Assembly (NCBI GenBank): GCA_963662465.1
Contig: OY759599.1
Location: forward strand, 2,816,001-2,880,000
DNA: 64,000 bases
Origin: Desulfatiglandales bacterium
Lineage (GTDB): Bacteria; Desulfobacterota; DSM-4660; Desulfatiglandales; Desulfatiglandaceae
Reading direction: 5' to 3'
Shown here: piece after piece, positions 1 through 64,000 of the stretch
Numbering within the stretch: the first letter of the stretch is position 1
Layout of the letters: every line of letters begins with the position of its first letter
Translations under genes and position numbers: made by a program
Notes under the pieces: generated by a model
Databases searched by the model: none
What the model was told of the DNA's origin: nothing
What the model saw: only the letters and a program-made list of their open reading frames with translations

Positions 1-1174
1 TGGGAACCACGTCAACGCCATCGAGGGCCGGGTCGGGAATATGATTGATGGTGGGCAGAATCACGCCCTGTTGCATGGCTTCGATGCTGAGAGCGGCCTC
101 AATAGCGGCGGCTGCTCCCAGGGTATGCCCGATCTGGCTTTTGTTTGATGAAATGGGTATTTTTTTGAGGTGACCCTTAAACACCCGTCTCAAACAATCG
201 ACTTCCATGATATCTCCTCTCGGGGTTGATGTGCCGTGGGCGTTGACGTATTGGATATCTTCCGGTGCGAGCCCCGCATCGTCGATGGCTCCACGCATGG
301 CCCGGATCACGGCATCCGGGTTGGGCCGGGTGAAATGAAAAGCATCGGAGGACCACCCCACCCCCAGAACTTCCCCTCTGGGCTTAAGCCCGTAAACGGA
401 GAGCATCTCCTCCGCCGCCAGAACCAGGACCCCCGCCCCTTCGGAAAGGACAAAGCCTTTTCGGTCAATGCTGAAAGGACGCGATGCCAGTGCTGGATCA
501 TCATGGGCCCGGTCTCCCGGCAGGATTTTGATGGTGGCGTTCATGTTTTCAAACCCGTGAATAATCTCCGGAATAATACAGGTATCCACGCCTCCCGCCA
601 AAACAAAATCACAATCCCCGTCTCGAATCATCCTGGCGCCCAGTCCCACGGCATAATTTCCCGAAGCACAGGCCCCTTGCGGCGAAAAAATCGGCCCTGA
701 AAATTTAAGGGCCATTCCGGCTTTTCCGGCCGGCAGATTGGCGCACAGGTTGGGCAACAGATAGGGGCTTATTTTCAAAGGGCCTTTGTTAACATAGTTT
801 TCCATGGCCACCCTGAAGGCATCAGCGCCGTTGAGGGCCGACCCCACCAGACAGGCGGTTCGGGGCCCCGTATCCTGATCCATTTCAAGACCGGCATGCA
901 AAAGGGCTTCCCGACAAACAGCCACCGTCAACAGAACAAAGTCCGCATTCCAGTTATACGCCTCCCTGGCAGTCACAAAATCAAGATCCGAAGAATTCCA
1001 GTCGGGGATTTCCCCCACCACATGGCTGAGGGCGTTAACCCGACACCGGGTCACCTTTCTGAAACCCGCCTCCCCTTTTACAGCCCGTTTCCATGTTTCC
1101 GGAAACGTCTTTCCCAAGGGCGTGGCCGCCCCATAGCCCACCACGAAAACCCGCCTGTTGCCGGGCGCTTTCAT
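1..1174 (-). CDS. Beta-ketoacyl-ACP synthase (FabF/KAS II-like), 3' end runs off window
   Basis: Not in ORF track; manual translation from ATG at 1174 gives MKAPGNRRVFVVGYGAATPLG...SPQGACASG...YVNAHGTST...KSQIGHTLGAA (Cys-His-His triad). Confidence 0.88.
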   Translation of the reverse strand, partial: MKAPGNRRVFVVGYGAATPLGKTFPETWKRAVKGEAGFRKVTRCRVNALSHVVGEIPDWNSSDLDFVTAREAYNWNADFVLLTVAVCREALLHAGLEMDQDTGPRTACLVGSALNGADAFRVAMENYVNKGPLKISPYLLPNLCANLPAGKAGMALKFSGPIFSPQGACASGNYAVGLGARMIRDGDCDFVLAGGVDTCIIPEIIHGFENMNATIKILPGDRAHDDPALASRPFSIDRKGFVLSEGAGVLVLAAEEMLSVYGLKPRGEVLGVGWSSDAFHFTRPNPDAVIRAMRGAIDDAGLAPEDIQYVNAHGTSTPRGDIMEVDCLRRVFKGHLKKIPISSNKSQIGHTLGAAAAIEAALSIEAMQQGVILPTINHIPDPALDGVDVVP

Positions 1175-1196
1175 GGGTTTGCCCCGGGTTCAACCG

Positions 1197-2444
1197 TCAT
1201 CGGATTTTTCGAAACACAATACATGCGTTGCACCCTCCAAAGCCAAAAGCGTTTTTCAAAACAAATTCCTGATCTAACGGCCTCGCCCCCTCCGCCACGC
1301 AGTCCATGACCATTTCGGGATCCGGCGTATAATTGAGGGTGGGCAGCAGGGTCTCTCTTTGCATGCTTTCCATGGCCAATACGGATTCAATGGCGCTGGA
1401 AGCCCCCATGCAGTGCCCTGTAAGGGATTTGACGGCGCAGACCGGCGGCATTCCATGGCCGAACACCGCTTTCAAGGCGTCAAATTCGACCCTGTCTCCC
1501 ACTCGGGTGGAAGTGGCATGGGCATTGATACAGTCGATATCGCCGGGCTGTATCCCCGCATCTTGAATCGATTCCGAAATGGCGCGCCGCACGGTTTCAA
1601 AATTGGGGGCCACGAAATGACAGGCATCGGACGTCATGCTCCAGCCGGCCAGTTCAATGCCATAGGACAGACCGTGAGCATCCGCAAAATCCTTGGAAGC
1701 CAGCATCACACAGGCAGCGCCCTCGGAGATCACAAAACCCCTTCTGTCAAGGGAAAAGGGACGGCTGGCCCTGGAAGGGGGTTCCGACAATTGACCTTCC
1801 ATGGGACTGTAGGCGCCGTTCATGGTGGCAAAACCCGCCACAATCGGTTCCACCAATGGAAAATCCACGGCCCCGCAAATGACCAGATCCGCCCGGCCCT
1901 GGTCCAGCAGCATTTTCCCGACGATCATGGAGGTCGCCCCCGTTGCGCAGGCCGTGATAGTGGAGGTAATGGGCCCCGTGGCGTGGGCCAGGATGGATAT
2001 TTTCCCACCCACCATATTGATGCAGGCATTGGGATTGGTAAAGGGGTGAGGCATTCGCCCTTCCCGAATCATCCGCCTGTCGGCTGTCAACACCGCGTCC
2101 AGCCCCCCCACCGCAGAACTAAAGGTAACGGCTGTTCTGGGCGCCAGATCAGGGGTTATATCCACCGCGCTTTTCAGAATGGCCCGGTGCGCCACCAGCA
2201 TGGCATGTTTAAAAATGGGGGATATCCATTGGGCCAGGTTCCTGGGAGACAGAAACGGATAGGGCGACGCATCCCACTCATCCACCTGTCCCGCGATACG
2301 GACCGGAAAATCATCGGTCAAGGGAAACCGCGTAAGAGACTTGATACCGCTCTTGCCCCTGAGTGCCCGTTCCCACTGCGTCTCCATATCCGTCCCCAGA
2401 GGAGACACCAAATCATAACCCAGAATAACGGCTTTCTTTACCAT
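1197..2444 (-). CDS. Beta-ketoacyl-ACP synthase (FabF/KAS II-like) paralog
   Basis: TACATG, NAHATST, GHCMG and NAFGFGG motifs. Confidence 0.92.
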   Translation of the reverse strand: MVKKAVILGYDLVSPLGTDMETQWERALRGKSGIKSLTRFPLTDDFPVRIAGQVDEWDASPYPFLSPRNLAQWISPIFKHAMLVAHRAILKSAVDITPDLAPRTAVTFSSAVGGLDAVLTADRRMIREGRMPHPFTNPNACINMVGGKISILAHATGPITSTITACATGATSMIVGKMLLDQGRADLVICGAVDFPLVEPIVAGFATMNGAYSPMEGQLSEPPSRASRPFSLDRRGFVISEGAACVMLASKDFADAHGLSYGIELAGWSMTSDACHFVAPNFETVRRAISESIQDAGIQPGDIDCINAHATSTRVGDRVEFDALKAVFGHGMPPVCAVKSLTGHCMGASSAIESVLAMESMQRETLLPTLNYTPDPEMVMDCVAEGARPLDQEFVLKNAFGFGGCNACIVFRKIR

Positions 2445-3436
2445 GGGATGAACTGATAGAGCTTGGCAAACATCTCATAGACCTCAATCCAATTCTTGAG
2501 GTCCTGTTCCGACCGGATATGCGCCCGCTTGTTAACCATCACCCAGCTCATATGGGCGGCGCCGTCCTTGCAAGTTGAACAGTCGCGTGTTTCAGAGGTG
2601 CAGCATCGATGCATGGTTTTAAGATCGGACGCCCACCGGATGAAGCCGATCAGGCTTCTGGGACCGGGGCTTCTTCGGTCCAGGGGTTCCGTGACGGAGG
2701 GACACTCATTCCACCCGAAAGAACGGTCCAGCATTTTGCCGGTGGTGATGATCCGATGGTAGTACTTCGAGGAAATGACCGTATCGGGGTAATCATCCAG
2801 CATTTGGTCCATTTCGTCCCGAATATCCTTTAGTTGCTCTTGGCCCCAGAAAAATTGATCCACCCCCTCATCGTTTGAAAGGAGCTGCATATGGACTTTC
2901 AAACCTGCATCCCTGATTTTTTTGATCAGCCGTTCCATTTTCCCCACCTGTTTGGGCGTCAGGGTATACAGATAATAGGCGTGAGGATCACCCTGGTAAT
3001 GCTTGCTGGAGATGGAAAAGACATCCTTTCCCCGAAGCGTCTTTTCATCCTCTTCATCGCCCCACAATGAAATCCCCACCATCATATGGGGAAACCGATC
3101 CCGGGGCACCTTGATCAAGCCGTTTGTGGCACAAAAAGTGGGCAGCCGGCTGTAAAAAGCCTCCACCCGATCCAGGCAAAGGGTGGGTTCCCCGCCGATG
3201 AGAATGGCAAGATTAACACCCCTTGCCATTTCGCCATCGATGAAATGTTCCCATTTTTGAATATCCATCTCTTCACGGGCGGCTTCATGTTCCCCGGAAG
3301 AGAAAAAAAAGCACCCCTTGCACCGTAAATTGCATCGATTGGTAACATCATAAATGGAGCTTCTGATGTTCAATTTTGAAATTTTTTTATATCGGTCATA
3401 CCATTCCGGGTTCAGCAGGGAACTCACGGTTTTCAT
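2438..3436 (-). CDS. Radical SAM protein with C-terminal Cys cluster
   Basis: CNLRCKGC (CxxxCxxC), GGEP motif, C-terminal CCTSETRDCSTC. Confidence 0.9.
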   Translation of the reverse strand: MKTVSSLLNPEWYDRYKKISKLNIRSSIYDVTNRCNLRCKGCFFFSSGEHEAAREEMDIQKWEHFIDGEMARGVNLAILIGGEPTLCLDRVEAFYSRLPTFCATNGLIKVPRDRFPHMMVGISLWGDEEDEKTLRGKDVFSISSKHYQGDPHAYYLYTLTPKQVGKMERLIKKIRDAGLKVHMQLLSNDEGVDQFFWGQEQLKDIRDEMDQMLDDYPDTVISSKYYHRIITTGKMLDRSFGWNECPSVTEPLDRRSPGPRSLIGFIRWASDLKTMHRCCTSETRDCSTCKDGAAHMSWVMVNKRAHIRSEQDLKNWIEVYEMFAKLYQFIPW

Positions 3437-3505
3437 GAAAAAAAGACTCCTTAAACGAGAAGCTGTCAGCTTTTAGCCTACCCAAAACAGCTAGCAGGTA
3501 ACCGC

Positions 3506-4636
3506 TCAAATGAAAAAATCATGCCCGGGTGGGGGCACAAGGCGTAAACAGAGATTTGGACCTTTTTCATAGCCCGTCACCCACACCGAAAGATAAGTAT
3601 CCACATAATCCAGCCAGGCCCTGAAGGTGTCCGGGTCTGTGGCATGGCGAAATAGTTTCGCCGTTACAATGGCGCTCCCGGCGGCATAATGCCGGCAATC
3701 ACAGCAGTCCGTATCCGGAACACAGCAGGCAGCCGCCCTGTTCCAGGTGAGATCGGTCCGATACTGTCTGAAAGACCGGCCCAGCCCCTGGGCTTTCGAC
3801 GGGTTCATCCGGGGGTAAGGACAGGCGTAGAGGTCATGAAGAGCAAGGGGGTGGGTATGGGCAACGATGTTATAGGGGGAAAACAGGACGGTTTCGGGAT
3901 ATTGGGAAAGAAGCGAGATCATGGTTTCCCGAACTTGCGTAAGGGACGCTTTCGTATGGCGAAGGGGCCCCTCATAGCCCACGGGTGATGAAAACATGTT
4001 GAAGGTGACCTTGCAACCCTCTCCGGAAAGGATATCCAGCACGGGCCCGGCATCCTCGATATTGTTGCGGGTAAAGGTGTAAACAAAAACCGCCCGTCCA
4101 TCACCCCGGTAATTGGCGATCTGTTGTTGCAGCATGCCGTCCCGGTGGCGAATCTCGGCACTGGTCTCATCACTCCCCCATACGGAAATATGGATTTTGT
4201 AACCGATGGCATTGGGGATCTTTTGTAAGCCGTTGGACGCAATGGCGCCCAGGGGAATTTCCCCATAACATACCTTGCAAAGATCGGGCACAAGGGAGGG
4301 TTCAGCGCCCGCCAGAACCACATAGGTAATCCCCCGTTTTTTCTCCGCCCTCATGAGCTGTTGCCATTGCTCAGGGTCCCGGTTTTCCCGGGCGAACTGC
4401 TTATCCCCTTCATAATAATAACAGCCGTCGCAACGAATGTTGCAGCGATGGGTCATATCATAGGTGGATTCCCGCAGAAAAAAATAGCGGCGCACTTTTT
4501 CCCATCGCCGGTTTGTTTCCACATCGGCCAGAAGATCCTTGAACCGATAACCGATTTCCCCGGAATTTACCGTCATACCCCGCCCCCCCCAATTTCCCCC
4601 CAGTTCCATTGACATAAAATTTCCGTCAATATGCAA
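3506..4636 (-). CDS. Radical SAM protein, paralog of neighbour (true start possibly 4576)
   Basis: STYDMTHRCNIRCDGC, GAEP, C-terminal CCVPDTDCCDC. Confidence 0.9.
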   Translation of the reverse strand: MHIDGNFMSMELGGNWGGRGMTVNSGEIGYRFKDLLADVETNRRWEKVRRYFFLRESTYDMTHRCNIRCDGCYYYEGDKQFARENRDPEQWQQLMRAEKKRGITYVVLAGAEPSLVPDLCKVCYGEIPLGAIASNGLQKIPNAIGYKIHISVWGSDETSAEIRHRDGMLQQQIANYRGDGRAVFVYTFTRNNIEDAGPVLDILSGEGCKVTFNMFSSPVGYEGPLRHTKASLTQVRETMISLLSQYPETVLFSPYNIVAHTHPLALHDLYACPYPRMNPSKAQGLGRSFRQYRTDLTWNRAAACCVPDTDCCDCRHYAAGSAIVTAKLFRHATDPDTFRAWLDYVDTYLSVWVTGYEKGPNLCLRLVPPPGHDFFI

Positions 4637-4682
4637 GTCTTCGAATTTTATCCTGTCCCCTGTGAACGGTTACATCTATTCT

Positions 4683-5207
4683 TCATCTTGAATCAGTCTG
4701 TTGATAAACTGGATGGTCGGCCGCCTCCTGACGGGCCGCCTCACTTTTCTTTTCAGCCAATCTCATTTTTCGACGTTCCATGGCATCGGCATTTCTTCTC
4801 TTCTCCTCCTCCGTTTCCAGCATCAACGGCGGAACGGGCTTGGGGCGACGGCTTTTGTCCAATGCCACAAGGGTCAAATAAGCCGAGGCGGTTCGGGTCA
4901 CTTCACCCGAAAACAAGTCTTCACTCTCGGCCCTCACCCCCACCTCCAGGGAAGTTGTCCCCACCATATTCACACTGGCTTTCAAGGTCAACATATTCCC
5001 CACGAAAATGGGATAATGAAAATCAATCCTGTCAATAGAGGCAGTCACCGCAATACAGCGAGCATGGCGCATGGCCACCACCGTGGCAATTTGATCGATT
5101 AATTTCATGATGACCCCCCCATGCACATTGCCGGCGGGATTGGCATCCTGGGGCATCATCACGTGAGAAATCACCACAACACTGTCCTTTACTGTTTTTC
5201 CACTCAT
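4683..5207 (-). CDS. Acyl-CoA thioesterase (hotdog fold, YciA-like)
   Basis: DANPAGNVHGGVIMKLID motif. Confidence 0.9.
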   Translation of the reverse strand: MSGKTVKDSVVVISHVMMPQDANPAGNVHGGVIMKLIDQIATVVAMRHARCIAVTASIDRIDFHYPIFVGNMLTLKASVNMVGTTSLEVGVRAESEDLFSGEVTRTASAYLTLVALDKSRRPKPVPPLMLETEEEKRRNADAMERRKMRLAEKKSEAARQEAADHPVYQQTDSR

Positions 5208-5341
5208 GGATGTTCTCCCTCAAAAAACATTGTTTCACCTGGAAAATAAAACATTTCCAGTCGCGAAAGCAGCAAGACCTTCAGGTAATGAGCCGGGAAC
5301 CGGCGGAGGTAGGGTAGCACTTCCCAGTATAAAAGCGAATC

Positions 5342-6448
5342 TCAATAATTCGGATAGCCACTGATCAAGATATCATCCCCAAACCGCCTGACCTTGATGC
5401 TATGGAGTTTGAGGGCTTCTTCCATTGTTTCGGGACCGAATCCAGCTGCCATGGGAATTCCGTCACCGCCGCCCAGAATCTTCGGGGCGATAAAAACATA
5501 GTATTTATCGATCAATTTGGCACGAAGCATGGCCCCCATAATCCCCGCCCCCCCTTCCACCAAAACACTGGTGACGGACATTTCTCCCAGTTTTTCCATG
5601 AGAGCGACAAGGTCGATGCCGCCGGTATCGGTGGGGCATACCAACGTTTCCACGCCTTCGGGATGAGGTCCGGACGCCTGGTATAGACGATCGCCTTCCA
5701 TGCTGGTGGCGATAAGGGTACGCGCGGCAGACTGAATTTGCATGACTTTTGCGCCAGGCGGCGTCCTGAAGTTTGTATCCACAACAATCCGAATGGGATC
5801 TTTGCCGCGTTTTACCTTGAAGCGGGCGGTCATGGATGGATCATCGGCGACTACCGTCCCGACTCCCATCATCACGGCGTCTACACGATCTCTCAAGCGA
5901 TGTACGAACCCCCTTGATTTCTCATTGGTGATCCACTTAGAATGCTGTGTGGATGTGGCGGTCCAACCGTCAAGGGTAATGGCCGATTTGGCCGTCACAA
6001 AAGGTCTGGCGGTTGTAACAAACTTAATGAAATCCTCATTCAACTGAACACATTCATCCCTTAAAACATCGTTAACTACTTCAAGGCCTTTTTTCTCCAG
6101 AAACCGGCATCCGCCCCCCGTCACCAGCGGATTGGGATCTCGCATCCCCACAACGACTCTCTTGACGCCGCTTTTCAGGATAAGTTCAGTACAGGGAGGC
6201 GTTTTCCCAAAATGGTTGCACGGCTCCAGGGTCACATAGAGCGTGCCCCCCGGAGCGCGGTTGCCGACTTTCTTAAAGGCTTCAACTTCCGCATGGGGCA
6301 TCCCTGCCCGATGGTGATACCCTTTGGCAATCACCTTTCCTTCCCTGACGATAACGGCGCCCACGGCGGGATTGGGAGATGTCCGCCCCAAGCCTTTGCG
6401 TGCTTCCTGGATCGCCAGCTTCATGAATTTGATATGGGTTCCGTTCAT
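5342..6448 (-). CDS. ribD: Riboflavin biosynthesis deaminase/reductase RibD
   Basis: PNPAVG, HAE and TLEPCNHFGKTPPC motifs plus reductase domain. Confidence 0.96.
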   Translation of the reverse strand: MNGTHIKFMKLAIQEARKGLGRTSPNPAVGAVIVREGKVIAKGYHHRAGMPHAEVEAFKKVGNRAPGGTLYVTLEPCNHFGKTPPCTELILKSGVKRVVVGMRDPNPLVTGGGCRFLEKKGLEVVNDVLRDECVQLNEDFIKFVTTARPFVTAKSAITLDGWTATSTQHSKWITNEKSRGFVHRLRDRVDAVMMGVGTVVADDPSMTARFKVKRGKDPIRIVVDTNFRTPPGAKVMQIQSAARTLIATSMEGDRLYQASGPHPEGVETLVCPTDTGGIDLVALMEKLGEMSVTSVLVEGGAGIMGAMLRAKLIDKYYVFIAPKILGGGDGIPMAAGFGPETMEEALKLHSIKVRRFGDDILISGYPNY

Positions 6449-6451
6449 GGC

Positions 6452-6931
6452 CTAAACCTCATCTTTTTCCTGATCCTGTTTGGATTCCAGAATTTCTTCC
6501 AATTCCACCATGAATTCGTTGATGTCCTTAAACTGCCGATACACGGATGCAAATCGCACATAGGCCACTTCGTCCCATTCCTTGAGCTTGTTGATGACCT
6601 TTTCACCCACTTCCGTGCTGTCAATTTCCTTTTTTCCCAGTTCCTGAAAATAAAGTTCAATGGAATCGACAAATTCTTCAATGCGGGTCACGCTGATGGG
6701 CCGTTTCTGGCATGCCCTGCCAATGCCGGAGATAATCTTTTCGCGATTGAAGGGCTCCCGCCTGCCGTCTTTTTTAACCACCATTGGGAGGACATCTTCC
6801 AGCTTTTCGTATGTTGTAAACCGTCTGCCGCATGCCAGACATTCCCGCCGTCGACGAATGGTTCGTCCATCTTTGCTCAGCCTGGAGTCAATCACCTTGT
6901 TGTCAATTTTAGTGCAGTACGGACATTTCAT
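6452..6931 (-). CDS. nrdR: Transcriptional repressor NrdR
   Basis: MKCPYC...[20 protein letters not shown]-cone, AYVRFASVY. Confidence 0.97.
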
Positions 6932-7380
6932 TTGTCAAACCTCATAATTTCTATACCCGCCTCGGCCAGCATGGCATCGGACAGATCGTCATCATACCCC
7001 TCATCGTAATAGACCCTTTTGATGCCGGCATTGATAAGCATTTTGGTGCAGATAACGCACGGTTTATTGGTGCAATACAGGGTGGCCCCGGCAATGGAGA
7101 TTCCATGATAGGCGGCCTGGATGATGGCGTTTTGCTCCGCGTGAAGGCCCCGACAGAGTTCATGCCGCGTGCCGGAGGGGATTGAAGCGTCCTTTCGAAG
7201 GCATCCCACTTCGATGCAGTGTTTCAGCCCGGACGGGGCGCCATTGTATCCCGTGGCCAGAATTCGTTTTTCCTTGACCAGAATGGCGCCCACATGACGT
7301 CTCAAACAAGTGGATCGGGTGGCGACCATCCGAGTAATGGATGCAAAATACCGGTTCCAGGATGGCCTTTCATATTCCAT
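6928..7380 (-). CDS. dCMP deaminase / ComEB-family zinc deaminase
   Basis: [28 protein letters not shown]. Confidence 0.92.
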
Positions 7381-7424
7381 GTTATCTCAATATGTTACAT
7401 TATCTTTTTAAAGTTATAAATAAA

Positions 7425-8690
7425 TTAATTGTTTTCCGAGGCATGCAGATAGGGATAAATCGGAAATGCTTCACACAGCTCGGAAATAACGCCTTTAACC
7501 CGCCGTAAAACCGTTTCACTGGCGGGAGCGCTAAGAATATCGTTTATCAGTGCCGCAATTTTCAGAATTTCGGATTCTTTCATGCCCCGGGTCGTCAGCG
7601 CAGGCGTCCCCAGTCTCAATCCACTGGTAATTTTTGGGCCTTTTTTGTCAAAGGGAACCGTATTTTTATTGGCCACAATGCCGACTTCTCCAAGGGATCG
7701 TTCCGCATCGAGACCGGTAATCCCCTTAGCCGTCAGGTCAATGAGGACCAGGTGATTGTCCGTTCCGCCCGAGACCAGATCTAAGCCATACCCCGTAAGC
7801 GCTTCGGCCAGCACATGGGCATTGACCAGTACCTGCTTCTGATAAACCGCAAAATCAGGGCGTAAGGCCTCTTCAAAGGCGACGGCCTTCGCGGCAATGA
7901 TATGCATCAGAGGCCCCCCCTGGACTCCAGGGAAAACGCTTTTATCCAGCTTGGCCCCATATTCCTCGGAACAGAGGATCAAGCCGCCCCTTGGACCTCG
8001 GAGCGTCTTATGGGTGGTGCTGGTGATGAAATCCGCTTCCCCAACCGGGGAGGGATGAAGTCCCACGGCAACAAGACCCGCAATATGGGCCATATCAACC
8101 ATGAAATAGGCGCCCACATCACGAGCAATGTCCTTGAAGGCTGAAAAGTCAATGCGGCGCGGATAGGCGCTGGCGCCGGCGATAATGATTTTCGGTTTAT
8201 GTTTTCGGGCAAGATCGCGGACCTGATCATAATCGATCCGCTGGGTTTCAGGATGCAATCCGTAAAAAACAGGCTTATAAATCTTGCCGGAAAAACTGAC
8301 CGGGCTTCCGTGGGTAAGATGACCCCCGTGGGAAAGATCCATGCCCATGATCGTATCGCCGCTTTGCAGTAAGGAGAGGTATATGGCCATGTTTGCCTGT
8401 GAGCCGGAATGGGGCTGAACATTTGCGTGTTCTGAATTAAACAGCCTGTTGGCACGGTCTCGAGCCAACCGTTCAACCCTGTCCACGAAATCGCACCCCC
8501 CGTAATACCGAGCCCCGGGATACCCTTCGGCGTATTTATTGGTCATGACATTGGCCTGAGCTTCAATCACCGCACGACTCGCATAATTCTCGGACGCGAT
8601 CATCACCAGGCTTTGTCTTTCCCTGACCAGTTCAGCCTCAATCGCCTCGTAGACTTCGGAATCCGTTTCTTTTAGTGTTGGTTCGTTCAA
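7425..8690 (-). CDS. glyA: Serine hydroxymethyltransferase
   Basis: [26 protein letters not shown]. Confidence 0.97.
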
Positions 8691-8703
8691 AACAACCCTC
8701 TAT

Positions 8704-9150
8704 CTATTTCTCTTCAATCTGGTTCAATCGCAATTCATGGCGCCCGCCTTCAAAGGGCGTCCGCAAAAAAAGGTCCACCATTTCAAGGGAGATGCCCTTT
8801 CCGATGACACGCCCCCCCATCACCAGGATATTGGCGTCATTGTGCTGCCGGCTCAGTCTGGCGGTGAAAAGGTTATGGCACAGACACGCCCTGACCCCTC
8901 GATAACGGTTTGCGACAACGCTCATGCCGATGCCCGTGCCGCATATGAGTATGCCGCGAGCGAATTTCCCTTCAGAAACCGCCCCGGAGACTTTATGCGC
9001 CACTTCAGGATAATCGATGGAATCCTCACTGAATGTGCCGGCGTCCGTAACATCCCAATCGTTCAGTGTTTCCATAAAACGCCGGCAGGCTTCCTTAAGT
9101 TCAAAACCGCCGTGATCCGATCCGATAATAATGTTCATGGGTTCACTCAT
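8704..9150 (-). CDS. rpiB: Ribose-5-phosphate isomerase B
   Basis: GSDHGG, ICGTGIG, HNDAN, FEGGRH. Confidence 0.95.
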   Translation of the reverse strand: MSEPMNIIIGSDHGGFELKEACRRFMETLNDWDVTDAGTFSEDSIDYPEVAHKVSGAVSEGKFARGILICGTGIGMSVVANRYRGVRACLCHNLFTARLSRQHNDANILVMGGRVIGKGISLEMVDLFLRTPFEGGRHELRLNQIEEK

Positions 9151-9157
9151 TTTGTTT

Positions 9158-10399
9158 TTAGGTTTCGTATGCCGCGAATATCAGAGAAGCATTGGTGCCG
9201 CCAAAGCCGAATGAATTGCTCATGGCGGTTCGCACCTGGGCCTTTCTGGCCACATTGGGCACATAGTCCAGATCGCAATCAGGATCCGGCGTTTCATAAT
9301 TTATAGTGGGGGGAATCACCCCATGTTTGATGGTCAGCAGCGAAAAAACCGACTCCGTTCCACCCGCCCCTCCCAGCAAATGACCCGTCATGGATTTTGT
9401 CGAACTGATGCTGAGCTTGTAGGCGTGTTCCTTAAACACTTCTTTAATCGCCTTGTTTTCCGAAGCATCGTTCAACTGGGTGGACGTGCCATGGGCATTG
9501 ATATAATCGATATCTTCGGGCTTGAAACCGGCAAAATCCAGGGCGTTTTTCATGCATGCGATGGCGCCTAAGCCTTCAGGATCCGGTGCGGACACATGAT
9601 AAGCATCGCCGGAAAGGCCATAGCCGACCACCTCGCCGTAAATTGATGCCCCCCGCTCAAGGGCATGTTCAAGTTCTTCCAGAATGAGGATGCCCGCGCC
9701 TTCACCAATGATAAATCCGTCACGATTCAGGTCAAAGGGTCTCGATGCCTTTTCAGGCGCATCATTGCACGTGGAAAGCGCCCGCATGGAACAAAACCCA
9801 CCCACTGCCAGAGGGGTCACCACGGATTCGGCCCCCCCGGTAAACATGACGTCCGCAAACCCTTCGCGAATGTATCTGAAAGCCTCGCCCACGGCGTGAG
9901 AACTGGCGGCGCAAGCCGTTTCAATGGAGATGTTGGGGCCTTTGGCGCCAAATTCAATGGCGATTTGTCCCGGCGCCATATTGGCGATAATACCCGGAAT
10001 AAAAAAAGGACTGATCCGCTTGGGTCCCTTTTCAAGGAGAACGGAATGATAATGTTCCAGCGTCGCCAAACCTCCCAGACCACTCCCCGTCACACAGCCC
10101 ACGCGATGGGCATTTTTTTGATCAATCTTAAGTTCGGCATCTTCCATGGCCATTCTTGCCGAAGCAACGGCATAATGGATGAAGACGTCAAATCGACGGA
10201 TCTCCTGCTTGGCCATAAAATCCTGGGGTCTGAAATCTTTTACCTCCCCCGCAATTTGGGATGCAAAACCGGAAGCATCAAATCTCGTGATGGTTCCGAT
10301 TCCCGATTTGCCGGAACAAGCCGCTTCCCAGTTTTTCGCTACCCCCGTCCCCAGCGGCGTCACCATTCCCAATCCCGTCGCCACAACCCTTCTGGTCAT
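9158..10399 (-). CDS. fabF: 3-oxoacyl-ACP synthase II (housekeeping)
   Basis: TACAAS, NAHGTST, GHLLG, SNSFGFGG; follows acpP; RBS before ATG at 10399. Confidence 0.95.
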   Translation of the reverse strand: MTRRVVATGLGMVTPLGTGVAKNWEAACSGKSGIGTITRFDASGFASQIAGEVKDFRPQDFMAKQEIRRFDVFIHYAVASARMAMEDAELKIDQKNAHRVGCVTGSGLGGLATLEHYHSVLLEKGPKRISPFFIPGIIANMAPGQIAIEFGAKGPNISIETACAASSHAVGEAFRYIREGFADVMFTGGAESVVTPLAVGGFCSMRALSTCNDAPEKASRPFDLNRDGFIIGEGAGILILEELEHALERGASIYGEVVGYGLSGDAYHVSAPDPEGLGAIACMKNALDFAGFKPEDIDYINAHGTSTQLNDASENKAIKEVFKEHAYKLSISSTKSMTGHLLGGAGGTESVFSLLTIKHGVIPPTINYETPDPDCDLDYVPNVARKAQVRTAMSNSFGFGGTNASLIFAAYET

Positions 10400-10517
10400 T
10401 TTATCGTTCCTCCGCAAGCCATTAGATTTTCAGATAAATACATCAAGTTCACCAGAGGGATAAATCCTGCAACCACTTGATCAAAGGTTGACCACTCAAT
10501 GATGGAGAGGTCACTTA

Positions 10518-10757
<240 letters not shown>

Positions 10758-10789
10758 CTACTACCTCCTCAAAATTGTTCTTTTCATTT

Positions 10790-11539
10790 TCACATATACA
10801 GGCCACCGTTCACATGAATGACCTGTCCGGTAATATATCCGGCGGCATCGGAACACAGCCAGTACACTGCCTCCGCCACGTCTTCCGGTTTACCTATCCT
10901 TCCCATGGGAATCTGCTTGAAAAAGTTTTCCTTTGCCTTATCGGATATCACCGCGGTCATTTCGGTGTCAATGAAACCGGGCGCCACGGCATTGACATTT
11001 ATCCCCCTGGCAGCCACTTCCCTGGCAATACTCTTGGTAAATCCCATAATGCCGGCTTTCGAAGCCGCATAATTGGACTGACCGAAATTCCCGATCTGTC
11101 CCACCACTGAGGATATGTTCACAATGGCGCCGTGCCGTTGTTGACTCATGGCGCGAATAATCGCTTTGGTGCAATTGAATACGCTCTTCAGGTTGACCCT
11201 CAACACATCATCCCAGACCTCCTCGCTCATTCGCAGCAGCAAGGTATCTCGGGTGATGCCGGCATTATTGACCAGCACATCGATCTTCTCATGTTTTTCA
11301 AGAATTTCACGAAATAATTGATCCGCCACGTCAAAGGAGGAGATGTCGGCCCGGTAAAATTCCGCTGCCACACCAACGGCCTTCAACTGATTCATTGTCT
11401 CATTACAGGGTTCATCCGAAGGATCGTAATGAATAATAATAATTTTCGCTTTTTCTTCCGCAAACCGATAGACCACACTGCGCCCGATCCCCTTTGACCC
11501 CCCCGTGACAACGACGGTCCTGGCATTTGAATCACTCAT
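10790..11539 (-). CDS. fabG: 3-oxoacyl-ACP reductase
   Basis: TGGSKGIG, NNAGITRD, YAASK. Confidence 0.94.
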   Translation of the reverse strand: MSDSNARTVVVTGGSKGIGRSVVYRFAEEKAKIIIIHYDPSDEPCNETMNQLKAVGVAAEFYRADISSFDVADQLFREILEKHEKIDVLVNNAGITRDTLLLRMSEEVWDDVLRVNLKSVFNCTKAIIRAMSQQRHGAIVNISSVVGQIGNFGQSNYAASKAGIMGFTKSIAREVAARGINVNAVAPGFIDTEMTAVISDKAKENFFKQIPMGRIGKPEDVAEAVYWLCSDAAGYITGQVIHVNGGLYM

Positions 11540-11566
11540 AATGGATTTCCTCTTTATGATAAGGTC

Positions 11567-12568
11567 CTATTCAAGATGATAGGATTCCAGCTGCAGGCTC
11601 ATTTTCTCAACTGTTCGGTTTTGGGCATACTGGGCCGCCATATGGATGGCATTCCGAATAGCTTTGGCGGAAGATCCCCCATGGCAAACCATTCCCACGC
11701 CTTTTATGCCCAGCAAGGGCGCACCACCGTACTCCTCGTAACTCAATTCCCGTGCAAAGCGAAAAAATGCTTTGCGACTCAAAGCCAAGGCAATTCGGCC
11801 TTTAAACGAACGCATTAGTTCCCTTTTCATCATCCGGGCCATGGACGCTACGATCCCTTCCGTTAATTTAAGGGCCACATTTCCCACAAAGCCGTCGCAC
11901 ACAACAATTTTGACGTCCCCTTTGAGGAAATCCCTGCCTTCGATATTACCGACAAAGTTCAGGGAACTGCTTGCGTTTTTAAATAAATCATACGTACAAC
12001 GCACCAGTTCATTGCCTTTGCCCCCTTCTTCACCAATGTTAAGAAGCGCAATCTCGGGATTGGTCATCTCCAGGCAGGAACAGCCGAAGGCATGGGCCAT
12101 GACGCCGAACTGAAACAGCTGAGCCGGTCGGCAATCCACATTGGCGCCCGCGTCAATCAAAATAATCGGGCCTTTTTCCGTCGGGACAATGCTTGCAATC
12201 GCCGGCCTTTCGACACCTCTAATCCGACCCAGAGCCAGAACGCCCGCAGCCAGGGTCGCACCGGAATTCCCAGCACTGATAACCGCATCGGCTCGGCCTT
12301 CCTTTGCAAGGCCGAACGCCACACGAATAGAACTGTCCTTTTTTTTTCGAAGGGCCTTAAGCGGAGACTCGCCCATTCCCACGACGTCTTCACAGTGATG
12401 AATGGAAACATGACCATTTGCCGCACGAGCATCAAGGAGCCCTGTCAGCACAGTCTCATGCCCCACAAGGATAACGTGGATGCCAAATTTGGAAGCGGCC
12501 TCCAGAGCTCCCTGGACCACCACTTCCGGAGCATCATCTCCACCCATGGCGTCCACAGCAATCTTCAT
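11567..12568 (-). CDS. plsX: Phosphate acyltransferase PlsX
   Basis: IAVDAMGGD, SAGNSGA, CDGFVGN. Confidence 0.96.
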   Translation of the reverse strand: MKIAVDAMGGDDAPEVVVQGALEAASKFGIHVILVGHETVLTGLLDARAANGHVSIHHCEDVVGMGESPLKALRKKKDSSIRVAFGLAKEGRADAVISAGNSGATLAAGVLALGRIRGVERPAIASIVPTEKGPIILIDAGANVDCRPAQLFQFGVMAHAFGCSCLEMTNPEIALLNIGEEGGKGNELVRCTYDLFKNASSSLNFVGNIEGRDFLKGDVKIVVCDGFVGNVALKLTEGIVASMARMMKRELMRSFKGRIALALSRKAFFRFARELSYEEYGGAPLLGIKGVGMVCHGGSSAKAIRNAIHMAAQYAQNRTVEKMSLQLESYHLE

Positions 12569-12570
12569 TG

Positions 12571-12753
12571 TTAGCTCTCTTCAGCTTTAATGATGCTCCT
12601 GCCCTTATAGGCGCCGCATTCCGGGCACACATGATGGGGTAAAACAGGTTCATGACACTGTGGGCAGCTTGTGACGTTAGACAATTTAACGGTGTCGTGG
12701 GTACGCCTTGAATCCCGCTTTGCTTTTGATTTCTTTTTTTTGGGTACAGCCAT
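12571..12753 (-). CDS. rpmF: 50S ribosomal protein L32
   Basis: MAVPKKKKS...CPQC...HHVCPECG. Confidence 0.96.
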   Translation of the reverse strand: MAVPKKKKSKAKRDSRRTHDTVKLSNVTSCPQCHEPVLPHHVCPECGAYKGRSIIKAEES

Positions 12754-12844
12754 AATTTGGGTTTGCTCCGCTTCACCTTCCACTTAAGAAAAAATCGATT
12801 TTCCCGTGGCGGCATAAAGATTAATGGTTAACGCGATCCTAAAT

Positions 12845-13387
12845 TTAAAGTTCTTCCTGAATTTTCAAGGCTTTCAATTTTAAGAAGGCAGGATGTCCGA
12901 CCTTTTCGATGCATTTGCAGATTTCCATATTTAAATTGACGCCGCATCGGGAACAAAATCCCGCGCAGTCTTTCCGACACAAAAGCTTCATGGGCAATGA
13001 CAGATAGATCTGTTCCCGGATAATATCGTTCAGGTCAATTTTTTCGGCTGCAACAAATCCAACCGCCAGATCCTCTTTTTCCAACTCCGTTTCACTCTGA
13101 AGCGGGTCCAAGAGGGCGTCAGGCAAGAGAACCAGTCGAAAATCACGGCTCACGGCAAGGGTATATGCTTCAAGACACCGATCGCAAACGACCCGAAGTC
13201 TTCCCCTTACATGGCCATTCACCGTATAACTGTTATCTTCCCTGGAAACTGAAATCTTTGCATTCAGAGGACCCTCCAAGCCCTGGATCTGCTCATCGTT
13301 ATCGCTCTCCCGCCACCAATCGGGTTGAATCATCAAATCAAAATGGCGAGGGCTCCTTGAAATGCTTTTCAGGTCAACGATCATCAC
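12845..13387 (-). CDS. yceD: YceD/DUF177 family protein
   Basis: CDRCL and LCRKDCAGFCSRCG motifs; conserved position before rpmF. Confidence 0.88.
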   Translation of the reverse strand: MMIVDLKSISRSPRHFDLMIQPDWWRESDNDEQIQGLEGPLNAKISVSREDNSYTVNGHVRGRLRVVCDRCLEAYTLAVSRDFRLVLLPDALLDPLQSETELEKEDLAVGFVAAEKIDLNDIIREQIYLSLPMKLLCRKDCAGFCSRCGVNLNMEICKCIEKVGHPAFLKLKALKIQEEL

Positions 13388-13673
13388 GCCTAAACCTTAA
13401 AAAAAAACAGCACAATAGGATCTTTCCGAATCAAAAGAGGTGAGTATATAAAAACCCCTTGTTTTGTCAAGAAATTTTATCGGTTTCGTTTAAAACAAAA
13501 CACCCCTGAAGTTTTTACAGGGTCCGTTCAAAATTCCAAATTGTTCTTTTTTTATTGACACTTATACCTATTCTTTGTTATCCTTACGAAGTATTTAACA
13601 TTATTTTGGGTCTTCTTTCAAAGACGGGTTGTGCCGTATACCCTAAAAATGGACTGAAGGTCAAGGAGTCTGT

Positions 13674-14741
13674 TTGCCCATGTGGAAATACCGGGAACAA
13701 CTGAGTTATTTTGAAAAACTGAGACGATCCATCTATGAAAATCTCAGAGACGACCTGGAACGTCGTCTGATAAAAATAGCGCTTATCGGTTCCTATAACC
13801 AATTCAGGGAAAATGGCGTCGAATATCGTTTTGTTGAAAAGAGCGAGCTAAAACCAAAATCAAAGAAGATGGAGAAGGAATCCAAATTCTTCAATACATT
13901 TCTGGTTATCATATGTGAAAACGTCATCAGCAATGAACTGAAAAACTATATCCGTTTTTACCCTGAAAACAGCGTGGCAAAAAAAAACCTTGAATATCTA
14001 GCCGATTTCACACTTTACAATAAATTTCATAAAAATCTCAAATATTTTGATTCTCCCAAGAGCATCGATCTTCTGGAAGAACTTCTCGATATCGATTATG
14101 CACTCCTCATACAACAGGACCCGACCGTCAAAACGAAAAACCGATATTCGCTCACGAATTTTCATGTAAAAATAGACTGGCCCATTGCCGATGCCGCCGA
14201 AAACCTGGCCAAAGGCTTACGGTACATTCAAAACAATCTCTACGAAAATGGAGATAAGGACGCCCGTATTCTCCAAAACAAACTGTTTGAATATTATGGC
14301 TGCCACTACAGCGTCGGCGGCAGACGAACCGCGGGGTTGATTGCCGCACAGCTCTTGAGAAAACTGGACGGCATTTGCACGGTGTTTGTATCCAGCTCGG
14401 AATCGAGGACCCTGTATCGATACTCTGAAAGAGGCGTTTCAAAATTTTTTCTAGTGCAACTCACGGAAGAACAACTATCCCCCATTGCCGGGGGCCAGGG
14501 AATCAGTGTGGATTTTTTAAAATCAAACTACCTGCATTCCGAAGAAACAAAATATGTTGCCATCCTGGAAGCAGCCTACAGCCACACGGTTCACTCCAGA
14601 CCGCCAAAGGACGGCAAACTCAGAAAAATAAAACCGGCGTATAACTGGCTCAGGCTTAGAGATGAATTTCTGCTTGCGAAACTGAGTTCCCCTCATGCAA
14701 AGCCGATTCCTTACAGTTGGGTCTACGCCGCGGATGGCTAA
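13674..14741 (+). CDS. Hypothetical protein, co-oriented with gltX
   Basis: 355-aa open frame ending about 30 bp before gltX; no recognised motif. Confidence 0.75.
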   Translation: MPMWKYREQLSYFEKLRRSIYENLRDDLERRLIKIALIGSYNQFRENGVEYRFVEKSELKPKSKKMEKESKFFNTFLVIICENVISNELKNYIRFYPENSVAKKNLEYLADFTLYNKFHKNLKYFDSPKSIDLLEELLDIDYALLIQQDPTVKTKNRYSLTNFHVKIDWPIADAAENLAKGLRYIQNNLYENGDKDARILQNKLFEYYGCHYSVGGRRTAGLIAAQLLRKLDGICTVFVSSSESRTLYRYSERGVSKFFLVQLTEEQLSPIAGGQGISVDFLKSNYLHSEETKYVAILEAAYSHTVHSRPPKDGKLRKIKPAYNWLRLRDEFLLAKLSSPHAKPIPYSWVYAADG

Positions 14742-14772
14742 AAACGATTTAATGGAGGCATTATTTTTTTAA

Positions 14773-16179
14773 ATGGAAAAACCAACCATTGTTACCCGAT
14801 TCCCCCCCAGTCCCACAGGCTATCTTCATATCGGCGGTTCAAGAACGGCCCTTTTCAACTGGCTCTTTACACGACAAAAAGGCGGCAAGTTCATCCTGCG
14901 TATTGAAGATACGGACGAGGAAAGATCGTCTGACGCCGCCACCGAAGCGATCCTGGAATCCATGAAATGGCTGGGGCTCTCATGGGATGAAGGACCCTAC
15001 TTTCAATCCCGACGATACGATCTTTATAACACCGTGATCGACCGATTGCTGGATATGGGGCAGGCCTATCACTGTCATTGTTCGCCGGAAGTGCTGGAAC
15101 AAAAAAGAAATGAAGCCCACGCCAAGGGGTTGAAACCTAAATATGACGGCACATGCCGCGATCTGGGGCTCGGTCCTGCACCCGGATCGGTGGTCCGCCT
15201 CAAAACGCCGAGAACGGGAACAACCGGATTTGACGACCTGGTCAAGGGCCCCATCCGCTTTGAAAACGAGGAATTGGACGATCTCATCATCAAACGATCC
15301 AACGGCAGCCCCACTTATCATCTGGCTGTGGTGGCCGATGATATTGATCTGGGCATCACCTATATCATCCGGGGGGACGACCATGTCAACAACACCCCCC
15401 GACAGATCCTCATTTACAAGGCCCTGGGCGAACCCCTGCCCCAATACGCACACCTGCCCATGATTCTGGGACCCGACAAAGCCCGACTCAGCAAGCGGCA
15501 CGGCGCCATGAGCGTACTGGCCTATCGGGACATGGGCTACCTGCCCCATGCCCTGCTCAATGCCCTTGCACGAGTGGGCTGGTCTTACGGGGACCAGGAA
15601 AAATTTTCAATGGAAGAAATGATCGAAAAATTTTCAATGGACCATGTGGGAAAATCAGCAGGGGTATTCAACACCGAAAAGCTCCTGGATCTCAATGCTT
15701 GGTATATCCGGGAATCTTCGGATGAATTTCTGGTGGAGAGGCTGATCCCCTTTCTCGAAAAACTGGGGATTACTCAGCCGGAGGAGGCCCTTCTAAAAGG
15801 AATCGTGCCACATCTCAAGGCCAGAAGCAAAACGTTGGTTGAAATGGCGGAAGGAGCAAAATTCTGTTTTGATGAAGAAATCAAATACGAGAAAAAGGGC
15901 GATGACAAGTTTTTAAAAAAAGACATGGCTGAATTGCTGAACAGCCTGGCCGATACCCTTTCCGAGACACCGCGATTTGATCAAGAGACCCTTGAAAAGA
16001 CCTTTATATCGTTTTTAGAAGAAAAAGAGATCAAATTAAAGAAAATCGCGCAACCCTTGCGCATTGCATTGACGGGAAAAACCGCCAGCCCCGGGATCTT
16101 TGAAGTGATGCAGGTTCTGGGAAAGGAAACGGTTATCGACCGAATCCGCAAGGCGGTTGACTACATCAACGCCAAGTGA
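14773..16179 (+). CDS. gltX: Glutamate--tRNA ligase
   Basis: RFPPSPTGYLHIGG (HIGH-like) and LSKRH motifs. Confidence 0.97.
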   Translation: MEKPTIVTRFPPSPTGYLHIGGSRTALFNWLFTRQKGGKFILRIEDTDEERSSDAATEAILESMKWLGLSWDEGPYFQSRRYDLYNTVIDRLLDMGQAYHCHCSPEVLEQKRNEAHAKGLKPKYDGTCRDLGLGPAPGSVVRLKTPRTGTTGFDDLVKGPIRFENEELDDLIIKRSNGSPTYHLAVVADDIDLGITYIIRGDDHVNNTPRQILIYKALGEPLPQYAHLPMILGPDKARLSKRHGAMSVLAYRDMGYLPHALLNALARVGWSYGDQEKFSMEEMIEKFSMDHVGKSAGVFNTEKLLDLNAWYIRESSDEFLVERLIPFLEKLGITQPEEALLKGIVPHLKARSKTLVEMAEGAKFCFDEEIKYEKKGDDKFLKKDMAELLNSLADTLSETPRFDQETLEKTFISFLEEKEIKLKKIAQPLRIALTGKTASPGIFEVMQVLGKETVIDRIRKAVDYINAK

Positions 16180-16204
16180 GTTTTTCTTAAAGGCGCTAAA
16201 TTTT

Positions 16205-16399
16205 CGTTCAATAGAGGCAAGGAAAAACATGGAACTTTCCCAAGGTTGCTATGGCACAGGCGTGGGTAACGCCATTGAGTTCGCCAACGCTGAAATGGCT
16301 TTGACCCTGTCAAAAAATGACCTTGTGGACGCCACATACGGATACCTCCAGGACCTTGCTCGCCTGGAACATGCGGTGGAACTGGAGACAGGGTTATGA
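16205..16399 (+). pseudogene. Probable C-terminal remnant of a TolC-family outer-membrane efflux protein
   Basis: ELSQGCYGTGVGNAIEFANAEMALT...YLQDLARLEHAV resembles the last TolC helices; no 5' part. Confidence 0.5.
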
Positions 16400-16965
16400 A
16401 CCTCCGGTCAAGAATTGATATGCCACTATAAGGTCCCCTCTCGTTTTCTCGTTCAGTATTGGGTTCCAAGCATCATTTCGATCCAAAACAATCAATAGCC
16501 GCTTTTTCCACCATTCCGACCTAATACATCGTTGTTGGTTAACGGCTATGTAATCATTTAATGGCTTCCTGGAATGCCGTTGTTTTCTTATGTACAGCCT
16601 ATCATTTTTTATTCTTCAAGGCTGCAAAGAAAAGATGCACGCACATCCGAGAAGCCTGTAGATTAAGTGCCATTCCAACTTTCTCTTTTAATTTTAACCT
16701 TTGTGGGGTTTTATCCCGCACTTGGTTTTTTTGTCAGTGTTAAAGTCGACCCATGGCACTCAAGAAAAACTTATGTTAAAGTGGAACACATGTCAAGATC
16801 GATTTTCATGAAATTTAATCTACCAAAATATTGGGGGAAATATATGCGGGCCTACAAATAAGCCTATAATGCGGGTAACACCCGCAACCCAGCTAATCTG
16901 TTTTGCTTCCGCTGTTATTCATTCGCCATCACAGACTATATGGATTATTCCGGCTGAATATCAGT

Positions 16966-17295
16966 TTATTCAACATTCTTGAGTTGAAGACCTGATCCTG
17001 TCTTTTTGACTTCAAACACCTGACCTTCCTTGATTTCCAAGGTTTCAACAAGCGCTTTTGGGATAACAATAGACCCTCTTGAATTAACACTTACTTTCGT
17101 ATTGACTGGTTTTGAACTTTTAGGTTTCCCCTTAATTTCTGGAGCTATTCCAGATTTCATCAAGGCGTTTGCATAAGCAACTTTCAGTTGAGTTGAGGTC
17201 TTAAAACCAAATCTTTCCATTATTTCTGATTGGTTTGTGTTTTCTTTAATAATTTTAAGTAAAGCGTCATTGTCAATTTCTTTTCTTTTGGTCAC
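16966..17295 (-). CDS. AbrB/MazE/SpoVT-like DNA-binding protein
   Basis: C-terminal VNSRGSIVIPKALVETLEIKEGQVFEV swapped-hairpin pattern. Confidence 0.7.
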   Translation of the reverse strand: MTKRKEIDNDALLKIIKENTNQSEIMERFGFKTSTQLKVAYANALMKSGIAPEIKGKPKSSKPVNTKVSVNSRGSIVIPKALVETLEIKEGQVFEVKKTGSGLQLKNVE

Positions 17296-17668
17296 TGAAC
17301 TTCTCCTTACAACTAAAGCTTTTTCGTTTCATTCTCTTCTTTTCTTTTCTTATTATATAATCGCACATTTTTGATTACATCAATAAAAAAAAACACTACC
17401 ACTATAGCAAATACTCCAAAAAAAAGGTATTTAAACGACATTTTCAATAATCCTAACTTTTACTATGGTATATTTAAAATTTCTATTTTATTCTCTTCCC
17501 TGCCAACTGTCTCAGGAGAGAAACTTGGAATTGAATGGTAAAATTTTTCTAATATTCCTCAAATTGATGTTTTCATTTTTTATACTAGAACCTCAACATT
17601 AATTGTCTTAACGAGTACAAATGCATGGTTGTGTCTTATGCTATGAAAAACAATTTATCTTTTTAAAA

Positions 17669-18358
17669 CTAATCATCCTCACAAAGAGCTTCCCAATCCA
17701 TCCTTTTCTTTGTCTTGTTAACCAGCAACCCCAGATCCTGCAACCGAATGATCATGGCATGTTTGGAAACATTGGAAAATCCACCAGCTTCACACATAGC
17801 GGCGGCGATAAAAGGCCATTGCTCAAGAAAGGGTTCTTCACCAGACCCTCCATTTGCATCATTGATGGAATTCTTGATAATCAAGGGGTCGGGAGCGCAG
17901 ACCTTCTCAAATGCCTCCCGGGTCTCTTTTTCCGGCATCAAAAGACAGGAAGCAAAGTAATCGGCCTGCCATTCTATGGTATCCTTGCTGTTTTTTTTCG
18001 ATACAATGACTTGCATGGAGCCATCTTTTCCTTGAACATTAATATGCTGACGATGCAATACCCAATGCCCTATCTCATGAGCAATGGTAAAAACCAATCG
18101 TCCTTCAGACCCATACTCAAATAGCCTTTCGTTGACACAAATGGTCTTTAATTTGACATAAGTCGCTCCAAGAACATCCCTGGTTCCAAACATCTTGTCA
18201 AGATCATGGTAGATCAGCTTTAACCCTAAATACCGCTCAATAATGTCTTCAACCGGTATAGGGGGTTGGACTTCATATTTTGCTAATAACTGAAAATTAT
18301 TGATCAGCTCAAGGGCCTTTAGAGCGATTTTTTCTTTGGATAGCCAGGGTACTTTCAT
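17669..18358 (-). CDS. ImmA/IrrE-family metallo-endopeptidase
   Basis: RLVFTIAHEIGHWVLH (HExxH) and EWQADYFASCLLMP. Confidence 0.88.
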   Translation of the reverse strand: MKVPWLSKEKIALKALELINNFQLLAKYEVQPPIPVEDIIERYLGLKLIYHDLDKMFGTRDVLGATYVKLKTICVNERLFEYGSEGRLVFTIAHEIGHWVLHRQHINVQGKDGSMQVIVSKKNSKDTIEWQADYFASCLLMPEKETREAFEKVCAPDPLIIKNSINDANGGSGEEPFLEQWPFIAAAMCEAGGFSNVSKHAMIIRLQDLGLLVNKTKKRMDWEALCEDD

Positions 18359-18550
18359 GGTTTATCCCTTTCAAGCTTAGTCAATGCCATCAAGAAAGAC
18401 AGTATAGTTGCCTTTCTTGATGACATCAATCATTTTTGAATCAGTTACAGAGTGAAGATTAGAAATAATTTTTTCATGATGGTCATATTTATATTTAAAA
18501 CTGGCACAAGATCTTGAAGAGACGAAAGATTTATCCAGGAACAATCCCCT

Positions 18551-18886
18551 TTAAAATTTCATTTTACTACTCTCATGGAGTAAGTTCGCCGCAGCCTGGC
18601 CCACAATAAGTCGATGATCATCGCAGGCACAGCATCCATATGGATCATATCTTGTCCGTTCAATTTTCTGCAGGATTCCAGCAGCCCCCCTGTTCCCTTT
18701 CAATAATCCAAATTCATCCCTGATGTGCGGTGCCATGGTCCTGTGAATGGAACTGAGATCAAACCGATTCATCTTTGCAATTCTTGTTTTGTCTTTTAAC
18801 GGCAATTGTGCAATCAGATGGTCTATGGCTCCTTCGATGGTCGTAGGGACATCATTTGGCGGTTTTCTTTCTTGTAAGCCGCTCAT
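18551..18886 (-). pseudogene. DUF6794-like protein, apparently frameshifted in a G6 run (~18685-18690)
   Basis: Alternative frame after the run reads GLLESCRKLNGQDMIHMDAVPAMIIDLLWARL, which fits this family better than the called C-terminus. Confidence 0.5.
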
Positions 18887-19356
18887 ATAGAATATTTCCT
18901 CTTAACAACACCTTCAAGAATCGCCATGACTGGATCGTGGATTCGTGGGTCCTTGCTGGCGCGGGGGCCAGCCACATTTAGAACTGCAATTTCATGTTTA
19001 TAAATCCATACGGTGATAGTTTGAAGCGCTTCTGTTTTCTCTACCTTATCCAGATGAATATGGAAGTACGGTTTCTGATGTTGCTTCGCCAGTTTCCGTG
19101 TCAAAGCCGACCCGCCTGTCAGTTTCCCACGGGAAAAGACCAGGGTACCATCGGAATCCATGATATTTTTTTCTGTCCTCTTGGGATAACTGGCCGTCGG
19201 CATTTCATCCAAGTGATATTTGTCCGGCAGGATGCCGCCTTCCGTCTTCCGGCCCTTCGGAATCCAAACACCGTGGGGGATACCATGTTCAATGGCGAAA
19301 TCAAGAGCCGCTTGGTCGGCACCGGTCTGGCCGCCTGAGATGATTTTCTTGATCAT
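18883..19356 (-). CDS. Putative molybdenum-carrier / SLOG (YpsA-like) family protein
   Basis: KIISGGQTGADQAALD, RTEKNIMDSDGT, LNVAGPRAS. Confidence 0.85.
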   Translation of the reverse strand: MIKKIISGGQTGADQAALDFAIEHGIPHGVWIPKGRKTEGGILPDKYHLDEMPTASYPKRTEKNIMDSDGTLVFSRGKLTGGSALTRKLAKQHQKPYFHIHLDKVEKTEALQTITVWIYKHEIAVLNVAGPRASKDPRIHDPVMAILEGVVKRKYSI

Positions 19357-19435
19357 AATGGATAAAATTACTTTATGTTGTGAGGAAACTCAAGGGTTTG
19401 ATTTGGGCATTTTGTCTTCTGAAAGGATATCAACC

Positions 19436-21233
19436 CAGCAATTCCCGCTTAGATTCTAAAGGCGCTAGGACAGTACCTTTTGGCATTTCCTTTTCGTAAA
19501 GCTTTACGTTGAATGAATAGCCTGAAAAGGCTTTTTTCTCCAATTTTTAAAATAAAACAGGAATTTTTTTGGCAATTCTCAGAAAAAGCTGGACTTTCAG
19601 ATCAACTTGGCCGATGATTACTGCCTATGGGAATCAGAAGCCAAAAAGGAAGAAAAGAGAGAGGCAAGATTGGAGTTCGCAAGCATCTTAATGCAGATGC
19701 AATTTTCAAGCGTCTGCATAAAGATTTTTCTGAAGTCTCTGACTGCCGTGAGGATCCCGATATTACTATTGCGGATGCCTTGATGTCCGGGTTTGCAATG
19801 TTTTCGCTCAAGGAGCCATCGTTGCTTGCCTTTGATGAAAGAAGAAAAACCGATAGTAATCTTGGGAACATATACCATATTGGAAAGATCCCATGTGACA
19901 GTACGATGCGCACCATTCTTGATGAAGTGCTCGCAGAAGAACTTCGGAAACCGTATAGGAATATCTTCTGGGAACTGCAAAGGGGAAAGGTGCTTGAACG
20001 TATGGTATTTTTCGAAGGTTGTTATCTTCTATCTTTGGATGGAACGGGTTTCTTCTCATCGAAGAAACTTTCCTCTGATAGTTGTTTGGTAAAAGTATCG
20101 AAAAAAACCGGCGAAAAAACCTATTATCAGCAGATGTTGGGGGCAGCAATTGTCCATCCGGATTTCAAAGAGGTCATTCCGCTTGCTCCGGAATTCATAG
20201 TCAAGCAGGATGGCCAAAGCAAGAACGACTGTGAGCGTAATGCCGCGAAACGTTTCTTGCAAAAGCTAAAAGAGGAGCATCCCCATCTGCCTATCATTAT
20301 AACAGAGGACGCGTTAAGTTCGAATGCACCCCACATTGAAGAAATACAAAAGCAAAATTTTCATTATATTCTGGGAGTTAAAAAAGGAGATCACCATTTC
20401 TTGTTTAATCACGTCGAACAAGCGCGGATAAATGGTGACGTCACTGAATTCGAATTGGTCGATAAAGAGGATCCGGAAAAAATACATCGTTTCCGATTTA
20501 TTAACCAGGTACCTCTCAATGCCTCTAACAAGAATATGCTGGTTAACTTTCTGGAATATTGGGAAATTATACCGAAAAAAACAAAACATTTTAGTTGGGT
20601 GACAGATTTTTTAATAGGAAAGGACAATGCATACCAGCTAATGCGAGGCGGCCGTGCGAGATGGAAGATCGAAAATGAAACCTTCAATACTCTTAAGAAC
20701 CAAGGATATCATTTTGAACACAACTACGGGCTCGGCAAGAAGAATCTGAGTGTTGTTTTTGCGATGCTCATGATGCTGGCATTCTTGGTGGATCAAACTC
20801 AACAGCTTTGTTGCCCTCTATTTATAGCCGCATGGCATAAACTCGGCTCAAAAAGGGAATTGTGGGAACGGATGAGAGCTTTGTTTAGAGATTTTGAATT
20901 CAAATCGATGAGGATGCTCTATGAAGCCCTCTATTATGGCGTAAAGTTTCAAGCGCCAGTTATTCTATATAACAGTGGTTAAATTTGTCATGCCCAAGTT
21001 CGCATACAAAAATGCTCTCATTAATAAAAAACTGGAGATTCCGGAAATGGATATCTCTGCCCTAACTCGTGCTTTTATGCTCTTACTCTTGTCAAAGAAG
21101 CTCAACCTGCAAGAAATCGAGGGAGGTAATAGTGGATTTAATACAATTTTTCTGAAAAGGATCTGATCTCAGGGTTTGTTTTTGAAATATGTTTTTCAAA
21201 CTCTGTGAGTAAATTCTTGACCGGGAATTGCTG
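19436..21233 (+). mobile_element. Insertion sequence with DDE transposase; no target duplication visible
   Basis: 12-bp terminal inverted repeats CAGCAATTCCCG (19436-19447) / CGGGAATTGCTG (21222-21233). Confidence 0.85.
19627..20982 (+). CDS. DDE transposase (IS4/ISNCY-like)
   Basis: LSLDGT, TEDAL, GRARWKIENETFNTLK motifs. Confidence 0.9.
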   Translation: MGIRSQKGRKERGKIGVRKHLNADAIFKRLHKDFSEVSDCREDPDITIADALMSGFAMFSLKEPSLLAFDERRKTDSNLGNIYHIGKIPCDSTMRTILDEVLAEELRKPYRNIFWELQRGKVLERMVFFEGCYLLSLDGTGFFSSKKLSSDSCLVKVSKKTGEKTYYQQMLGAAIVHPDFKEVIPLAPEFIVKQDGQSKNDCERNAAKRFLQKLKEEHPHLPIIITEDALSSNAPHIEEIQKQNFHYILGVKKGDHHFLFNHVEQARINGDVTEFELVDKEDPEKIHRFRFINQVPLNASNKNMLVNFLEYWEIIPKKTKHFSWVTDFLIGKDNAYQLMRGGRARWKIENETFNTLKNQGYHFEHNYGLGKKNLSVVFAMLMMLAFLVDQTQQLCCPLFIAAWHKLGSKRELWERMRALFRDFEFKSMRMLYEALYYGVKFQAPVILYNSG

Positions 21234-21330
21234 TTCCTGGACAGCTCTTGACCACTTCCTGAATCAAGGAAACGTCTTGGGGGGCAAACTCACGCCCACA
21301 AAATCGGTGATTGTCTCTTGCTCTGTTCAT
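21234..21330 (-). pseudogene. Short N-terminal gene remnant cut by the IS (DUF4338-like)
   Basis: RBS and ATG give MNRARDNHRFCGREF..., ending at the IS terminus. Confidence 0.35.
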
Positions 21331-21542
21331 GGTGTTCCTCCCTCACCATTCTCATATAGCAAGAAACTGAAAGAAGCGTCAGAAAAAAATGACAGCCAAC
21401 AAAAAAACTTTCTTCACTTTTCCACCATCCACTGTCCACGGACGCGAAAACCCGGACATAGCTTTTTACTGAGATGTTATTCTCGAAAAAAACCTCAGCA
21501 ACTTGGTCAGCAGATCACCTAACATGCCATTATTTATCGCTT

Positions 21543-22091
21543 TTATGCGTGATTCAAAAGAGCCGCACCCATATGCAAATGCGGATTATAATGACCAGAT
21601 CGACCATGCGTTTGAACAACAACGATCGTTCCTATTTTCAGTTTCCGCCGAAGAACCGTTCCGACGACATCTTCCGAACATTCGTACCCGCATCTCATAA
21701 AAGCCGATAACAAGCGTCCATCATTTCGAGCCTTATAGAAAACAATTCTCAGTTGCTCGGGAATTGTCAAAACAATATGACGATAATTCATGCCCCCATG
21801 AAGCACCCCACTCACTTGACTGACAAAATCGTCAACATATTTCTTGGCGCAGGATAAACAAAAACACCTCTTGCAACTAAACCCTATCCAACGAACATCA
21901 CCACCACAATAAACACACCGGTGCTCGCTATATCCAGAGCTTTCCTTGCCGCAATCCAGCATCTTCTGAACCGGATCCTCATACTGCGAAGTATCATACC
22001 CTGGATGAAGACGTTTGAATGACTCCCAATGATCGATAAAAATCGTTCGGAAAGTTTCCTTATCAATTTTTTGGCTTGATGGTATATGCAT
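21543..22091 (-). pseudogene. Truncated IS91-family (HUH) transposase
   Basis: Zn-binding CVYC/SCKRCFCLSC, RHIVLTIP, GHYNPHLH, then the frame ends. Confidence 0.85.
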
Positions 22092-22246
22092 AATGTGTCC
22101 TTTTTTGACACATTTGATGCCATTATTGCAACAAGTATTTGATATGCTGGATCAAAAATGGAAATTCCTATGCTTTAAATTTAACCAATAGGATATGTTG
22201 AGGTCAATTCATTTTTCATTAACCTTCAAAAAACGGGAGGTGCACT

Positions 22247-22500
22247 ATGGAACTATTGGAGGCCACGATTTTTTACTGAGAAAAATGTTCAAAGCGAAAC
22301 CCACCGTCTCGTGGGAAATCATCGAGAAAGATGTCATTGACGAAATCATTTTCAGAACAGACAAACAGAGAAATCGTTTGATGCTCGAATTGATGGCCCG
22401 TGGCGGCATGCGCGTTGGTGAGGTGTTGAAATTGACACCGGCCGATGTTAATGACCGAAGGCTGGTTCTCAGGAATCCCAAAAGCGGCATCGCTCTGGAG
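22247..22500 (+). pseudogene. Internally deleted and truncated tyrosine recombinase, same family as 28290-28764
   Basis: FRTDKQRNRLMLELMARGGMRVGEVLKL. Confidence 0.8.
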
Positions 22501-22786
22501 GCTGTGAGAAATAGCAGCGATTGCAGATTAACAGTCAGAATCAACATTTCTGCATTTAATTAAATGAAAATACTTAAAATATAAATGGAGTAAGTCTGAT
22601 TTTTAAAAGTTTGACAAGTTTATATTTAATTGTTTAGAATGTGTTTTTCATATATTCCCTTGACACCAAATAAAGATATCGCCTATATTTGCTCACCCAA
22701 AAAATGCTCCTTTGTTTACAGCGTCAAGGACGCTTTCTGGTCTATTCTATGACTATGCAACAGCTATAAATCCCTGGAGGATTACC

Positions 22787-24256
22787 GTGAATCGAATTTT
22801 TCGTAACATTTTTTTGTGTTGTTGCCTCTCCTTTTTGTTTGCCTGCAGTGACTCATCCGATACCCCAACCAAGCCGTTCCAGCTGCAGCCGGCGGGCGAT
22901 TATACTCAAATGACCTGGGGTGAAGCTTTCGACGCTTTGCATACTCAGTTTTCGGCAGCGTATGCGTTTACCGAGTGGAAAGGAATAGATTGGGAAGCCA
23001 TGAAGGCCGTGACGAGGCCAAAAATCGTCATGGCGGAAGCCGACGGTGACGAGATCGCATTCGCCACGGCACTTAGGGAATACATCTTCTTCGTGCCCGA
23101 CGGCCATGTATCAATGTCGGGCGGGGAGATCGTCGATCTGCTCACCACGAAAAATGAGTGCAGCTTCGGTATGGCTATCATGGGACTCGATGATGGGAGG
23201 GTTGTAGCATATGTCGTGACCGAAGGTGGCCCTGCGGCAGAAGCCGGAATAGAGGTGGGCGACGAGATAGTTTTGTGGGACAGCCTCCCCATAACGGAAG
23301 CTCTGACGGCCCAATCGATATTATGGACATATTCACTCAATCCGCCGGCTACCAATGAGCACAGGTTGCTCAAGCAATATCAGAAGCTCGTGATCAGACC
23401 AGAGGGCTCGCAGTCGGCGGTGACATTCAGGAAGGATGGGGGTGGAGACGATCAGACGGTAACGCTGACGACGACAGACGATGGAGGGGAAATTCTTAAG
23501 AAGAGCTCCCTGTGGAAAAAAGCGGACATTGACAATCTGGTTCACCACCGTCTGCTACCATCTGGATACGGATATCTCTTTCTCGGAGCACTCTTGGATG
23601 TTGTGGCGTATCAGGAGGGTCTTGATCCCCTCACGCCCATCTACGATAAGTTCAAGGAGGCGATAGAGTTCTTCACGGATCACGGCGTGCCGGGAGTCAT
23701 TGTCGATCTTCGCGCAAACATGGGAGGATCCGACTCCCTGGCGGCCGAACTCTCTGGTTTCTTCTATCAATCGCCTACTTTCTACGAATACCAGAACTTC
23801 TACAACGATATCACTGGTAAATTCGAAAACGTTCTCCTCGACGACGAAAATGAGATCATAGGCAGGAATGCAGCACTGAATATTTCTCCCCAAACGCCAC
23901 CCTACGAAGGACCGGTGATTGTGATAGTCAACCCCCTCACGATAAGTTCGGGTGAAGGCGTTGCCATGGCGATCCAAAATCTCCCCCAGGGGCAAGTCTT
24001 GGGTTTCTGGGGAACCAACGGTTCGTTTGGGATGACGGGCGGGGAAGCTACCATGCCGGGGGACTATAAGATACACTTTCCCTATGGACAGTCGCTCAAT
24101 TCGAACGAAACGGTTCAGCTCGATAGTCGCAACGGAGTGGGTGGTGTACACCCCGACATAGCCGTCCCGAAGATTTTGGGAAACATGGTAGCCTATTCAA
24201 ATGGCGAGGACGTGGAACTCGACTACGCCGTTCGGACCCTTCAAGACCAGGAGTAA
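22787..24256 (+). CDS. S41-family peptidase, predicted lipoprotein with PDZ domain
   Basis: Lipobox LFAC, GPAAEAGIEVGDEI (PDZ), VDLRANMGG, TISSGE; GGAGG RBS before GTG. Confidence 0.85.
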   Translation: MNRIFRNIFLCCCLSFLFACSDSSDTPTKPFQLQPAGDYTQMTWGEAFDALHTQFSAAYAFTEWKGIDWEAMKAVTRPKIVMAEADGDEIAFATALREYIFFVPDGHVSMSGGEIVDLLTTKNECSFGMAIMGLDDGRVVAYVVTEGGPAAEAGIEVGDEIVLWDSLPITEALTAQSILWTYSLNPPATNEHRLLKQYQKLVIRPEGSQSAVTFRKDGGGDDQTVTLTTTDDGGEILKKSSLWKKADIDNLVHHRLLPSGYGYLFLGALLDVVAYQEGLDPLTPIYDKFKEAIEFFTDHGVPGVIVDLRANMGGSDSLAAELSGFFYQSPTFYEYQNFYNDITGKFENVLLDDENEIIGRNAALNISPQTPPYEGPVIVIVNPLTISSGEGVAMAIQNLPQGQVLGFWGTNGSFGMTGGEATMPGDYKIHFPYGQSLNSNETVQLDSRNGVGGVHPDIAVPKILGNMVAYSNGEDVELDYAVRTLQDQE

Positions 24257-24409
24257 GAAATTCCGCTAAAAGTTTTTGGATTCCGACTCAAAGGCGAAAT
24301 CCTGACTTATCAATATGTATTCTCAATTCACGTTTTCTCGCAGGAACGTGCGGATGGCGAGGGTCGGCAGGTGGATCTTTGGCTTCAATCTTAGAAAAAA
24401 GTGGTTAAT

Positions 24410-25771
24410 GTCCTCATTCTCAAATGCACAAGGACCCCAAGGTGCCGTTTATTACTGCGATTACGGCTGGAGTGAAATAAATGAGTAGGCATAGCAGCTG
24501 AATTCCGATGCTTCATAGAACAGGCCGATATAGTTGTACATCGGATCCAGAAAGTCATTATATGTTATCGACTTGTCAAACTTGATGGTTTTTAAAGATA
24601 ACGTGCTATATCCAGAAGGAAGAAAAGCTGCTAACGTTTCAGGAAGTTCTGGAAAGATAAGGCTGGTGGCTGTAGCTGGTGCTGTCAGGCAGTAATAAAA
24701 GAAAGCCTTCTCTGGTTCCCGGCAACTATAATTGATGAAAACCTTTTGAGCAGTTGACAGAGAATCATTATTTGTTCAGGAAATAATCGGCCTGCTGATT
24801 GCACCTTGATTGTAAGTGAATTCACTGGGCAGGGCAGGAACCGAACTGAAATCGTAAACTTGATCAGATGCGTCTTGTACATAGCGATCAAAACCTACCT
24901 TTCCGTCGGAGTTCCCGTCACTATCTTGGTCCAGCGTTAACGAGACCCCGAACTCGTTGCTGTCGCTGAAGCTGTCAAATGAATACGTGCTTATTGTGGC
25001 AGGTACAGGCGCCGTATTTCCCACAAAGTTATATGGCAGATTGGTTGCACTATGCTTGCGAAGCAGGGAGGCAAAGGCTGAGTATGACACTGTGTCTAAC
25101 GGAACATTGACTAAAGAATGGGTAAGTTGGACCAGATCAGTACGGTCAACGACAATATCGATCACACTACCGTCGACAACAGATTGGTCAAGCGCGACCC
25201 CATAGCCCTTGATATTATCTTCATTATCGTAACCTGTGGCAAAAACCGAAATGTTGCCATCATCCTGGAGTCCATAGACATCCATGGTTAGGTCTGTACC
25301 ACTGTAAGTTATTGGGCCGAGTGTAACTTCGCTATAGTTGATCCCTTCGAACTCATAGGTGACATGAATATCAACTTCACGCTGAGTATTCTGTCCACAG
25401 GTCCCCAGCATTAGGGTGACACCTGAAACATTAACATCGTAGATGGTTTCAAGAAAATAATAAGTTGTCTTATAGGAAGAATTATAACAACTGAAGGCGG
25501 CGGTTACAGTAGCGTTTTACGGTAATGAGCTAAAATGTGCCTCGCCAATTTCATCGGTAGTTACATAAGATATCAAGTCACCAGACCGGTTTCCGATAAC
25601 GACAGTGGCGTTTTCAATCCCTTCGCCATATCCATCGATAACTTTGACGGCCACACGGTTGGTTTGCGGATCCTCACCACTGCATCCAGCGATGGCAATT
25701 ATACAGCAAATAGTAAAAAACTGATATAGTCTCATAGTGATACCCTCCGAAACCCCAAATATATTAGGCAT
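24410..25771 (-). pseudogene. Fragmented hypothetical lipoprotein (left limit approximate)
   Basis: Lipobox IAGC in 25517-25771; beta-rich continuation in 24776-25411 in another frame. Confidence 0.55.
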
Positions 25772-26456
25772 GACTGTCTTTAATTCTGAATCCTGGAGTT
25801 TGGGAGCATTTTACTTATCTTTCGCTTTGGGATTCATGCAAATGTATGGCAAATCTTCTTGTATTCTTGCATGCTTCTTGAGTCCTGCCATAATCGAACA
25901 TACCATTGGCATGTTTAATTGTAAACTATCAAGGCATCCGGCCGGAGTGTAGAAAGCCGGATACCATATATTGTATGGCGCTTTTCAGCCGTCAAGAATG
26001 GAATATGCAGCATGATGGCTGCCGCCGTAAAAGTTTTCGTCGTGCTTTTCGCTCAAGGTGAGAAAAAGGTCATGCCCCAGGGAATTTGCGCAACAAGCTG
26101 TTGCGCATTTCAGTGACAATTCCCACATATCGTATGTGTTTTCAACGCCCGACAGTAGTGGTCCTCGCAGTTGACCGGTCCTTCCGTGTTGGAAAATCAT
26201 TCTGTCATATGCTTTCTCCTTGTCTGGTTTTTTTATTACCCGCCATAATGACGAATTCCCTTGACTCTATGTCTTTTTCATCTTTTCATGAAACAGTAGG
26301 ATATTACCGATATATTAATGCCTTATTCCTTCACTTTTGTCAGAAAAGCAAGATTTGTTTTGCCGAACCGGATTTATACTGGTTTTTTGGGAATTCAGGA
26401 TGCAGAATTCAACACCGCCTTGCCGTTTTAATGCGGGAACTGATGGAGAAAAAAAC

Positions 26457-28013
26457 ATGGTTGGAGAAAAACGCATGACCCGCTTCGAATTGACCCGGAC
26501 CAGGAATGCTCTTCTGTTTTCAAATCTTATCGCCAATCTTATCGGAGTTTCCATTGTTACTTTCCGAACATCGGGCCCTTTTTCTCCAATCACGGAAGAG
26601 CTTTCCCATCTGATTCGGGTTCCCCATACCATCTTCATGTTTTTGGCCTTTTTCGTCCCGGTTGTTTTGACAATCCTCTATGAAAGACCTATTCGAAATT
26701 ACCTTGGAAGAATCTACAAAGAGAAACCGATTCCGGATGAACTCGTCCTGGAAGCGCGACGAAAACTCTTGAATGAACCATTTTTTCTCATTGCTCTTGA
26801 TCTGGGCATCTGGTTCTTTGCAGCAGCCTTTTTCCCTTTTCTTTTCTGGATATTGGACGCGGGAGTTGATGTCATAAGACAGTCTTTTTTCGCGAGCTTC
26901 TACACAGGCCTGATCACGACCACTGCGGCCTTCTTCGTTTTTGAATTTGTTATGCAACGCCGCGTCATCCCGGTTTTCTTTCCGGAAGGCGGGCTCCACA
27001 AAATGCTGGGAACCATTCGAATTCGTATTCGCACGCGGTTGATCGCTCTTCTTTTTGCGTGCAATCTGATTCCTCTCATTTCGATTCTGCTGGAACTGTA
27101 CCATCTCCCCCAGGCAAATGATGACCCGGCACTTGTATTGAGCCATTTGCATTCCAGTCTTGTCAGTCTGGTGTTTCTTTTCATGGCAGTGGGCCTCTGG
27201 CTCAGTTTCCTGGTCAGCAGCAACTTCACCCGCCCGCTTCAACAGATTATCGAGGTACTGAGGCGTGTGCGCAATGGGGATTTTGAAGGAAAGGTGGCCG
27301 TTGTGTCCAATGACGAGATCGGGTATACAGGAGACGCCATTAATGAGATGACGGAAGGCCTCAAGGAACGTGACTTCGTCAAAGATACATTCGGAAAATA
27401 TGTGACACGGGAAATTCGCGATGAGATCCTCTCGGGCAAAATTTCACTGGACGGGGAAGTTAAGGAGGTAACAATGCTCTTTGCTGACCTTCGGAATTTT
27501 ACTTCAATGGTGGAAATGATGGAACCGAAAATGGTGGTAGAAACCATTAACAGTTATTTTAAAGAGATGGAGGAAGCAATTCGAGCTCATTACGGTCTGG
27601 TTGTACAGTATATTGGAGACGAAATTGAAGCTGTTTTCGGGGCGCCTCTGTTTCGAGAAGACCACCCTGAACTCGCTGTGCGGGCGGCACTGGAAATGAG
27701 GGAGCGGATGCATATCGTAAACCGGGGTCTTGAAAAAAAAGGTCAACTGCCGCTGGCTCATGGGATCGGTATTCACACGGGAGAGGTACTCGCCGCCAAC
27801 ATCGGGAGCCCGAATCGACTCTCCTATGCACTGGTGGGAGATACGGTAAACACGGCGTCCAGACTGCAGGGCCTGAACAAGGAATTTGGCACGGAAATCA
27901 TTATAAGCCAAGCTACCAGAAAGCTTCTGAAGGGGAAATATGACCTGGAAGTCCTGCCCGCCACCCGACTCAAAGGGAAAAAGGATCCCATGGAAATCTA
28001 TTTACTAAAATAA
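26457..28013 (+). CDS. Membrane adenylate/guanylate cyclase (TM-HAMP-class III cyclase)
   Basis: Multiple TM segments, HAMP (DEIGYTGDAINEM), LFADLRNFT, GDTVNTASRLQ. Confidence 0.92.
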   Translation: MVGEKRMTRFELTRTRNALLFSNLIANLIGVSIVTFRTSGPFSPITEELSHLIRVPHTIFMFLAFFVPVVLTILYERPIRNYLGRIYKEKPIPDELVLEARRKLLNEPFFLIALDLGIWFFAAAFFPFLFWILDAGVDVIRQSFFASFYTGLITTTAAFFVFEFVMQRRVIPVFFPEGGLHKMLGTIRIRIRTRLIALLFACNLIPLISILLELYHLPQANDDPALVLSHLHSSLVSLVFLFMAVGLWLSFLVSSNFTRPLQQIIEVLRRVRNGDFEGKVAVVSNDEIGYTGDAINEMTEGLKERDFVKDTFGKYVTREIRDEILSGKISLDGEVKEVTMLFADLRNFTSMVEMMEPKMVVETINSYFKEMEEAIRAHYGLVVQYIGDEIEAVFGAPLFREDHPELAVRAALEMRERMHIVNRGLEKKGQLPLAHGIGIHTGEVLAANIGSPNRLSYALVGDTVNTASRLQGLNKEFGTEIIISQATRKLLKGKYDLEVLPATRLKGKKDPMEIYLLK

Positions 28014-28014
28014 T

Positions 28015-28053
28015 TCGCAAAACTACCCTTTCATCTTCCGGGTAGTTCTGCGA
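28015..28053. terminator. Hairpin between convergent genes
   Basis: TCGCAAAACTACCC / GGGTAGTTCTGCGA stem. Confidence 0.5.
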
Positions 28054-28067
28054 TTCATTTCGCGGCC

Positions 28068-28290
28068 TCAAGGAGCGTCCTTCAGAACCATTTCCACCGC
28101 CGTTCTGAGCTTTTCCAGCTTCAGCGGTTTTTCCAGAAAATCCGACGCGCCCAGTCGCATCGCTTCCAGGACGTGCGCCTTTTCCCCAAAACCAGTGACC
28201 ATAATGGCTTTGCAGGAAGGATCGATATCGCGGACCTTTTTCAGTAATTTCAGCCCATTCATACCAGGCATATTAATATCTGTAATCAGC
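28068..28290 (-). pseudogene. 5'-truncated response-regulator receiver domain
   Basis: LITDINMPGMNG...MVTG...ASDFLEKP; N-terminus replaced by the opposite-strand integrase fragment. Confidence 0.8.
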
Positions 28291-28764
28291 TTCAGAACGG
28301 AAGACACCAGAAACCGTCTCATGCTCGAACTTATGGGACGTGGTGGCATGAGAGTAGGAGAGGTTCTGAAGCTCACACATACTGACGTTGAAGCCAGAAA
28401 GATCTTTATCCGTGAGCCCAAAAGCGGAAAAGAAATGGAGGTTGTTTTTATCCCCAAAAAAGTAGCTGACAGACTCAAGGAGTACATCAGAGAGAAAAAG
28501 ATTCAACCTGATGAGAGAATTTTCCCCATAAGCTACTCCGCTGCGAGGATTGTTGTGATGAAAGCTGGTCAGGTTGTTGGTATCAGATTGAGGCCGCATG
28601 ACCTAAGAAGACATGCCGCAACTTTTGCCTTCCGGGCTGGAACCCCTTTGGAGATTGTCAGCAAGATTATCCTCCGCCATTCCAACCTGTCGACAACTCA
28701 AAGATACTTGGGTAAAGTCAGTGATATGGAAGCCATGAGATGGATTGACAATATTCACGGATAA
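28290..28764 (+). pseudogene. Catalytic half of a tyrosine recombinase (5' truncated)
   Basis: GMRVGE, KSG, HDLRRH, LRHSNLSTTQRY; no IntI-specific insertion visible. Confidence 0.88.
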
Positions 28765-28902
28765 ATGGAAAGAAAACCGGGTTGAGAGCCGAAGCGTCTC
28801 AGACCGAAGAGGTGAAGATTAGATCTGCCATCCTTTTCTATGCTTACACCAAAAAAAAGGTCCCAGGCAGGTGTTTTTCCAGACCTCCGAGCTCCCAGAA
28901 CT

Positions 28903-29042
28903 GGCAGAATATTCATATAGGTAATCTTCACTTCTGGATTAACAGCCTACGACGGCCGTGACCACAAGATGTGGGGGTCTCAAACACTTCCCGGAAGCGG
29001 TTTTCAAATATGGACCGGATGTAATATGTGGCTCATATCACA
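28903..29042. repeat. Conserved non-coding module Y, copy 1
   Basis: Gap-free alignment to 30806-30935, roughly 80% identity by hand count; ends in TGTAATATG-N5-CATATCACA dyad. Confidence 0.85.
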
Positions 29043-29180
29043 ACGTCGTCTTTGGTTGTGGTACGCAGTAAACACAAGTTTAGCCAAGAACCAATGTACG
29101 TTAGATACCTCAGGAATTTTTCAAAATACAATTGTATCCACATAATATCCATCGGCCCCGAAATGATTACCCCGATAGGG

Positions 29181-30407
29181 CTACTCGGTCACCGAAATTG
29201 AAGGAATGCTCTCATCGGCGTCTACATCCAATCCAAGTGCCCTGGCCCGTTTTTTCCATTGCAGCCGAGCCTGAGCCTGCATATCTTCGACCCGATCCAT
29301 CTCATCGACGATCTCCACACCCAACAAAGTTTCGACAACATCTTCAGCCGTCACCAGCCCTTTGGTTCCACCGTACTCATCAACCACCAGGCCGATTTGC
29401 TGGCGTTGTTCGAGCAAGAATTCAAACAGGTGCGACAGGGGCATGGTATCAGGCACCGTTTTGATATCCCGCTTCAGTGTATCCAGTTTAACGTCGCCTC
29501 TATCGAGTGCCTTAGAATGCAGAAGATCGTCCCTGAGGATGAAACCGGTGATATGGTCCAAATCTTTTTCATAAAGCGGCAGGCGCGAAAATGTCACGGA
29601 AGGCCTGACATGCAGAGCCTCTGTGACCGTTATGTCCTGAGGCAGGCCGGAAATAACCGTCCGCGGCGTCATGATGTCTCTGGCCGTCAGGGAACTAAAC
29701 CGAAACAAATTCCGGATAATCCGCGATTCCCGTGGGTTGATTTTCCCGGCGTTCTCTCCGATATCAGCCATGGCGACAAATTCCTCAAGGCTGAATACGT
29801 GGCTGTTTTTGCCACGAGAAATAAAACGGGTCAGGGCTTCCGAGATTCTTATCAAGGGATAAAGCGCACATATCAAAGCTCGAACAAATCGCGCCGTGAG
29901 TGCGGCCAATGCTCGCCAGTAGACCGCGCCGATGGTTTTGGGGATGATTTCTGACAGAAACAGGATCATCAGGGTCATTATAGCGGAGAACAGGCCGAAC
30001 CAGGCGCTGCCGAACACCACCGTGGCTTTGGACCCTGAACCGATTGCTCCAACCGTATGGGCGATGGTATTCAGGGTCAAAATGGCGGCCAGTGACTGGT
30101 CCACATTATCCTGCTTTAATTGCTTCAGCAGGGCAGCGAGTTTGGGGTTTTTCTCTTGAAGCCCGGCGATATAGGAAGGGGTGATGCTCAAGAGAACCGC
30201 TTCGGCCACGCTGCAAAGAAAAGAAAAAACCAACGCCAGAAGGATGTAGGTGATCAGCGCCACCACGTCCCCCTGCGTATAGCCGCCATCCAACGGCCCG
30301 GTGGCCGCCATTCCCGCCCCAGCGGTACTTCCTGATGCAAAAGTGACGACCATGGCAACGATCACGAAACGGGCCCAATTTGAAAATAGCTTAGTCATTG
30401 TCGACAT
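29181..30407 (-). CDS. CNNM/DUF21-CBS domain membrane protein (hemolysin/CorC-like)
   Basis: FSFLCSVAEAVLLS, SEIIPKT, IMTPR, VVDEYGG. Confidence 0.92.
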   Translation of the reverse strand: MSTMTKLFSNWARFVIVAMVVTFASGSTAGAGMAATGPLDGGYTQGDVVALITYILLALVFSFLCSVAEAVLLSITPSYIAGLQEKNPKLAALLKQLKQDNVDQSLAAILTLNTIAHTVGAIGSGSKATVVFGSAWFGLFSAIMTLMILFLSEIIPKTIGAVYWRALAALTARFVRALICALYPLIRISEALTRFISRGKNSHVFSLEEFVAMADIGENAGKINPRESRIIRNLFRFSSLTARDIMTPRTVISGLPQDITVTEALHVRPSVTFSRLPLYEKDLDHITGFILRDDLLHSKALDRGDVKLDTLKRDIKTVPDTMPLSHLFEFLLEQRQQIGLVVDEYGGTKGLVTAEDVVETLLGVEIVDEMDRVEDMQAQARLQWKKRARALGLDVDADESIPSISVTE

Positions 30408-30629
30408 AAAACCTTCCGCAGTTTCAAAGTGTTCCCCCCAATTCAAGGCAAAGCTTAGTTAATTCCAAGCACCGCTGCGTTTTGTTGTCAGCCGAAATTT
30501 TGGGCGGGTGGTGATTACGCTGCAGAAAATTGAAATATCAAAAAAATGTTCCATATGGTGATTAATTGAGTTATATGAAATCCTCGAACATGTCAAAAGC
30601 AAGAGGTATGGTTTTCAATATTGGGAAAT

Positions 30630-31062
30630 ATGACTGCGGATACCGAACCTGATTGATGTCCTGCCTGGCACAATATGTGGGGGTTGATCAGTTTTCGGTT
30701 CATTCCAACTCAGGTCAATGATTCGTGCATAAGCCCAGCATAGCAGATCCGCTAAATCCATGCAAGACTGCCAGATCAACTGTTCACTTTTTACATGGAA
30801 AATCAGGCAGATGGTTTATATAGGAAGTCTTCACTTTTGGATTAACAATCTGAAAAGGGCGCGACCACTAGATATAGTGGTCTCAAACATTTGCCGAAAG
30901 CGATTTTCAAATATGGACCGGATGCAATATGTGGCACGTATATCAACACTTTAGCCATCTGATGTATGTTGGAGATATACCCAGCTGGTGTCATCCAAAA
31001 AACGGTCAGTTTCATGCATCGATCGGCACCCATTTCGCTCCCCTACCGATGATGATATCACA
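30630..31062. repeat. Composite non-coding element (modules X+Y+Z)
   Basis: X matches ~45980-46121 joined to 48131-48142; Y matches 28903-29032; Z (30958-31062) matches 48152-48256. Confidence 0.8.
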
Positions 31063-31288
31063 AACATTCGACCGCGAGAAATCGTTTGAGATATCGATTC
31101 AGACAAATAGTGGAGTTCACCTCATGGGACATACAAATCATTATATTTGCTTCAGGGCAAGACAAAACTGGTGGGGAGGTGGTAACCTCGTGCCAGAAGC
31201 CACCTGACGATTTTACTTAATTGGCGACAGGCCAATCCTGCCATCAAAAGGACCGTGTAATCCGTAACCGTCCCTCCCCATATTGGTA

Positions 31289-32056
31289 TTATGGTTTTAC
31301 AGTTAGCATCTGCAATATAAGCGACCCTTTTGGTGCTTTGGGTGCCTTACGCAAAGTTGTAGCGCCGGTCGAGCTTCCAATTAGCGTCAGTGATTTGTCT
31401 GCACTCAGGGTGATGTTTTCATCGTAAGTTCCAGCGGCAATCATTATCACTGATCCGGTGCTGGCTGCATTCACTGCCGCTTGGATTGTAAAATAACAGG
31501 GCTTTTTGCCCCCACAATTTCCATTAGCGCTTACGTAAAGTGTTGATGTGTAGGTTTTGTTTATGACAAGATTGTTCGGCGCTGCATAGGTGTCATGTGC
31601 AACTGAAACTGATCCATCAGCGTTGGAAAGTACGTGTTCTGAATTGACCAGCGAACGCTTATCCCTGTCTGCAAAGCCCACATCATAATTCCCGGGCGCC
31701 ACTTCAGATCCAATGTAGAGATCCAGCGTAAGGAGGACGCCGCTTGAGGCGCTGAAAACACCAGTGTCTGAGTAGGCAATCACTGTCCCGGAAGGGCCGT
31801 GGCTGTTGATTGTAAAGCCAGTGGACAACAATGCGCCTCGGGTGACGCCGCTCAATGTCACCCCTTCGGGCAACACGATTTTCGCGGTGACGCCCGCGTA
31901 GTTTTCCGTACCACCTGAAAGGCTGAGTGCCATTGAAGCTGTACCACCCGTCTGTCCGGTTGCCGAACCGAGGGATAGTCGAGGCTGAGCGCTGGCGAGT
32001 AATGGTGCTCCCAGAAGGATCAACATTAGTCCTGTTAACTTGGATAAGCCTTTCAT
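31289..32056 (-). CDS. Secreted protein with cohesin-like domain and short C-terminal beta-helix-like module
   Basis: Signal peptide; LSLGSATGQTGGTASMALSL...AGVTAKI pattern; C-terminal CGGKKPCYFTIQAAVNAA...GTYDENI. Confidence 0.65.
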   Translation of the reverse strand: MKGLSKLTGLMLILLGAPLLASAQPRLSLGSATGQTGGTASMALSLSGGTENYAGVTAKIVLPEGVTLSGVTRGALLSTGFTINSHGPSGTVIAYSDTGVFSASSGVLLTLDLYIGSEVAPGNYDVGFADRDKRSLVNSEHVLSNADGSVSVAHDTYAAPNNLVINKTYTSTLYVSANGNCGGKKPCYFTIQAAVNAASTGSVIMIAAGTYDENITLSADKSLTLIGSSTGATTLRKAPKAPKGSLILQMLTVKP

Positions 32057-32681
32057 GACATTTTTCCTCCATTTCCCCGGTTCAGCGAATCCCCTTCTTG
32101 AGCCAAACCAAGGGTATGACTTCGCATTGGCAATCGGCCATTGTGCGATTCACTTTGTTTTGATGGCGTTGTAAAAAAAGTCCATAGCAAATCTCTTATT
32201 TTATTATCATCCGGCGGGCTCATTCCACATCCTATTCCCAATCCTAATATTATGATGTAATTCACATAAATATTGATGGGGCGTGTTTCATTATCCCCAC
32301 CCTTAGCAATGGTGTGTGTGCTCGCCAGCAGGTTTTTTGTGTGTTGGGTGGAATTCTGGTTCTTTGAACATGAGTCTACGTAAGCGCTGTTATCATCAGC
32401 GCCCTCCCTTGTAGTGTGGTTATATGTTCCATTTTCGCTGGTCATGAATCGTTTCCGGCAATGCCGTCGCGTATCCTTGAACTGATCCAACTCCGCCGCC
32501 GACAGGTGGCAAGCATCCGTTTAGCGCCCGGTTCAACAGTTCTGAGCTTCATGCCTCCAGCGCGATTTCCTTGCTGACCGTGGCGTTGCATATTCCGTTT
32601 CCGCAGTGTTCATTTCGCGCGGGAGTCGCATCGATGTGGGAGCACCATCGTTCCGTTCGCGCCACCGGCCAGCCCGCCGCC

Positions 32682-35600
32682 TCACTCCATAGTCAACCCC
32701 ATGTTCAGAAAGGGTTGGCACAAGTTGTCTGATTGCGAAGCGCCGCCGGCGTTTGGCGTTTCGGTGACCGTGTAGTGAACATACATCCCGAGTCCGGCAT
32801 TATGCATCGACGCGTCGACGAGGAATTCGAAGACCGGATCGCTGGAAGGCCCATAGATCATTTCGTAATCCTTGCCTTCGTCATCTGTCCAACCGAGGAT
32901 CGCCTCGTATGTCAATTCGCTGGAGATGGAGAGCGTGGCGTCTCCGATGTCTAGAGAAGCGACGCTGACGGCGGCGGGCGATTCGATGCGAAGCCAACGC
33001 GGATACGGTCCCCAAATCACCGAGTCGATGATCAGCATGTTTCCATTGTTAAGGCCGGCATGCCATCGGTCCCTCTCGGTTATTAGGCCTCCATCGACCG
33101 TTACGGGCCCGATGGCGATCTCCGGGAAGTCCACGTAGTAAGCGTAGCTGCCACTATAATTTCCGGTGACATTCCAGGCGCCAAAGTCCACAGCGCCTGC
33201 CTTGGCGAGGCCCATCGCTATGCGGAAGGGTTTCTTCTCATCCGGCGCGGCGCTATCGTCGTGGGATGTGATCAGCGAGACATATTTCCACCCGGCGTCG
33301 AGTGTCGTCGCCGCGGAGGGCACTTCAAAATATGCCGGGTCATCGCCCTGAACCTGCGTCGAAACCAGCGAAGGCTTATCTGATTTCGAGTAACGAAGGA
33401 GAGCAAAGGCGGTGGATTTTGGGCTGCGCAAACTGACGACATACGATTCCGCGGGGTCGATTCCCGAGCCAATGTGCGAGTAGGCTTGATACAGCGCGCT
33501 GCCGATGGGGGCAACTTCGGATTCAGAGACGACGTATTTGCTGCACGTCGGATCGAAACAGAAGGTTTTCTTGACCAGGGATGAAATCAATCCGCTGTAA
33601 TCAAAGGGATAGACCTTGCCGGTCAGGATCGCCTGGTAGCAGGAGTCCAGCCAAAGGAAGCCTGACATTGTGGACGCCCGGCCCAAGGCATCGATGGGCT
33701 TTTTCCCGGCGTAAATTCCCTCGTACATTTTCCGCAGGGTGGAGAACCCACCGTAGCTGGGGCTGTTTTGCAGAAATCGGATGACCGATGCGCTGCCGTA
33801 CCCGTGGGCGGCGATCTCCTTGGTGGTGAGGCCGGCTTCTGGTGCCAGGCTGGCAAAGGGCGCCGTCATGTCGCCTACCGTCTGGGAGGGAATGTATTCG
33901 CCCGGCGTGCCGACGAAAAGTTCCTCGGCCCATGACGAGGCCGCTTCGTCAAGCCACAAATGTGGTGCTTTCCACTTGGCGGCGCTGTAGCGGTTGCGTG
34001 GATCGTAGAGCGACTGCACAAGGTGGAAGAACTCATGCCCGGCCGTCGCGCGGCGATTTTCGCCCTGCTCCAGAATGTTTACATTAATCGTCAACATGCC
34101 GTAATTCATACCGAACACATCGTTTGTTTGATAACCATGAGTGCTGCCCATGCCACCCTTGACGCAAACGCTGACGGGCCACTTTGTGCGACGCGCGTAA
34201 CTGAATCCGAGGTCCGGTTGCTTAAAGCGCGTGTACGCATCTTCCAGATCGTGGCCGAGATTCTCGATCAACTCCGGTTGCGTCGATGCGGGAAAACCGA
34301 TGTTGAAGTGGTTCGTTACATACGTGTAGTATCCGCCAAGAACGCCTGCGTTGAATTCAAATTCCCCGTCAGCCTCTCCCGCGCGGGCCGAGTCGTGGGA
34401 GACTTCGTTCGCGAGAACCGTACCGGGGGCGATGTCGTCGGGCACCGGGATTGTCAACAGAAAATAGTCTTCCTGTTCCGCATCCGGTTCGAGGATTGCG
34501 TAGCCGGTCTCCGTGCCCCCCAGGGAGCGCGCATAGCCTACCGTGCCAAGGACAATCAGCGGTGGTGTAGTGTAATCCGTGCGCGTGTCGCGAAGCCAGA
34601 GTTGCAGCGGTTGGTGGTAGGTTCCGGGGATGCCCGTGACAGAGTAGCCAACGGGAAGTTCGCTGGTTTCAAAATCCTCAAGAGTACCCGCCGTGACGCG
34701 CACGAGGCCATATTTGTCAAAGGCGCCGGCGGGGATCGATAGGCGGAACCCGTCGATCTCCAGGTCACCGCCTGCCGGTCCGACCAGTTTCGCGCCGTCG
34801 GGCAGCGGACCGTAGTCGATACCAAGAATCACGTCGGCAATTGCCAGCACATCGTCCTGGGTCACGACGCCGTCGTAGTCAAGGTCCGCAACATCGAGCT
34901 CCGGCAAGATTGTGCCGTTCTTCATGCCGGCGCAGCGCAGCACGTCGGCGACGTCTATCAAGCCGTCGTGGTTTGCATCGCCCAGCAACGAGAAGGTGGA
35001 ACTCTCGATGATGGCGAGTTGCTCGGCGCTCCAGGGGGAACAGTCGCCGGCATCATCGACGGCTTGGACACTCCAATAGTAGGATCCCGTGGGAAGACCG
35101 GAAAGCGCATAGCCGGGGCCGCCGGGAATCCGGCAGGTGCCGAGGTCGCGCTCAGCGCCCGGAGAAACAACATCGCACCCGCCTGCTTTCCTGCCGACGC
35201 GTAGCCGATAGCGCAAACTTGCCGCCGGGGTTTCAGCATCCGTCGCCGCGTTCCATCGCATCGTCATTGCGCCCATTCCGATGTCGGCGGCCAGCCCATC
35301 GGGCGTGGTCGGCGGCGTGTTGGCCGTCTTCAACCCATCCGGATCGGCCGCGCGGTTGGTGACGACGGCACTGGTGAAGGAGAAATTGGGATGGTCACTA
35401 TCGACGATCGTAGAACCCGCATAGAAGGCATCCAGGTCGCCATCGTTGTCCATGTCGAAAATGCAGAGTGGACCCATCGCGATTTGCGTCAGAGGAGTTC
35501 CGGTGTTCTGGAAACTGCCATCCTCCTGTTGGACGAGAAAACGTACAGTGGGAATCTTACTGACCGAGTAGCCGGTGGATTGTTGGTGCGTACCGGTGTA

Positions 35601-37754
35601 GAAGAGGTCGAGCCGTCCATCGTTGTTGAAGTCAGCCCATCGCAACCGGGGATTTTCCTTGCCTGCGGGAAAACCGGACTGAACGAGCGTGAAGCGATCG
35701 CCGTCGTTGTGATAAATGCGCAAGTCGGGGTCCATGCGGAAACCGGTGCCGACTGCAACGCGGTGAGTTCCGATGATCGCCACGTCCGGGCGGCCGTCGC
35801 CGTCGTAGTCCCCGAAGGCCGTGCCGGCTTCGTACATCGGATCACCGCCGTCGATGAAGGGGAGCTCCTGGAAGGTGTCGTCGGGAAGGCGCACATTCCA
35901 GCCCCAGTCAAGAACACCATCTCCATTGATGTCGACGGGCGGACCGGGATAATGGGTCCGATCCGGCAGGGGATTGCCCCAATTCTTCCAATAGCCTCGG
36001 CCGTTGCCAAGGAAGACGAGACCCGGTGTGGCGATATCGAGTTCCCCGTCCCCATTCCAGTCCACCCAATCGATCTGGCTCGCGTTCGGATAATCGGAAA
36101 GCGGGATGTGAGTGAGGATTTCACGGAAATCCCCCCCGCCTTCGTTCGCGAAAACGACAATTTGCAATAAACGGGTCGTTGGATCGTACCATGCTCCAGC
36201 CAGGTCCGGGCGGCCGTCCTTGTTGAAATCGCCGAACGCGCAGCCTTCACTGCCGTACATTCCAACAAATCTGGCAAGCGGCTGCTGGTATGCCGTGAAG
36301 TTCCCCGCGCCATCGTTCAGGTAAACCTGCCAGTTCAACAACAGGTCCGTATCGCCGTCCCCGTCAATATCGGCGGACGTGGCGGCGGACGCGGCGGAGA
36401 CACTGAATGAGTGCTGCTCGCTTTCCAGGAGCGACGCATAGACGATGTCGCCGTAGGGGTTTTCCGTCATGTCGCGCGTGACGAGCGGAAGCCCCGGCGC
36501 GCGGATCGTACGTCCCGCGACGTCCTCCACCAGAAATTCGTGGATCGTCCCGAGCGCAATGTCTGGGTACATGGAAAGGTAGGCGTCCGTGACGCGCAAA
36601 CCGAGGGCCGCCGGTATTGTCGGAAACTCGTCCGTCAAATCAATGGCCGCGCGGCATTCGATGGGCCGCGTACCAATCATCTTGAGGGGTTGGCGCGACC
36701 AGTCGGGCGAGGCCCATTCGCCGGTCAGGAGAAGCATGCCCAACTCGGCGCGCCGAGAATGCGCAAAATCCAGAATCGCGAAGACGGCCGGTTTGTAGCC
36801 GATTCGATCCGTCATCGTGTAGAATTCCAGCGGATTGTGGCCGAGCACCGCGGGCCGTTCGGACATCCAATCGTAACCCATCCAGAAAAAGCCTGTCTGG
36901 CCGCGCTCGGGGCACTCCGTTCCCCAAAATGTTCCCCAGGAGTTCACAGCTAGAAACGCGCCGTGGCGGGTTTCCGTGCCGTTGAAGTACTCCCGATCGT
37001 CGTCGTAACCGATGAAGCAAACCGCATGTCCACCACGGAAGTTGCCGGATTGAGCGAAGATGACACTATTGTCTACCCCAGGACCGGAAATCGCGCCTCT
37101 CCCGTAGTAGGAATCAATGCTTTCCGTCACGTTGAGAACGCCGACCACCGGCTCGCCCGACGCGAGCATCGTCTTCAGCGTCGCGAAATTGTCATCCGGT
37201 GTTGTCGTGAACGTGGACCAGGACTTGGCGCGGAAGAGCGCCGCGCTCTTCCAGTCGTTCTCTTCCGGCATCGAGTCCAGTGATTGCCCCTCGGGGAATT
37301 CCTCGTACTTGCAGGTGCCGTGTTGGACGAGAAAATCGAAAGCGCGGGAGAATTGAATACCCGTGCTGGTATCGACTGCCAACATGTTGTAGGGCATTGC
37401 GGCACTGGGGACCTGAGACGTCAGGTTTGGATGCACCCAGTTGCGTTCCCGGGCCTCGTGCCAGCCCTTCAGATAGTAGCAACTTGCCCACGAGACACAG
37501 GAGCCGTATCGCTGCTGGCGAACGGAGGGGAGGAACTCGTGATTGATCCAGCGGGCGGGCAAGGGCAAATCCGCCGTGCGGCGGACAAGAATGGAATTGG
37601 CGGAAAGCGAGTGGGAGCGAGCCGCGTCCAGGTCCGCCTTCTCCGCCGGCAGCAACCCCATCGGCATCAGGCCGGGAGCGTCCTGCGCTGCGGCGCTTAT
37701 ACAAAAGATAGCACCAAGCGCCAATACAACCACGATCCAAATCATCTTCTTCAT
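32682..37754 (-). CDS. Large secreted multidomain protease: papain-like C1 + FG-GAP/VCBS repeats + FN3-like + dockerin + HExxH metallopeptidase-like
   Basis: Signal peptide from MKKMIW (37754); QQRYGSCVSW, GHAV, NSWG; repeated GDxDGDGxxD; GDANHDGLIDVAD...ADLDYDGVVTQDD; TAGHEFFHLVQ. Confidence 0.85.
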   Translation of the reverse strand: MKKMIWIVVVLALGAIFCISAAAQDAPGLMPMGLLPAEKADLDAARSHSLSANSILVRRTADLPLPARWINHEFLPSVRQQRYGSCVSWASCYYLKGWHEARERNWVHPNLTSQVPSAAMPYNMLAVDTSTGIQFSRAFDFLVQHGTCKYEEFPEGQSLDSMPEENDWKSAALFRAKSWSTFTTTPDDNFATLKTMLASGEPVVGVLNVTESIDSYYGRGAISGPGVDNSVIFAQSGNFRGGHAVCFIGYDDDREYFNGTETRHGAFLAVNSWGTFWGTECPERGQTGFFWMGYDWMSERPAVLGHNPLEFYTMTDRIGYKPAVFAILDFAHSRRAELGMLLLTGEWASPDWSRQPLKMIGTRPIECRAAIDLTDEFPTIPAALGLRVTDAYLSMYPDIALGTIHEFLVEDVAGRTIRAPGLPLVTRDMTENPYGDIVYASLLESEQHSFSVSAASAATSADIDGDGDTDLLLNWQVYLNDGAGNFTAYQQPLARFVGMYGSEGCAFGDFNKDGRPDLAGAWYDPTTRLLQIVVFANEGGGDFREILTHIPLSDYPNASQIDWVDWNGDGELDIATPGLVFLGNGRGYWKNWGNPLPDRTHYPGPPVDINGDGVLDWGWNVRLPDDTFQELPFIDGGDPMYEAGTAFGDYDGDGRPDVAIIGTHRVAVGTGFRMDPDLRIYHNDGDRFTLVQSGFPAGKENPRLRWADFNNDGRLDLFYTGTHQQSTGYSVSKIPTVRFLVQQEDGSFQNTGTPLTQIAMGPLCIFDMDNDGDLDAFYAGSTIVDSDHPNFSFTSAVVTNRAADPDGLKTANTPPTTPDGLAADIGMGAMTMRWNAATDAETPAASLRYRLRVGRKAGGCDVVSPGAERDLGTCRIPGGPGYALSGLPTGSYYWSVQAVDDAGDCSPWSAEQLAIIESSTFSLLGDANHDGLIDVADVLRCAGMKNGTILPELDVADLDYDGVVTQDDVLAIADVILGIDYGPLPDGAKLVGPAGGDLEIDGFRLSIPAGAFDKYGLVRVTAGTLEDFETSELPVGYSVTGIPGTYHQPLQLWLRDTRTDYTTPPLIVLGTVGYARSLGGTETGYAILEPDAEQEDYFLLTIPVPDDIAPGTVLANEVSHDSARAGEADGEFEFNAGVLGGYYTYVTNHFNIGFPASTQPELIENLGHDLEDAYTRFKQPDLGFSYARRTKWPVSVCVKGGMGSTHGYQTNDVFGMNYGMLTINVNILEQGENRRATAGHEFFHLVQSLYDPRNRYSAAKWKAPHLWLDEAASSWAEELFVGTPGEYIPSQTVGDMTAPFASLAPEAGLTTKEIAAHGYGSASVIRFLQNSPSYGGFSTLRKMYEGIYAGKKPIDALGRASTMSGFLWLDSCYQAILTGKVYPFDYSGLISSLVKKTFCFDPTCSKYVVSESEVAPIGSALYQAYSHIGSGIDPAESYVVSLRSPKSTAFALLRYSKSDKPSLVSTQVQGDDPAYFEVPSAATTLDAGWKYVSLITSHDDSAAPDEKKPFRIAMGLAKAGAVDFGAWNVTGNYSGSYAYYVDFPEIAIGPVTVDGGLITERDRWHAGLNNGNMLIIDSVIWGPYPRWLRIESPAAVSVASLDIGDATLSISSELTYEAILGWTDDEGKDYEMIYGPSSDPVFEFLVDASMHNAGLGMYVHYTVTETPNAGGASQSDNLCQPFLNMGLTME

Positions 37755-38365
37755 AATGCACCTTCTTTCGATTTGCCGTTCAACCGGGAAGCGTTTCGCC
37801 GTGCTCTCGCTTTCTTCAGGTGGGTGATAAGAAATCCCTTTTTTGGGATAAATTGAGTTATGTTGCGGCCTGCCATAACCCCCTGAAAAACCCTTAATTT
37901 TCGCCCTCGCCACGAAATATCGAGATTAAGCAATAAAAGCAATAGTTTATTTCATATTTTGAGCAACCCGTCTCTCCAAGAGACAACATAATATTTTTAC
38001 CTTATTCGCAGCTCTCCGTAAAGGGCTATTGTTTGCATGCCCCCGCTATAGACTGTCCAACCAGGCCATCAAATCCCCCTCATTTTCATAATGGAGTAAT
38101 TCATCTATCTTGGAACTTCAACGCTAATCAAAACTGAACCAAGTTTGCTAATGGAAATTGAACCATTGGCTGTCACCGCCGGTGAGTACGGCCCTCAGGT
38201 ATAGCGAACGATGAGGGATCCATAAGTGGCGGCAAAGGAGTCGTTGATGTAGATTTACTTTTCAATAAATTTTTAGAAAATCTATTTTCTTTGGATTTGG
38301 TTTTCTTCTTCCAAGACAGAGGCTTGGTTAAGTGGAAATGCGATTTACTTTGTAGAATGGATGGT

Positions 38366-38401
38366 GAAGGCCCGAAGTAGCCGCTTCGGGCCTTCTTTTT
38401 T
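38366..38401 (+). terminator. Terminator-like hairpin in transposon leader
   Basis: Perfect 12-bp stem GAAGGCCCGAAG/CTTCGGGCCTTC plus T-run, just after TAGAAT (38353-38358). Confidence 0.65.
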
Positions 38402-38477
38402 GACCACCGGATAGAGCCGGAAGCCACACACACGCCAATTTTATATAAGTGTGTTTCCGGCCAATTGCAAGGCCGGA

Positions 38478-38894
38478 ATGATGGGAGATGTCCTTTTAAG
38501 AGTGGTTCAATGCCGATGTTGTGGTTGCTTTTTTCACGTCTGTCGGTCGTGTTGGCGTGGCCAGGCCTATTGTGGGGAACGATGTCGCAGGATACGCCAA
38601 AGACAGCTGCACCGGAAAGCTCAGGGGAAATACCGCAATTCGAAAAAAGGGAAAGAGCGCCGTCGTTTGTACGAAAAAACAAAAAAATCCAAAAAAAATG
38701 GACTGAACCCTGGTGATGATAGTTCAACACCTCAAAAAGACTGTGATATTGAACCCAAAAAGCGGTCGGGGAACCGACCCAGCTGTCTTTTTTGCGGGTC
38801 GATCGGGGTTGTTGTGGACCATTTTCCTCGCCGTGCTTATGCAGGGAGGGTTTTTTCAGATGTAACAGGCTTTGAGAAAACCCCATATCCATGA
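38478..38894 (+). CDS. Cys-rich, basic Zn-ribbon-like protein
   Basis: CRCC...CRSC...YCGERC and CLFC motifs. Confidence 0.65.
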   Translation: MMGDVLLRVVQCRCCGCFFHVCRSCWRGQAYCGERCRRIRQRQLHRKAQGKYRNSKKGKERRRLYEKTKKSKKNGLNPGDDSSTPQKDCDIEPKKRSGNRPSCLFCGSIGVVVDHFPRRAYAGRVFSDVTGFEKTPYP

Positions 38895-38906
38895 CAGGAG
38901 AAAAAA

Positions 38907-39326
38907 ATGATCAAAAAAAGAGTCCTTTTTCCCGAAAGAGTGCGTGTCATCAATGGAAGCTTCGGCTTTCTGGAGCATCGTTTTTTGAGAAACGGCTTTT
39001 GGGAGAGCCTGAATCATCATGAGCTGCTGCTCTACATTTTTCTGGTGTTGGTATCTGACAAAAACGGGCTCTCTTATTATGGTTACGACAGAATCTGCCG
39101 GATTTTAAAGGTGCATTTGGATCAATATATCGATGCCCGCGATGGCTTGTTGGACAAGGATCTGATTGGGTTTGATGGCCGTCTGTTTCAGGTTCTTTCG
39201 CTTCCCAGACGTCCTGTGATTGTGAAACAGGTAAAGGAGATCCGGCAAGGAAATTGGGTCAGTCTTGGAGAAACCATAGAGGAAATCTTTCGGGAGACTG
39301 GGTATGGAATCCATCCGAACCGTTGA
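38907..39326 (+). CDS. Small putative winged-HTH protein
   Basis: LLYIFLVLVSDKNGLSYYGYDRICRILK pattern; RBS AGGAG. Confidence 0.65.
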   Translation: MIKKRVLFPERVRVINGSFGFLEHRFLRNGFWESLNHHELLLYIFLVLVSDKNGLSYYGYDRICRILKVHLDQYIDARDGLLDKDLIGFDGRLFQVLSLPRRPVIVKQVKEIRQGNWVSLGETIEEIFRETGYGIHPNR

Positions 39327-40188
39327 TATTCATTTGCTGGAGTTGCGTTACGCTCATTGCCGGATAATGAATCACCAGGCTTTAAAGCGATTGAGGGATT
39401 CCATCGAAACTTACGGGCAGATCGTTCCGGCCCTGGCTATTGAAGAAAAAGACAAACTGATTCTGATTGATGGCTACCTGCGTGTTCGAGCGCTTTGTGC
39501 TTGTGGAAAGGACCGGATATGTGTCCAATTCTCAAAAGAAAACGAACAAAATGCCATGTTTTCGCTTTTAACCAAGGCCAATGAACGGCAATGGGAAGTC
39601 ATTGAGCAGTCTGTTTTACTTCAGGAATTACATCGGCGTTTTGGGTGCAGCCTCTCCCATATTGCAACCCGAATAGGGCGCGACAAGAGTTTTGTAAAAC
39701 GGCGGCTGGACCTGGTTGAAGCCCTGCCGGAAAATATTTTGAGAACCGTGATTGCAGGCTCACTTTCAACCTGGGCTGCCAGCCGTGTCATGGCGCCGTT
39801 GGCGCGCGCCAACGGTGAAGACGCACAAAAACTGTTGGCCCACCTGGAAAAAGAACCTCTATCCACAAGGGAACTGGCCCGTTTCTACGCACATTACCAA
39901 AAAAGCAACCGGTCTGTTCGAGACCACATGCTGGAAAATCCATCCCTTTTCATAAAAGTTCTCGAACAAAGAACCCAGTCTAAACAAGCCAAAGAAGTTC
40001 ATGATGGACCGGAAGGCAAATGGTTCAAGGATATTGAAATGGCATATGCGGTTCTCAAACGTCTGGTGAAAACCGTTTCGCATGTCCATTACCCAAAAAG
40101 CGATCAGTTGAAGAAAGAAACGCTCAAAACCTGGGTGAAAAAGATAGAAAAACAAGCACTGGAACTCAAGAAAGCGACCCAATTATGA
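39304..40188 (+). CDS. ParB/RepB/Spo0J-like protein with HTH
   Basis: SIETYGQIVP...LIDGYLRVRA (ParB-N), SLSHIATRIGRDKSFVKRRL (HTH). Confidence 0.85.
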   Translation: MESIRTVDIHLLELRYAHCRIMNHQALKRLRDSIETYGQIVPALAIEEKDKLILIDGYLRVRALCACGKDRICVQFSKENEQNAMFSLLTKANERQWEVIEQSVLLQELHRRFGCSLSHIATRIGRDKSFVKRRLDLVEALPENILRTVIAGSLSTWAASRVMAPLARANGEDAQKLLAHLEKEPLSTRELARFYAHYQKSNRSVRDHMLENPSLFIKVLEQRTQSKQAKEVHDGPEGKWFKDIEMAYAVLKRLVKTVSHVHYPKSDQLKKETLKTWVKKIEKQALELKKATQL

Positions 40189-41567
40189 TCCGACAATCCA
40201 AAAAAGATGCCATTGTGGAATTGAAAAAAACCGGCATGAGTTTGCGCGACATCGCCAAAACCCTGAAGGCCGGTCGCAATACCGTCACGAAGGTTTTAGA
40301 TGATCATGACGAAGAGGCGGTACCCCAAAGGAACTCCCGGTATGAAGAACATGTCCCGTTGATCCGCGAGCTTTTCAAGGAATGTAAAGGAAATGCCGTG
40401 CGAGTAGCCGAGGAACTGGAAAGCCGCCAACAGATCAAAATCCCTTATCAGAGTCTGACCTGGATTATGAGAAAGTACGAGATCCGGGAACGTAAAAAAA
40501 GACGGGCGGGCCAATACCATTTTAAACCCGGTCAGGAGATGCAGCATGATACGTCACCCCATCTGGTTGTCATTAATGGGAAAAAAATGTCGACCCAGTG
40601 CGCGTCCCTGACCCTGGCCTTTTGCCGAAGGATTTTTATTCAGTATTACCCCTGTTTTACCCGGTTTGAGTGCAAGGTTTTCCTAAAAAAAGCATTCGAG
40701 TTTATGGACGGGGTGTGTTCCCGGTGCATGGTTGACAACACCAATGTTATTGTGGCCGGCGGCACCGGGCCTGATGCATTGATTGCGCCTGAAATGAAAT
40801 ACTTCGGCGATATGTATGGAACCCGGTTTGAGGCCCATGCTGTAGGAGACGCCAATCGAAGTGCCCGTGTGGAAAGGCCTTTTCATTTTGTGGAAAACAA
40901 TTTTCTTCCCGGTAGAACATTTGTTAGCTGGCAGGATTTGAACCGGCAGGCAATCGACTGGTGCCGGAATACAAGCGATAAAAAGTTTAAACGGGCTTTA
41001 GGGATGACGCCGGATGAGGCCTATGTCATTGAAAAGCCATATCTCATTGATTTACCGGCATACCAGCCGCCAGTCTATGTGGCAGAACACAGGGTAGCCG
41101 ATGTTCAGGGATATGTGCACTTGGACACCAACCGCTATTCAGTCCCTGAAGCGCTGATTGGGAACTCCCTGGAAGTACAGAAACATTGGCTCAAGGTCAT
41201 CGTTTACGACAAAAACACAAAAGTGGCGGAACATGACCGCATACTGGATAAACGCAACACCCGAACAACCCTGCCCGGTCACCATGTTCCCATTCGAAGA
41301 AAAAAAGATCCCCGAATCCCTTCAAAAGAAGAACAGCTGTTGACGGGAGAGGATGCCATCCTGGATGAGTATGTGGCTGAACTGAAGAAAAGAAGTCACG
41401 GTCGCGGTGTGGTCAAGTTACGTCGGTTGCTTCATCTGAAACGCACTTATCCCGGGGAACCTTTTTTGAAAGCCATAACACAGGCGCTTAAATATGGACT
41501 TTTTGATTTGTCGCGTCTGGAAAACATTATTCTCGATTATATCGCGGGAGACTTTTTTGATCTATGA
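40185..41567 (+). CDS. istA: IS21-family transposase IstA
   Basis: N-terminal HTH; QHD, VDN and RVER catalytic segments; NRYSVP. Confidence 0.9.
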   Translation: MIRQSKKDAIVELKKTGMSLRDIAKTLKAGRNTVTKVLDDHDEEAVPQRNSRYEEHVPLIRELFKECKGNAVRVAEELESRQQIKIPYQSLTWIMRKYEIRERKKRRAGQYHFKPGQEMQHDTSPHLVVINGKKMSTQCASLTLAFCRRIFIQYYPCFTRFECKVFLKKAFEFMDGVCSRCMVDNTNVIVAGGTGPDALIAPEMKYFGDMYGTRFEAHAVGDANRSARVERPFHFVENNFLPGRTFVSWQDLNRQAIDWCRNTSDKKFKRALGMTPDEAYVIEKPYLIDLPAYQPPVYVAEHRVADVQGYVHLDTNRYSVPEALIGNSLEVQKHWLKVIVYDKNTKVAEHDRILDKRNTRTTLPGHHVPIRRKKDPRIPSKEEQLLTGEDAILDEYVAELKKRSHGRGVVKLRRLLHLKRTYPGEPFLKAITQALKYGLFDLSRLENIILDYIAGDFFDL

Positions 41568-42283
41568 AAAAGAAAATTGAACAGTTACTCATTGATTTGA
41601 AGTTTAAAGGCATGCTGAAGGCTCTCGAAGAACAGTTGGCTTCGGCTGAAAAGAACGGTTTTTCCATTCACGAGGTCATCTACAATCTCCTGGCTGAGGA
41701 ATTACGTTTCCGGCAGGAGCGCAGCATGATCTATCGGGTCCAGATTGCAAAGCTTCCATGGGAATGGACCCTCAACTCCTTTCCGTTTGATCTTCAGCCG
41801 GGAATACAGAAGAGCCGGATCATGACGTTGTCCGGCCTTGACTTTATCAGCCGAAGAGAAAACATCGTGTTCCATGGAAAAACCGGCGTCGGCAAAACGG
41901 GATTGGCCGTGGGGATCCTTCGTCAAGCCATTATTGCCGGGTACCGGGGGCGTTTTTATAATGTTCAGGATTTGCTGGATCAGCTCTATGCGTCTTTGGC
42001 AGATCGGTCCACCCCGAAACTCCTCAATGCCCTTTGCAGATATGACCTGCTTCTGCTCGATGAACTGGGATACCTGACCCTCAAAAAAGAGCAGATGAAC
42101 GCCTTTTTTAAACTCATGAAAGATCGCTATGAAGCCGGTCGGTCCACAATTATTACGACCAATCTTCAACCTGAACAATGGTATTCGCTGCTTGAACCAA
42201 AGGACATGGTCGATGCCTTGCTGGATCGTCTCAACCATCGCTGCATCAACATTCATATTGATGGTCCTTCCCTCAGAAAATGA
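41564..42283 (+). CDS. istB: IS21-family helper ATPase IstB
   Basis: GKTGVGKT, LLLLDELGY, TTN, ALLDRL. Confidence 0.93.
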   Translation: MKKKIEQLLIDLKFKGMLKALEEQLASAEKNGFSIHEVIYNLLAEELRFRQERSMIYRVQIAKLPWEWTLNSFPFDLQPGIQKSRIMTLSGLDFISRRENIVFHGKTGVGKTGLAVGILRQAIIAGYRGRFYNVQDLLDQLYASLADRSTPKLLNALCRYDLLLLDELGYLTLKKEQMNAFFKLMKDRYEAGRSTIITTNLQPEQWYSLLEPKDMVDALLDRLNHRCINIHIDGPSLRK

Positions 42284-42381
42284 GATGTTCGCCAAAGGGC
42301 CGGTTTTGAGGTCTGAATATCACCGGTCTGTTTGAATCTCGTTACACGAATATCAGAAATTACCTTGTCTTGGAGCTTGAA

Positions 42382-42579
42382 ATGAGAGGTGGAAAACGGG
42401 TAGGCGCCGGCCGAAGAAAGAAACCGGAACATTTGAGACGTGAACTGCTCACCATTCGTCTCCCCAAATGGATGATTCTACAGCTGAAAAAAAACGGGGA
42501 AATTGGATATTTGATTGAGGATCAATTGGCGAAGGGAGGCCTCCTGAATTTACCGGACGACTATGACATAGACAAATAG
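42382..42579 (+). CDS. Small putative DNA-binding (ribbon-helix-helix-like) passenger protein
   Basis: RGGKRVGAGRRKK...TIRLPKW. Confidence 0.55.
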   Translation: MRGGKRVGAGRRKKPEHLRRELLTIRLPKWMILQLKKNGEIGYLIEDQLAKGGLLNLPDDYDIDK

Positions 42580-43804
42580 TTCCTCAATAAGCATTGCCCT
42601 TAACCGAAAAATCTAATCCCCTCTTCTCTGCCATCACCATATTGATGGTATCCTCATCACTGATTCTTCAACCAGAACGCTACGTGTCTCACCAGCATTT
42701 TTAAAATACCATCTGATATACTCTTTCATGCAACCTCTAACAAATTTACAAGAAAACCCTTCTAAAAGGAAAAGACCAGTGCGCAATATCTGGTTCCGTT
42801 TGGAGTAGCAAAACTGGTTCCATTTTGGTTAGCGCCCAAGTCTTGGAATCGTCCGTCAGGGCCGATTGCATGTGCCTCATGAACTGCCTTTGAATGTGGC
42901 GCCGTCGATCCAGGTCCAAATTCAGATAGATCGAAGTGGACTGGATGTTGTCATGCCCCAGATGATTCTTGATATCCGTGATGGGGTCACCGTTGTGGAG
43001 CATATCAACTGCTCGCGAGTGCCGGAATGAATGAACGGGATTGATATGTTTCAGACGTTTTGGAGGGAGGGCCTTTTGGAGATATTTCCTGCAAATCCGG
43101 TAGATTCCATGGCGAGTGAATAACTCTCCCTTTTGATTGATAAAGAGCCGGTTTTCAAACATGGGCTTTGGGGATATCCGGTATTGTCGAATGTACAACT
43201 GAAGCAGGTCACAGGTTTTTGACTCAAGCTTTATGAGTCGAAACCGATTGCCCTTTCCCAGAATACTGAGGGTTTTCCGGTTGGGGTTAAAATAGTCGAT
43301 ATTCAACTCTGCAATTTCACTGGCCCTGGCTCCGGAATCGTAGAGCAGATGGAGCACGGTGTAATCCCTGAACCCCTCTTTTCGTTTAAAATCAACCGCC
43401 TGAAACACCCGAAGTATTTCATCCTGGTAAAGAAATCCGATAAGACTCTTCTGCTCCCGTTTCTGGGGAATATTGAGGATAGCGGTTGCGGCATCCTGTT
43501 GATCCGGATGCATAAAGCGAATCATTTTGGCAAAGGATTTGAGTGCCGCAAGACGATGATTCCGGGTTTTGGCCCCATTTTTCCTGTCACTTTGAAGATT
43601 TTCAAGGAACGAGACGAGAAGTTCCGTTTTAATATGTTCCACACGAAGCGATTTGACCTTGATGTTGTAAAACGATGCCGCAAAGGGAAGAAAAATCCTG
43701 AAAGCATCCCGATAGGCCTTTATGGTCTGGTAACTGAGCCCCTGATGGAAGTCAGGTATTGATCAAAGAACTGATGCACCAGGGGTGAAAGTTTCATTTG
43801 TTTA

Positions 43805-45218
43805 GGGAATTCCCAAGAAATAACCTACGCATTATTTCAAACATAATGTTATCCTGAAAAGATAAATGCATCAGAATCTTTATTTGCATTGAAACGCAAT
43901 TTAAAAAAATGAGGGGACAAAAATTGAAGGAGGTGGTATGAGCATAATGTATGAAAGACATGAAATTCATACATTGAAAAAAGTAACGGGTAAAAAGAAT
44001 GAACGGAGAAACAAAAAATCTGATAAAAGATGCATGCAGACGACTGACTGGTTACAAAAGAAGAGCATATCAGGCCGACATTACCAGGAAATATTTCAAC
44101 GGGAGTGCATACAAAGCCGAACGGGAGATGGGATGGGGGAGAGAGTGTGTAACAAAAGGCCTTAAAGAAGCCGAAAGCGGGATCAGATGCATGGATAATT
44201 TTGAGGGACGGGGAAAAAAGAAAACAGAAGACACGATTCCCGGTATTAAAGCAGACATAATATCCCTTGCAGAACCTCAAACTCAGGCGGACCCTGCCAT
44301 GAAAAGCTCTATCACATATACAAGAATTACAGGAAAAGCTCTCAAAAAGGCACTGATTGATGAGAAAGGATACGACGGTGAGGATCTTCCCTCTAACAAC
44401 ACTCTGATCAACATGTTGAACCGCATGGGATACAACCTGAAACGAGTCCTGAAATCCAAACCTGCGAAAAAGATAAAACAGGTCGATGAAATATTTGAAA
44501 ATGTATGGAAGGCAAACCGTGACTCTGATGAGAATCCCAACTCTCATCGGATTTCTATTGATGCCAAGGCAAAAGTGAATATAGGCGAGTTCTCAAGAAA
44601 CGGAAAGTCACGGGATCGGGAAGCGAAGAAAGCTGAAGACCATGATATGAATCCCGAAATGAAATTGGTTCCGTACGGTATTCTTGACGTTTTGAGCGGA
44701 ATGCTTTCTATTTTTTTCGGCACATCTTTTGAAACAAGTGATTTCATCGTTGACTGTTTAGAGATGTGGTGGGAAAAAAACAGAATTACCTATCTTCATA
44801 TAAACGAGTTGGTTATCAATCTTGACAATGGTCCGAATTCAGCAAGCGGTCGGACTCAATTCATTCGCAGAATGACCGAATTCAGTGACAAAACAGGTTT
44901 GCGAATCCGCCTGGTTTATTATCCTCCCTATCATAGTAAGTACAATCCGGTTGAAAGATGTTGGGGAATATTGGAGGGACATTGGAACGGAGAAATATTG
45001 GATTCAATATCAAAAGCAGTCAATTGGGCATCTACGATGACATGGAAAGGGATAAAGCCCATTGTCACGTTGGTGGAAAAGGCATATAAGAAGGGAATCC
45101 GGCTTACAAAAAAAGAAATGAAACCTTACGAAAACAGAATTAAACGTTCCGACACACTGCCCAAATGGGATGTACTTATTGAATCTGGAGTTGGGTAGTT
45201 TATTTCTTGGGAATTCCC
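43805..45218 (+). mobile_element. ISAzo13-family IS
   Basis: Perfect IR GGGAATTCCCAAGAAATAA at both ends, TTA on both flanks. Confidence 0.92.
43999..45198 (+). CDS. ISAzo13-family transposase
   Basis: ISIDAK, LDNGP, YYPPYHSKYNPVER. Confidence 0.93.
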   Translation: MNGETKNLIKDACRRLTGYKRRAYQADITRKYFNGSAYKAEREMGWGRECVTKGLKEAESGIRCMDNFEGRGKKKTEDTIPGIKADIISLAEPQTQADPAMKSSITYTRITGKALKKALIDEKGYDGEDLPSNNTLINMLNRMGYNLKRVLKSKPAKKIKQVDEIFENVWKANRDSDENPNSHRISIDAKAKVNIGEFSRNGKSRDREAKKAEDHDMNPEMKLVPYGILDVLSGMLSIFFGTSFETSDFIVDCLEMWWEKNRITYLHINELVINLDNGPNSASGRTQFIRRMTEFSDKTGLRIRLVYYPPYHSKYNPVERCWGILEGHWNGEILDSISKAVNWASTMTWKGIKPIVTLVEKAYKKGIRLTKKEMKPYENRIKRSDTLPKWDVLIESGVG

Positions 45219-45780
45219 TTACGCTGTTGTATTTGTGGGTAAAGGCAAATCGCTCGACCAAATCTTGGTAAATCGCTACGGCATTCCTCCCGAGCTTCAC
45301 CTGCTTTTCAATCCATTCTCGGTGAGGCTCACATGCTGATCTGGCATGGAGTGGAATCGCCCGTTTTTCTCCCTTGAATGTGCTGTTTACCGGTGGCCGG
45401 GGTGGGGGATTTTCACTGATGATGCAATCAGCCCCGGTGGCCAGGGTGGGGGATCTTGAATTTAAGTCGGAATCTTCGGGTAAAAAGCCACTTTCTTTTG
45501 CGTATTTTCGGATCGTTTTCCTGTCAATATTGGTCTTACGATGTACTTCACGCTGACCAACGCCATTTTTAAGTAGGGTAATGATGGTAGATTTCTTGTC
45601 CGGCTTCAAAACGTTCATCCTTTCTTCCTCCCAATTCAATTAAATTGCATTGGGAGATGGTATAACGTCCTGTCACCATTTTGTGAATTGAGCCGAAGAT
45701 CAAAAATCTACATTTTGAACCTCTTTAGGTGGGGGATTTTCAAGTGGCCACAGGTGGGGGATTTTGGGTGGCCGCCCGGG
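45219..45780 (-). pseudogene. Left end and truncated istA of a second IS21-family element
   Basis: End repeats GGTGGGGGATTTT (45728-45767); MNVLKPDKK...SACEPHREWI...AIYQDLVERFAF cut by ISAzo13. Confidence 0.82.
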
Positions 45781-46121
45781 ATCGGAGGCGAAACGGTTGG
45801 AATCTCAAAAATAAGATGGAATGAAAGGAATTAAATGGATTCCTTATAAAAGGAATCTGGGAATCAAAAGGAAGGAATCAAATCTCGCAACATAACGGAC
45901 CCCGCAACATAAATTGAGAGTATCCCCAAAAAAACAGTGTCTCTGAAGTGTTGATATTCCCTTACATATCTGGAATTGCCTTCACGTTCCTGGACCTAAA
46001 CCGTAAGATCCTACCACCACAACATATTGTGGTCAATCTGGTTTCCGATTATCCGGTCACAGAAAAAGAGTACGTGCATTGAGCCAGTATCCCACATCCG
46101 TCAAAACCGTGCAAGGGTGAC

Positions 46122-46226
46122 CCACGGTGAATTTGTTCTAACGCTAATCCATTGATTTGTTTGAATTGATGTGTCCTTCATAAGGTTTTGATATCAAAGG
46201 TTTACAAATAGAACAAATTTGCCCTG
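46122..46226. mobile_element. MITE-like miniature element (~105 bp)
   Basis: 15/18 terminal IR (CACGGTGAATTTGTTCTA / TAGAACAAATTTGCCCTG) flanked by AAGGGTGAC direct repeats. Confidence 0.68.
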
Positions 46227-46235
46227 AAGGGTGAC

Positions 46236-48121
46236 CAGCGCTGAAGCATGAATAGCTCTAAATTTGTTCTGCAGCCTGTAGCAGGCAACTTTTCCATCCT
46301 GATAGCTGAATCCGGCACATGACTATTTTGATAATAGCATGATATTGGTTGTTTTTGGAAAAGGAATTAAAATTGGGCACACTACCTCCGTCCCATCAAA
46401 TATGAGGTTTTTTTCAGGATAAAAATTTCGAGTCTAGATCAGCCGAAGCTGAAAGTTGGCTTCAAGACGTTGGCGTGTACTCACAGGGTCTAGCCATCGA
46501 CCGCTAAGTGTACTACGAATGAATTTTATAAACCCGCGTATGCTGTACTCTCGTACTATTTCTACAAGACATTCAGAGTAAACAGCTAAAACATTGAGAA
46601 AGTGCCCCAATCGCATCAAGTAGTGGTATCCTCTCATGGCATTCCAATCGTACGAGAAAACGTGTTCATATTGGTATCCATGGTGCTTTTCAACTAGGAA
46701 ACTCGCTTCAATTCCCCAGCGGTGCCGAGCCCCTAAATTACATCTTTCGTGCAAATTTGATCTGGTAAAAGGTTTATCGGAAATCCAAGCATGACGCGAT
46801 TTCTTGGTCACAACAGCAGTAGAATCCTTGGCGATCTCCTCCCAAGTTTCGTTGCATGTCACCATATGGAGGATTTGCCTTTTTTTGCCGTTTGGCCCAT
46901 AGCAATATTCAATATTGTTTACCCACTCAAAGCGCTGCTTTCTGTCGCCCCAGGTCATATTAAAAAGGTTGTTGGTTTCAATTTTTCTGAGGCCTTCAAA
47001 TTCTTCCCACATACTTGGAAGACTCTTGCTTTGCAATACAATCATGAAGTCCCAACGGTTTTTTCGGCATAGCTCTATCATAGGACCATTGGGATACAAG
47101 CCATCTAAGAACAATATTATCGCAAGGCGAGAAAACGCTTTCTTCAATCTTCCGGCTAACCTCTTAAACGCTTTTTGTTCACAGTCCTGTTTTGCTGTTT
47201 CCGTATCACCTTCTTCATAGTTCGAGAACTCACTCATTAAGGGAATTGTCATCCCGTTGTGAAAAACCAAATTTGCTTCCAACACGCCTACATGATACTG
47301 CATTTTGGTGCCATCACCATCTTTCACCTCACGTTCGGAACACTCTGCACTCCAAAGTGTATCCCGACAGAACTTTTGGCTACCATCAATACCGATAGGG
47401 TAAGCATTTTGGTTCAGATACCTGGAAAATTTCTTCTTCTTTATTAACCTCTTAACCGCTTCAATAAGCGCTTCTTCTATTAAACCCACCTCAATTACAG
47501 CCAGCACCCGCTTGAGAGTATCGTTGTGAGGGATATCTTTCAAATCTGGGAATAGCAATTTAAGGCTTTCCATAAATTGAGGCAGGGTTATTTCTCTGTT
47601 CGCTTCGCGCCTGGAAGCCATTTGAAAAACAAACGTGAGTATCCCATACATTATGAGCAAATCAAGCTTGTGCTTGATTTTTTTGGGGCTTCTCAAGTCT
47701 TTTATCTTTGAAATCGTTTTCAAAAGACCCGGTAACTGGGAGTGAAAAATCCGCGATTGTTCTGTTGCAACAACCTGACGTGCTGCTTGTTCCTCTTCCA
47801 CATTATTATATTGGCTCTTCCGATTAGGGATTGAGGGCTTCTGTGGAATGGTCATCCCTTCGGCTATTTGTTTTGCGCGTAAGGCCTTATGGGCAGCATT
47901 TCTCTCTTTATTCAGCGTTTTTATCTCCTGCCGATTTGGACGTTGGCTCGGCTTGTTCATGATCCCCTCCGATTTTTAACATAATGGATTTTTAACGAAT
48001 ATCGCTCCATTAAGCTAATATTATGAGGCTTTTAGGAAGTTCAGCTTATTCTACAAAATAATTTTAAAAGATTTGTAACATACTATGATTTAAGATAATT
48101 TGCATACGTGCTTCAGGGCTG
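46236..48121 (-). mobile_element. Insertion sequence (1886 bp)
   Basis: IR CAGCGCTGAAGCA / TGCTTCAGGGCTG; 9-bp target duplication AAGGGTGAC (46227-46235, 48122-48130). Confidence 0.9.
46434..47960 (-). CDS. DDE transposase (IS4/ISNCY-like, distantly similar to 19627-20982)
   Basis: IGIDGS, KQDCEQKAF, LDGLY, ARHRWGIE. Confidence 0.88.
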   Translation of the reverse strand: MNKPSQRPNRQEIKTLNKERNAAHKALRAKQIAEGMTIPQKPSIPNRKSQYNNVEEEQAARQVVATEQSRIFHSQLPGLLKTISKIKDLRSPKKIKHKLDLLIMYGILTFVFQMASRREANREITLPQFMESLKLLFPDLKDIPHNDTLKRVLAVIEVGLIEEALIEAVKRLIKKKKFSRYLNQNAYPIGIDGSQKFCRDTLWSAECSEREVKDGDGTKMQYHVGVLEANLVFHNGMTIPLMSEFSNYEEGDTETAKQDCEQKAFKRLAGRLKKAFSRLAIILFLDGLYPNGPMIELCRKNRWDFMIVLQSKSLPSMWEEFEGLRKIETNNLFNMTWGDRKQRFEWVNNIEYCYGPNGKKRQILHMVTCNETWEEIAKDSTAVVTKKSRHAWISDKPFTRSNLHERCNLGARHRWGIEASFLVEKHHGYQYEHVFSYDWNAMRGYHYLMRLGHFLNVLAVYSECLVEIVREYSIRGFIKFIRSTLSGRWLDPVSTRQRLEANFQLRLI

Positions 48122-48151
48122 AAGGGTGACAGATCAATTGTTGAAGTCGAG

Positions 48152-48256
48152 TCTGAGATATGTTGGAGATATACCAGTCTGATGTCAACCAAAAAACGGC
48201 CAGTTCCATGCGTCTCTCAACCCTCAGTCCGCCCCCCTCTCAATGATGATATCACA
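48152..48256. repeat. Conserved non-coding module Z, copy 2
   Basis: TATGTTGGAGATATACC...CCAAAAAACGG...ATGATGATATCACA shared with 30958-31062. Confidence 0.85.
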
Positions 48257-48568
48257 TTATTTGCTACAGTTGAATTTAATGGACGCATCCGCTATTTCTG
48301 ACGGATATAGCAAGACATGGCATATGATCTTTATGATTGCAGGGAACGGCCATTTTTCAGAAGCAAAATCAGCGAATATTCAGTCATAAGTTGTATTTTC
48401 CCTTTGAGAAATGACTTTGTCAGAAACTCTGGATGCTGTCCAATTTAATAGCATCACAACCACCAATAACCTGCGATACAATATGCTGTAGCCTGTGCAG
48501 AAGTAAGAGCTGAAAACCGGACCAGCCTCAAATTTACCATCTCCAGTCCCGGACTAATTTCTTTAATT

Positions 48569-51466
48569 CTAAAACCCGTAGCGCGTTGAATGCCCTTTGG
48601 GTATGCTTCGTTCCCCTCCTGAATTTCCACTTTTATCCTGCATAGAGGAGCCTGATCCACCGATGGGCGCCCAGCCATCGTCAGAAGAAGGTCTTTGAGG
48701 GGCGGGTTGTGGATTTTTGGTTATGGGCGGAGGGCTGGTTTTTGGCCTGAGGCTCTGCCATTCATCTTTCTGGCGCCCCATGCTTTCGAGCGTTTTGACG
48801 ATCTCCTTGTTATCCGGATCAAGTTTTTCCGCTTCCTCCTTCTCCTTTCCGGCGATCACCCCCTGCTTTACGGCGTTGGAGAGCTTGCTCGCGTCGCCGC
48901 CTGCGTCCATCCCACCGGTACTGGTCGTAGTTAGATTGCCTCCTGTATCAGTGGGCTTAAGTGGTAGTTTTATGATCGTGGGCATTACTTCTTTTCCATT
49001 CGCGAGGGTGAGTTCATCTCCTTCTGGGTTCATAGTTAAGGTAGCCTGCTCACCAGCAGCTATGGGGTTGTCTCCATAGTCGTGTATTTCCTCGCCTGAT
49101 GGATAAGTGAGTAGATGGAAGTTTCCTGATCCCGTACCAAGGAGCTCAATCTCATAGGTATCTTGAGGCAGGACAAAGAACCACTGCTTATCACCCTTTT
49201 CATCTTTCCAGAAGTAGAAATCTATAGGTTCAAATTCTGCAACCTTATCACCATTTGGAAATACCCCTAAACGATGTCCCTGCGAGTTGACAATAAGCAC
49301 ATCCACCGGGCATTTAACTTTTGCCGCTACGGTTTTGGGCGGCTTGACCTTGGGCTTAGGCCATTGTGGTTTCCACCCACTGCCCTCATGCAACTTCTCC
49401 ACACTCCTCTCAATCGTCCAAGGAAAAAAATTAGTATCGGCACTATACCAATGCGCTTCTTGTCTTCCATGAGGGTCCAGAATAATCACTCCAGATCCAG
49501 TAGGAGGAATAGTCCAAGATCCATGATCATTCCACTTCCCCCTGTCCCACAAAGCAACTGCATTGTGTTCTGTGGTTCTTTCGTCATTCCAAGGCTTTTT
49601 ACCGGGTGTAAACCAATTTCCATCGACTGCTGAATAGTCCCATCCCTTTAACTTAGACAGAAATTTAGCATTTTCATCATCTGCCTTTTTGTTCTTAAGA
49701 TTGTTCAAAAACCACAAGGTCTTGTACTGCATGGCTACGCAGCTGAATCGGCAGCATTCATCACAGTGCAGCATTTCACACGCAAAATTGTAATCTACAC
49801 CATCCATCTGCGGATGTATCGGTCCACTCAATGCTTTTTCGTCTGTTGTTCCGTCCGGCCATGTGTGTGAGGTTGTGCCAAATTTTTTGTACCATTCCTT
49901 TATTTTCTCCAAAGGTGTCTTCCCGACTTTACCTAATTCCAACACTTCACCTGGCTTGGGGGCATCCTCAATTGAATATACTAATGGAATTTTATCAGAA
50001 GCCCTTAACTTTAAAGCGAAATCATTCCCGAGATTCATAAAATCCTGGATTGACCTCTTGTTTTGAGGGTGATTTGGTTTTACCATCACCCAAAAATCTC
50101 CATTTACCTGTGGGATACTCAATGTATTAAGCACCATTATATCTTGAATGCCCAACACATCTGAAACATGGCATTGGACAGGATTCAAGTCCTTATCTAC
50201 CATCACACCATGAATAATGGCTAAGTTAAAGGGAACCGTTTTTTCTGCTTTTCCTATGATATTAAGCTCTTTATACAAAACCCCTACTCTTATTGTGGCA
50301 GTTAGGATATCTCTTAAGGTTTTATAATACGCACTCCACATTATCACATTTTCTCTGGGATCCCGTATCTTCAATTTGGTGGAATACTTTCCGTTATCAT
50401 CCAACATAAATCCTGTTGCTTTTTCCAGTTCCGTGAAGTAAATTTGTTTGTTGTTCTTATCCACTACGGTAATATCAACAATGCCTTTAAAGGGTTTGCC
50501 GTCTTGGTCTAATGCGGTAATAGTGATAGTAACTTCGCCAGGGACTGGAAGTATTTTTTCTGTCTCAATTTTAATATTTGTTCCGGTTACTTTTTTCTGC
50601 AGTATAATGTTACGTGCCTTTGAAAATTGCTTGGTTCCCTCGGTTGGCACATAAAGTTTGTAATTTCCTTCAACACCAGAGGTCACGCTTTTGCCTAGAT
50701 CCGGGATGCTAATAGTAGCCCCGCTTACAGGATTCCCATCTTCATCCTTTACGACACCTTTCAGGGTAATACTTGAGGGCTTATAGTCCTTGGTGGCTAA
50801 TGTATCAGACCATGGTAGATAACCGGGAGCTTGGACCTTTATGCTGAATGCAACACCTTCAACGACTTCTCCACCTATAAGACGGTGCTTCACCGCATTG
50901 GCATATAAAGCCTCGGCGATCGTCATAGCATTCCTTTTGGCATTTCCAAGCATCGAAAAGTAGAAACGACCACTTTGCCATTCCACAATGCCACGACCCG
51001 AAGTAGCGGTGTCAATAATAGCGGATCTGTTATGAAATTTTGTTGCCTTAACAAAGCTGGTACCACTGAACGAGAAGCCTTCGGCTATCACAGCCTCTGC
51101 CGCTGTTTCTGTGGGGTGTGCTACGATTTTTATCACCAGCCCCGCCTCCACCCAGTCGCCTTTACGAAATGGAACAAGGAGGAAGTAGCCGACACACGCA
51201 CCTTTTACTAATTCACCTCCTTCATAGTTGTACAGTCTTTTCGGGCCCTGTATCTCCGGACAATGGCGATGAGGCTCACCATTAACGTCCTCAATGTCAA
51301 AGCAAGCTCTCTGGTCCCAGCCGAACACAGCGCCGGTCTCCCTCAGAACCCGCTTGATGATTGCCTCCTGTGGGTCGCTAACCTGGGCGGCAACCGAGGG
51401 AGATAATATCAGAACACATATGAGAAACATAAGCAGAACTAAAGAAATAATTTTGCCCTTTTTCAT
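48569..51466 (-). CDS. Large secreted mosaic protein of unknown function
   Basis: Signal peptide; carboxypeptidase-regulatory-like segment (GVVKDEDGNPVSGATI); low-complexity tail. Confidence 0.75.
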   Translation of the reverse strand: MKKGKIISLVLLMFLICVLILSPSVAAQVSDPQEAIIKRVLRETGAVFGWDQRACFDIEDVNGEPHRHCPEIQGPKRLYNYEGGELVKGACVGYFLLVPFRKGDWVEAGLVIKIVAHPTETAAEAVIAEGFSFSGTSFVKATKFHNRSAIIDTATSGRGIVEWQSGRFYFSMLGNAKRNAMTIAEALYANAVKHRLIGGEVVEGVAFSIKVQAPGYLPWSDTLATKDYKPSSITLKGVVKDEDGNPVSGATISIPDLGKSVTSGVEGNYKLYVPTEGTKQFSKARNIILQKKVTGTNIKIETEKILPVPGEVTITITALDQDGKPFKGIVDITVVDKNNKQIYFTELEKATGFMLDDNGKYSTKLKIRDPRENVIMWSAYYKTLRDILTATIRVGVLYKELNIIGKAEKTVPFNLAIIHGVMVDKDLNPVQCHVSDVLGIQDIMVLNTLSIPQVNGDFWVMVKPNHPQNKRSIQDFMNLGNDFALKLRASDKIPLVYSIEDAPKPGEVLELGKVGKTPLEKIKEWYKKFGTTSHTWPDGTTDEKALSGPIHPQMDGVDYNFACEMLHCDECCRFSCVAMQYKTLWFLNNLKNKKADDENAKFLSKLKGWDYSAVDGNWFTPGKKPWNDERTTEHNAVALWDRGKWNDHGSWTIPPTGSGVIILDPHGRQEAHWYSADTNFFPWTIERSVEKLHEGSGWKPQWPKPKVKPPKTVAAKVKCPVDVLIVNSQGHRLGVFPNGDKVAEFEPIDFYFWKDEKGDKQWFFVLPQDTYEIELLGTGSGNFHLLTYPSGEEIHDYGDNPIAAGEQATLTMNPEGDELTLANGKEVMPTIIKLPLKPTDTGGNLTTTSTGGMDAGGDASKLSNAVKQGVIAGKEKEEAEKLDPDNKEIVKTLESMGRQKDEWQSLRPKTSPPPITKNPQPAPQRPSSDDGWAPIGGSGSSMQDKSGNSGGERSIPKGHSTRYGF

Positions 51467-52021
51467 TCTAGACTCCCTGGTTTTTTTTGAGTCCGGGGTC
51501 GCCCATTAAAGATACCTTGTTGTTCAACATGCGCATGATCACTCCTTTGATAATATTGGTGGGTTAAAATCCATGTGATATTTCTGGATCGAGGAGATTA
51601 GCTGGTCGTGAATTGACTGTCCGAAAGTGATCTGCAAATGTGTTGCGTTTCCAATAAAAAACCCAAAGGATTGGACCATCAAAAACCTGAAATATGCCTT
51701 ACATTCTTTGATGAGAATATTGCCTCGAATTTTGGAAGATTCTAGCTTCTCCCTGACTCATTTTTTATGCCAAAACACAAAATATTGTCAACGTCAAAAA
51801 AGTTGTGATATCATAAAATCAGGTGGCTTGAACGAACGTTGTTATCATGCCATCTCTCAGGGCCGGTCGCAACATAAATAGCATGACCATTCCTCTGAAT
51901 CCTCAGACGCCAGAATTTTTTTAATCTCCCTTTTAAAACTGTCAACGTAAGTTTTTGAATAACCGTTGGTTTCCATGTGGGAAATGAGTTTGAGATAATT
52001 ATCCCGCAGATTTTGTACATT

Positions 52022-53931
52022 ATAGGGGTAGGAAAGAGCCTCTTGGCTCTCCCCTCCCTCCGAACCGTGCATGCGGTTCTCCCGCACACGGCTCTCCGGT
52101 CGATAGTTTCCTCATCGGGATCGGCACGCTGCTAACCGGGCCTCATGCATAGTGAAAAGCCCGATTTTCGCGAAGTAGGCATTCGGCCAGCGGCGGTGGG
52201 CTTCAAGGCTTTTGCCCCAGCCCTTGCGTTTGGACGCAATAATACGGCGCGTAAGCGTCGGCGGACAAACTTATCCACCGCCGCAAACTCAGTGCGGTAG
52301 GCGTGTTTGAAGTAACCAAACCAGCCTTCGAGCATGGGGTTCAGATCATCAATGATGCTTTCCATACTTCCGCTACGTTTGCGCCGGGTCTCTTCCCGGA
52401 TTTTATCACGAAGGGCTTTACGGCTTTTACTGCGTATCCAGCGCTTTCCTGCCTCAAACCGGTATCCCAGGAATTCAAATCCCTGACCCTTTTGTCGACA
52501 GTCGCCAAGATGCGTCTTGTCCGGGTGTAAGCTCAGGTCATTAGCCTGTACCCACTCCCGTACCTTTTGCAAAGCATTCTCCGCTTCCGTTTGACTGCGG
52601 CTGAGGATAACAAAGTCGTCCGCGTAACGCACCATCCGCATACCTGATTCCGCGATCAGGCTGTCAAGAGGATGCAGGTAAATATTCGCAAGCAAGGGGC
52701 TGACTACCGCCCCTTGTGGCGAACCACCGGTGTCCAGTCCGTCGGTGTCCATCTTTCCAAGCCGTCCATCACGTCCTGTTTCAGGAACATTTGAATCAGA
52801 TTGAGCAATTTGCCGTCGCTGATGCGCATTTCGACTTGTTGCATCAGCTTATCGTGCGGAATCGTATCAAAGTAACTTTTCAGGTCGGCGTCCAGTATGA
52901 AGGTGTAGCCTTCCTTAATAAGCGCGTCTACTTCTCGCAACGCGTCCTTGCAACCTCTTTGCGGCCTGAAGCCGTAACTCATCGGCAGAAATTCATGCTC
53001 GAATATGGGCTCCATAACCATTTTAACCGCTGCCTGCACTACCCGGTCTTTGACCGTGGGTATCCCCAGCGGGCGTTGTTTGCCGTCGCTTTTCGGAATG
53101 TATACCCGTTTTACCGCTTCCGGTCGGTACGTTCCCGCTTTCAAGGTTTCATGCAGTTCGGCAAGGTATTTCTCCGCCTGCTCCTTAAAGCGCTTTATGC
53201 TGATACGGTCTATCCCTGCCGCTCCTTTATTGGCTTTGACACGTCCCCAAGCCGCTTCCAGCGTCGACAAGGCGAACACCTTATCCATCAAACTGTACCA
53301 TTTACCACCTTTCACCCCGTTACCCAGGGCTGCCAACATACGTTCCGTCCACACCGATGCTTCCACCCAATCCCATCGGGTTTCTGCCTCGCGTTTAGTT
53401 GTTTCCAACACTGCCGAGACTGCTTGATTTAGCTGCATCTATATGACCTTTCCGTATCTATCTTCCTATCCTCCTTCCCTCGGCACGGTTTTGCTATCCG
53501 CGCTTTTCACAACCCGGTATCCGACGCAGGCGGCGGGTACTGGTCTCACGCCGTAAGCCTTGTTAGCAGGACCGTTCTGTCGCTACGGTACTATGAGGAC
53601 TCTGACTCCTGCCTCCTGTCACCCCAAGAGACAGGTCTCCCTGCTTATCTCGCTTTACCTTCCAGTCATTCCGACCCCAAACATACCATGCCGTCAAACC
53701 ATCGCTTTAACCGCCATTACAGCGTGGTCTGTGAGTTTCAGGCTTCACCATGGAACGGTAGGTTCGCCACCACATGACACCGAATCGGGTTCGTCATCCT
53801 ACGGACTGACTTTTCGCCTCCGGTTGCTCTCCACCCCGCCTCGCGGCGACGCAGTTACCTTCGGCTACGGAGCTATGGCATACTCCGGTACGGACTTTCA
53901 CCGCACTGATAAAGCGCCTTCACAGGCGCAC
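52022..53931 (-). mobile_element. Group II intron (1910 nt)
   Basis: 5' GTGCG at 53931; domain V GAGCCGTGTGCGGGAGAACCGCATGCACGGTTC and domain VI ending CCCTAT at 52022. Confidence 0.93.
52112..53438 (-). pseudogene. Group II intron reverse transcriptase/maturase, frameshifted twice, no endonuclease domain
   Basis: RPLGIPTVKDR, SYGFRP, PQGAVVSPLLANIYL, RYADD; TGGACACCG duplication at ~52727-52751 and second shift at ~52235. Confidence 0.9.
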
Positions 53932-54094
53932 CATTCGCATGACCTCCTGTTCATTTGTTTGATAAAAAGGTCATACTTTATGAAATAAAATCCAAACCTT
54001 TTCCGATAAAAATACTTGAATATCAGGTATTTTAAGAAAATGTTTGGATTTTATTTAGGTTTGGATAACGCAGCAAATCCAAACGTTTGGATTT

Positions 54095-54293
54095 GCTGCG
54101 CCATTCTTTTGCCGTGAACACCCTCAACAGAATCCGGAAATCAGGTGGGTCCGCCCAAAACGCTTTACCCATATTGGCAGCCTATCTGGGTCACACGGAT
54201 TACATTTGCACCAGTGTTTATCTCCGGGTTTCGGATGCCATGAATCGGAAAGATCTCGTTGATTTTTGTCTTTGGCAGAGAGTAAACAAATGA
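54095..54293 (+). pseudogene. C-terminal fragment of RIT second recombinase
   Basis: LRHSFAVNTL...LPILAAYLGH...TSVYL; overlaps start of next gene. Confidence 0.85.
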
Positions 54294-55309
54294 AACTTTC
54301 ACCCCTGGTGCATCAGTTCTTTGATCAATACCTGACTTCCATCAGGGGGCTCAGTTACCAGACCATAAAGGCCTATCGGGATGCTTTCAGGATTTTTCTT
54401 CCCTTTGCGGCATCGTTTTACAACATCAAGGTCAAATCGCTTCGTGTGGAACATATTAAAACGGAACTTCTCGTCTCGTTCCTTGAAAATCTTCAAAGTG
54501 ACAGGAAAAATGGGGCCAAAACCCGGAATCATCGTCTTGCGGCACTCAAATCCTTTGCCAAAATGATTCGCTTTATGCATCCGGATCAACAGGATGCCGC
54601 AACCGCTATCCTCAATATTCCCCAGAAACGGGAGCAGAAGAGTCTTATCGGATTTCTTTACCAGGATGAAATACTTCGGGTGTTTCAGGCGGTTGATTTT
54701 AAACGAAAAGAGGGGTTCAGGGATTACACCGTGCTCCATCTGCTCTACGATTCCGGAGCCAGGGCCAGTGAAATTGCAGAGTTGAATATCGACTATTTTA
54801 ACCCCAACCGGAAAACCCTCAGTATTCTGGGAAAGGGCAATCGGTTTCGACTCATAAAGCTTGAGTCAAAAACCTGTGACCTGCTTCAGTTGTACATTCG
54901 ACAATACCGGATATCCCCAAAGCCCATGTTTGAAAACCGGCTCTTTATCAATCAAAAGGGAGAGTTATTCACTCGCCATGGAATCTACCGGATTTGCAGG
55001 AAATATCTCCAAAAGGCCCTCCCTCCAAAACGTCTGAAACATATCAATCCCGTTCATTCATTCCGGCACTCGCGAGCAGTTGATATGCTCCACAACGGTG
55101 ACCCCATCACGGATATCAAGAATCATCTGGGGCATGACAACATCCAGTCCACTTCGATCTATCTGCATTTGGACCTGGATCGACGGCGCCACATTCAAAG
55201 GCAGTTCATGAGGCACATGCAATCGGCCCTGACGGACGATTCCAAGATAGATGAATTACTCCATTATGAAAATGAGGGGGATTTGATGGCCTGGTTGGAC
55301 AGTCTATAG
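54290..55309 (+). CDS. RIT third tyrosine recombinase (intact copy)
   Basis: GARASE, GKG, HSFRH, LGH, TSIY. Confidence 0.92.
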   Translation: MKLSPLVHQFFDQYLTSIRGLSYQTIKAYRDAFRIFLPFAASFYNIKVKSLRVEHIKTELLVSFLENLQSDRKNGAKTRNHRLAALKSFAKMIRFMHPDQQDAATAILNIPQKREQKSLIGFLYQDEILRVFQAVDFKRKEGFRDYTVLHLLYDSGARASEIAELNIDYFNPNRKTLSILGKGNRFRLIKLESKTCDLLQLYIRQYRISPKPMFENRLFINQKGELFTRHGIYRICRKYLQKALPPKRLKHINPVHSFRHSRAVDMLHNGDPITDIKNHLGHDNIQSTSIYLHLDLDRRRHIQRQFMRHMQSALTDDSKIDELLHYENEGDLMAWLDSL

Positions 55310-55503
55310 CGGGGGCATGCAAACAATAGCCCTTTACGGAGAGCTGCGAATAAGGTAAAAATATTATGTTGTCTCTTGGAGAGACGGGTTGCTCAAAATA
55401 TGAAATAAACTATTGCTTTTATTGCTTAATCTCGATATCTCGTGGCGAGGGCGAAAATTAAGGGTTTTTCAGGGGGTTATGGCAGGCCGCAACATAACTC
55501 AAT
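55310..55503 (+). repeat. RIT right end, inverted duplicate of 37852-38045
   Basis: Near-identical reverse complement; ends CGCAACATAA-CTCAAT. Confidence 0.9.
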
Positions 55504-55622
55504 ATATCTGTATTGCGAACCGATTCGCTTTTCACTGGATAAACATTACAAATGTAATGATATGCAAATCCGTATATTAACTTGTTATACTCCCTTATAA
55601 AACAAAGACTTTAAGACAAAAA

Positions 55623-55958
55623 TTGACAATGGGAAAAAAATTAATACCTGATGAAATACGAAAAAAAGTCTCAGTAGTCGTAGAAAAATTTAATCAACAA
55701 GAACTAAAACACATGGATGCTCGTTACATTGCAAGATTTCAAGGAAGATTTCTATATCTTGACAGGGTAGCATATGGCCAAAAAGAGCCTGTAAGTCGTA
55801 TGGAATATTTTAAAGAAATCGACAAATGGGAATTTGCAATATTTAAATGGAGTACAGAAATATATGATCCCGATGAGTGTATGTTTTCTGGAAGTGAATT
55901 TGTTGATGGTACTGTCGAAGGCGCAATGAGAGCTGGTATGAGAGCATATCCAGTATAA
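55623..55958 (+). CDS. Hypothetical protein carried on an integron-type gene cassette
   Basis: AT-rich 111-aa ORF whose stop codon overlaps the attC R'' box. Confidence 0.75.
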   Translation: MTMGKKLIPDEIRKKVSVVVEKFNQQELKHMDARYIARFQGRFLYLDRVAYGQKEPVSRMEYFKEIDKWEFAIFKWSTEIYDPDECMFSGSEFVDGTVEGAMRAGMRAYPV

Positions 55959-56071
55959 CATTTGTATTCACCGGACAGCAACCACCGCTCGGTGGGCTTT
56001 TTTCCAAAAGTTACAAACAAAGATCAATTAATCAACCATCACCTAAGCTGCTGGTGATACAGGCGTTAAAC
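55953..56071 (+). other. attC recombination site (119 bp)
   Basis: R'' GTATAAC, L''/L' TGTATTCACCGGACAGC / GCTGCTGGTGATACA pairing with bulged bases, R' GTTAAAC; complementary GTTATAC at 55584-55590. Confidence 0.8.
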
Positions 56072-56127
56072 TGTGATATCTCCATCTAAGAAATTGGCAG
56101 AGGCCAACTGTTCATTGTTTAGCTCAT

Positions 56128-56427
56128 TCATAACCTCACCTCCTTTTCAATGGTCTTAATCGCCATGTTCAACCGAAACATCCTGGCGATGGTTAAATCA
56201 ATTTCATGATTCGTTTTATCTTTTGCAATCAGGGTTTTTAAAATCTTTTCCCTCTCCTTGAACATCTGGTCCAGAAACTCCTTAACCCGCCAGGTGGGAT
56301 GATTTTTTAAAAGATTTCTAATATCCACGACTTTCTGATGTGATTGTTGTTGTGAATTGTCAAAAACTCCTGTGCTTCCTGAACTGTTTCCCTGCTCATA
56401 ATTGAACCTCCTTAATTCAAAAACCAC
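56128..56427 (-). CDS. Hypothetical protein
   Basis: Open frame downstream of the nuclease; start uncertain. Confidence 0.45.
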   Translation of the reverse strand: MVFELRRFNYEQGNSSGSTGVFDNSQQQSHQKVVDIRNLLKNHPTWRVKEFLDQMFKEREKILKTLIAKDKTNHEIDLTIARMFRLNMAIKTIEKEVRL

Positions 56428-57000
56428 TCATCACATGTTTTTTTGTATGAACAGTTTTTGCATTTCCAGCTCCCATCATTGGGGATAAAGGCCTCTTTTG
56501 ATATTCCGTCCCATGCCTGAATAATCTTCTTTATCAAGCGTTTTTCATCCACCTCACTTCGGGTAGTGTAATACTGCTCAAATTTGGGTTTCTTGGTTTT
56601 TATGAGACAATCGAATCGCAAAAGGATTTCTCTGTCTGCATACCCGTTCGCCTTTGCTGCCAATTGATAAACCGTCAACTACATATTCTTATCCACGTCG
56701 GCAATGGAATACGCCTTTCCGCTGGTCTTGAAATCCGTGATGATAATCGTTCCCGATTCGTCTTCCTCCACAAGGTCCATGGCGCCGATAATAGGAACCG
56801 GAATTCCGGGGATATGGAAACTGAAAACATCTTCAATCCCCAGAACCTGGAAATCGTCATCCGGGAGTTTGTCATGGCAGACCGACAGAAGCTCTTTTCC
56901 TAGAAGAAGCAGGGATTCAAAATTCTTGCCCTTTGAGTAAAGGATATCTTCTCTTCCTTCGGCTTTGTTTTTCCAGTGGTGTTCAAAACTTTCCTGGATC
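56412..57000 (-). pseudogene. PD-(D/E)XK (RecB/Cas4-like) nuclease, 5' truncated, internal TAG at 56679-56681
   Basis: IIGAMDLV...ITDFKT...*LTVY...CKNCSYKKTC. Confidence 0.8.
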
Positions 57001-57782
57001 AGAAATCACTTGAGAACATGGTCCGGGACCATATTTTTGAACGGAACAAAATCTCTGTCTATACCGCTAATAAGGATCTCCGCTATCTCAGGGCCACTTT
57101 CAATTATGGGGTTAATAAGAAACTCATCACGTCGAATCCAACAGAAGGGATGCAGTTTCTTCCAGTTGAAAAAAAGGTTCAGCATGTTCCCCCCACTGAA
57201 GACATCAACAAAGTTATTGAAGTCGCTGACCCTGATACCCAGGATTATCTTTGGACTATCAGGGAAACCATGGCCAGGGTAAGTGAGGTCAATAGGCTTG
57301 TATGGGATGATGTAAATTTCACTGAGAAATATGTCATTCTTCGAACACGCAAGAAGAAAGGTGGACACCTCACCCCCAGAAAAATCTCGATGACCCGAAA
57401 ACTTGTTGATGTATTATCACGCAGATATGAAAAAGCCGATAAAACCAAGGCGTGGGTATTCTGGCACAGGTATTGGAGTTGAAAAGAGAATAGGTTCAAA
57501 GAAGGGCCGTATGGAGATAGGAAGAAGATCATGAAGAAACTGTGCAAGAAGGCAGGGGTTAAATACTTTCGATTCCATCCGTTGAGACATGCCGGTGCTT
57601 CAATAATGGACGGAAACAATGTGCCAATAGGTGCGATATAGAGAATTTTAGGTCATGAAAACAGGCGAACGACCGAGATTTACCTGCATAGCATCGGAGA
57701 AATGGAGCGTGATGCAATTGCCGTTTATGAAAAAGCTCGACAGAATTCACACACAAATCCACACACAGGGCGTGAAGGATAA
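57000..57782 (+). pseudogene. tRNA-adjacent phage-type tyrosine integrase, 5' truncated, two nonsense codons
   Basis: MARVSE, FHPLRH, ILGH, TTEIY in one frame across TGA 57480-57482 and TAG 57639-57641. Confidence 0.88.
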
Positions 57783-57788
57783 AAAAAA

Positions 57789-57816
57789 GAGGGTTAGGGA
57801 TGCTCCCCTAACCCTC
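57789..57816 (-). terminator. Intrinsic terminator downstream of tRNA-Phe
   Basis: 11-bp stem GAGGGTTAGGG/CCCTAACCCTC with adjacent A8 run. Confidence 0.7.
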
Positions 57817-57836
57817 CGAAAACATATCGTTTTTTA

Positions 57837-57912
57837 TGGTGCCGAGACCCAGAGTTGAACTGGGGACACGGGGATTTTCAGTCCCCTGCTCTACCGGCTG
57901 AGCTATCTCGGC
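57837..57912 (-). tRNA. tRNA-Phe (GAA)
   Basis: 76-nt cloverleaf GCCGAGA...CTGAAAA...TTCAA...TCTCGGCACCA. Confidence 0.97.
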
Positions 57913-58097
57913 AACAGATTTTTATTTTATAGCCTTTCAAAACGCTTCGGTCAAGCATAAATTTCGAATAAATGCTTTCATCCACGAAAATTGTTGATAT
58001 GCGTTCCAGGATTGTTTATGACGGGCCTTCGAAGCATGTAAGAAAATCCATCGAAGTGCCCACATCTGCTATTTTTTAAGGTATTGCGAATCGACTG

Positions 58098-61000
58098 ATG
58101 AAAAAAACTGTTCATGGTCGCTCTGTTTGGGAGCGATCTAAGAAACCCCCTGAAAAAAGCACATCCAGAACATTGCCGCCTTTAGAAAAAAGGATCCGCT
58201 CATTGATACCCCTGACCATGAGTCGGGACCGGCATGCCCTTTATAAACGCCTTAACGCCCTGTTAGGGGAGAACCTTGGTCCAAAAATCAGCGATAAATC
58301 CATGGCGCAACTTGAATCCCTTGAAAAAAGGATCAAAGCGTCCATGGCGGAAAAAAATCGACGCTTGCGACAAATTCCCAAAGTATCTTTTCCTGAAAAT
58401 CTGCCGATTACCGCAAAAAAAGCTGAAATCGTGGATGCGATTCAAAAAAATTCGGTGGTGATTATTGCAGGGGATACGGGTTCCGGGAAAAGCACGCAGA
58501 TCCCCAAAATGTGCATTGCCGCCGGTCGAGGCATCCATGGAAAAATTGCCTGTACACAACCCAGACGCATTGCCGCCACCACCATTGGGGGCCGAATTGC
58601 GGAAGAACTGGGCGAGACCATCGGAAAAAGCGTGGGATATAAAATCCGTTTCAAGGACCGCACCAGCAAATGGGGCTATATCAAGGTGGTGACCGACGGT
58701 ATGTTGCTGGCGGAAACGCAACAGGACCCTCGCCTTTACGATTACGATACCATCATTATTGATGAGGCCCATGAAAGAAGTCTGAACATTGATTTTCTTT
58801 TAGGGCTTCTGAAGAACCTGCTGAAGCAACGAAAAGACCTCAAGCTGATCATTACCTCTGCCACCATCGATACGGAAAAATTCTCCAAGGGGTTCAGCCA
58901 TGCCCCGGTGATTCAGGTATCCGGACGGCGATACCCGGTTTCAGTCGAGTACCGGCCCGTTGACCCGGAGCTTCAGGAAAATGGAGATGAGACCTATGTG
59001 GACGTGGCCGTAAAAGCCGTGGAAGACATTTGCCGGTCCGGCGCGTTCGGGGATATCCTGGTCTTCATGCCCACGGAGCAGGATATTCTCGAAACCTGCG
59101 AACGACTGGAGGGACGAGAACAGAAAGGTCTTATCATATTGCCCCTGTTTGCCCGGCTGCCCGGCGCCCAACAGGGCCGGGTTTTCAGCACTGGAAACGG
59201 ACGTAAGGTTATTGTCGCCACCAACGTAGCGGAAACATCCCTGACCATTCCCGGCATCAAATATGTGGTGGATACGGGACTGGCCAGGATCTCCCGATAT
59301 CTTCCACGAACCCGCTCCACCAGCCTGCCCGTGAGCCCTATTTCCAGGAGTAGCGCGGATCAGCGTAAAGGTCGCTGTGGACGATTGGAAAACGGGGTTT
59401 GCATCAGGCTCTATTCGGAGGAAGATTACGAATCCCGACCGGAGTTCACCGATCCTGAAGTTTTGAGGTCCAACCTTGCGGAGGTCATCCTTCGCATGAT
59501 TTCCCTTAAACTGGGGAAAATTCACGCCTTTCCATTCCTTGACAAACCCAACCCCAGAAGCATCAAGGACGGGTTTGATTTGTTGGTGGAACTGGGCGCT
59601 GTCATTCGAAAAAACGGTAACGCGATACTAACCCCCAAGGGTCGCATGATGGCTAAAATGCCCATCGATCCAAAAATTTCCCGCATGATCCTCGAGGCGC
59701 ATACGCTGGACTGCGTGTATGACGTAGCCGTTATCGCATCGGCCCTGAGCATCCAGGATCCCAGGGAACGACCCCTTGAAAAAGCAGTCCAGGCGGATCA
59801 GGCCCATGCCCGGTTCAGGGATTCAGGTTCCGACTTTATTACCCTGCTCAACATCTGGAACCATTACCACCGTTCCCTGGAGACCTTTCGCACCCAAAGC
59901 ACAATGCGAAAGTTCTGCAAGACGCATTTCCTCTCCTTTCCCCGTATGCGGGAATGGCGCCACATCCACGAACAGATTTCGAATATCCTGAAATCCCAGG
60001 GAATCAAAAACGAAAGTAATCAAACCCAAAAGGATGGAAAGGATCGTTATGCAGCCATCCACCAGGCCGTTTTAAGCGGGTATCTGTCCAACATCGCCCT
60101 TAAAAAAGAAAAAAATATTTACCTGGCGGCCAGGGGAAGGGAGGCCATGCTGTTTCCCGGTTCCACCCTGTTTAACAAGGGGCCCGAGTGGATTGTGGCG
60201 GTGGAAATGGTGAAAACATCCAGACTTTTCGCCAGGACCGCGGCTAAAATCGATCCGGAATGGCTTGAAAATTTGGGCGGCAGCCTCTGCAAATCCACCT
60301 ATTCCAATCCCCATTGGGAAAAAAAACTGGGCCAGGTTCGGGCATCCGAACAAGTCAGCCTTTACGGATTGGTCATTGTGTCCGAAAGACCCGTATCCTA
60401 TGGCCCCATCGATCCCGTCATGTCCCATGAAATCTTCGTGATGTCCGCTTTGGTAAACGGCGAAATGCAGAAAAAATTCAGTTTTCTGGCCCATAATCAA
60501 GCCCTCATCGAGCAGATTACCCGAATGGAGGACAAAGTCAGACGGCGCGGCATGCGGATTAGCGATGACCGGATCGAAGCGTTCTATTCAACCCGGCTCC
60601 CGGGAATCCATGACATTCGCACCCTTGAAAGGGAAATCAGAAAACGGGGCGGCGATGATTTTCTCAAAATGACCGAAGCCGATGTGATCGCCGATTTGCC
60701 CGATCAGGAAGAGGTGGCCCAATACCCGGATGAAATGAACGTGGGAGGCAGCGCCTTCAAGTTCTCCTATAAATTCAAACCCGGCAAACCGGATGACGGG
60801 GTCACCCTTAAAGTACCGTTGAGTCAAGCATCCGAAGTGTCGCCCCATCAACTGGACTGGATGGTTCCGGGTCTTTTCCGGGAAAAAATCACGGCTCTCA
60901 TCAAAGGCTTGCCCAAACGCTATCGAAAACCGCTGGTGCCCGTATCCGGCGCCGTGGAAATAATTCTGTCCGAGATGGAAAAAACCACGGACTCGTTGCT

Positions 61001-62105
61001 TTCAACTCTCGGCACCTTCATCTACAAACGCTTTGGGATTGATATTCCGGGGTCCGCGTGGGCGGGTGCTGAAATTCCCGAATATTTGCGGATGCGTGTT
61101 TCTATCAGGGACCACCGGGACCGTGAATTACAATCCGCAAGGGATACATCAATCCTCAGTCGATTGCCGGACGTGGATGAAAAACAAACCGGAAACCAAT
61201 CCGGCATCTGGAAAATAGCGCAGGCTGAATGGGAAAAACAAGGCATTACCGTGTGGGATTTCAATACCCTGCCTGAAACAATTTCCCTGGCCCCAAATCT
61301 TTCCGCCTTTCCCGCCCTGTCGCCTGCCGAAAACGGGGTCGACATTCGTTTGTTCAGAAATCGGCAAGAGGCCCTTGAGTCCCACCGGAAAGGCGTCATG
61401 AAATTATTTATGATCCATTTTAGGAAAGAGGTCAAACTCCTTAAAAAAGATCTTAAAATTCCGGCTTCCCTGTCTTCGAAGACCCTTGATTTCGGAGGTC
61501 CGCGGTGCGTGGAATCCGCCATGTTTGAATCACTCATGATGCGTTTTTTTAATCTGAACGTACGATCTGAAAAGGCATTCAAGGAAACGGCTAACGCCGC
61601 GGATCACGCAATTTTCCCGGAAAGCAAACGCTTAAGGGAAGTCATGGGAGAAGTTCTTTCCGCCTACCACCACGCCATGCAGTTGATCCATCAAATTGAA
61701 ATCAAGAACAAAACCACTCCCACAGCGGCCCTCTGCAAACGCCTTCGAACCGAGATGGGAGCACTGGTTCCCCGGGATTTTCTGGAACGGTATACCACGG
61801 ACCATCTGGTCCATCTGCCCCGATATCTCAAAGCCCTTGAAATCAGAATCGAACGGGGCGCCTATAACCCTGATAAGGATCGAGAAAAAGAGGCGCTCAT
61901 TGCGCCCCTCAAGGCAGCTCTCAAAAAAAGCCTACCGAACATTATTTCAGGCGCTTCACCGGAAAAGAAGCGTGCTTTTGAAGAATTCTTCTGGATGGTA
62001 GAAGAGTACAAGGTCTCTGTTTTTGCACAGGAACTCAAAACCCATGTGCCGGTTTCAGCCAAACGGCTCGATGAAAAAATGCGGGAATTGGAACGAATGC
62101 TGTGA
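58098..62105 (+). CDS. hrpA: ATP-dependent RNA helicase HrpA
   Basis: GDTGSGKS, DEAH, ATNVAETSLTIPG, QRKGRCGR, HrpA-type C-terminus. Confidence 0.95.
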   Translation: MKKTVHGRSVWERSKKPPEKSTSRTLPPLEKRIRSLIPLTMSRDRHALYKRLNALLGENLGPKISDKSMAQLESLEKRIKASMAEKNRRLRQIPKVSFPENLPITAKKAEIVDAIQKNSVVIIAGDTGSGKSTQIPKMCIAAGRGIHGKIACTQPRRIAATTIGGRIAEELGETIGKSVGYKIRFKDRTSKWGYIKVVTDGMLLAETQQDPRLYDYDTIIIDEAHERSLNIDFLLGLLKNLLKQRKDLKLIITSATIDTEKFSKGFSHAPVIQVSGRRYPVSVEYRPVDPELQENGDETYVDVAVKAVEDICRSGAFGDILVFMPTEQDILETCERLEGREQKGLIILPLFARLPGAQQGRVFSTGNGRKVIVATNVAETSLTIPGIKYVVDTGLARISRYLPRTRSTSLPVSPISRSSADQRKGRCGRLENGVCIRLYSEEDYESRPEFTDPEVLRSNLAEVILRMISLKLGKIHAFPFLDKPNPRSIKDGFDLLVELGAVIRKNGNAILTPKGRMMAKMPIDPKISRMILEAHTLDCVYDVAVIASALSIQDPRERPLEKAVQADQAHARFRDSGSDFITLLNIWNHYHRSLETFRTQSTMRKFCKTHFLSFPRMREWRHIHEQISNILKSQGIKNESNQTQKDGKDRYAAIHQAVLSGYLSNIALKKEKNIYLAARGREAMLFPGSTLFNKGPEWIVAVEMVKTSRLFARTAAKIDPEWLENLGGSLCKSTYSNPHWEKKLGQVRASEQVSLYGLVIVSERPVSYGPIDPVMSHEIFVMSALVNGEMQKKFSFLAHNQALIEQITRMEDKVRRRGMRISDDRIEAFYSTRLPGIHDIRTLEREIRKRGGDDFLKMTEADVIADLPDQEEVAQYPDEMNVGGSAFKFSYKFKPGKPDDGVTLKVPLSQASEVSPHQLDWMVPGLFREKITALIKGLPKRYRKPLVPVSGAVEIILSEMEKTTDSLLSTLGTFIYKRFGIDIPGSAWAGAEIPEYLRMRVSIRDHRDRELQSARDTSILSRLPDVDEKQTGNQSGIWKIAQAEWEKQGITVWDFNTLPETISLAPNLSAFPALSPAENGVDIRLFRNRQEALESHRKGVMKLFMIHFRKEVKLLKKDLKIPASLSSKTLDFGGPRCVESAMFESLMMRFFNLNVRSEKAFKETANAADHAIFPESKRLREVMGEVLSAYHHAMQLIHQIEIKNKTTPTAALCKRLRTEMGALVPRDFLERYTTDHLVHLPRYLKALEIRIERGAYNPDKDREKEALIAPLKAALKKSLPNIISGASPEKKRAFEEFFWMVEEYKVSVFAQELKTHVPVSAKRLDEKMRELERML

Positions 62106-62248
62106 ATAAACTGACGACAAAATGCTCTGGTTTCTTTTAGCGTTTCGCCGTTTTCCCGTGTTATGAAACAATTGGGGATACGGGCCAAAAATAACTGGAT
62201 CAGTTTACACTTTCAGGGTACTATTTACTTGATATCATTTTCACCACC

Positions 62249-62644
62249 ATGGATAGAAAGCCACGATTTGTGATCGATTCAACGCTGAATGACCTGAAAC
62301 AGTATCTGCTGCAGGATGACAACACCTGCTTTGCCCTCATCTTTGGTTCGCATGCCAGGGGCCGGGCCAGACCCGACAGCGACCTGGATCTGGCGTTGTG
62401 TTTCCGTAATCCACCGCAGGGCCTTGCTTTGCTGGACATGATGAATACCCTGTCCAACATTGCTCAAAAGGAGGTTGATCTGGTGGTGCTGAATCGCGCT
62501 TCGGCGTTTTTGCGGCATCAAATCATCAAAGAGGGCATCCGTTTTTTAATCAAGGATTCGGTTGCATATCGTCGATTTCGAGAAAAAACCATGATCGATT
62601 TTGATATTTATCGATATGTCACGGGGTTATATCGATATGATTGA
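62249..62644 (+). CDS. MntA-type minimal nucleotidyltransferase antitoxin
   Basis: IFGSHARG...SDLDLA motif. Confidence 0.85.
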   Translation: MDRKPRFVIDSTLNDLKQYLLQDDNTCFALIFGSHARGRARPDSDLDLALCFRNPPQGLALLDMMNTLSNIAQKEVDLVVLNRASAFLRHQIIKEGIRFLIKDSVAYRRFREKTMIDFDIYRYVTGLYRYD

Positions 62645-63080
62645 TCCACACTTATTGTCACGAAAGCTCAAACGGATTGAGCAATTTCTACGTGAGATGG
62701 AAACCGCCGATGTTCCCCCAACATTCGATGAATTCTCCAACAACACGGTCGTTAAGCGATTTGTTGAACGAAACATCGAACTGTCCATTGAGCAAATGAT
62801 CGACATCGGTCGTCATCTGGTTAGCGGGCTGGATCTTCAGGAGCCGGAAACCTATGCGGCCTGTTTTGAAATCTTGGGCAATGCCGATATTATTCCCAAA
62901 ACCTCTGTTGAAACATTCAAGGCCATGGCCCGTTATCGAAACTTAATCATTCATGGTTATGACGGTGTGGAAGACAGCATCACCTTCGGCATCTTCAAAA
63001 AGCGTTTAGGGGATTTCCGAACCTTTATCGGGTTTATTCGCCGGTATCTAAAGCGGCAAAGCCGCAGTTCTGAATATTAA
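62637..63080 (+). CDS. HepT-type HEPN (DUF86) ribonuclease toxin
   Basis: RNLIIHGY (Rx4HxY); overlaps mntA stop. Confidence 0.87.
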   Translation: MIDPHLLSRKLKRIEQFLREMETADVPPTFDEFSNNTVVKRFVERNIELSIEQMIDIGRHLVSGLDLQEPETYAACFEILGNADIIPKTSVETFKAMARYRNLIIHGYDGVEDSITFGIFKKRLGDFRTFIGFIRRYLKRQSRSSEY

Positions 63081-63111
63081 CTTCTTCTGTGTAACCGAAA
63101 ACCGGATGAAT

Positions 63112-64000
63112 CTACCGGGTCAACTGCCGATATTTGATGCGGCGGGGAACCGCTGCGTCGGCGCCCAGTCGTTTTCGGCGATCCGCTTCATATTCCGTCC
63201 AGTTTCCCTGAAAAAAGACAACGCGACTGTCCCCCTCAAAAGCAAGAATATGGGTGGCGATACGGTCCAGAAACCACCTGTCATGACTAATGACCACCGC
63301 ACAACCGCCAAAATTAAGAAGGGCCTCTTCCAGGGCGCGCAAGGTATTCACGTCCAAGTCATTGGTGGGCTCATCCAGTAGCAGGACATTGGCTTCCTCC
63401 TTGAGCATCTTGGCCAGATGCACCCGGTTTCGCTGTCCTCCGGAAAGGACCCCCACCTTTCGCTGCTGTTCCGATCCCGAGAAGTTGAATCGCGCCACAT
63501 AGGCGCGGGAGTTAACCAGCTGAGTACCCAGTTGGAGCTGTTCGTTGCCCCCCGTAATTTCCTCCCAAATGGTTTTGTCGGCAGAAAGGGTACGACTCTG
63601 GTCCACATAGGCCATCCTGACCGTGTCCCCCAGGTGAATGGCGCCGCTATCAGGACTTTCACTGCCGATGATCATTTGAAACAGGGTGGTTTTTCCAGCG
63701 CCATTGGCGCCAATAATGCCTACAATTCCGCCGGGAGGCAGACTGAAGTTCATGTTTTCCATAAGCAACCGGCCATCGAACCCCTTGGTGACGTTTACGG
63801 CCTCAATGACCTGGTCCCCCAGACGGGGCCCCGGCGGAATAAAAAGCTCAAGGCTCTTTTCCTTTTCCCCCACCTCCTGGTTAAGCAGTTTGTCGTAGGC
63901 GCTGATGCGCGCCTGGCTCTTGGCGTGCCGCCCCTTGGGAGACATACGAATCCATTCCAGTTCGCGCTCCAAGGTTTTTTGTCTGGCCGTTTCAGTCTTT
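63112..64000 (-). CDS. ettA: Energy-dependent translational throttle ABC-F protein, 5' part outside window
   Basis: ELEWIRMSPKGRHAKS, IPPGPRLG, GANGAGKTT, LLLDEPTNDLD, RRIKYRQL. Confidence 0.92.
   Translation of the reverse strand, partial: KTETARQKTLERELEWIRMSPKGRHAKSQARISAYDKLLNQEVGEKEKSLELFIPPGPRLGDQVIEAVNVTKGFDGRLLMENMNFSLPPGGIVGIIGANGAGKTTLFQMIIGSESPDSGAIHLGDTVRMAYVDQSRTLSADKTIWEEITGGNEQLQLGTQLVNSRAYVARFNFSGSEQQRKVGVLSGGQRNRVHLAKMLKEEANVLLLDEPTNDLDVNTLRALEEALLNFGGCAVVISHDRWFLDRIATHILAFEGDSRVVFFQGNWTEYEADRRKRLGADAAVPRRIKYRQLTR

Follow-up and report, generated by a model that had tools for sequence, protein, structure and literature searches.

In the genome of a Desulfatiglandales bacterium (assembly GCA_963662465.1), dozens of secreted-protein genes are fenced in by short DNA sites of two alternating types, in what is likely a gene-shuffling system. 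The shuffling is probably driven by the system's own recombinase, not by an integron. The system is likely previously undescribed; a literature search, with subscription journals mostly outside its coverage and supplements excluded, found no description of such arrays. The window analysed here is a 64,000-nucleotide stretch of contig OY759599.1. The non-coding modules that flank the fenced genes recur beyond it, with 27 loci in the source genome (G000) and further copies in relatives, usually in the order T-X-[HU, recombinase]-Y-Z-W and with cargo genes on the opposite strand. The explanation that we favour, at somewhat better than even odds, is that two alternating kinds of module are joined at two dyad sites and likely shuffled there by site-specific recombination, probably by an XerA-like recombinase encoded within a module.

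Re-examination of the candidate array proposed in an initial annotation agreed with its order and coordinates (28290–51814). The features of the window are:

22195–22506 (+): another fragment from the recombinase family seen at 28290, made up of 28 N-terminal aa and an internal piece that has diverged (66%); no adjoining modules
28068–28289 (−): response-regulator gene, 3' half, broken off at the start of the recombinase fragment
28290–28764 (+): catalytic half of an XerA-like tyrosine recombinase, a 5'-truncated pseudogene; 89–90% to full-length copies elsewhere in the genome
28764–28897 (+): module U, 3' flank of the recombinase
28905–29060 (+): module Y copy 1; ATATAGG start at 28915, palindromic NrdR-like box, internal dyad
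29057–29076 (+): damaged 7-bp-spacer core; three spacer bases absent relative to G010
29181–30398 (−): cargo, CNNM/CBS protein; 99% identical in G010, with other neighbours there
30557–30578 (+): core6; spacer ATTGAG at 30565–30570
30564–30779 (+): module X, subtype X2
30808–30951 (+): module Y copy 2
30960–30982 (+): core7; spacer GTTGGAG at 30968–30974
30960–31100 (+): module Z copy 1, left arm of a cargo module
31151–31284 (−): module W, predicted structured 3' RNA immediately following the stop codon of the cargo gene; closed by a 7-bp stem, then NCCA
31289–32056 (−): cargo, secreted cohesin-like protein (weak Pfam match)
32682–37754 (−): cargo, 1690-aa secreted C1 peptidase; FG-GAP repeats, dockerin-like/EF-hand stretch
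37844–37857 (+): left half of a core6 split by a RIT; ATTGAG at 37852–37857
37858–45912 (no strand): RIT copy 1, interrupting core6 and itself carrying nested IS elements
45913–46121 (+): duplicated ATTGAG and module X
46122–48130 (no strand): MITE and DDE IS lodged in the end of X, with three occurrences of the 9-bp repeat AAGGGTGAC
48154–48260 (+): core7 and module Z copy 2; GTTGGAG at 48162–48168
48569–51466 (−): cargo, 965-aa secreted protein with carboxypeptidase-regulatory-like domains
51671–51870 (+): module T, right arm of a cargo module; part of it is Z in reverse complement, and it contains TGTGATATCAT (at 51804)
51868–51877 (+): RIT-end relic CGCAACATAA, occupying the expected core6 place of T
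55488–55511 (−): RIT copy 2, one end; lies within a further core6 of opposite orientation

Some earlier assignments change with this list. The recombinase listed at 28290 is a truncated pseudogene fused to a broken response-regulator gene, a relative of which continues beyond the fusion point in the related genome G010. The other fragment of the family, previously placed at 22247, is present as listed. Modules W and U and both core sites had gone unnoticed, and TGTGATATCAT, once taken for the array end, sits within the further module T. The "cohesin" label of one cargo gene corresponds to a weak Pfam match (E 0.022, below the cut-off).

The reported identity of roughly 80% between Y copies was reproduced (28903–29044 versus 30806–30947; 80.3% over 142 nt, E 1e-30), and the two Z copies are 79% identical over 105 nt (30958–31062 versus 48152–48256; E 1e-18). 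The two X copies, described earlier as one module, fall into two subtypes that blastn leaves unconnected and profiles join (consensus z=15). Across the genome, the profiles match T 22, X 32, Y 24, Z 28 and W 11 times, and the same profiles gave no matches in a locally shuffled genome used as a chance control. The arms are inverted with respect to each other, X resembling the reverse of Y (z=4.8) and T the reverse of Z (z=4.0). As claimed at the outset, unrelated cargo is co-oriented: the nearest gene lies on the opposite strand in 24/24 cases for Z, 16/16 for Y, 11/11 for W and 18/19 for T (counts that are not independent of each other). The cargo also differs in base composition, as had been noted, with GC of 0.45–0.59 and GC3 of 0.45–0.71 across four cargo genes (CNNM, 0.53/0.61; cohesin-like, 0.51/0.49; protease, 0.59/0.71; 965-aa gene, 0.45/0.45). 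Cassettes in the co-oriented array are mostly single-gene, cargo is present on both sides of the recombinase, and the two core types repeat.

Modules T, X, Y, Z and W are not decayed coding sequence; they show no triplet periodicity and no shared open frame, and their gaps are mostly non-multiples of three. In module U, one frame is open in six of eight copies. Attachment-site folding of the attC type was not found, with DNA-parameter folds of nine modules on both strands giving z values from +1.4 to −2.3. A search of the modules against Rfam matched no known RNA family, covariation in module W was not significant (12–61 of 500 shuffles on four measures, 302 of 500 on a fifth), a promoter scan of T stayed at chance level, and PADLOC returned no matches. 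X and Y contain putative NrdR-like boxes; NrdR boxes require a pair spaced 15–16 or 26–27 bp (accessible text of PMC13584703), and by eye no pair at that spacing was noticed in the modules. Replication strand shows no bias, with 14 loci leading and 13 lagging.

The joints between modules fall on two dyads: core6 (GATAT-ATTGAG-WTAT) at T|X joints, and core7 (GATAT-GTTGGAG-ATAT) at Y|Z and X|Z joints. The core6 spacer is 6 bp long (7 bp on a symmetric reading) and that of core7 7 bp; among sites selected by the core matrix, both are nearly invariant (48/52 and 36/42). Islands make up 3.2% of the genome and hold 52 of the 98 genome-wide matches to this matrix, which was trained on 40 of the island sites that it recovers. 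Fifty of the 52 island matches are co-oriented, and the core arms are dyad-symmetric (r=0.76). Core types alternate in 38 of 53 core-to-core steps and fail to do so in 15, and the order core7-gene-core6 was seen 19 times.

The initial annotation had similarity ending at dyads. We compared pairs of copies with one homologous flank, scoring whether the other flank stops within 10 bp of the site. At the cores it does so in ~77% of pairs (core6, 62/81; core7, 57/73), as against 15–31% at five internal motifs (17/81, 19/107, 10/32, 16/107 and 16/51). The Y start is also a frequent boundary (75/153), and secondary breakpoints occur inside the arms. One cargo unit of 2,445 bp shows 95.2% identity in G000 and G010, exactly from core7 to core6, with unrelated flanks (41% and 49% identity). 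The CNNM segment, shared with G010 at 99%, ends at the Y start and inside X2, away from the cores; the recombinase-U unit likewise ends at the Y start. More broadly, relatives carry some of the same fenced genes beside different neighbours, and the genes between modules differ among genomes rather than being invariant. In contigs from four sequencing runs, most of the joints listed are short-sided and likely derive from other module copies, and the two clean joints skip sequence within repeat-rich cargo genes; no circle or joined form appeared in these contigs. In genome G310, the loss of a gene next to a repeat proved to be a microhomology deletion. The loci are chromosomal, and a collection of 72,556 plasmid records held no match to the modules.

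The recombinase itself is a simple protein of 263–279 aa with no Pfam arm-binding domain match. Its catalytic set (R143, K166, H225, R228, H252, Y261) is kept in at least 97% of 120 homologues and matches the R-K-H-R-H-Y of PF00589. It is not IntI (TIGR02249 score of 43.6 bits versus a cut-off of 265). The closest characterised enzyme by sequence is archaeal XerA (NF040815; PDB 4A8E; 123 bits, E 1e-15), with a score below that family's cut-off of 220, and unlike XerA the present enzyme is multi-copy and patchy, occurring beside host XerC and XerD. A single-sequence structure model was unusable (pLDDT 36). All three full-length copies in G000 have a divergent HU gene and a core7 290–294 bp downstream; 60% homologues in G004 have a core7 95 bp downstream. 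A subfamily at 43–47% identity has a conserved site some 50 bp downstream. The HU copies lack a ribosome-binding site and ATG in G000 (3/3), both of which are present in metagenome loci L095, L105 and L107, and the system in G000 looks partly decayed.

Linkage between modules and recombinase, which the initial annotation proposed to check, is physical: X, U and HU are joined to the recombinase in independent contigs, in several of which recombinase and HU lie inside the non-cargo module. Module X lies directly upstream of the recombinase in 6 of the 11 metagenome loci with identity of at least 80%, of which L093/L094 and L095/L096 appear to come from the same organisms. Among eight family genomes with module T, three have a recombinase match (E≤1e-25), G010 has fragments only and four drafts have none. 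The recombinase family comprises 4,258 clusters at E≤1e-30, and modules accompany it at 1 of 26 phylum-level loci and at none of seven distant metagenome loci. Together, core dyads, core breakpoints, variable cargo and the X/U/HU linkage support the view that a non-IntI family of tyrosine recombinases assembles co-oriented cargo site-specifically. The anatomy, polarity, cores, breakpoints and variable cargo are observed; the acting enzyme, the reaction, its intermediates, circles and serial capture we infer.

The reaction could run as follows. Type B modules (Z-W-cargo-T) have inverted arms that enclose between one and three genes, most of them encoding secreted proteins; type A modules (X...Y, also with inverted arms) are either gene-less or carriers of the divergent HU gene and recombinase. 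Core7 (GTTGGAG) joins A to B, and core6 (ATTGAG) B to A. Since cores of one type have the same spacer and are directly repeated, a crossover between two of them would excise or integrate an A+B pair. One core6 crossover plus one core7 crossover, via a cointegrate, could exchange one module alone, following the model for dif modules. Accessory architecture would be provided by HU and the 150–250-bp arms, and more mosaicism likely arises from homologous recombination within the long arms. Some observations sit less easily with this scheme: the contigs showed no circle, three orthologous G010 loci gave no clean empty site, a single recombinase has no obvious need of two arm types, the CNNM segment ends off the cores, the Y start is a common boundary too, the non-alternating steps number 15 of 53, recombinase linkage at genome level is loose, modules are rare at phylum-level and distant recombinase loci, and the G000 HU copies lack their start signals.

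It is rather unlikely that the arrays instead reflect one integrative element (left X, recombinase, cargo, right T) that accumulates as tandem copies at core6 and degenerates, on the pattern of IME/CIME accretion, with core7 as no more than an internal resolution or capture site. Such a history would fit the frequent T-core6-X joint and the layout of L095 (rec-U-cargo-T-core6-X-HU-rec-U), which reads as two units in tandem. The accessible text of PMC5704250 describes recombinase-bearing and decayed units arrayed in tandem with att sites at their junctions, and CIMEs that our gene-less derivatives resemble. However, no common chromosomal target or fixed target gene is apparent among the present loci. 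Few of the 27 lie near tRNA genes, and three orthologous G010 loci offered no clean empty site (islands are absent there and breakpoints blurred by other changes). The second, internal core has a boundary as sharp as that of core6, and a cargo unit moved as a core7-to-core6 segment without its X. No relaxase, conjugation gene or mobilisation module was seen among 53 scanned proteins, a minority of island genes.

Other recombinases also meet the cores. RIT transposons target core6 in G000: RIT copy 1 is flanked on both sides by ATTGAG (37852, 45913), and all five mini-RITs follow ATTGAG, with exact duplication in four. RITs are parasites of the array; the MITE and IS, by comparison, lie between three AAGGGTGAC repeats (46113, 46227, 48122). 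The sites might be real and the XerA-like gene a passenger, with RIT recombinases, or host XerC/XerD acting through degenerate arms, doing the work, a reading that we consider unlikely. It draws on the RIT insertions (one in G004 starts just after T), on the dif-like geometry of core6 (6-bp spacer, GATAN arm) and on G010, rich in modules with recombinase fragments only. Against it, the host XerD arm matches the core arms at 8/11 at best (6 of 72 sites) and mostly at 5–6/11, and the XerC arm at 8/11 at best (3 of 72), so that the cores, judged by their sequence, lack XerD arms. RITs share tyrosine-recombinase sites with a 6-bp spacer, but have three adjacent recombinases and TTATGTTG-repeat ends (accessible text of PMC8138268), whereas the modules have a single recombinase and T and Z lack the repeated TTATGTTG ends. 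The XerA-like recombinase, moreover, keeps its place inside X...U in several organisms.

It is improbable that the modules represent scattered repeats, either regulatory or derived from decayed transposon ends, built into mosaics by RecA-type recombination, with the cores as mere ends of conserved blocks. The breakpoints within arms, the CNNM segment ends and the NrdR-like boxes would suit this account, but boundaries are sharpest at dyads whose fixed, directional 6/7-bp spacer joins unrelated flank types, and homologous recombination requires homology across the joint, which is absent there. Highly improbable is mobilisation of Y-cargo-X units in trans by IS91-family transposases from a rolling-circle origin at the Y start: although this start resembles the end (which we take to be oriIS) of the genome's multi-copy IS91-family element (~16/22 bases, one gap, hand count) and both the CNNM segment and the recombinase-U unit end there, the resemblance is partial, Y is not preceded by a conserved version of the 4-bp target (mostly CTTG) found next to IS91 copies, folding of X gave no hairpin of the terIS kind, the modules contain no transposase, and the cores are left unexplained.

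Returning to the preferred reading of two module kinds shuffled at two cores, the arrays resemble the alternating dif modules of Acinetobacter rather than integrons, because Z/T and X/Y are inverted pairs. As far as the accessible text of PMC13141974 describes them, dif modules occur in Acinetobacter alone and depend on the host's Xer enzymes. Their crossover requires like spacers; pairs excise, and single modules move via cointegrates. Shared with the present arrays are (i) two module types that differ in their inner arms and must alternate, each module being bounded by inversely oriented arms, (ii) gene-less modules, and (iii) sites targeted by mobile elements. Unlike dif modules, which sit on Rep_3/OrfX plasmids, the present arrays are chromosomal and in Desulfobacterota. 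Their cores lack XerC/XerD arm sequences, one has a 7-bp spacer, the arms extend 150–250 bp, all cargo has one polarity, and a dedicated XerA-like recombinase and HU are held inside one module type. With integrons and CALINs (accessible text of PMC8618304) they share co-oriented arrays of mostly single-gene, mixed-origin cargo, a nearby tyrosine recombinase and integrase-less arrays. The initial label "integron-like" nevertheless falls: two site types alternate in each period, and there is no single entry site served by an active integrase, no IntI, no attC hairpin, no attI/Pc platform and no replication-strand bias. The genome's five true intI matches lie at least 64 kb from any module match.

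We tentatively suggest, at a little under even odds, that this is a third independent gene-cassette system, in which a self-encoded recombinase and HU travel as a module and capture and reshuffle secreted-protein genes across dozens of chromosomal arrays via two alternating double-stranded cores, with parasites of its own (the RITs) and with a tRNA-like RNA at the end of the cargo; lineage-specific versions may be run by thousands of related Desulfobacterota recombinases. The mechanism lends itself to direct testing because both cores are readable, and module exchange could benefit from a two-site, spacer-coded recombinase. If the explanation is true, a chromosomal system with the same alternating logic as dif modules and its own recombinase would mean that the design arose twice. 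It would also assign a role to a recombinase family that is abundant but uncharacterised, and would explain the variation of secreted and surface proteins in these bacteria.

The window lies in a closed genome of 8.16 Mb (G000), the nearest labelled relatives of which are Desulfobacteraceae/Desulfatiglandales, and the element order proposed by the initial annotation is real. The boundaries drawn for the RIT (a transposon with three recombinases), the MITE and the IS hold: ATTGAG flanks the RIT on both sides, and a 9-bp repeat occurs three times around the MITE and IS. The hand-counted identity of ~80% between Y copies comes to 80.3% over 142 nt (Z copies of the window: 79% across 105 nt), and the visibly differing cargo composition corresponds to a GC3 range of 0.45-0.71. 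The modules, which might have been decayed coding sequence, do not behave as coding DNA. The recombinase at 28290 (+) is present but not intact: only its catalytic half remains, joined to a disrupted response-regulator gene; in genome G010, the relative of that gene runs on beyond the fusion point. Four further features of the window were observed:

21543-22170 (-): truncated copy of a multi-copy IS91-family element, abutting the second recombinase fragment; the element's transposase points away from its TTCCTAT end
31289-37754 (-): cohesin-like protein and large protease with a dockerin-like stretch, in one cargo module; both below the Pfam cut-off
52022-53850 (-): group II intron with frameshifted reverse transcriptase, inside the RIT copy 2 region
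56976-57912: broken phage-type integrase beside tRNA-Phe (57840-57912, -), at the right island edge

The cohesin-like protein and the protease are possibly a binding pair.

Profile searches of the genome return 22 matches for T, 32 for X, 9 for U, 24 for Y, 28 for Z and 11 for W (T, U, W, core6 and core7 are names coined here), grouped into 27 loci; a shuffled genome gives zero. The modules usually run T-X-[HU, recombinase, U]-Y-Z-W. Cargo occupies the interval from W/Z to T and is encoded on the opposite strand in 69 of 70 module-gene pairs (pairs share genes); one Z-cargo-T unit (G000:C1:2379515-2383765) is reversed relative to the adjoining X and Y modules. Matches among 24 cargo proteins taken from other loci include five S74-chaperone proteins, NHL propellers with C13 peptidase, a caspase-domain protein, a pentapeptide-repeat protein and Ig-like domains, while seven have no Pfam match. 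Two cargo genes (G000:C1:1598163-1600031 and 6237018-6238979) have their first 22 residues in common, after which the bodies differ; 467 bp of 5' region, running into T, are 99% identical. This suggests that gene bodies may have been exchanged under one leader.

T ends and Z starts have a common dyad, in which a GATAT-like and an ATATC-like arm (arm symmetry r=0.76) enclose a directional spacer. This spacer reads ATTGAG at T-X joints (core6) and GTTGGAG at Y-Z and X-Z joints (core7). A matrix trained on 40 such joints has 98 genome matches, of which 52 (50 co-oriented) fall in islands covering 3.2% of the genome. This result is partly circular, but the matrix also detected cores at untrained joints, e.g., at ~2.13 Mb, 3.855 Mb and 6.58 Mb. 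Of 53 steps from one core to the next, followed along 22 regions, 38 alternate, and core7-gene-core6 is the most common (19); among the other 15 are duplicated spacers at mini-RITs and, probably, missed cores. Part of T is Z in reverse complement (z=4.0), and X is related to Y in the same way (z=4.8). Hence, type B (cargo) and type A (gene-less or recombinase) modules each carry inverted arms, and alternate.

Core boundaries were compared using site pairs, not independent of one another, from G000, G010, G004 and five other loci. Given homology on one flank, similarity on the other breaks off within 10 bp for 62 of 81 core6 and 57 of 73 core7 pairs, against 15-31% at five internal motifs; the Y start (75/153) and the edge of W (33/51) are thus secondary boundaries. 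In the cleanest case, G000 and G010 share a 2,445-bp unit with a pentapeptide-repeat gene at 95.2% identity, running from core7 to core6; flank identities are 41% and 49%. The CNNM unit of the window recurs in G010 at 99% identity among different neighbours, but its limits are the Y start and a point within X2 (an X subtype), which counts against a pure core model. One orthologous position holds 3.8 kb in G000 and about 37 kb in G010 between common flanks; three other G000 islands are absent at orthologous places of G010, with breakpoints that are not clean.

Full RITs and five 500-bp, gene-less mini-RITs (a 99% identical family) lie inside core6, always after ATTGAG, with exact duplication at four of the five minis:

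G000:C1:3423689-3424171: mini-RIT in core6
G000:C1:3748045-3748527: mini-RIT in core6
G000:C1:3851385-3851867: mini-RIT in core6
G000:C1:6582365-6582847: mini-RIT in core6
G000:C1:6586700-6587182: mini-RIT in core6

The insertion of these parasites is independent evidence that core6 is a recombinase-type site.

Each of the three full-length recombinase copies (96-100% identical) is accompanied by a divergent HU gene and has core7 290-294 bp downstream. The protein retains the R-K-H-R-H-Y set and is nearest to archaeal XerA, yet under that family's cut-off; it is distant from IntI, and the genuine intI genes and XerC/XerD of the genome are located elsewhere. Of 11 metagenome loci with at least 80% identity (two pairs of which seem to be the same organisms), six have X directly upstream and nine adjoin X or U. 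One (L095) has two units in tandem, and in a contig from a separate study the match is confined to the stretch from X end to Y start. G004 carries arrays of Z, T and W, plus recombinase homologues at 60% that are followed by core7. Module-recombinase linkage is weaker with growing distance: modules accompany none of 7 distant metagenome loci and one of 26 phylum-level loci, and just three of eight family genomes carrying T have a strong recombinase match. Among 105 family genomes, 34 have the recombinase family, as do 21 of 301 genomes at phylum level. Some distant relatives have their own downstream block, recurring also without the gene, an observation that is suggestive only. A distant subfamily (43-47% identity, one locus 57%; L123-L125, L129, L130, L132, L135 and L136, in G189, G310, G351 and G382) has a conserved core-like site ~50 bp past the recombinase stop. 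At other distant loci (L102, L103, L108; L099, L104), different small divergent genes replace HU on the upstream side of the recombinase.

We propose that the cores are crossover sites. Like cores in direct repeat would permit excision or integration of an A+B pair, and one crossover per core type, via a cointegrate, would swap a single module. The most likely catalyst, held with moderate confidence, is the linked recombinase with HU. No circles were seen in contigs, where rare forms drop out. Tandem accretion of one element, as in the available part of PMC5704250, is a doubtful account of the arrays. That another enzyme acts on the same sites is unlikely. RIT insertion in core6 leaves the RIT enzymes as candidate movers. 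Homologous recombination among the repeats is improbable, and IS91-type rolling circles starting at the Y start very improbable.

Read on the cargo strand, W (window 31151-31284, -, and copies elsewhere) has an RNA fold (z -2.9) and lies directly 3' of cargo stop codons. A 7-bp stem closes the fold and precedes NCCA (N variable), in a tRNA/tmRNA-like topology; W has no Rfam match, and covariation is below significance. Of 105 family genomes, 12 contain W, and in G000 it is often 3' of S74-chaperone genes. A palindromic box of X and Y agrees with the six conserved NrdR-box positions; 30 of its 42 genome matches are inside modules, and one (entry G000:C1:4875309) is upstream of the sole gene found for a class I/II ribonucleotide reductase. 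The window also contains nrdR itself, at about 6452-6931 (-).

Integrons show a replication-strand bias in orientation, whereas the module loci divide into 14 leading and 13 lagging. The core arms match the host XerD arm at 8/11 at best; hence, this is not a pdif array. A likely chromosomal dif site was noted at G000:C1:1823260-1823290, with the GC-skew maximum 37 kb off. The system is not an integron, and the label "integron-like" falls: IntI, attC and a single entry site, the integron features given in the available part of PMC8618304, are all lacking. attC-like folding was looked for in the modules and not found, and an Rfam search matched no family. None of the simple-recombinase subgroups named in the available part of PMC8138268 is described with such a context; that paper's profiles or datasets could place the protein. 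A search of the open literature found no description of the system.

At the recombinase 5' end (L001:13485-13500), genomic copies have poly-T runs that differ by one base, which shifts the frame upstream of the second ATG; this could be a slippage switch or decay. We conclude that the modules form a real, apparently undescribed cassette system, one that works like dif modules without being a member. With HU starts lost in all three G000 copies, an IS200-like element upstream of one recombinase and the window copy truncated, the system may be fading in this genome.
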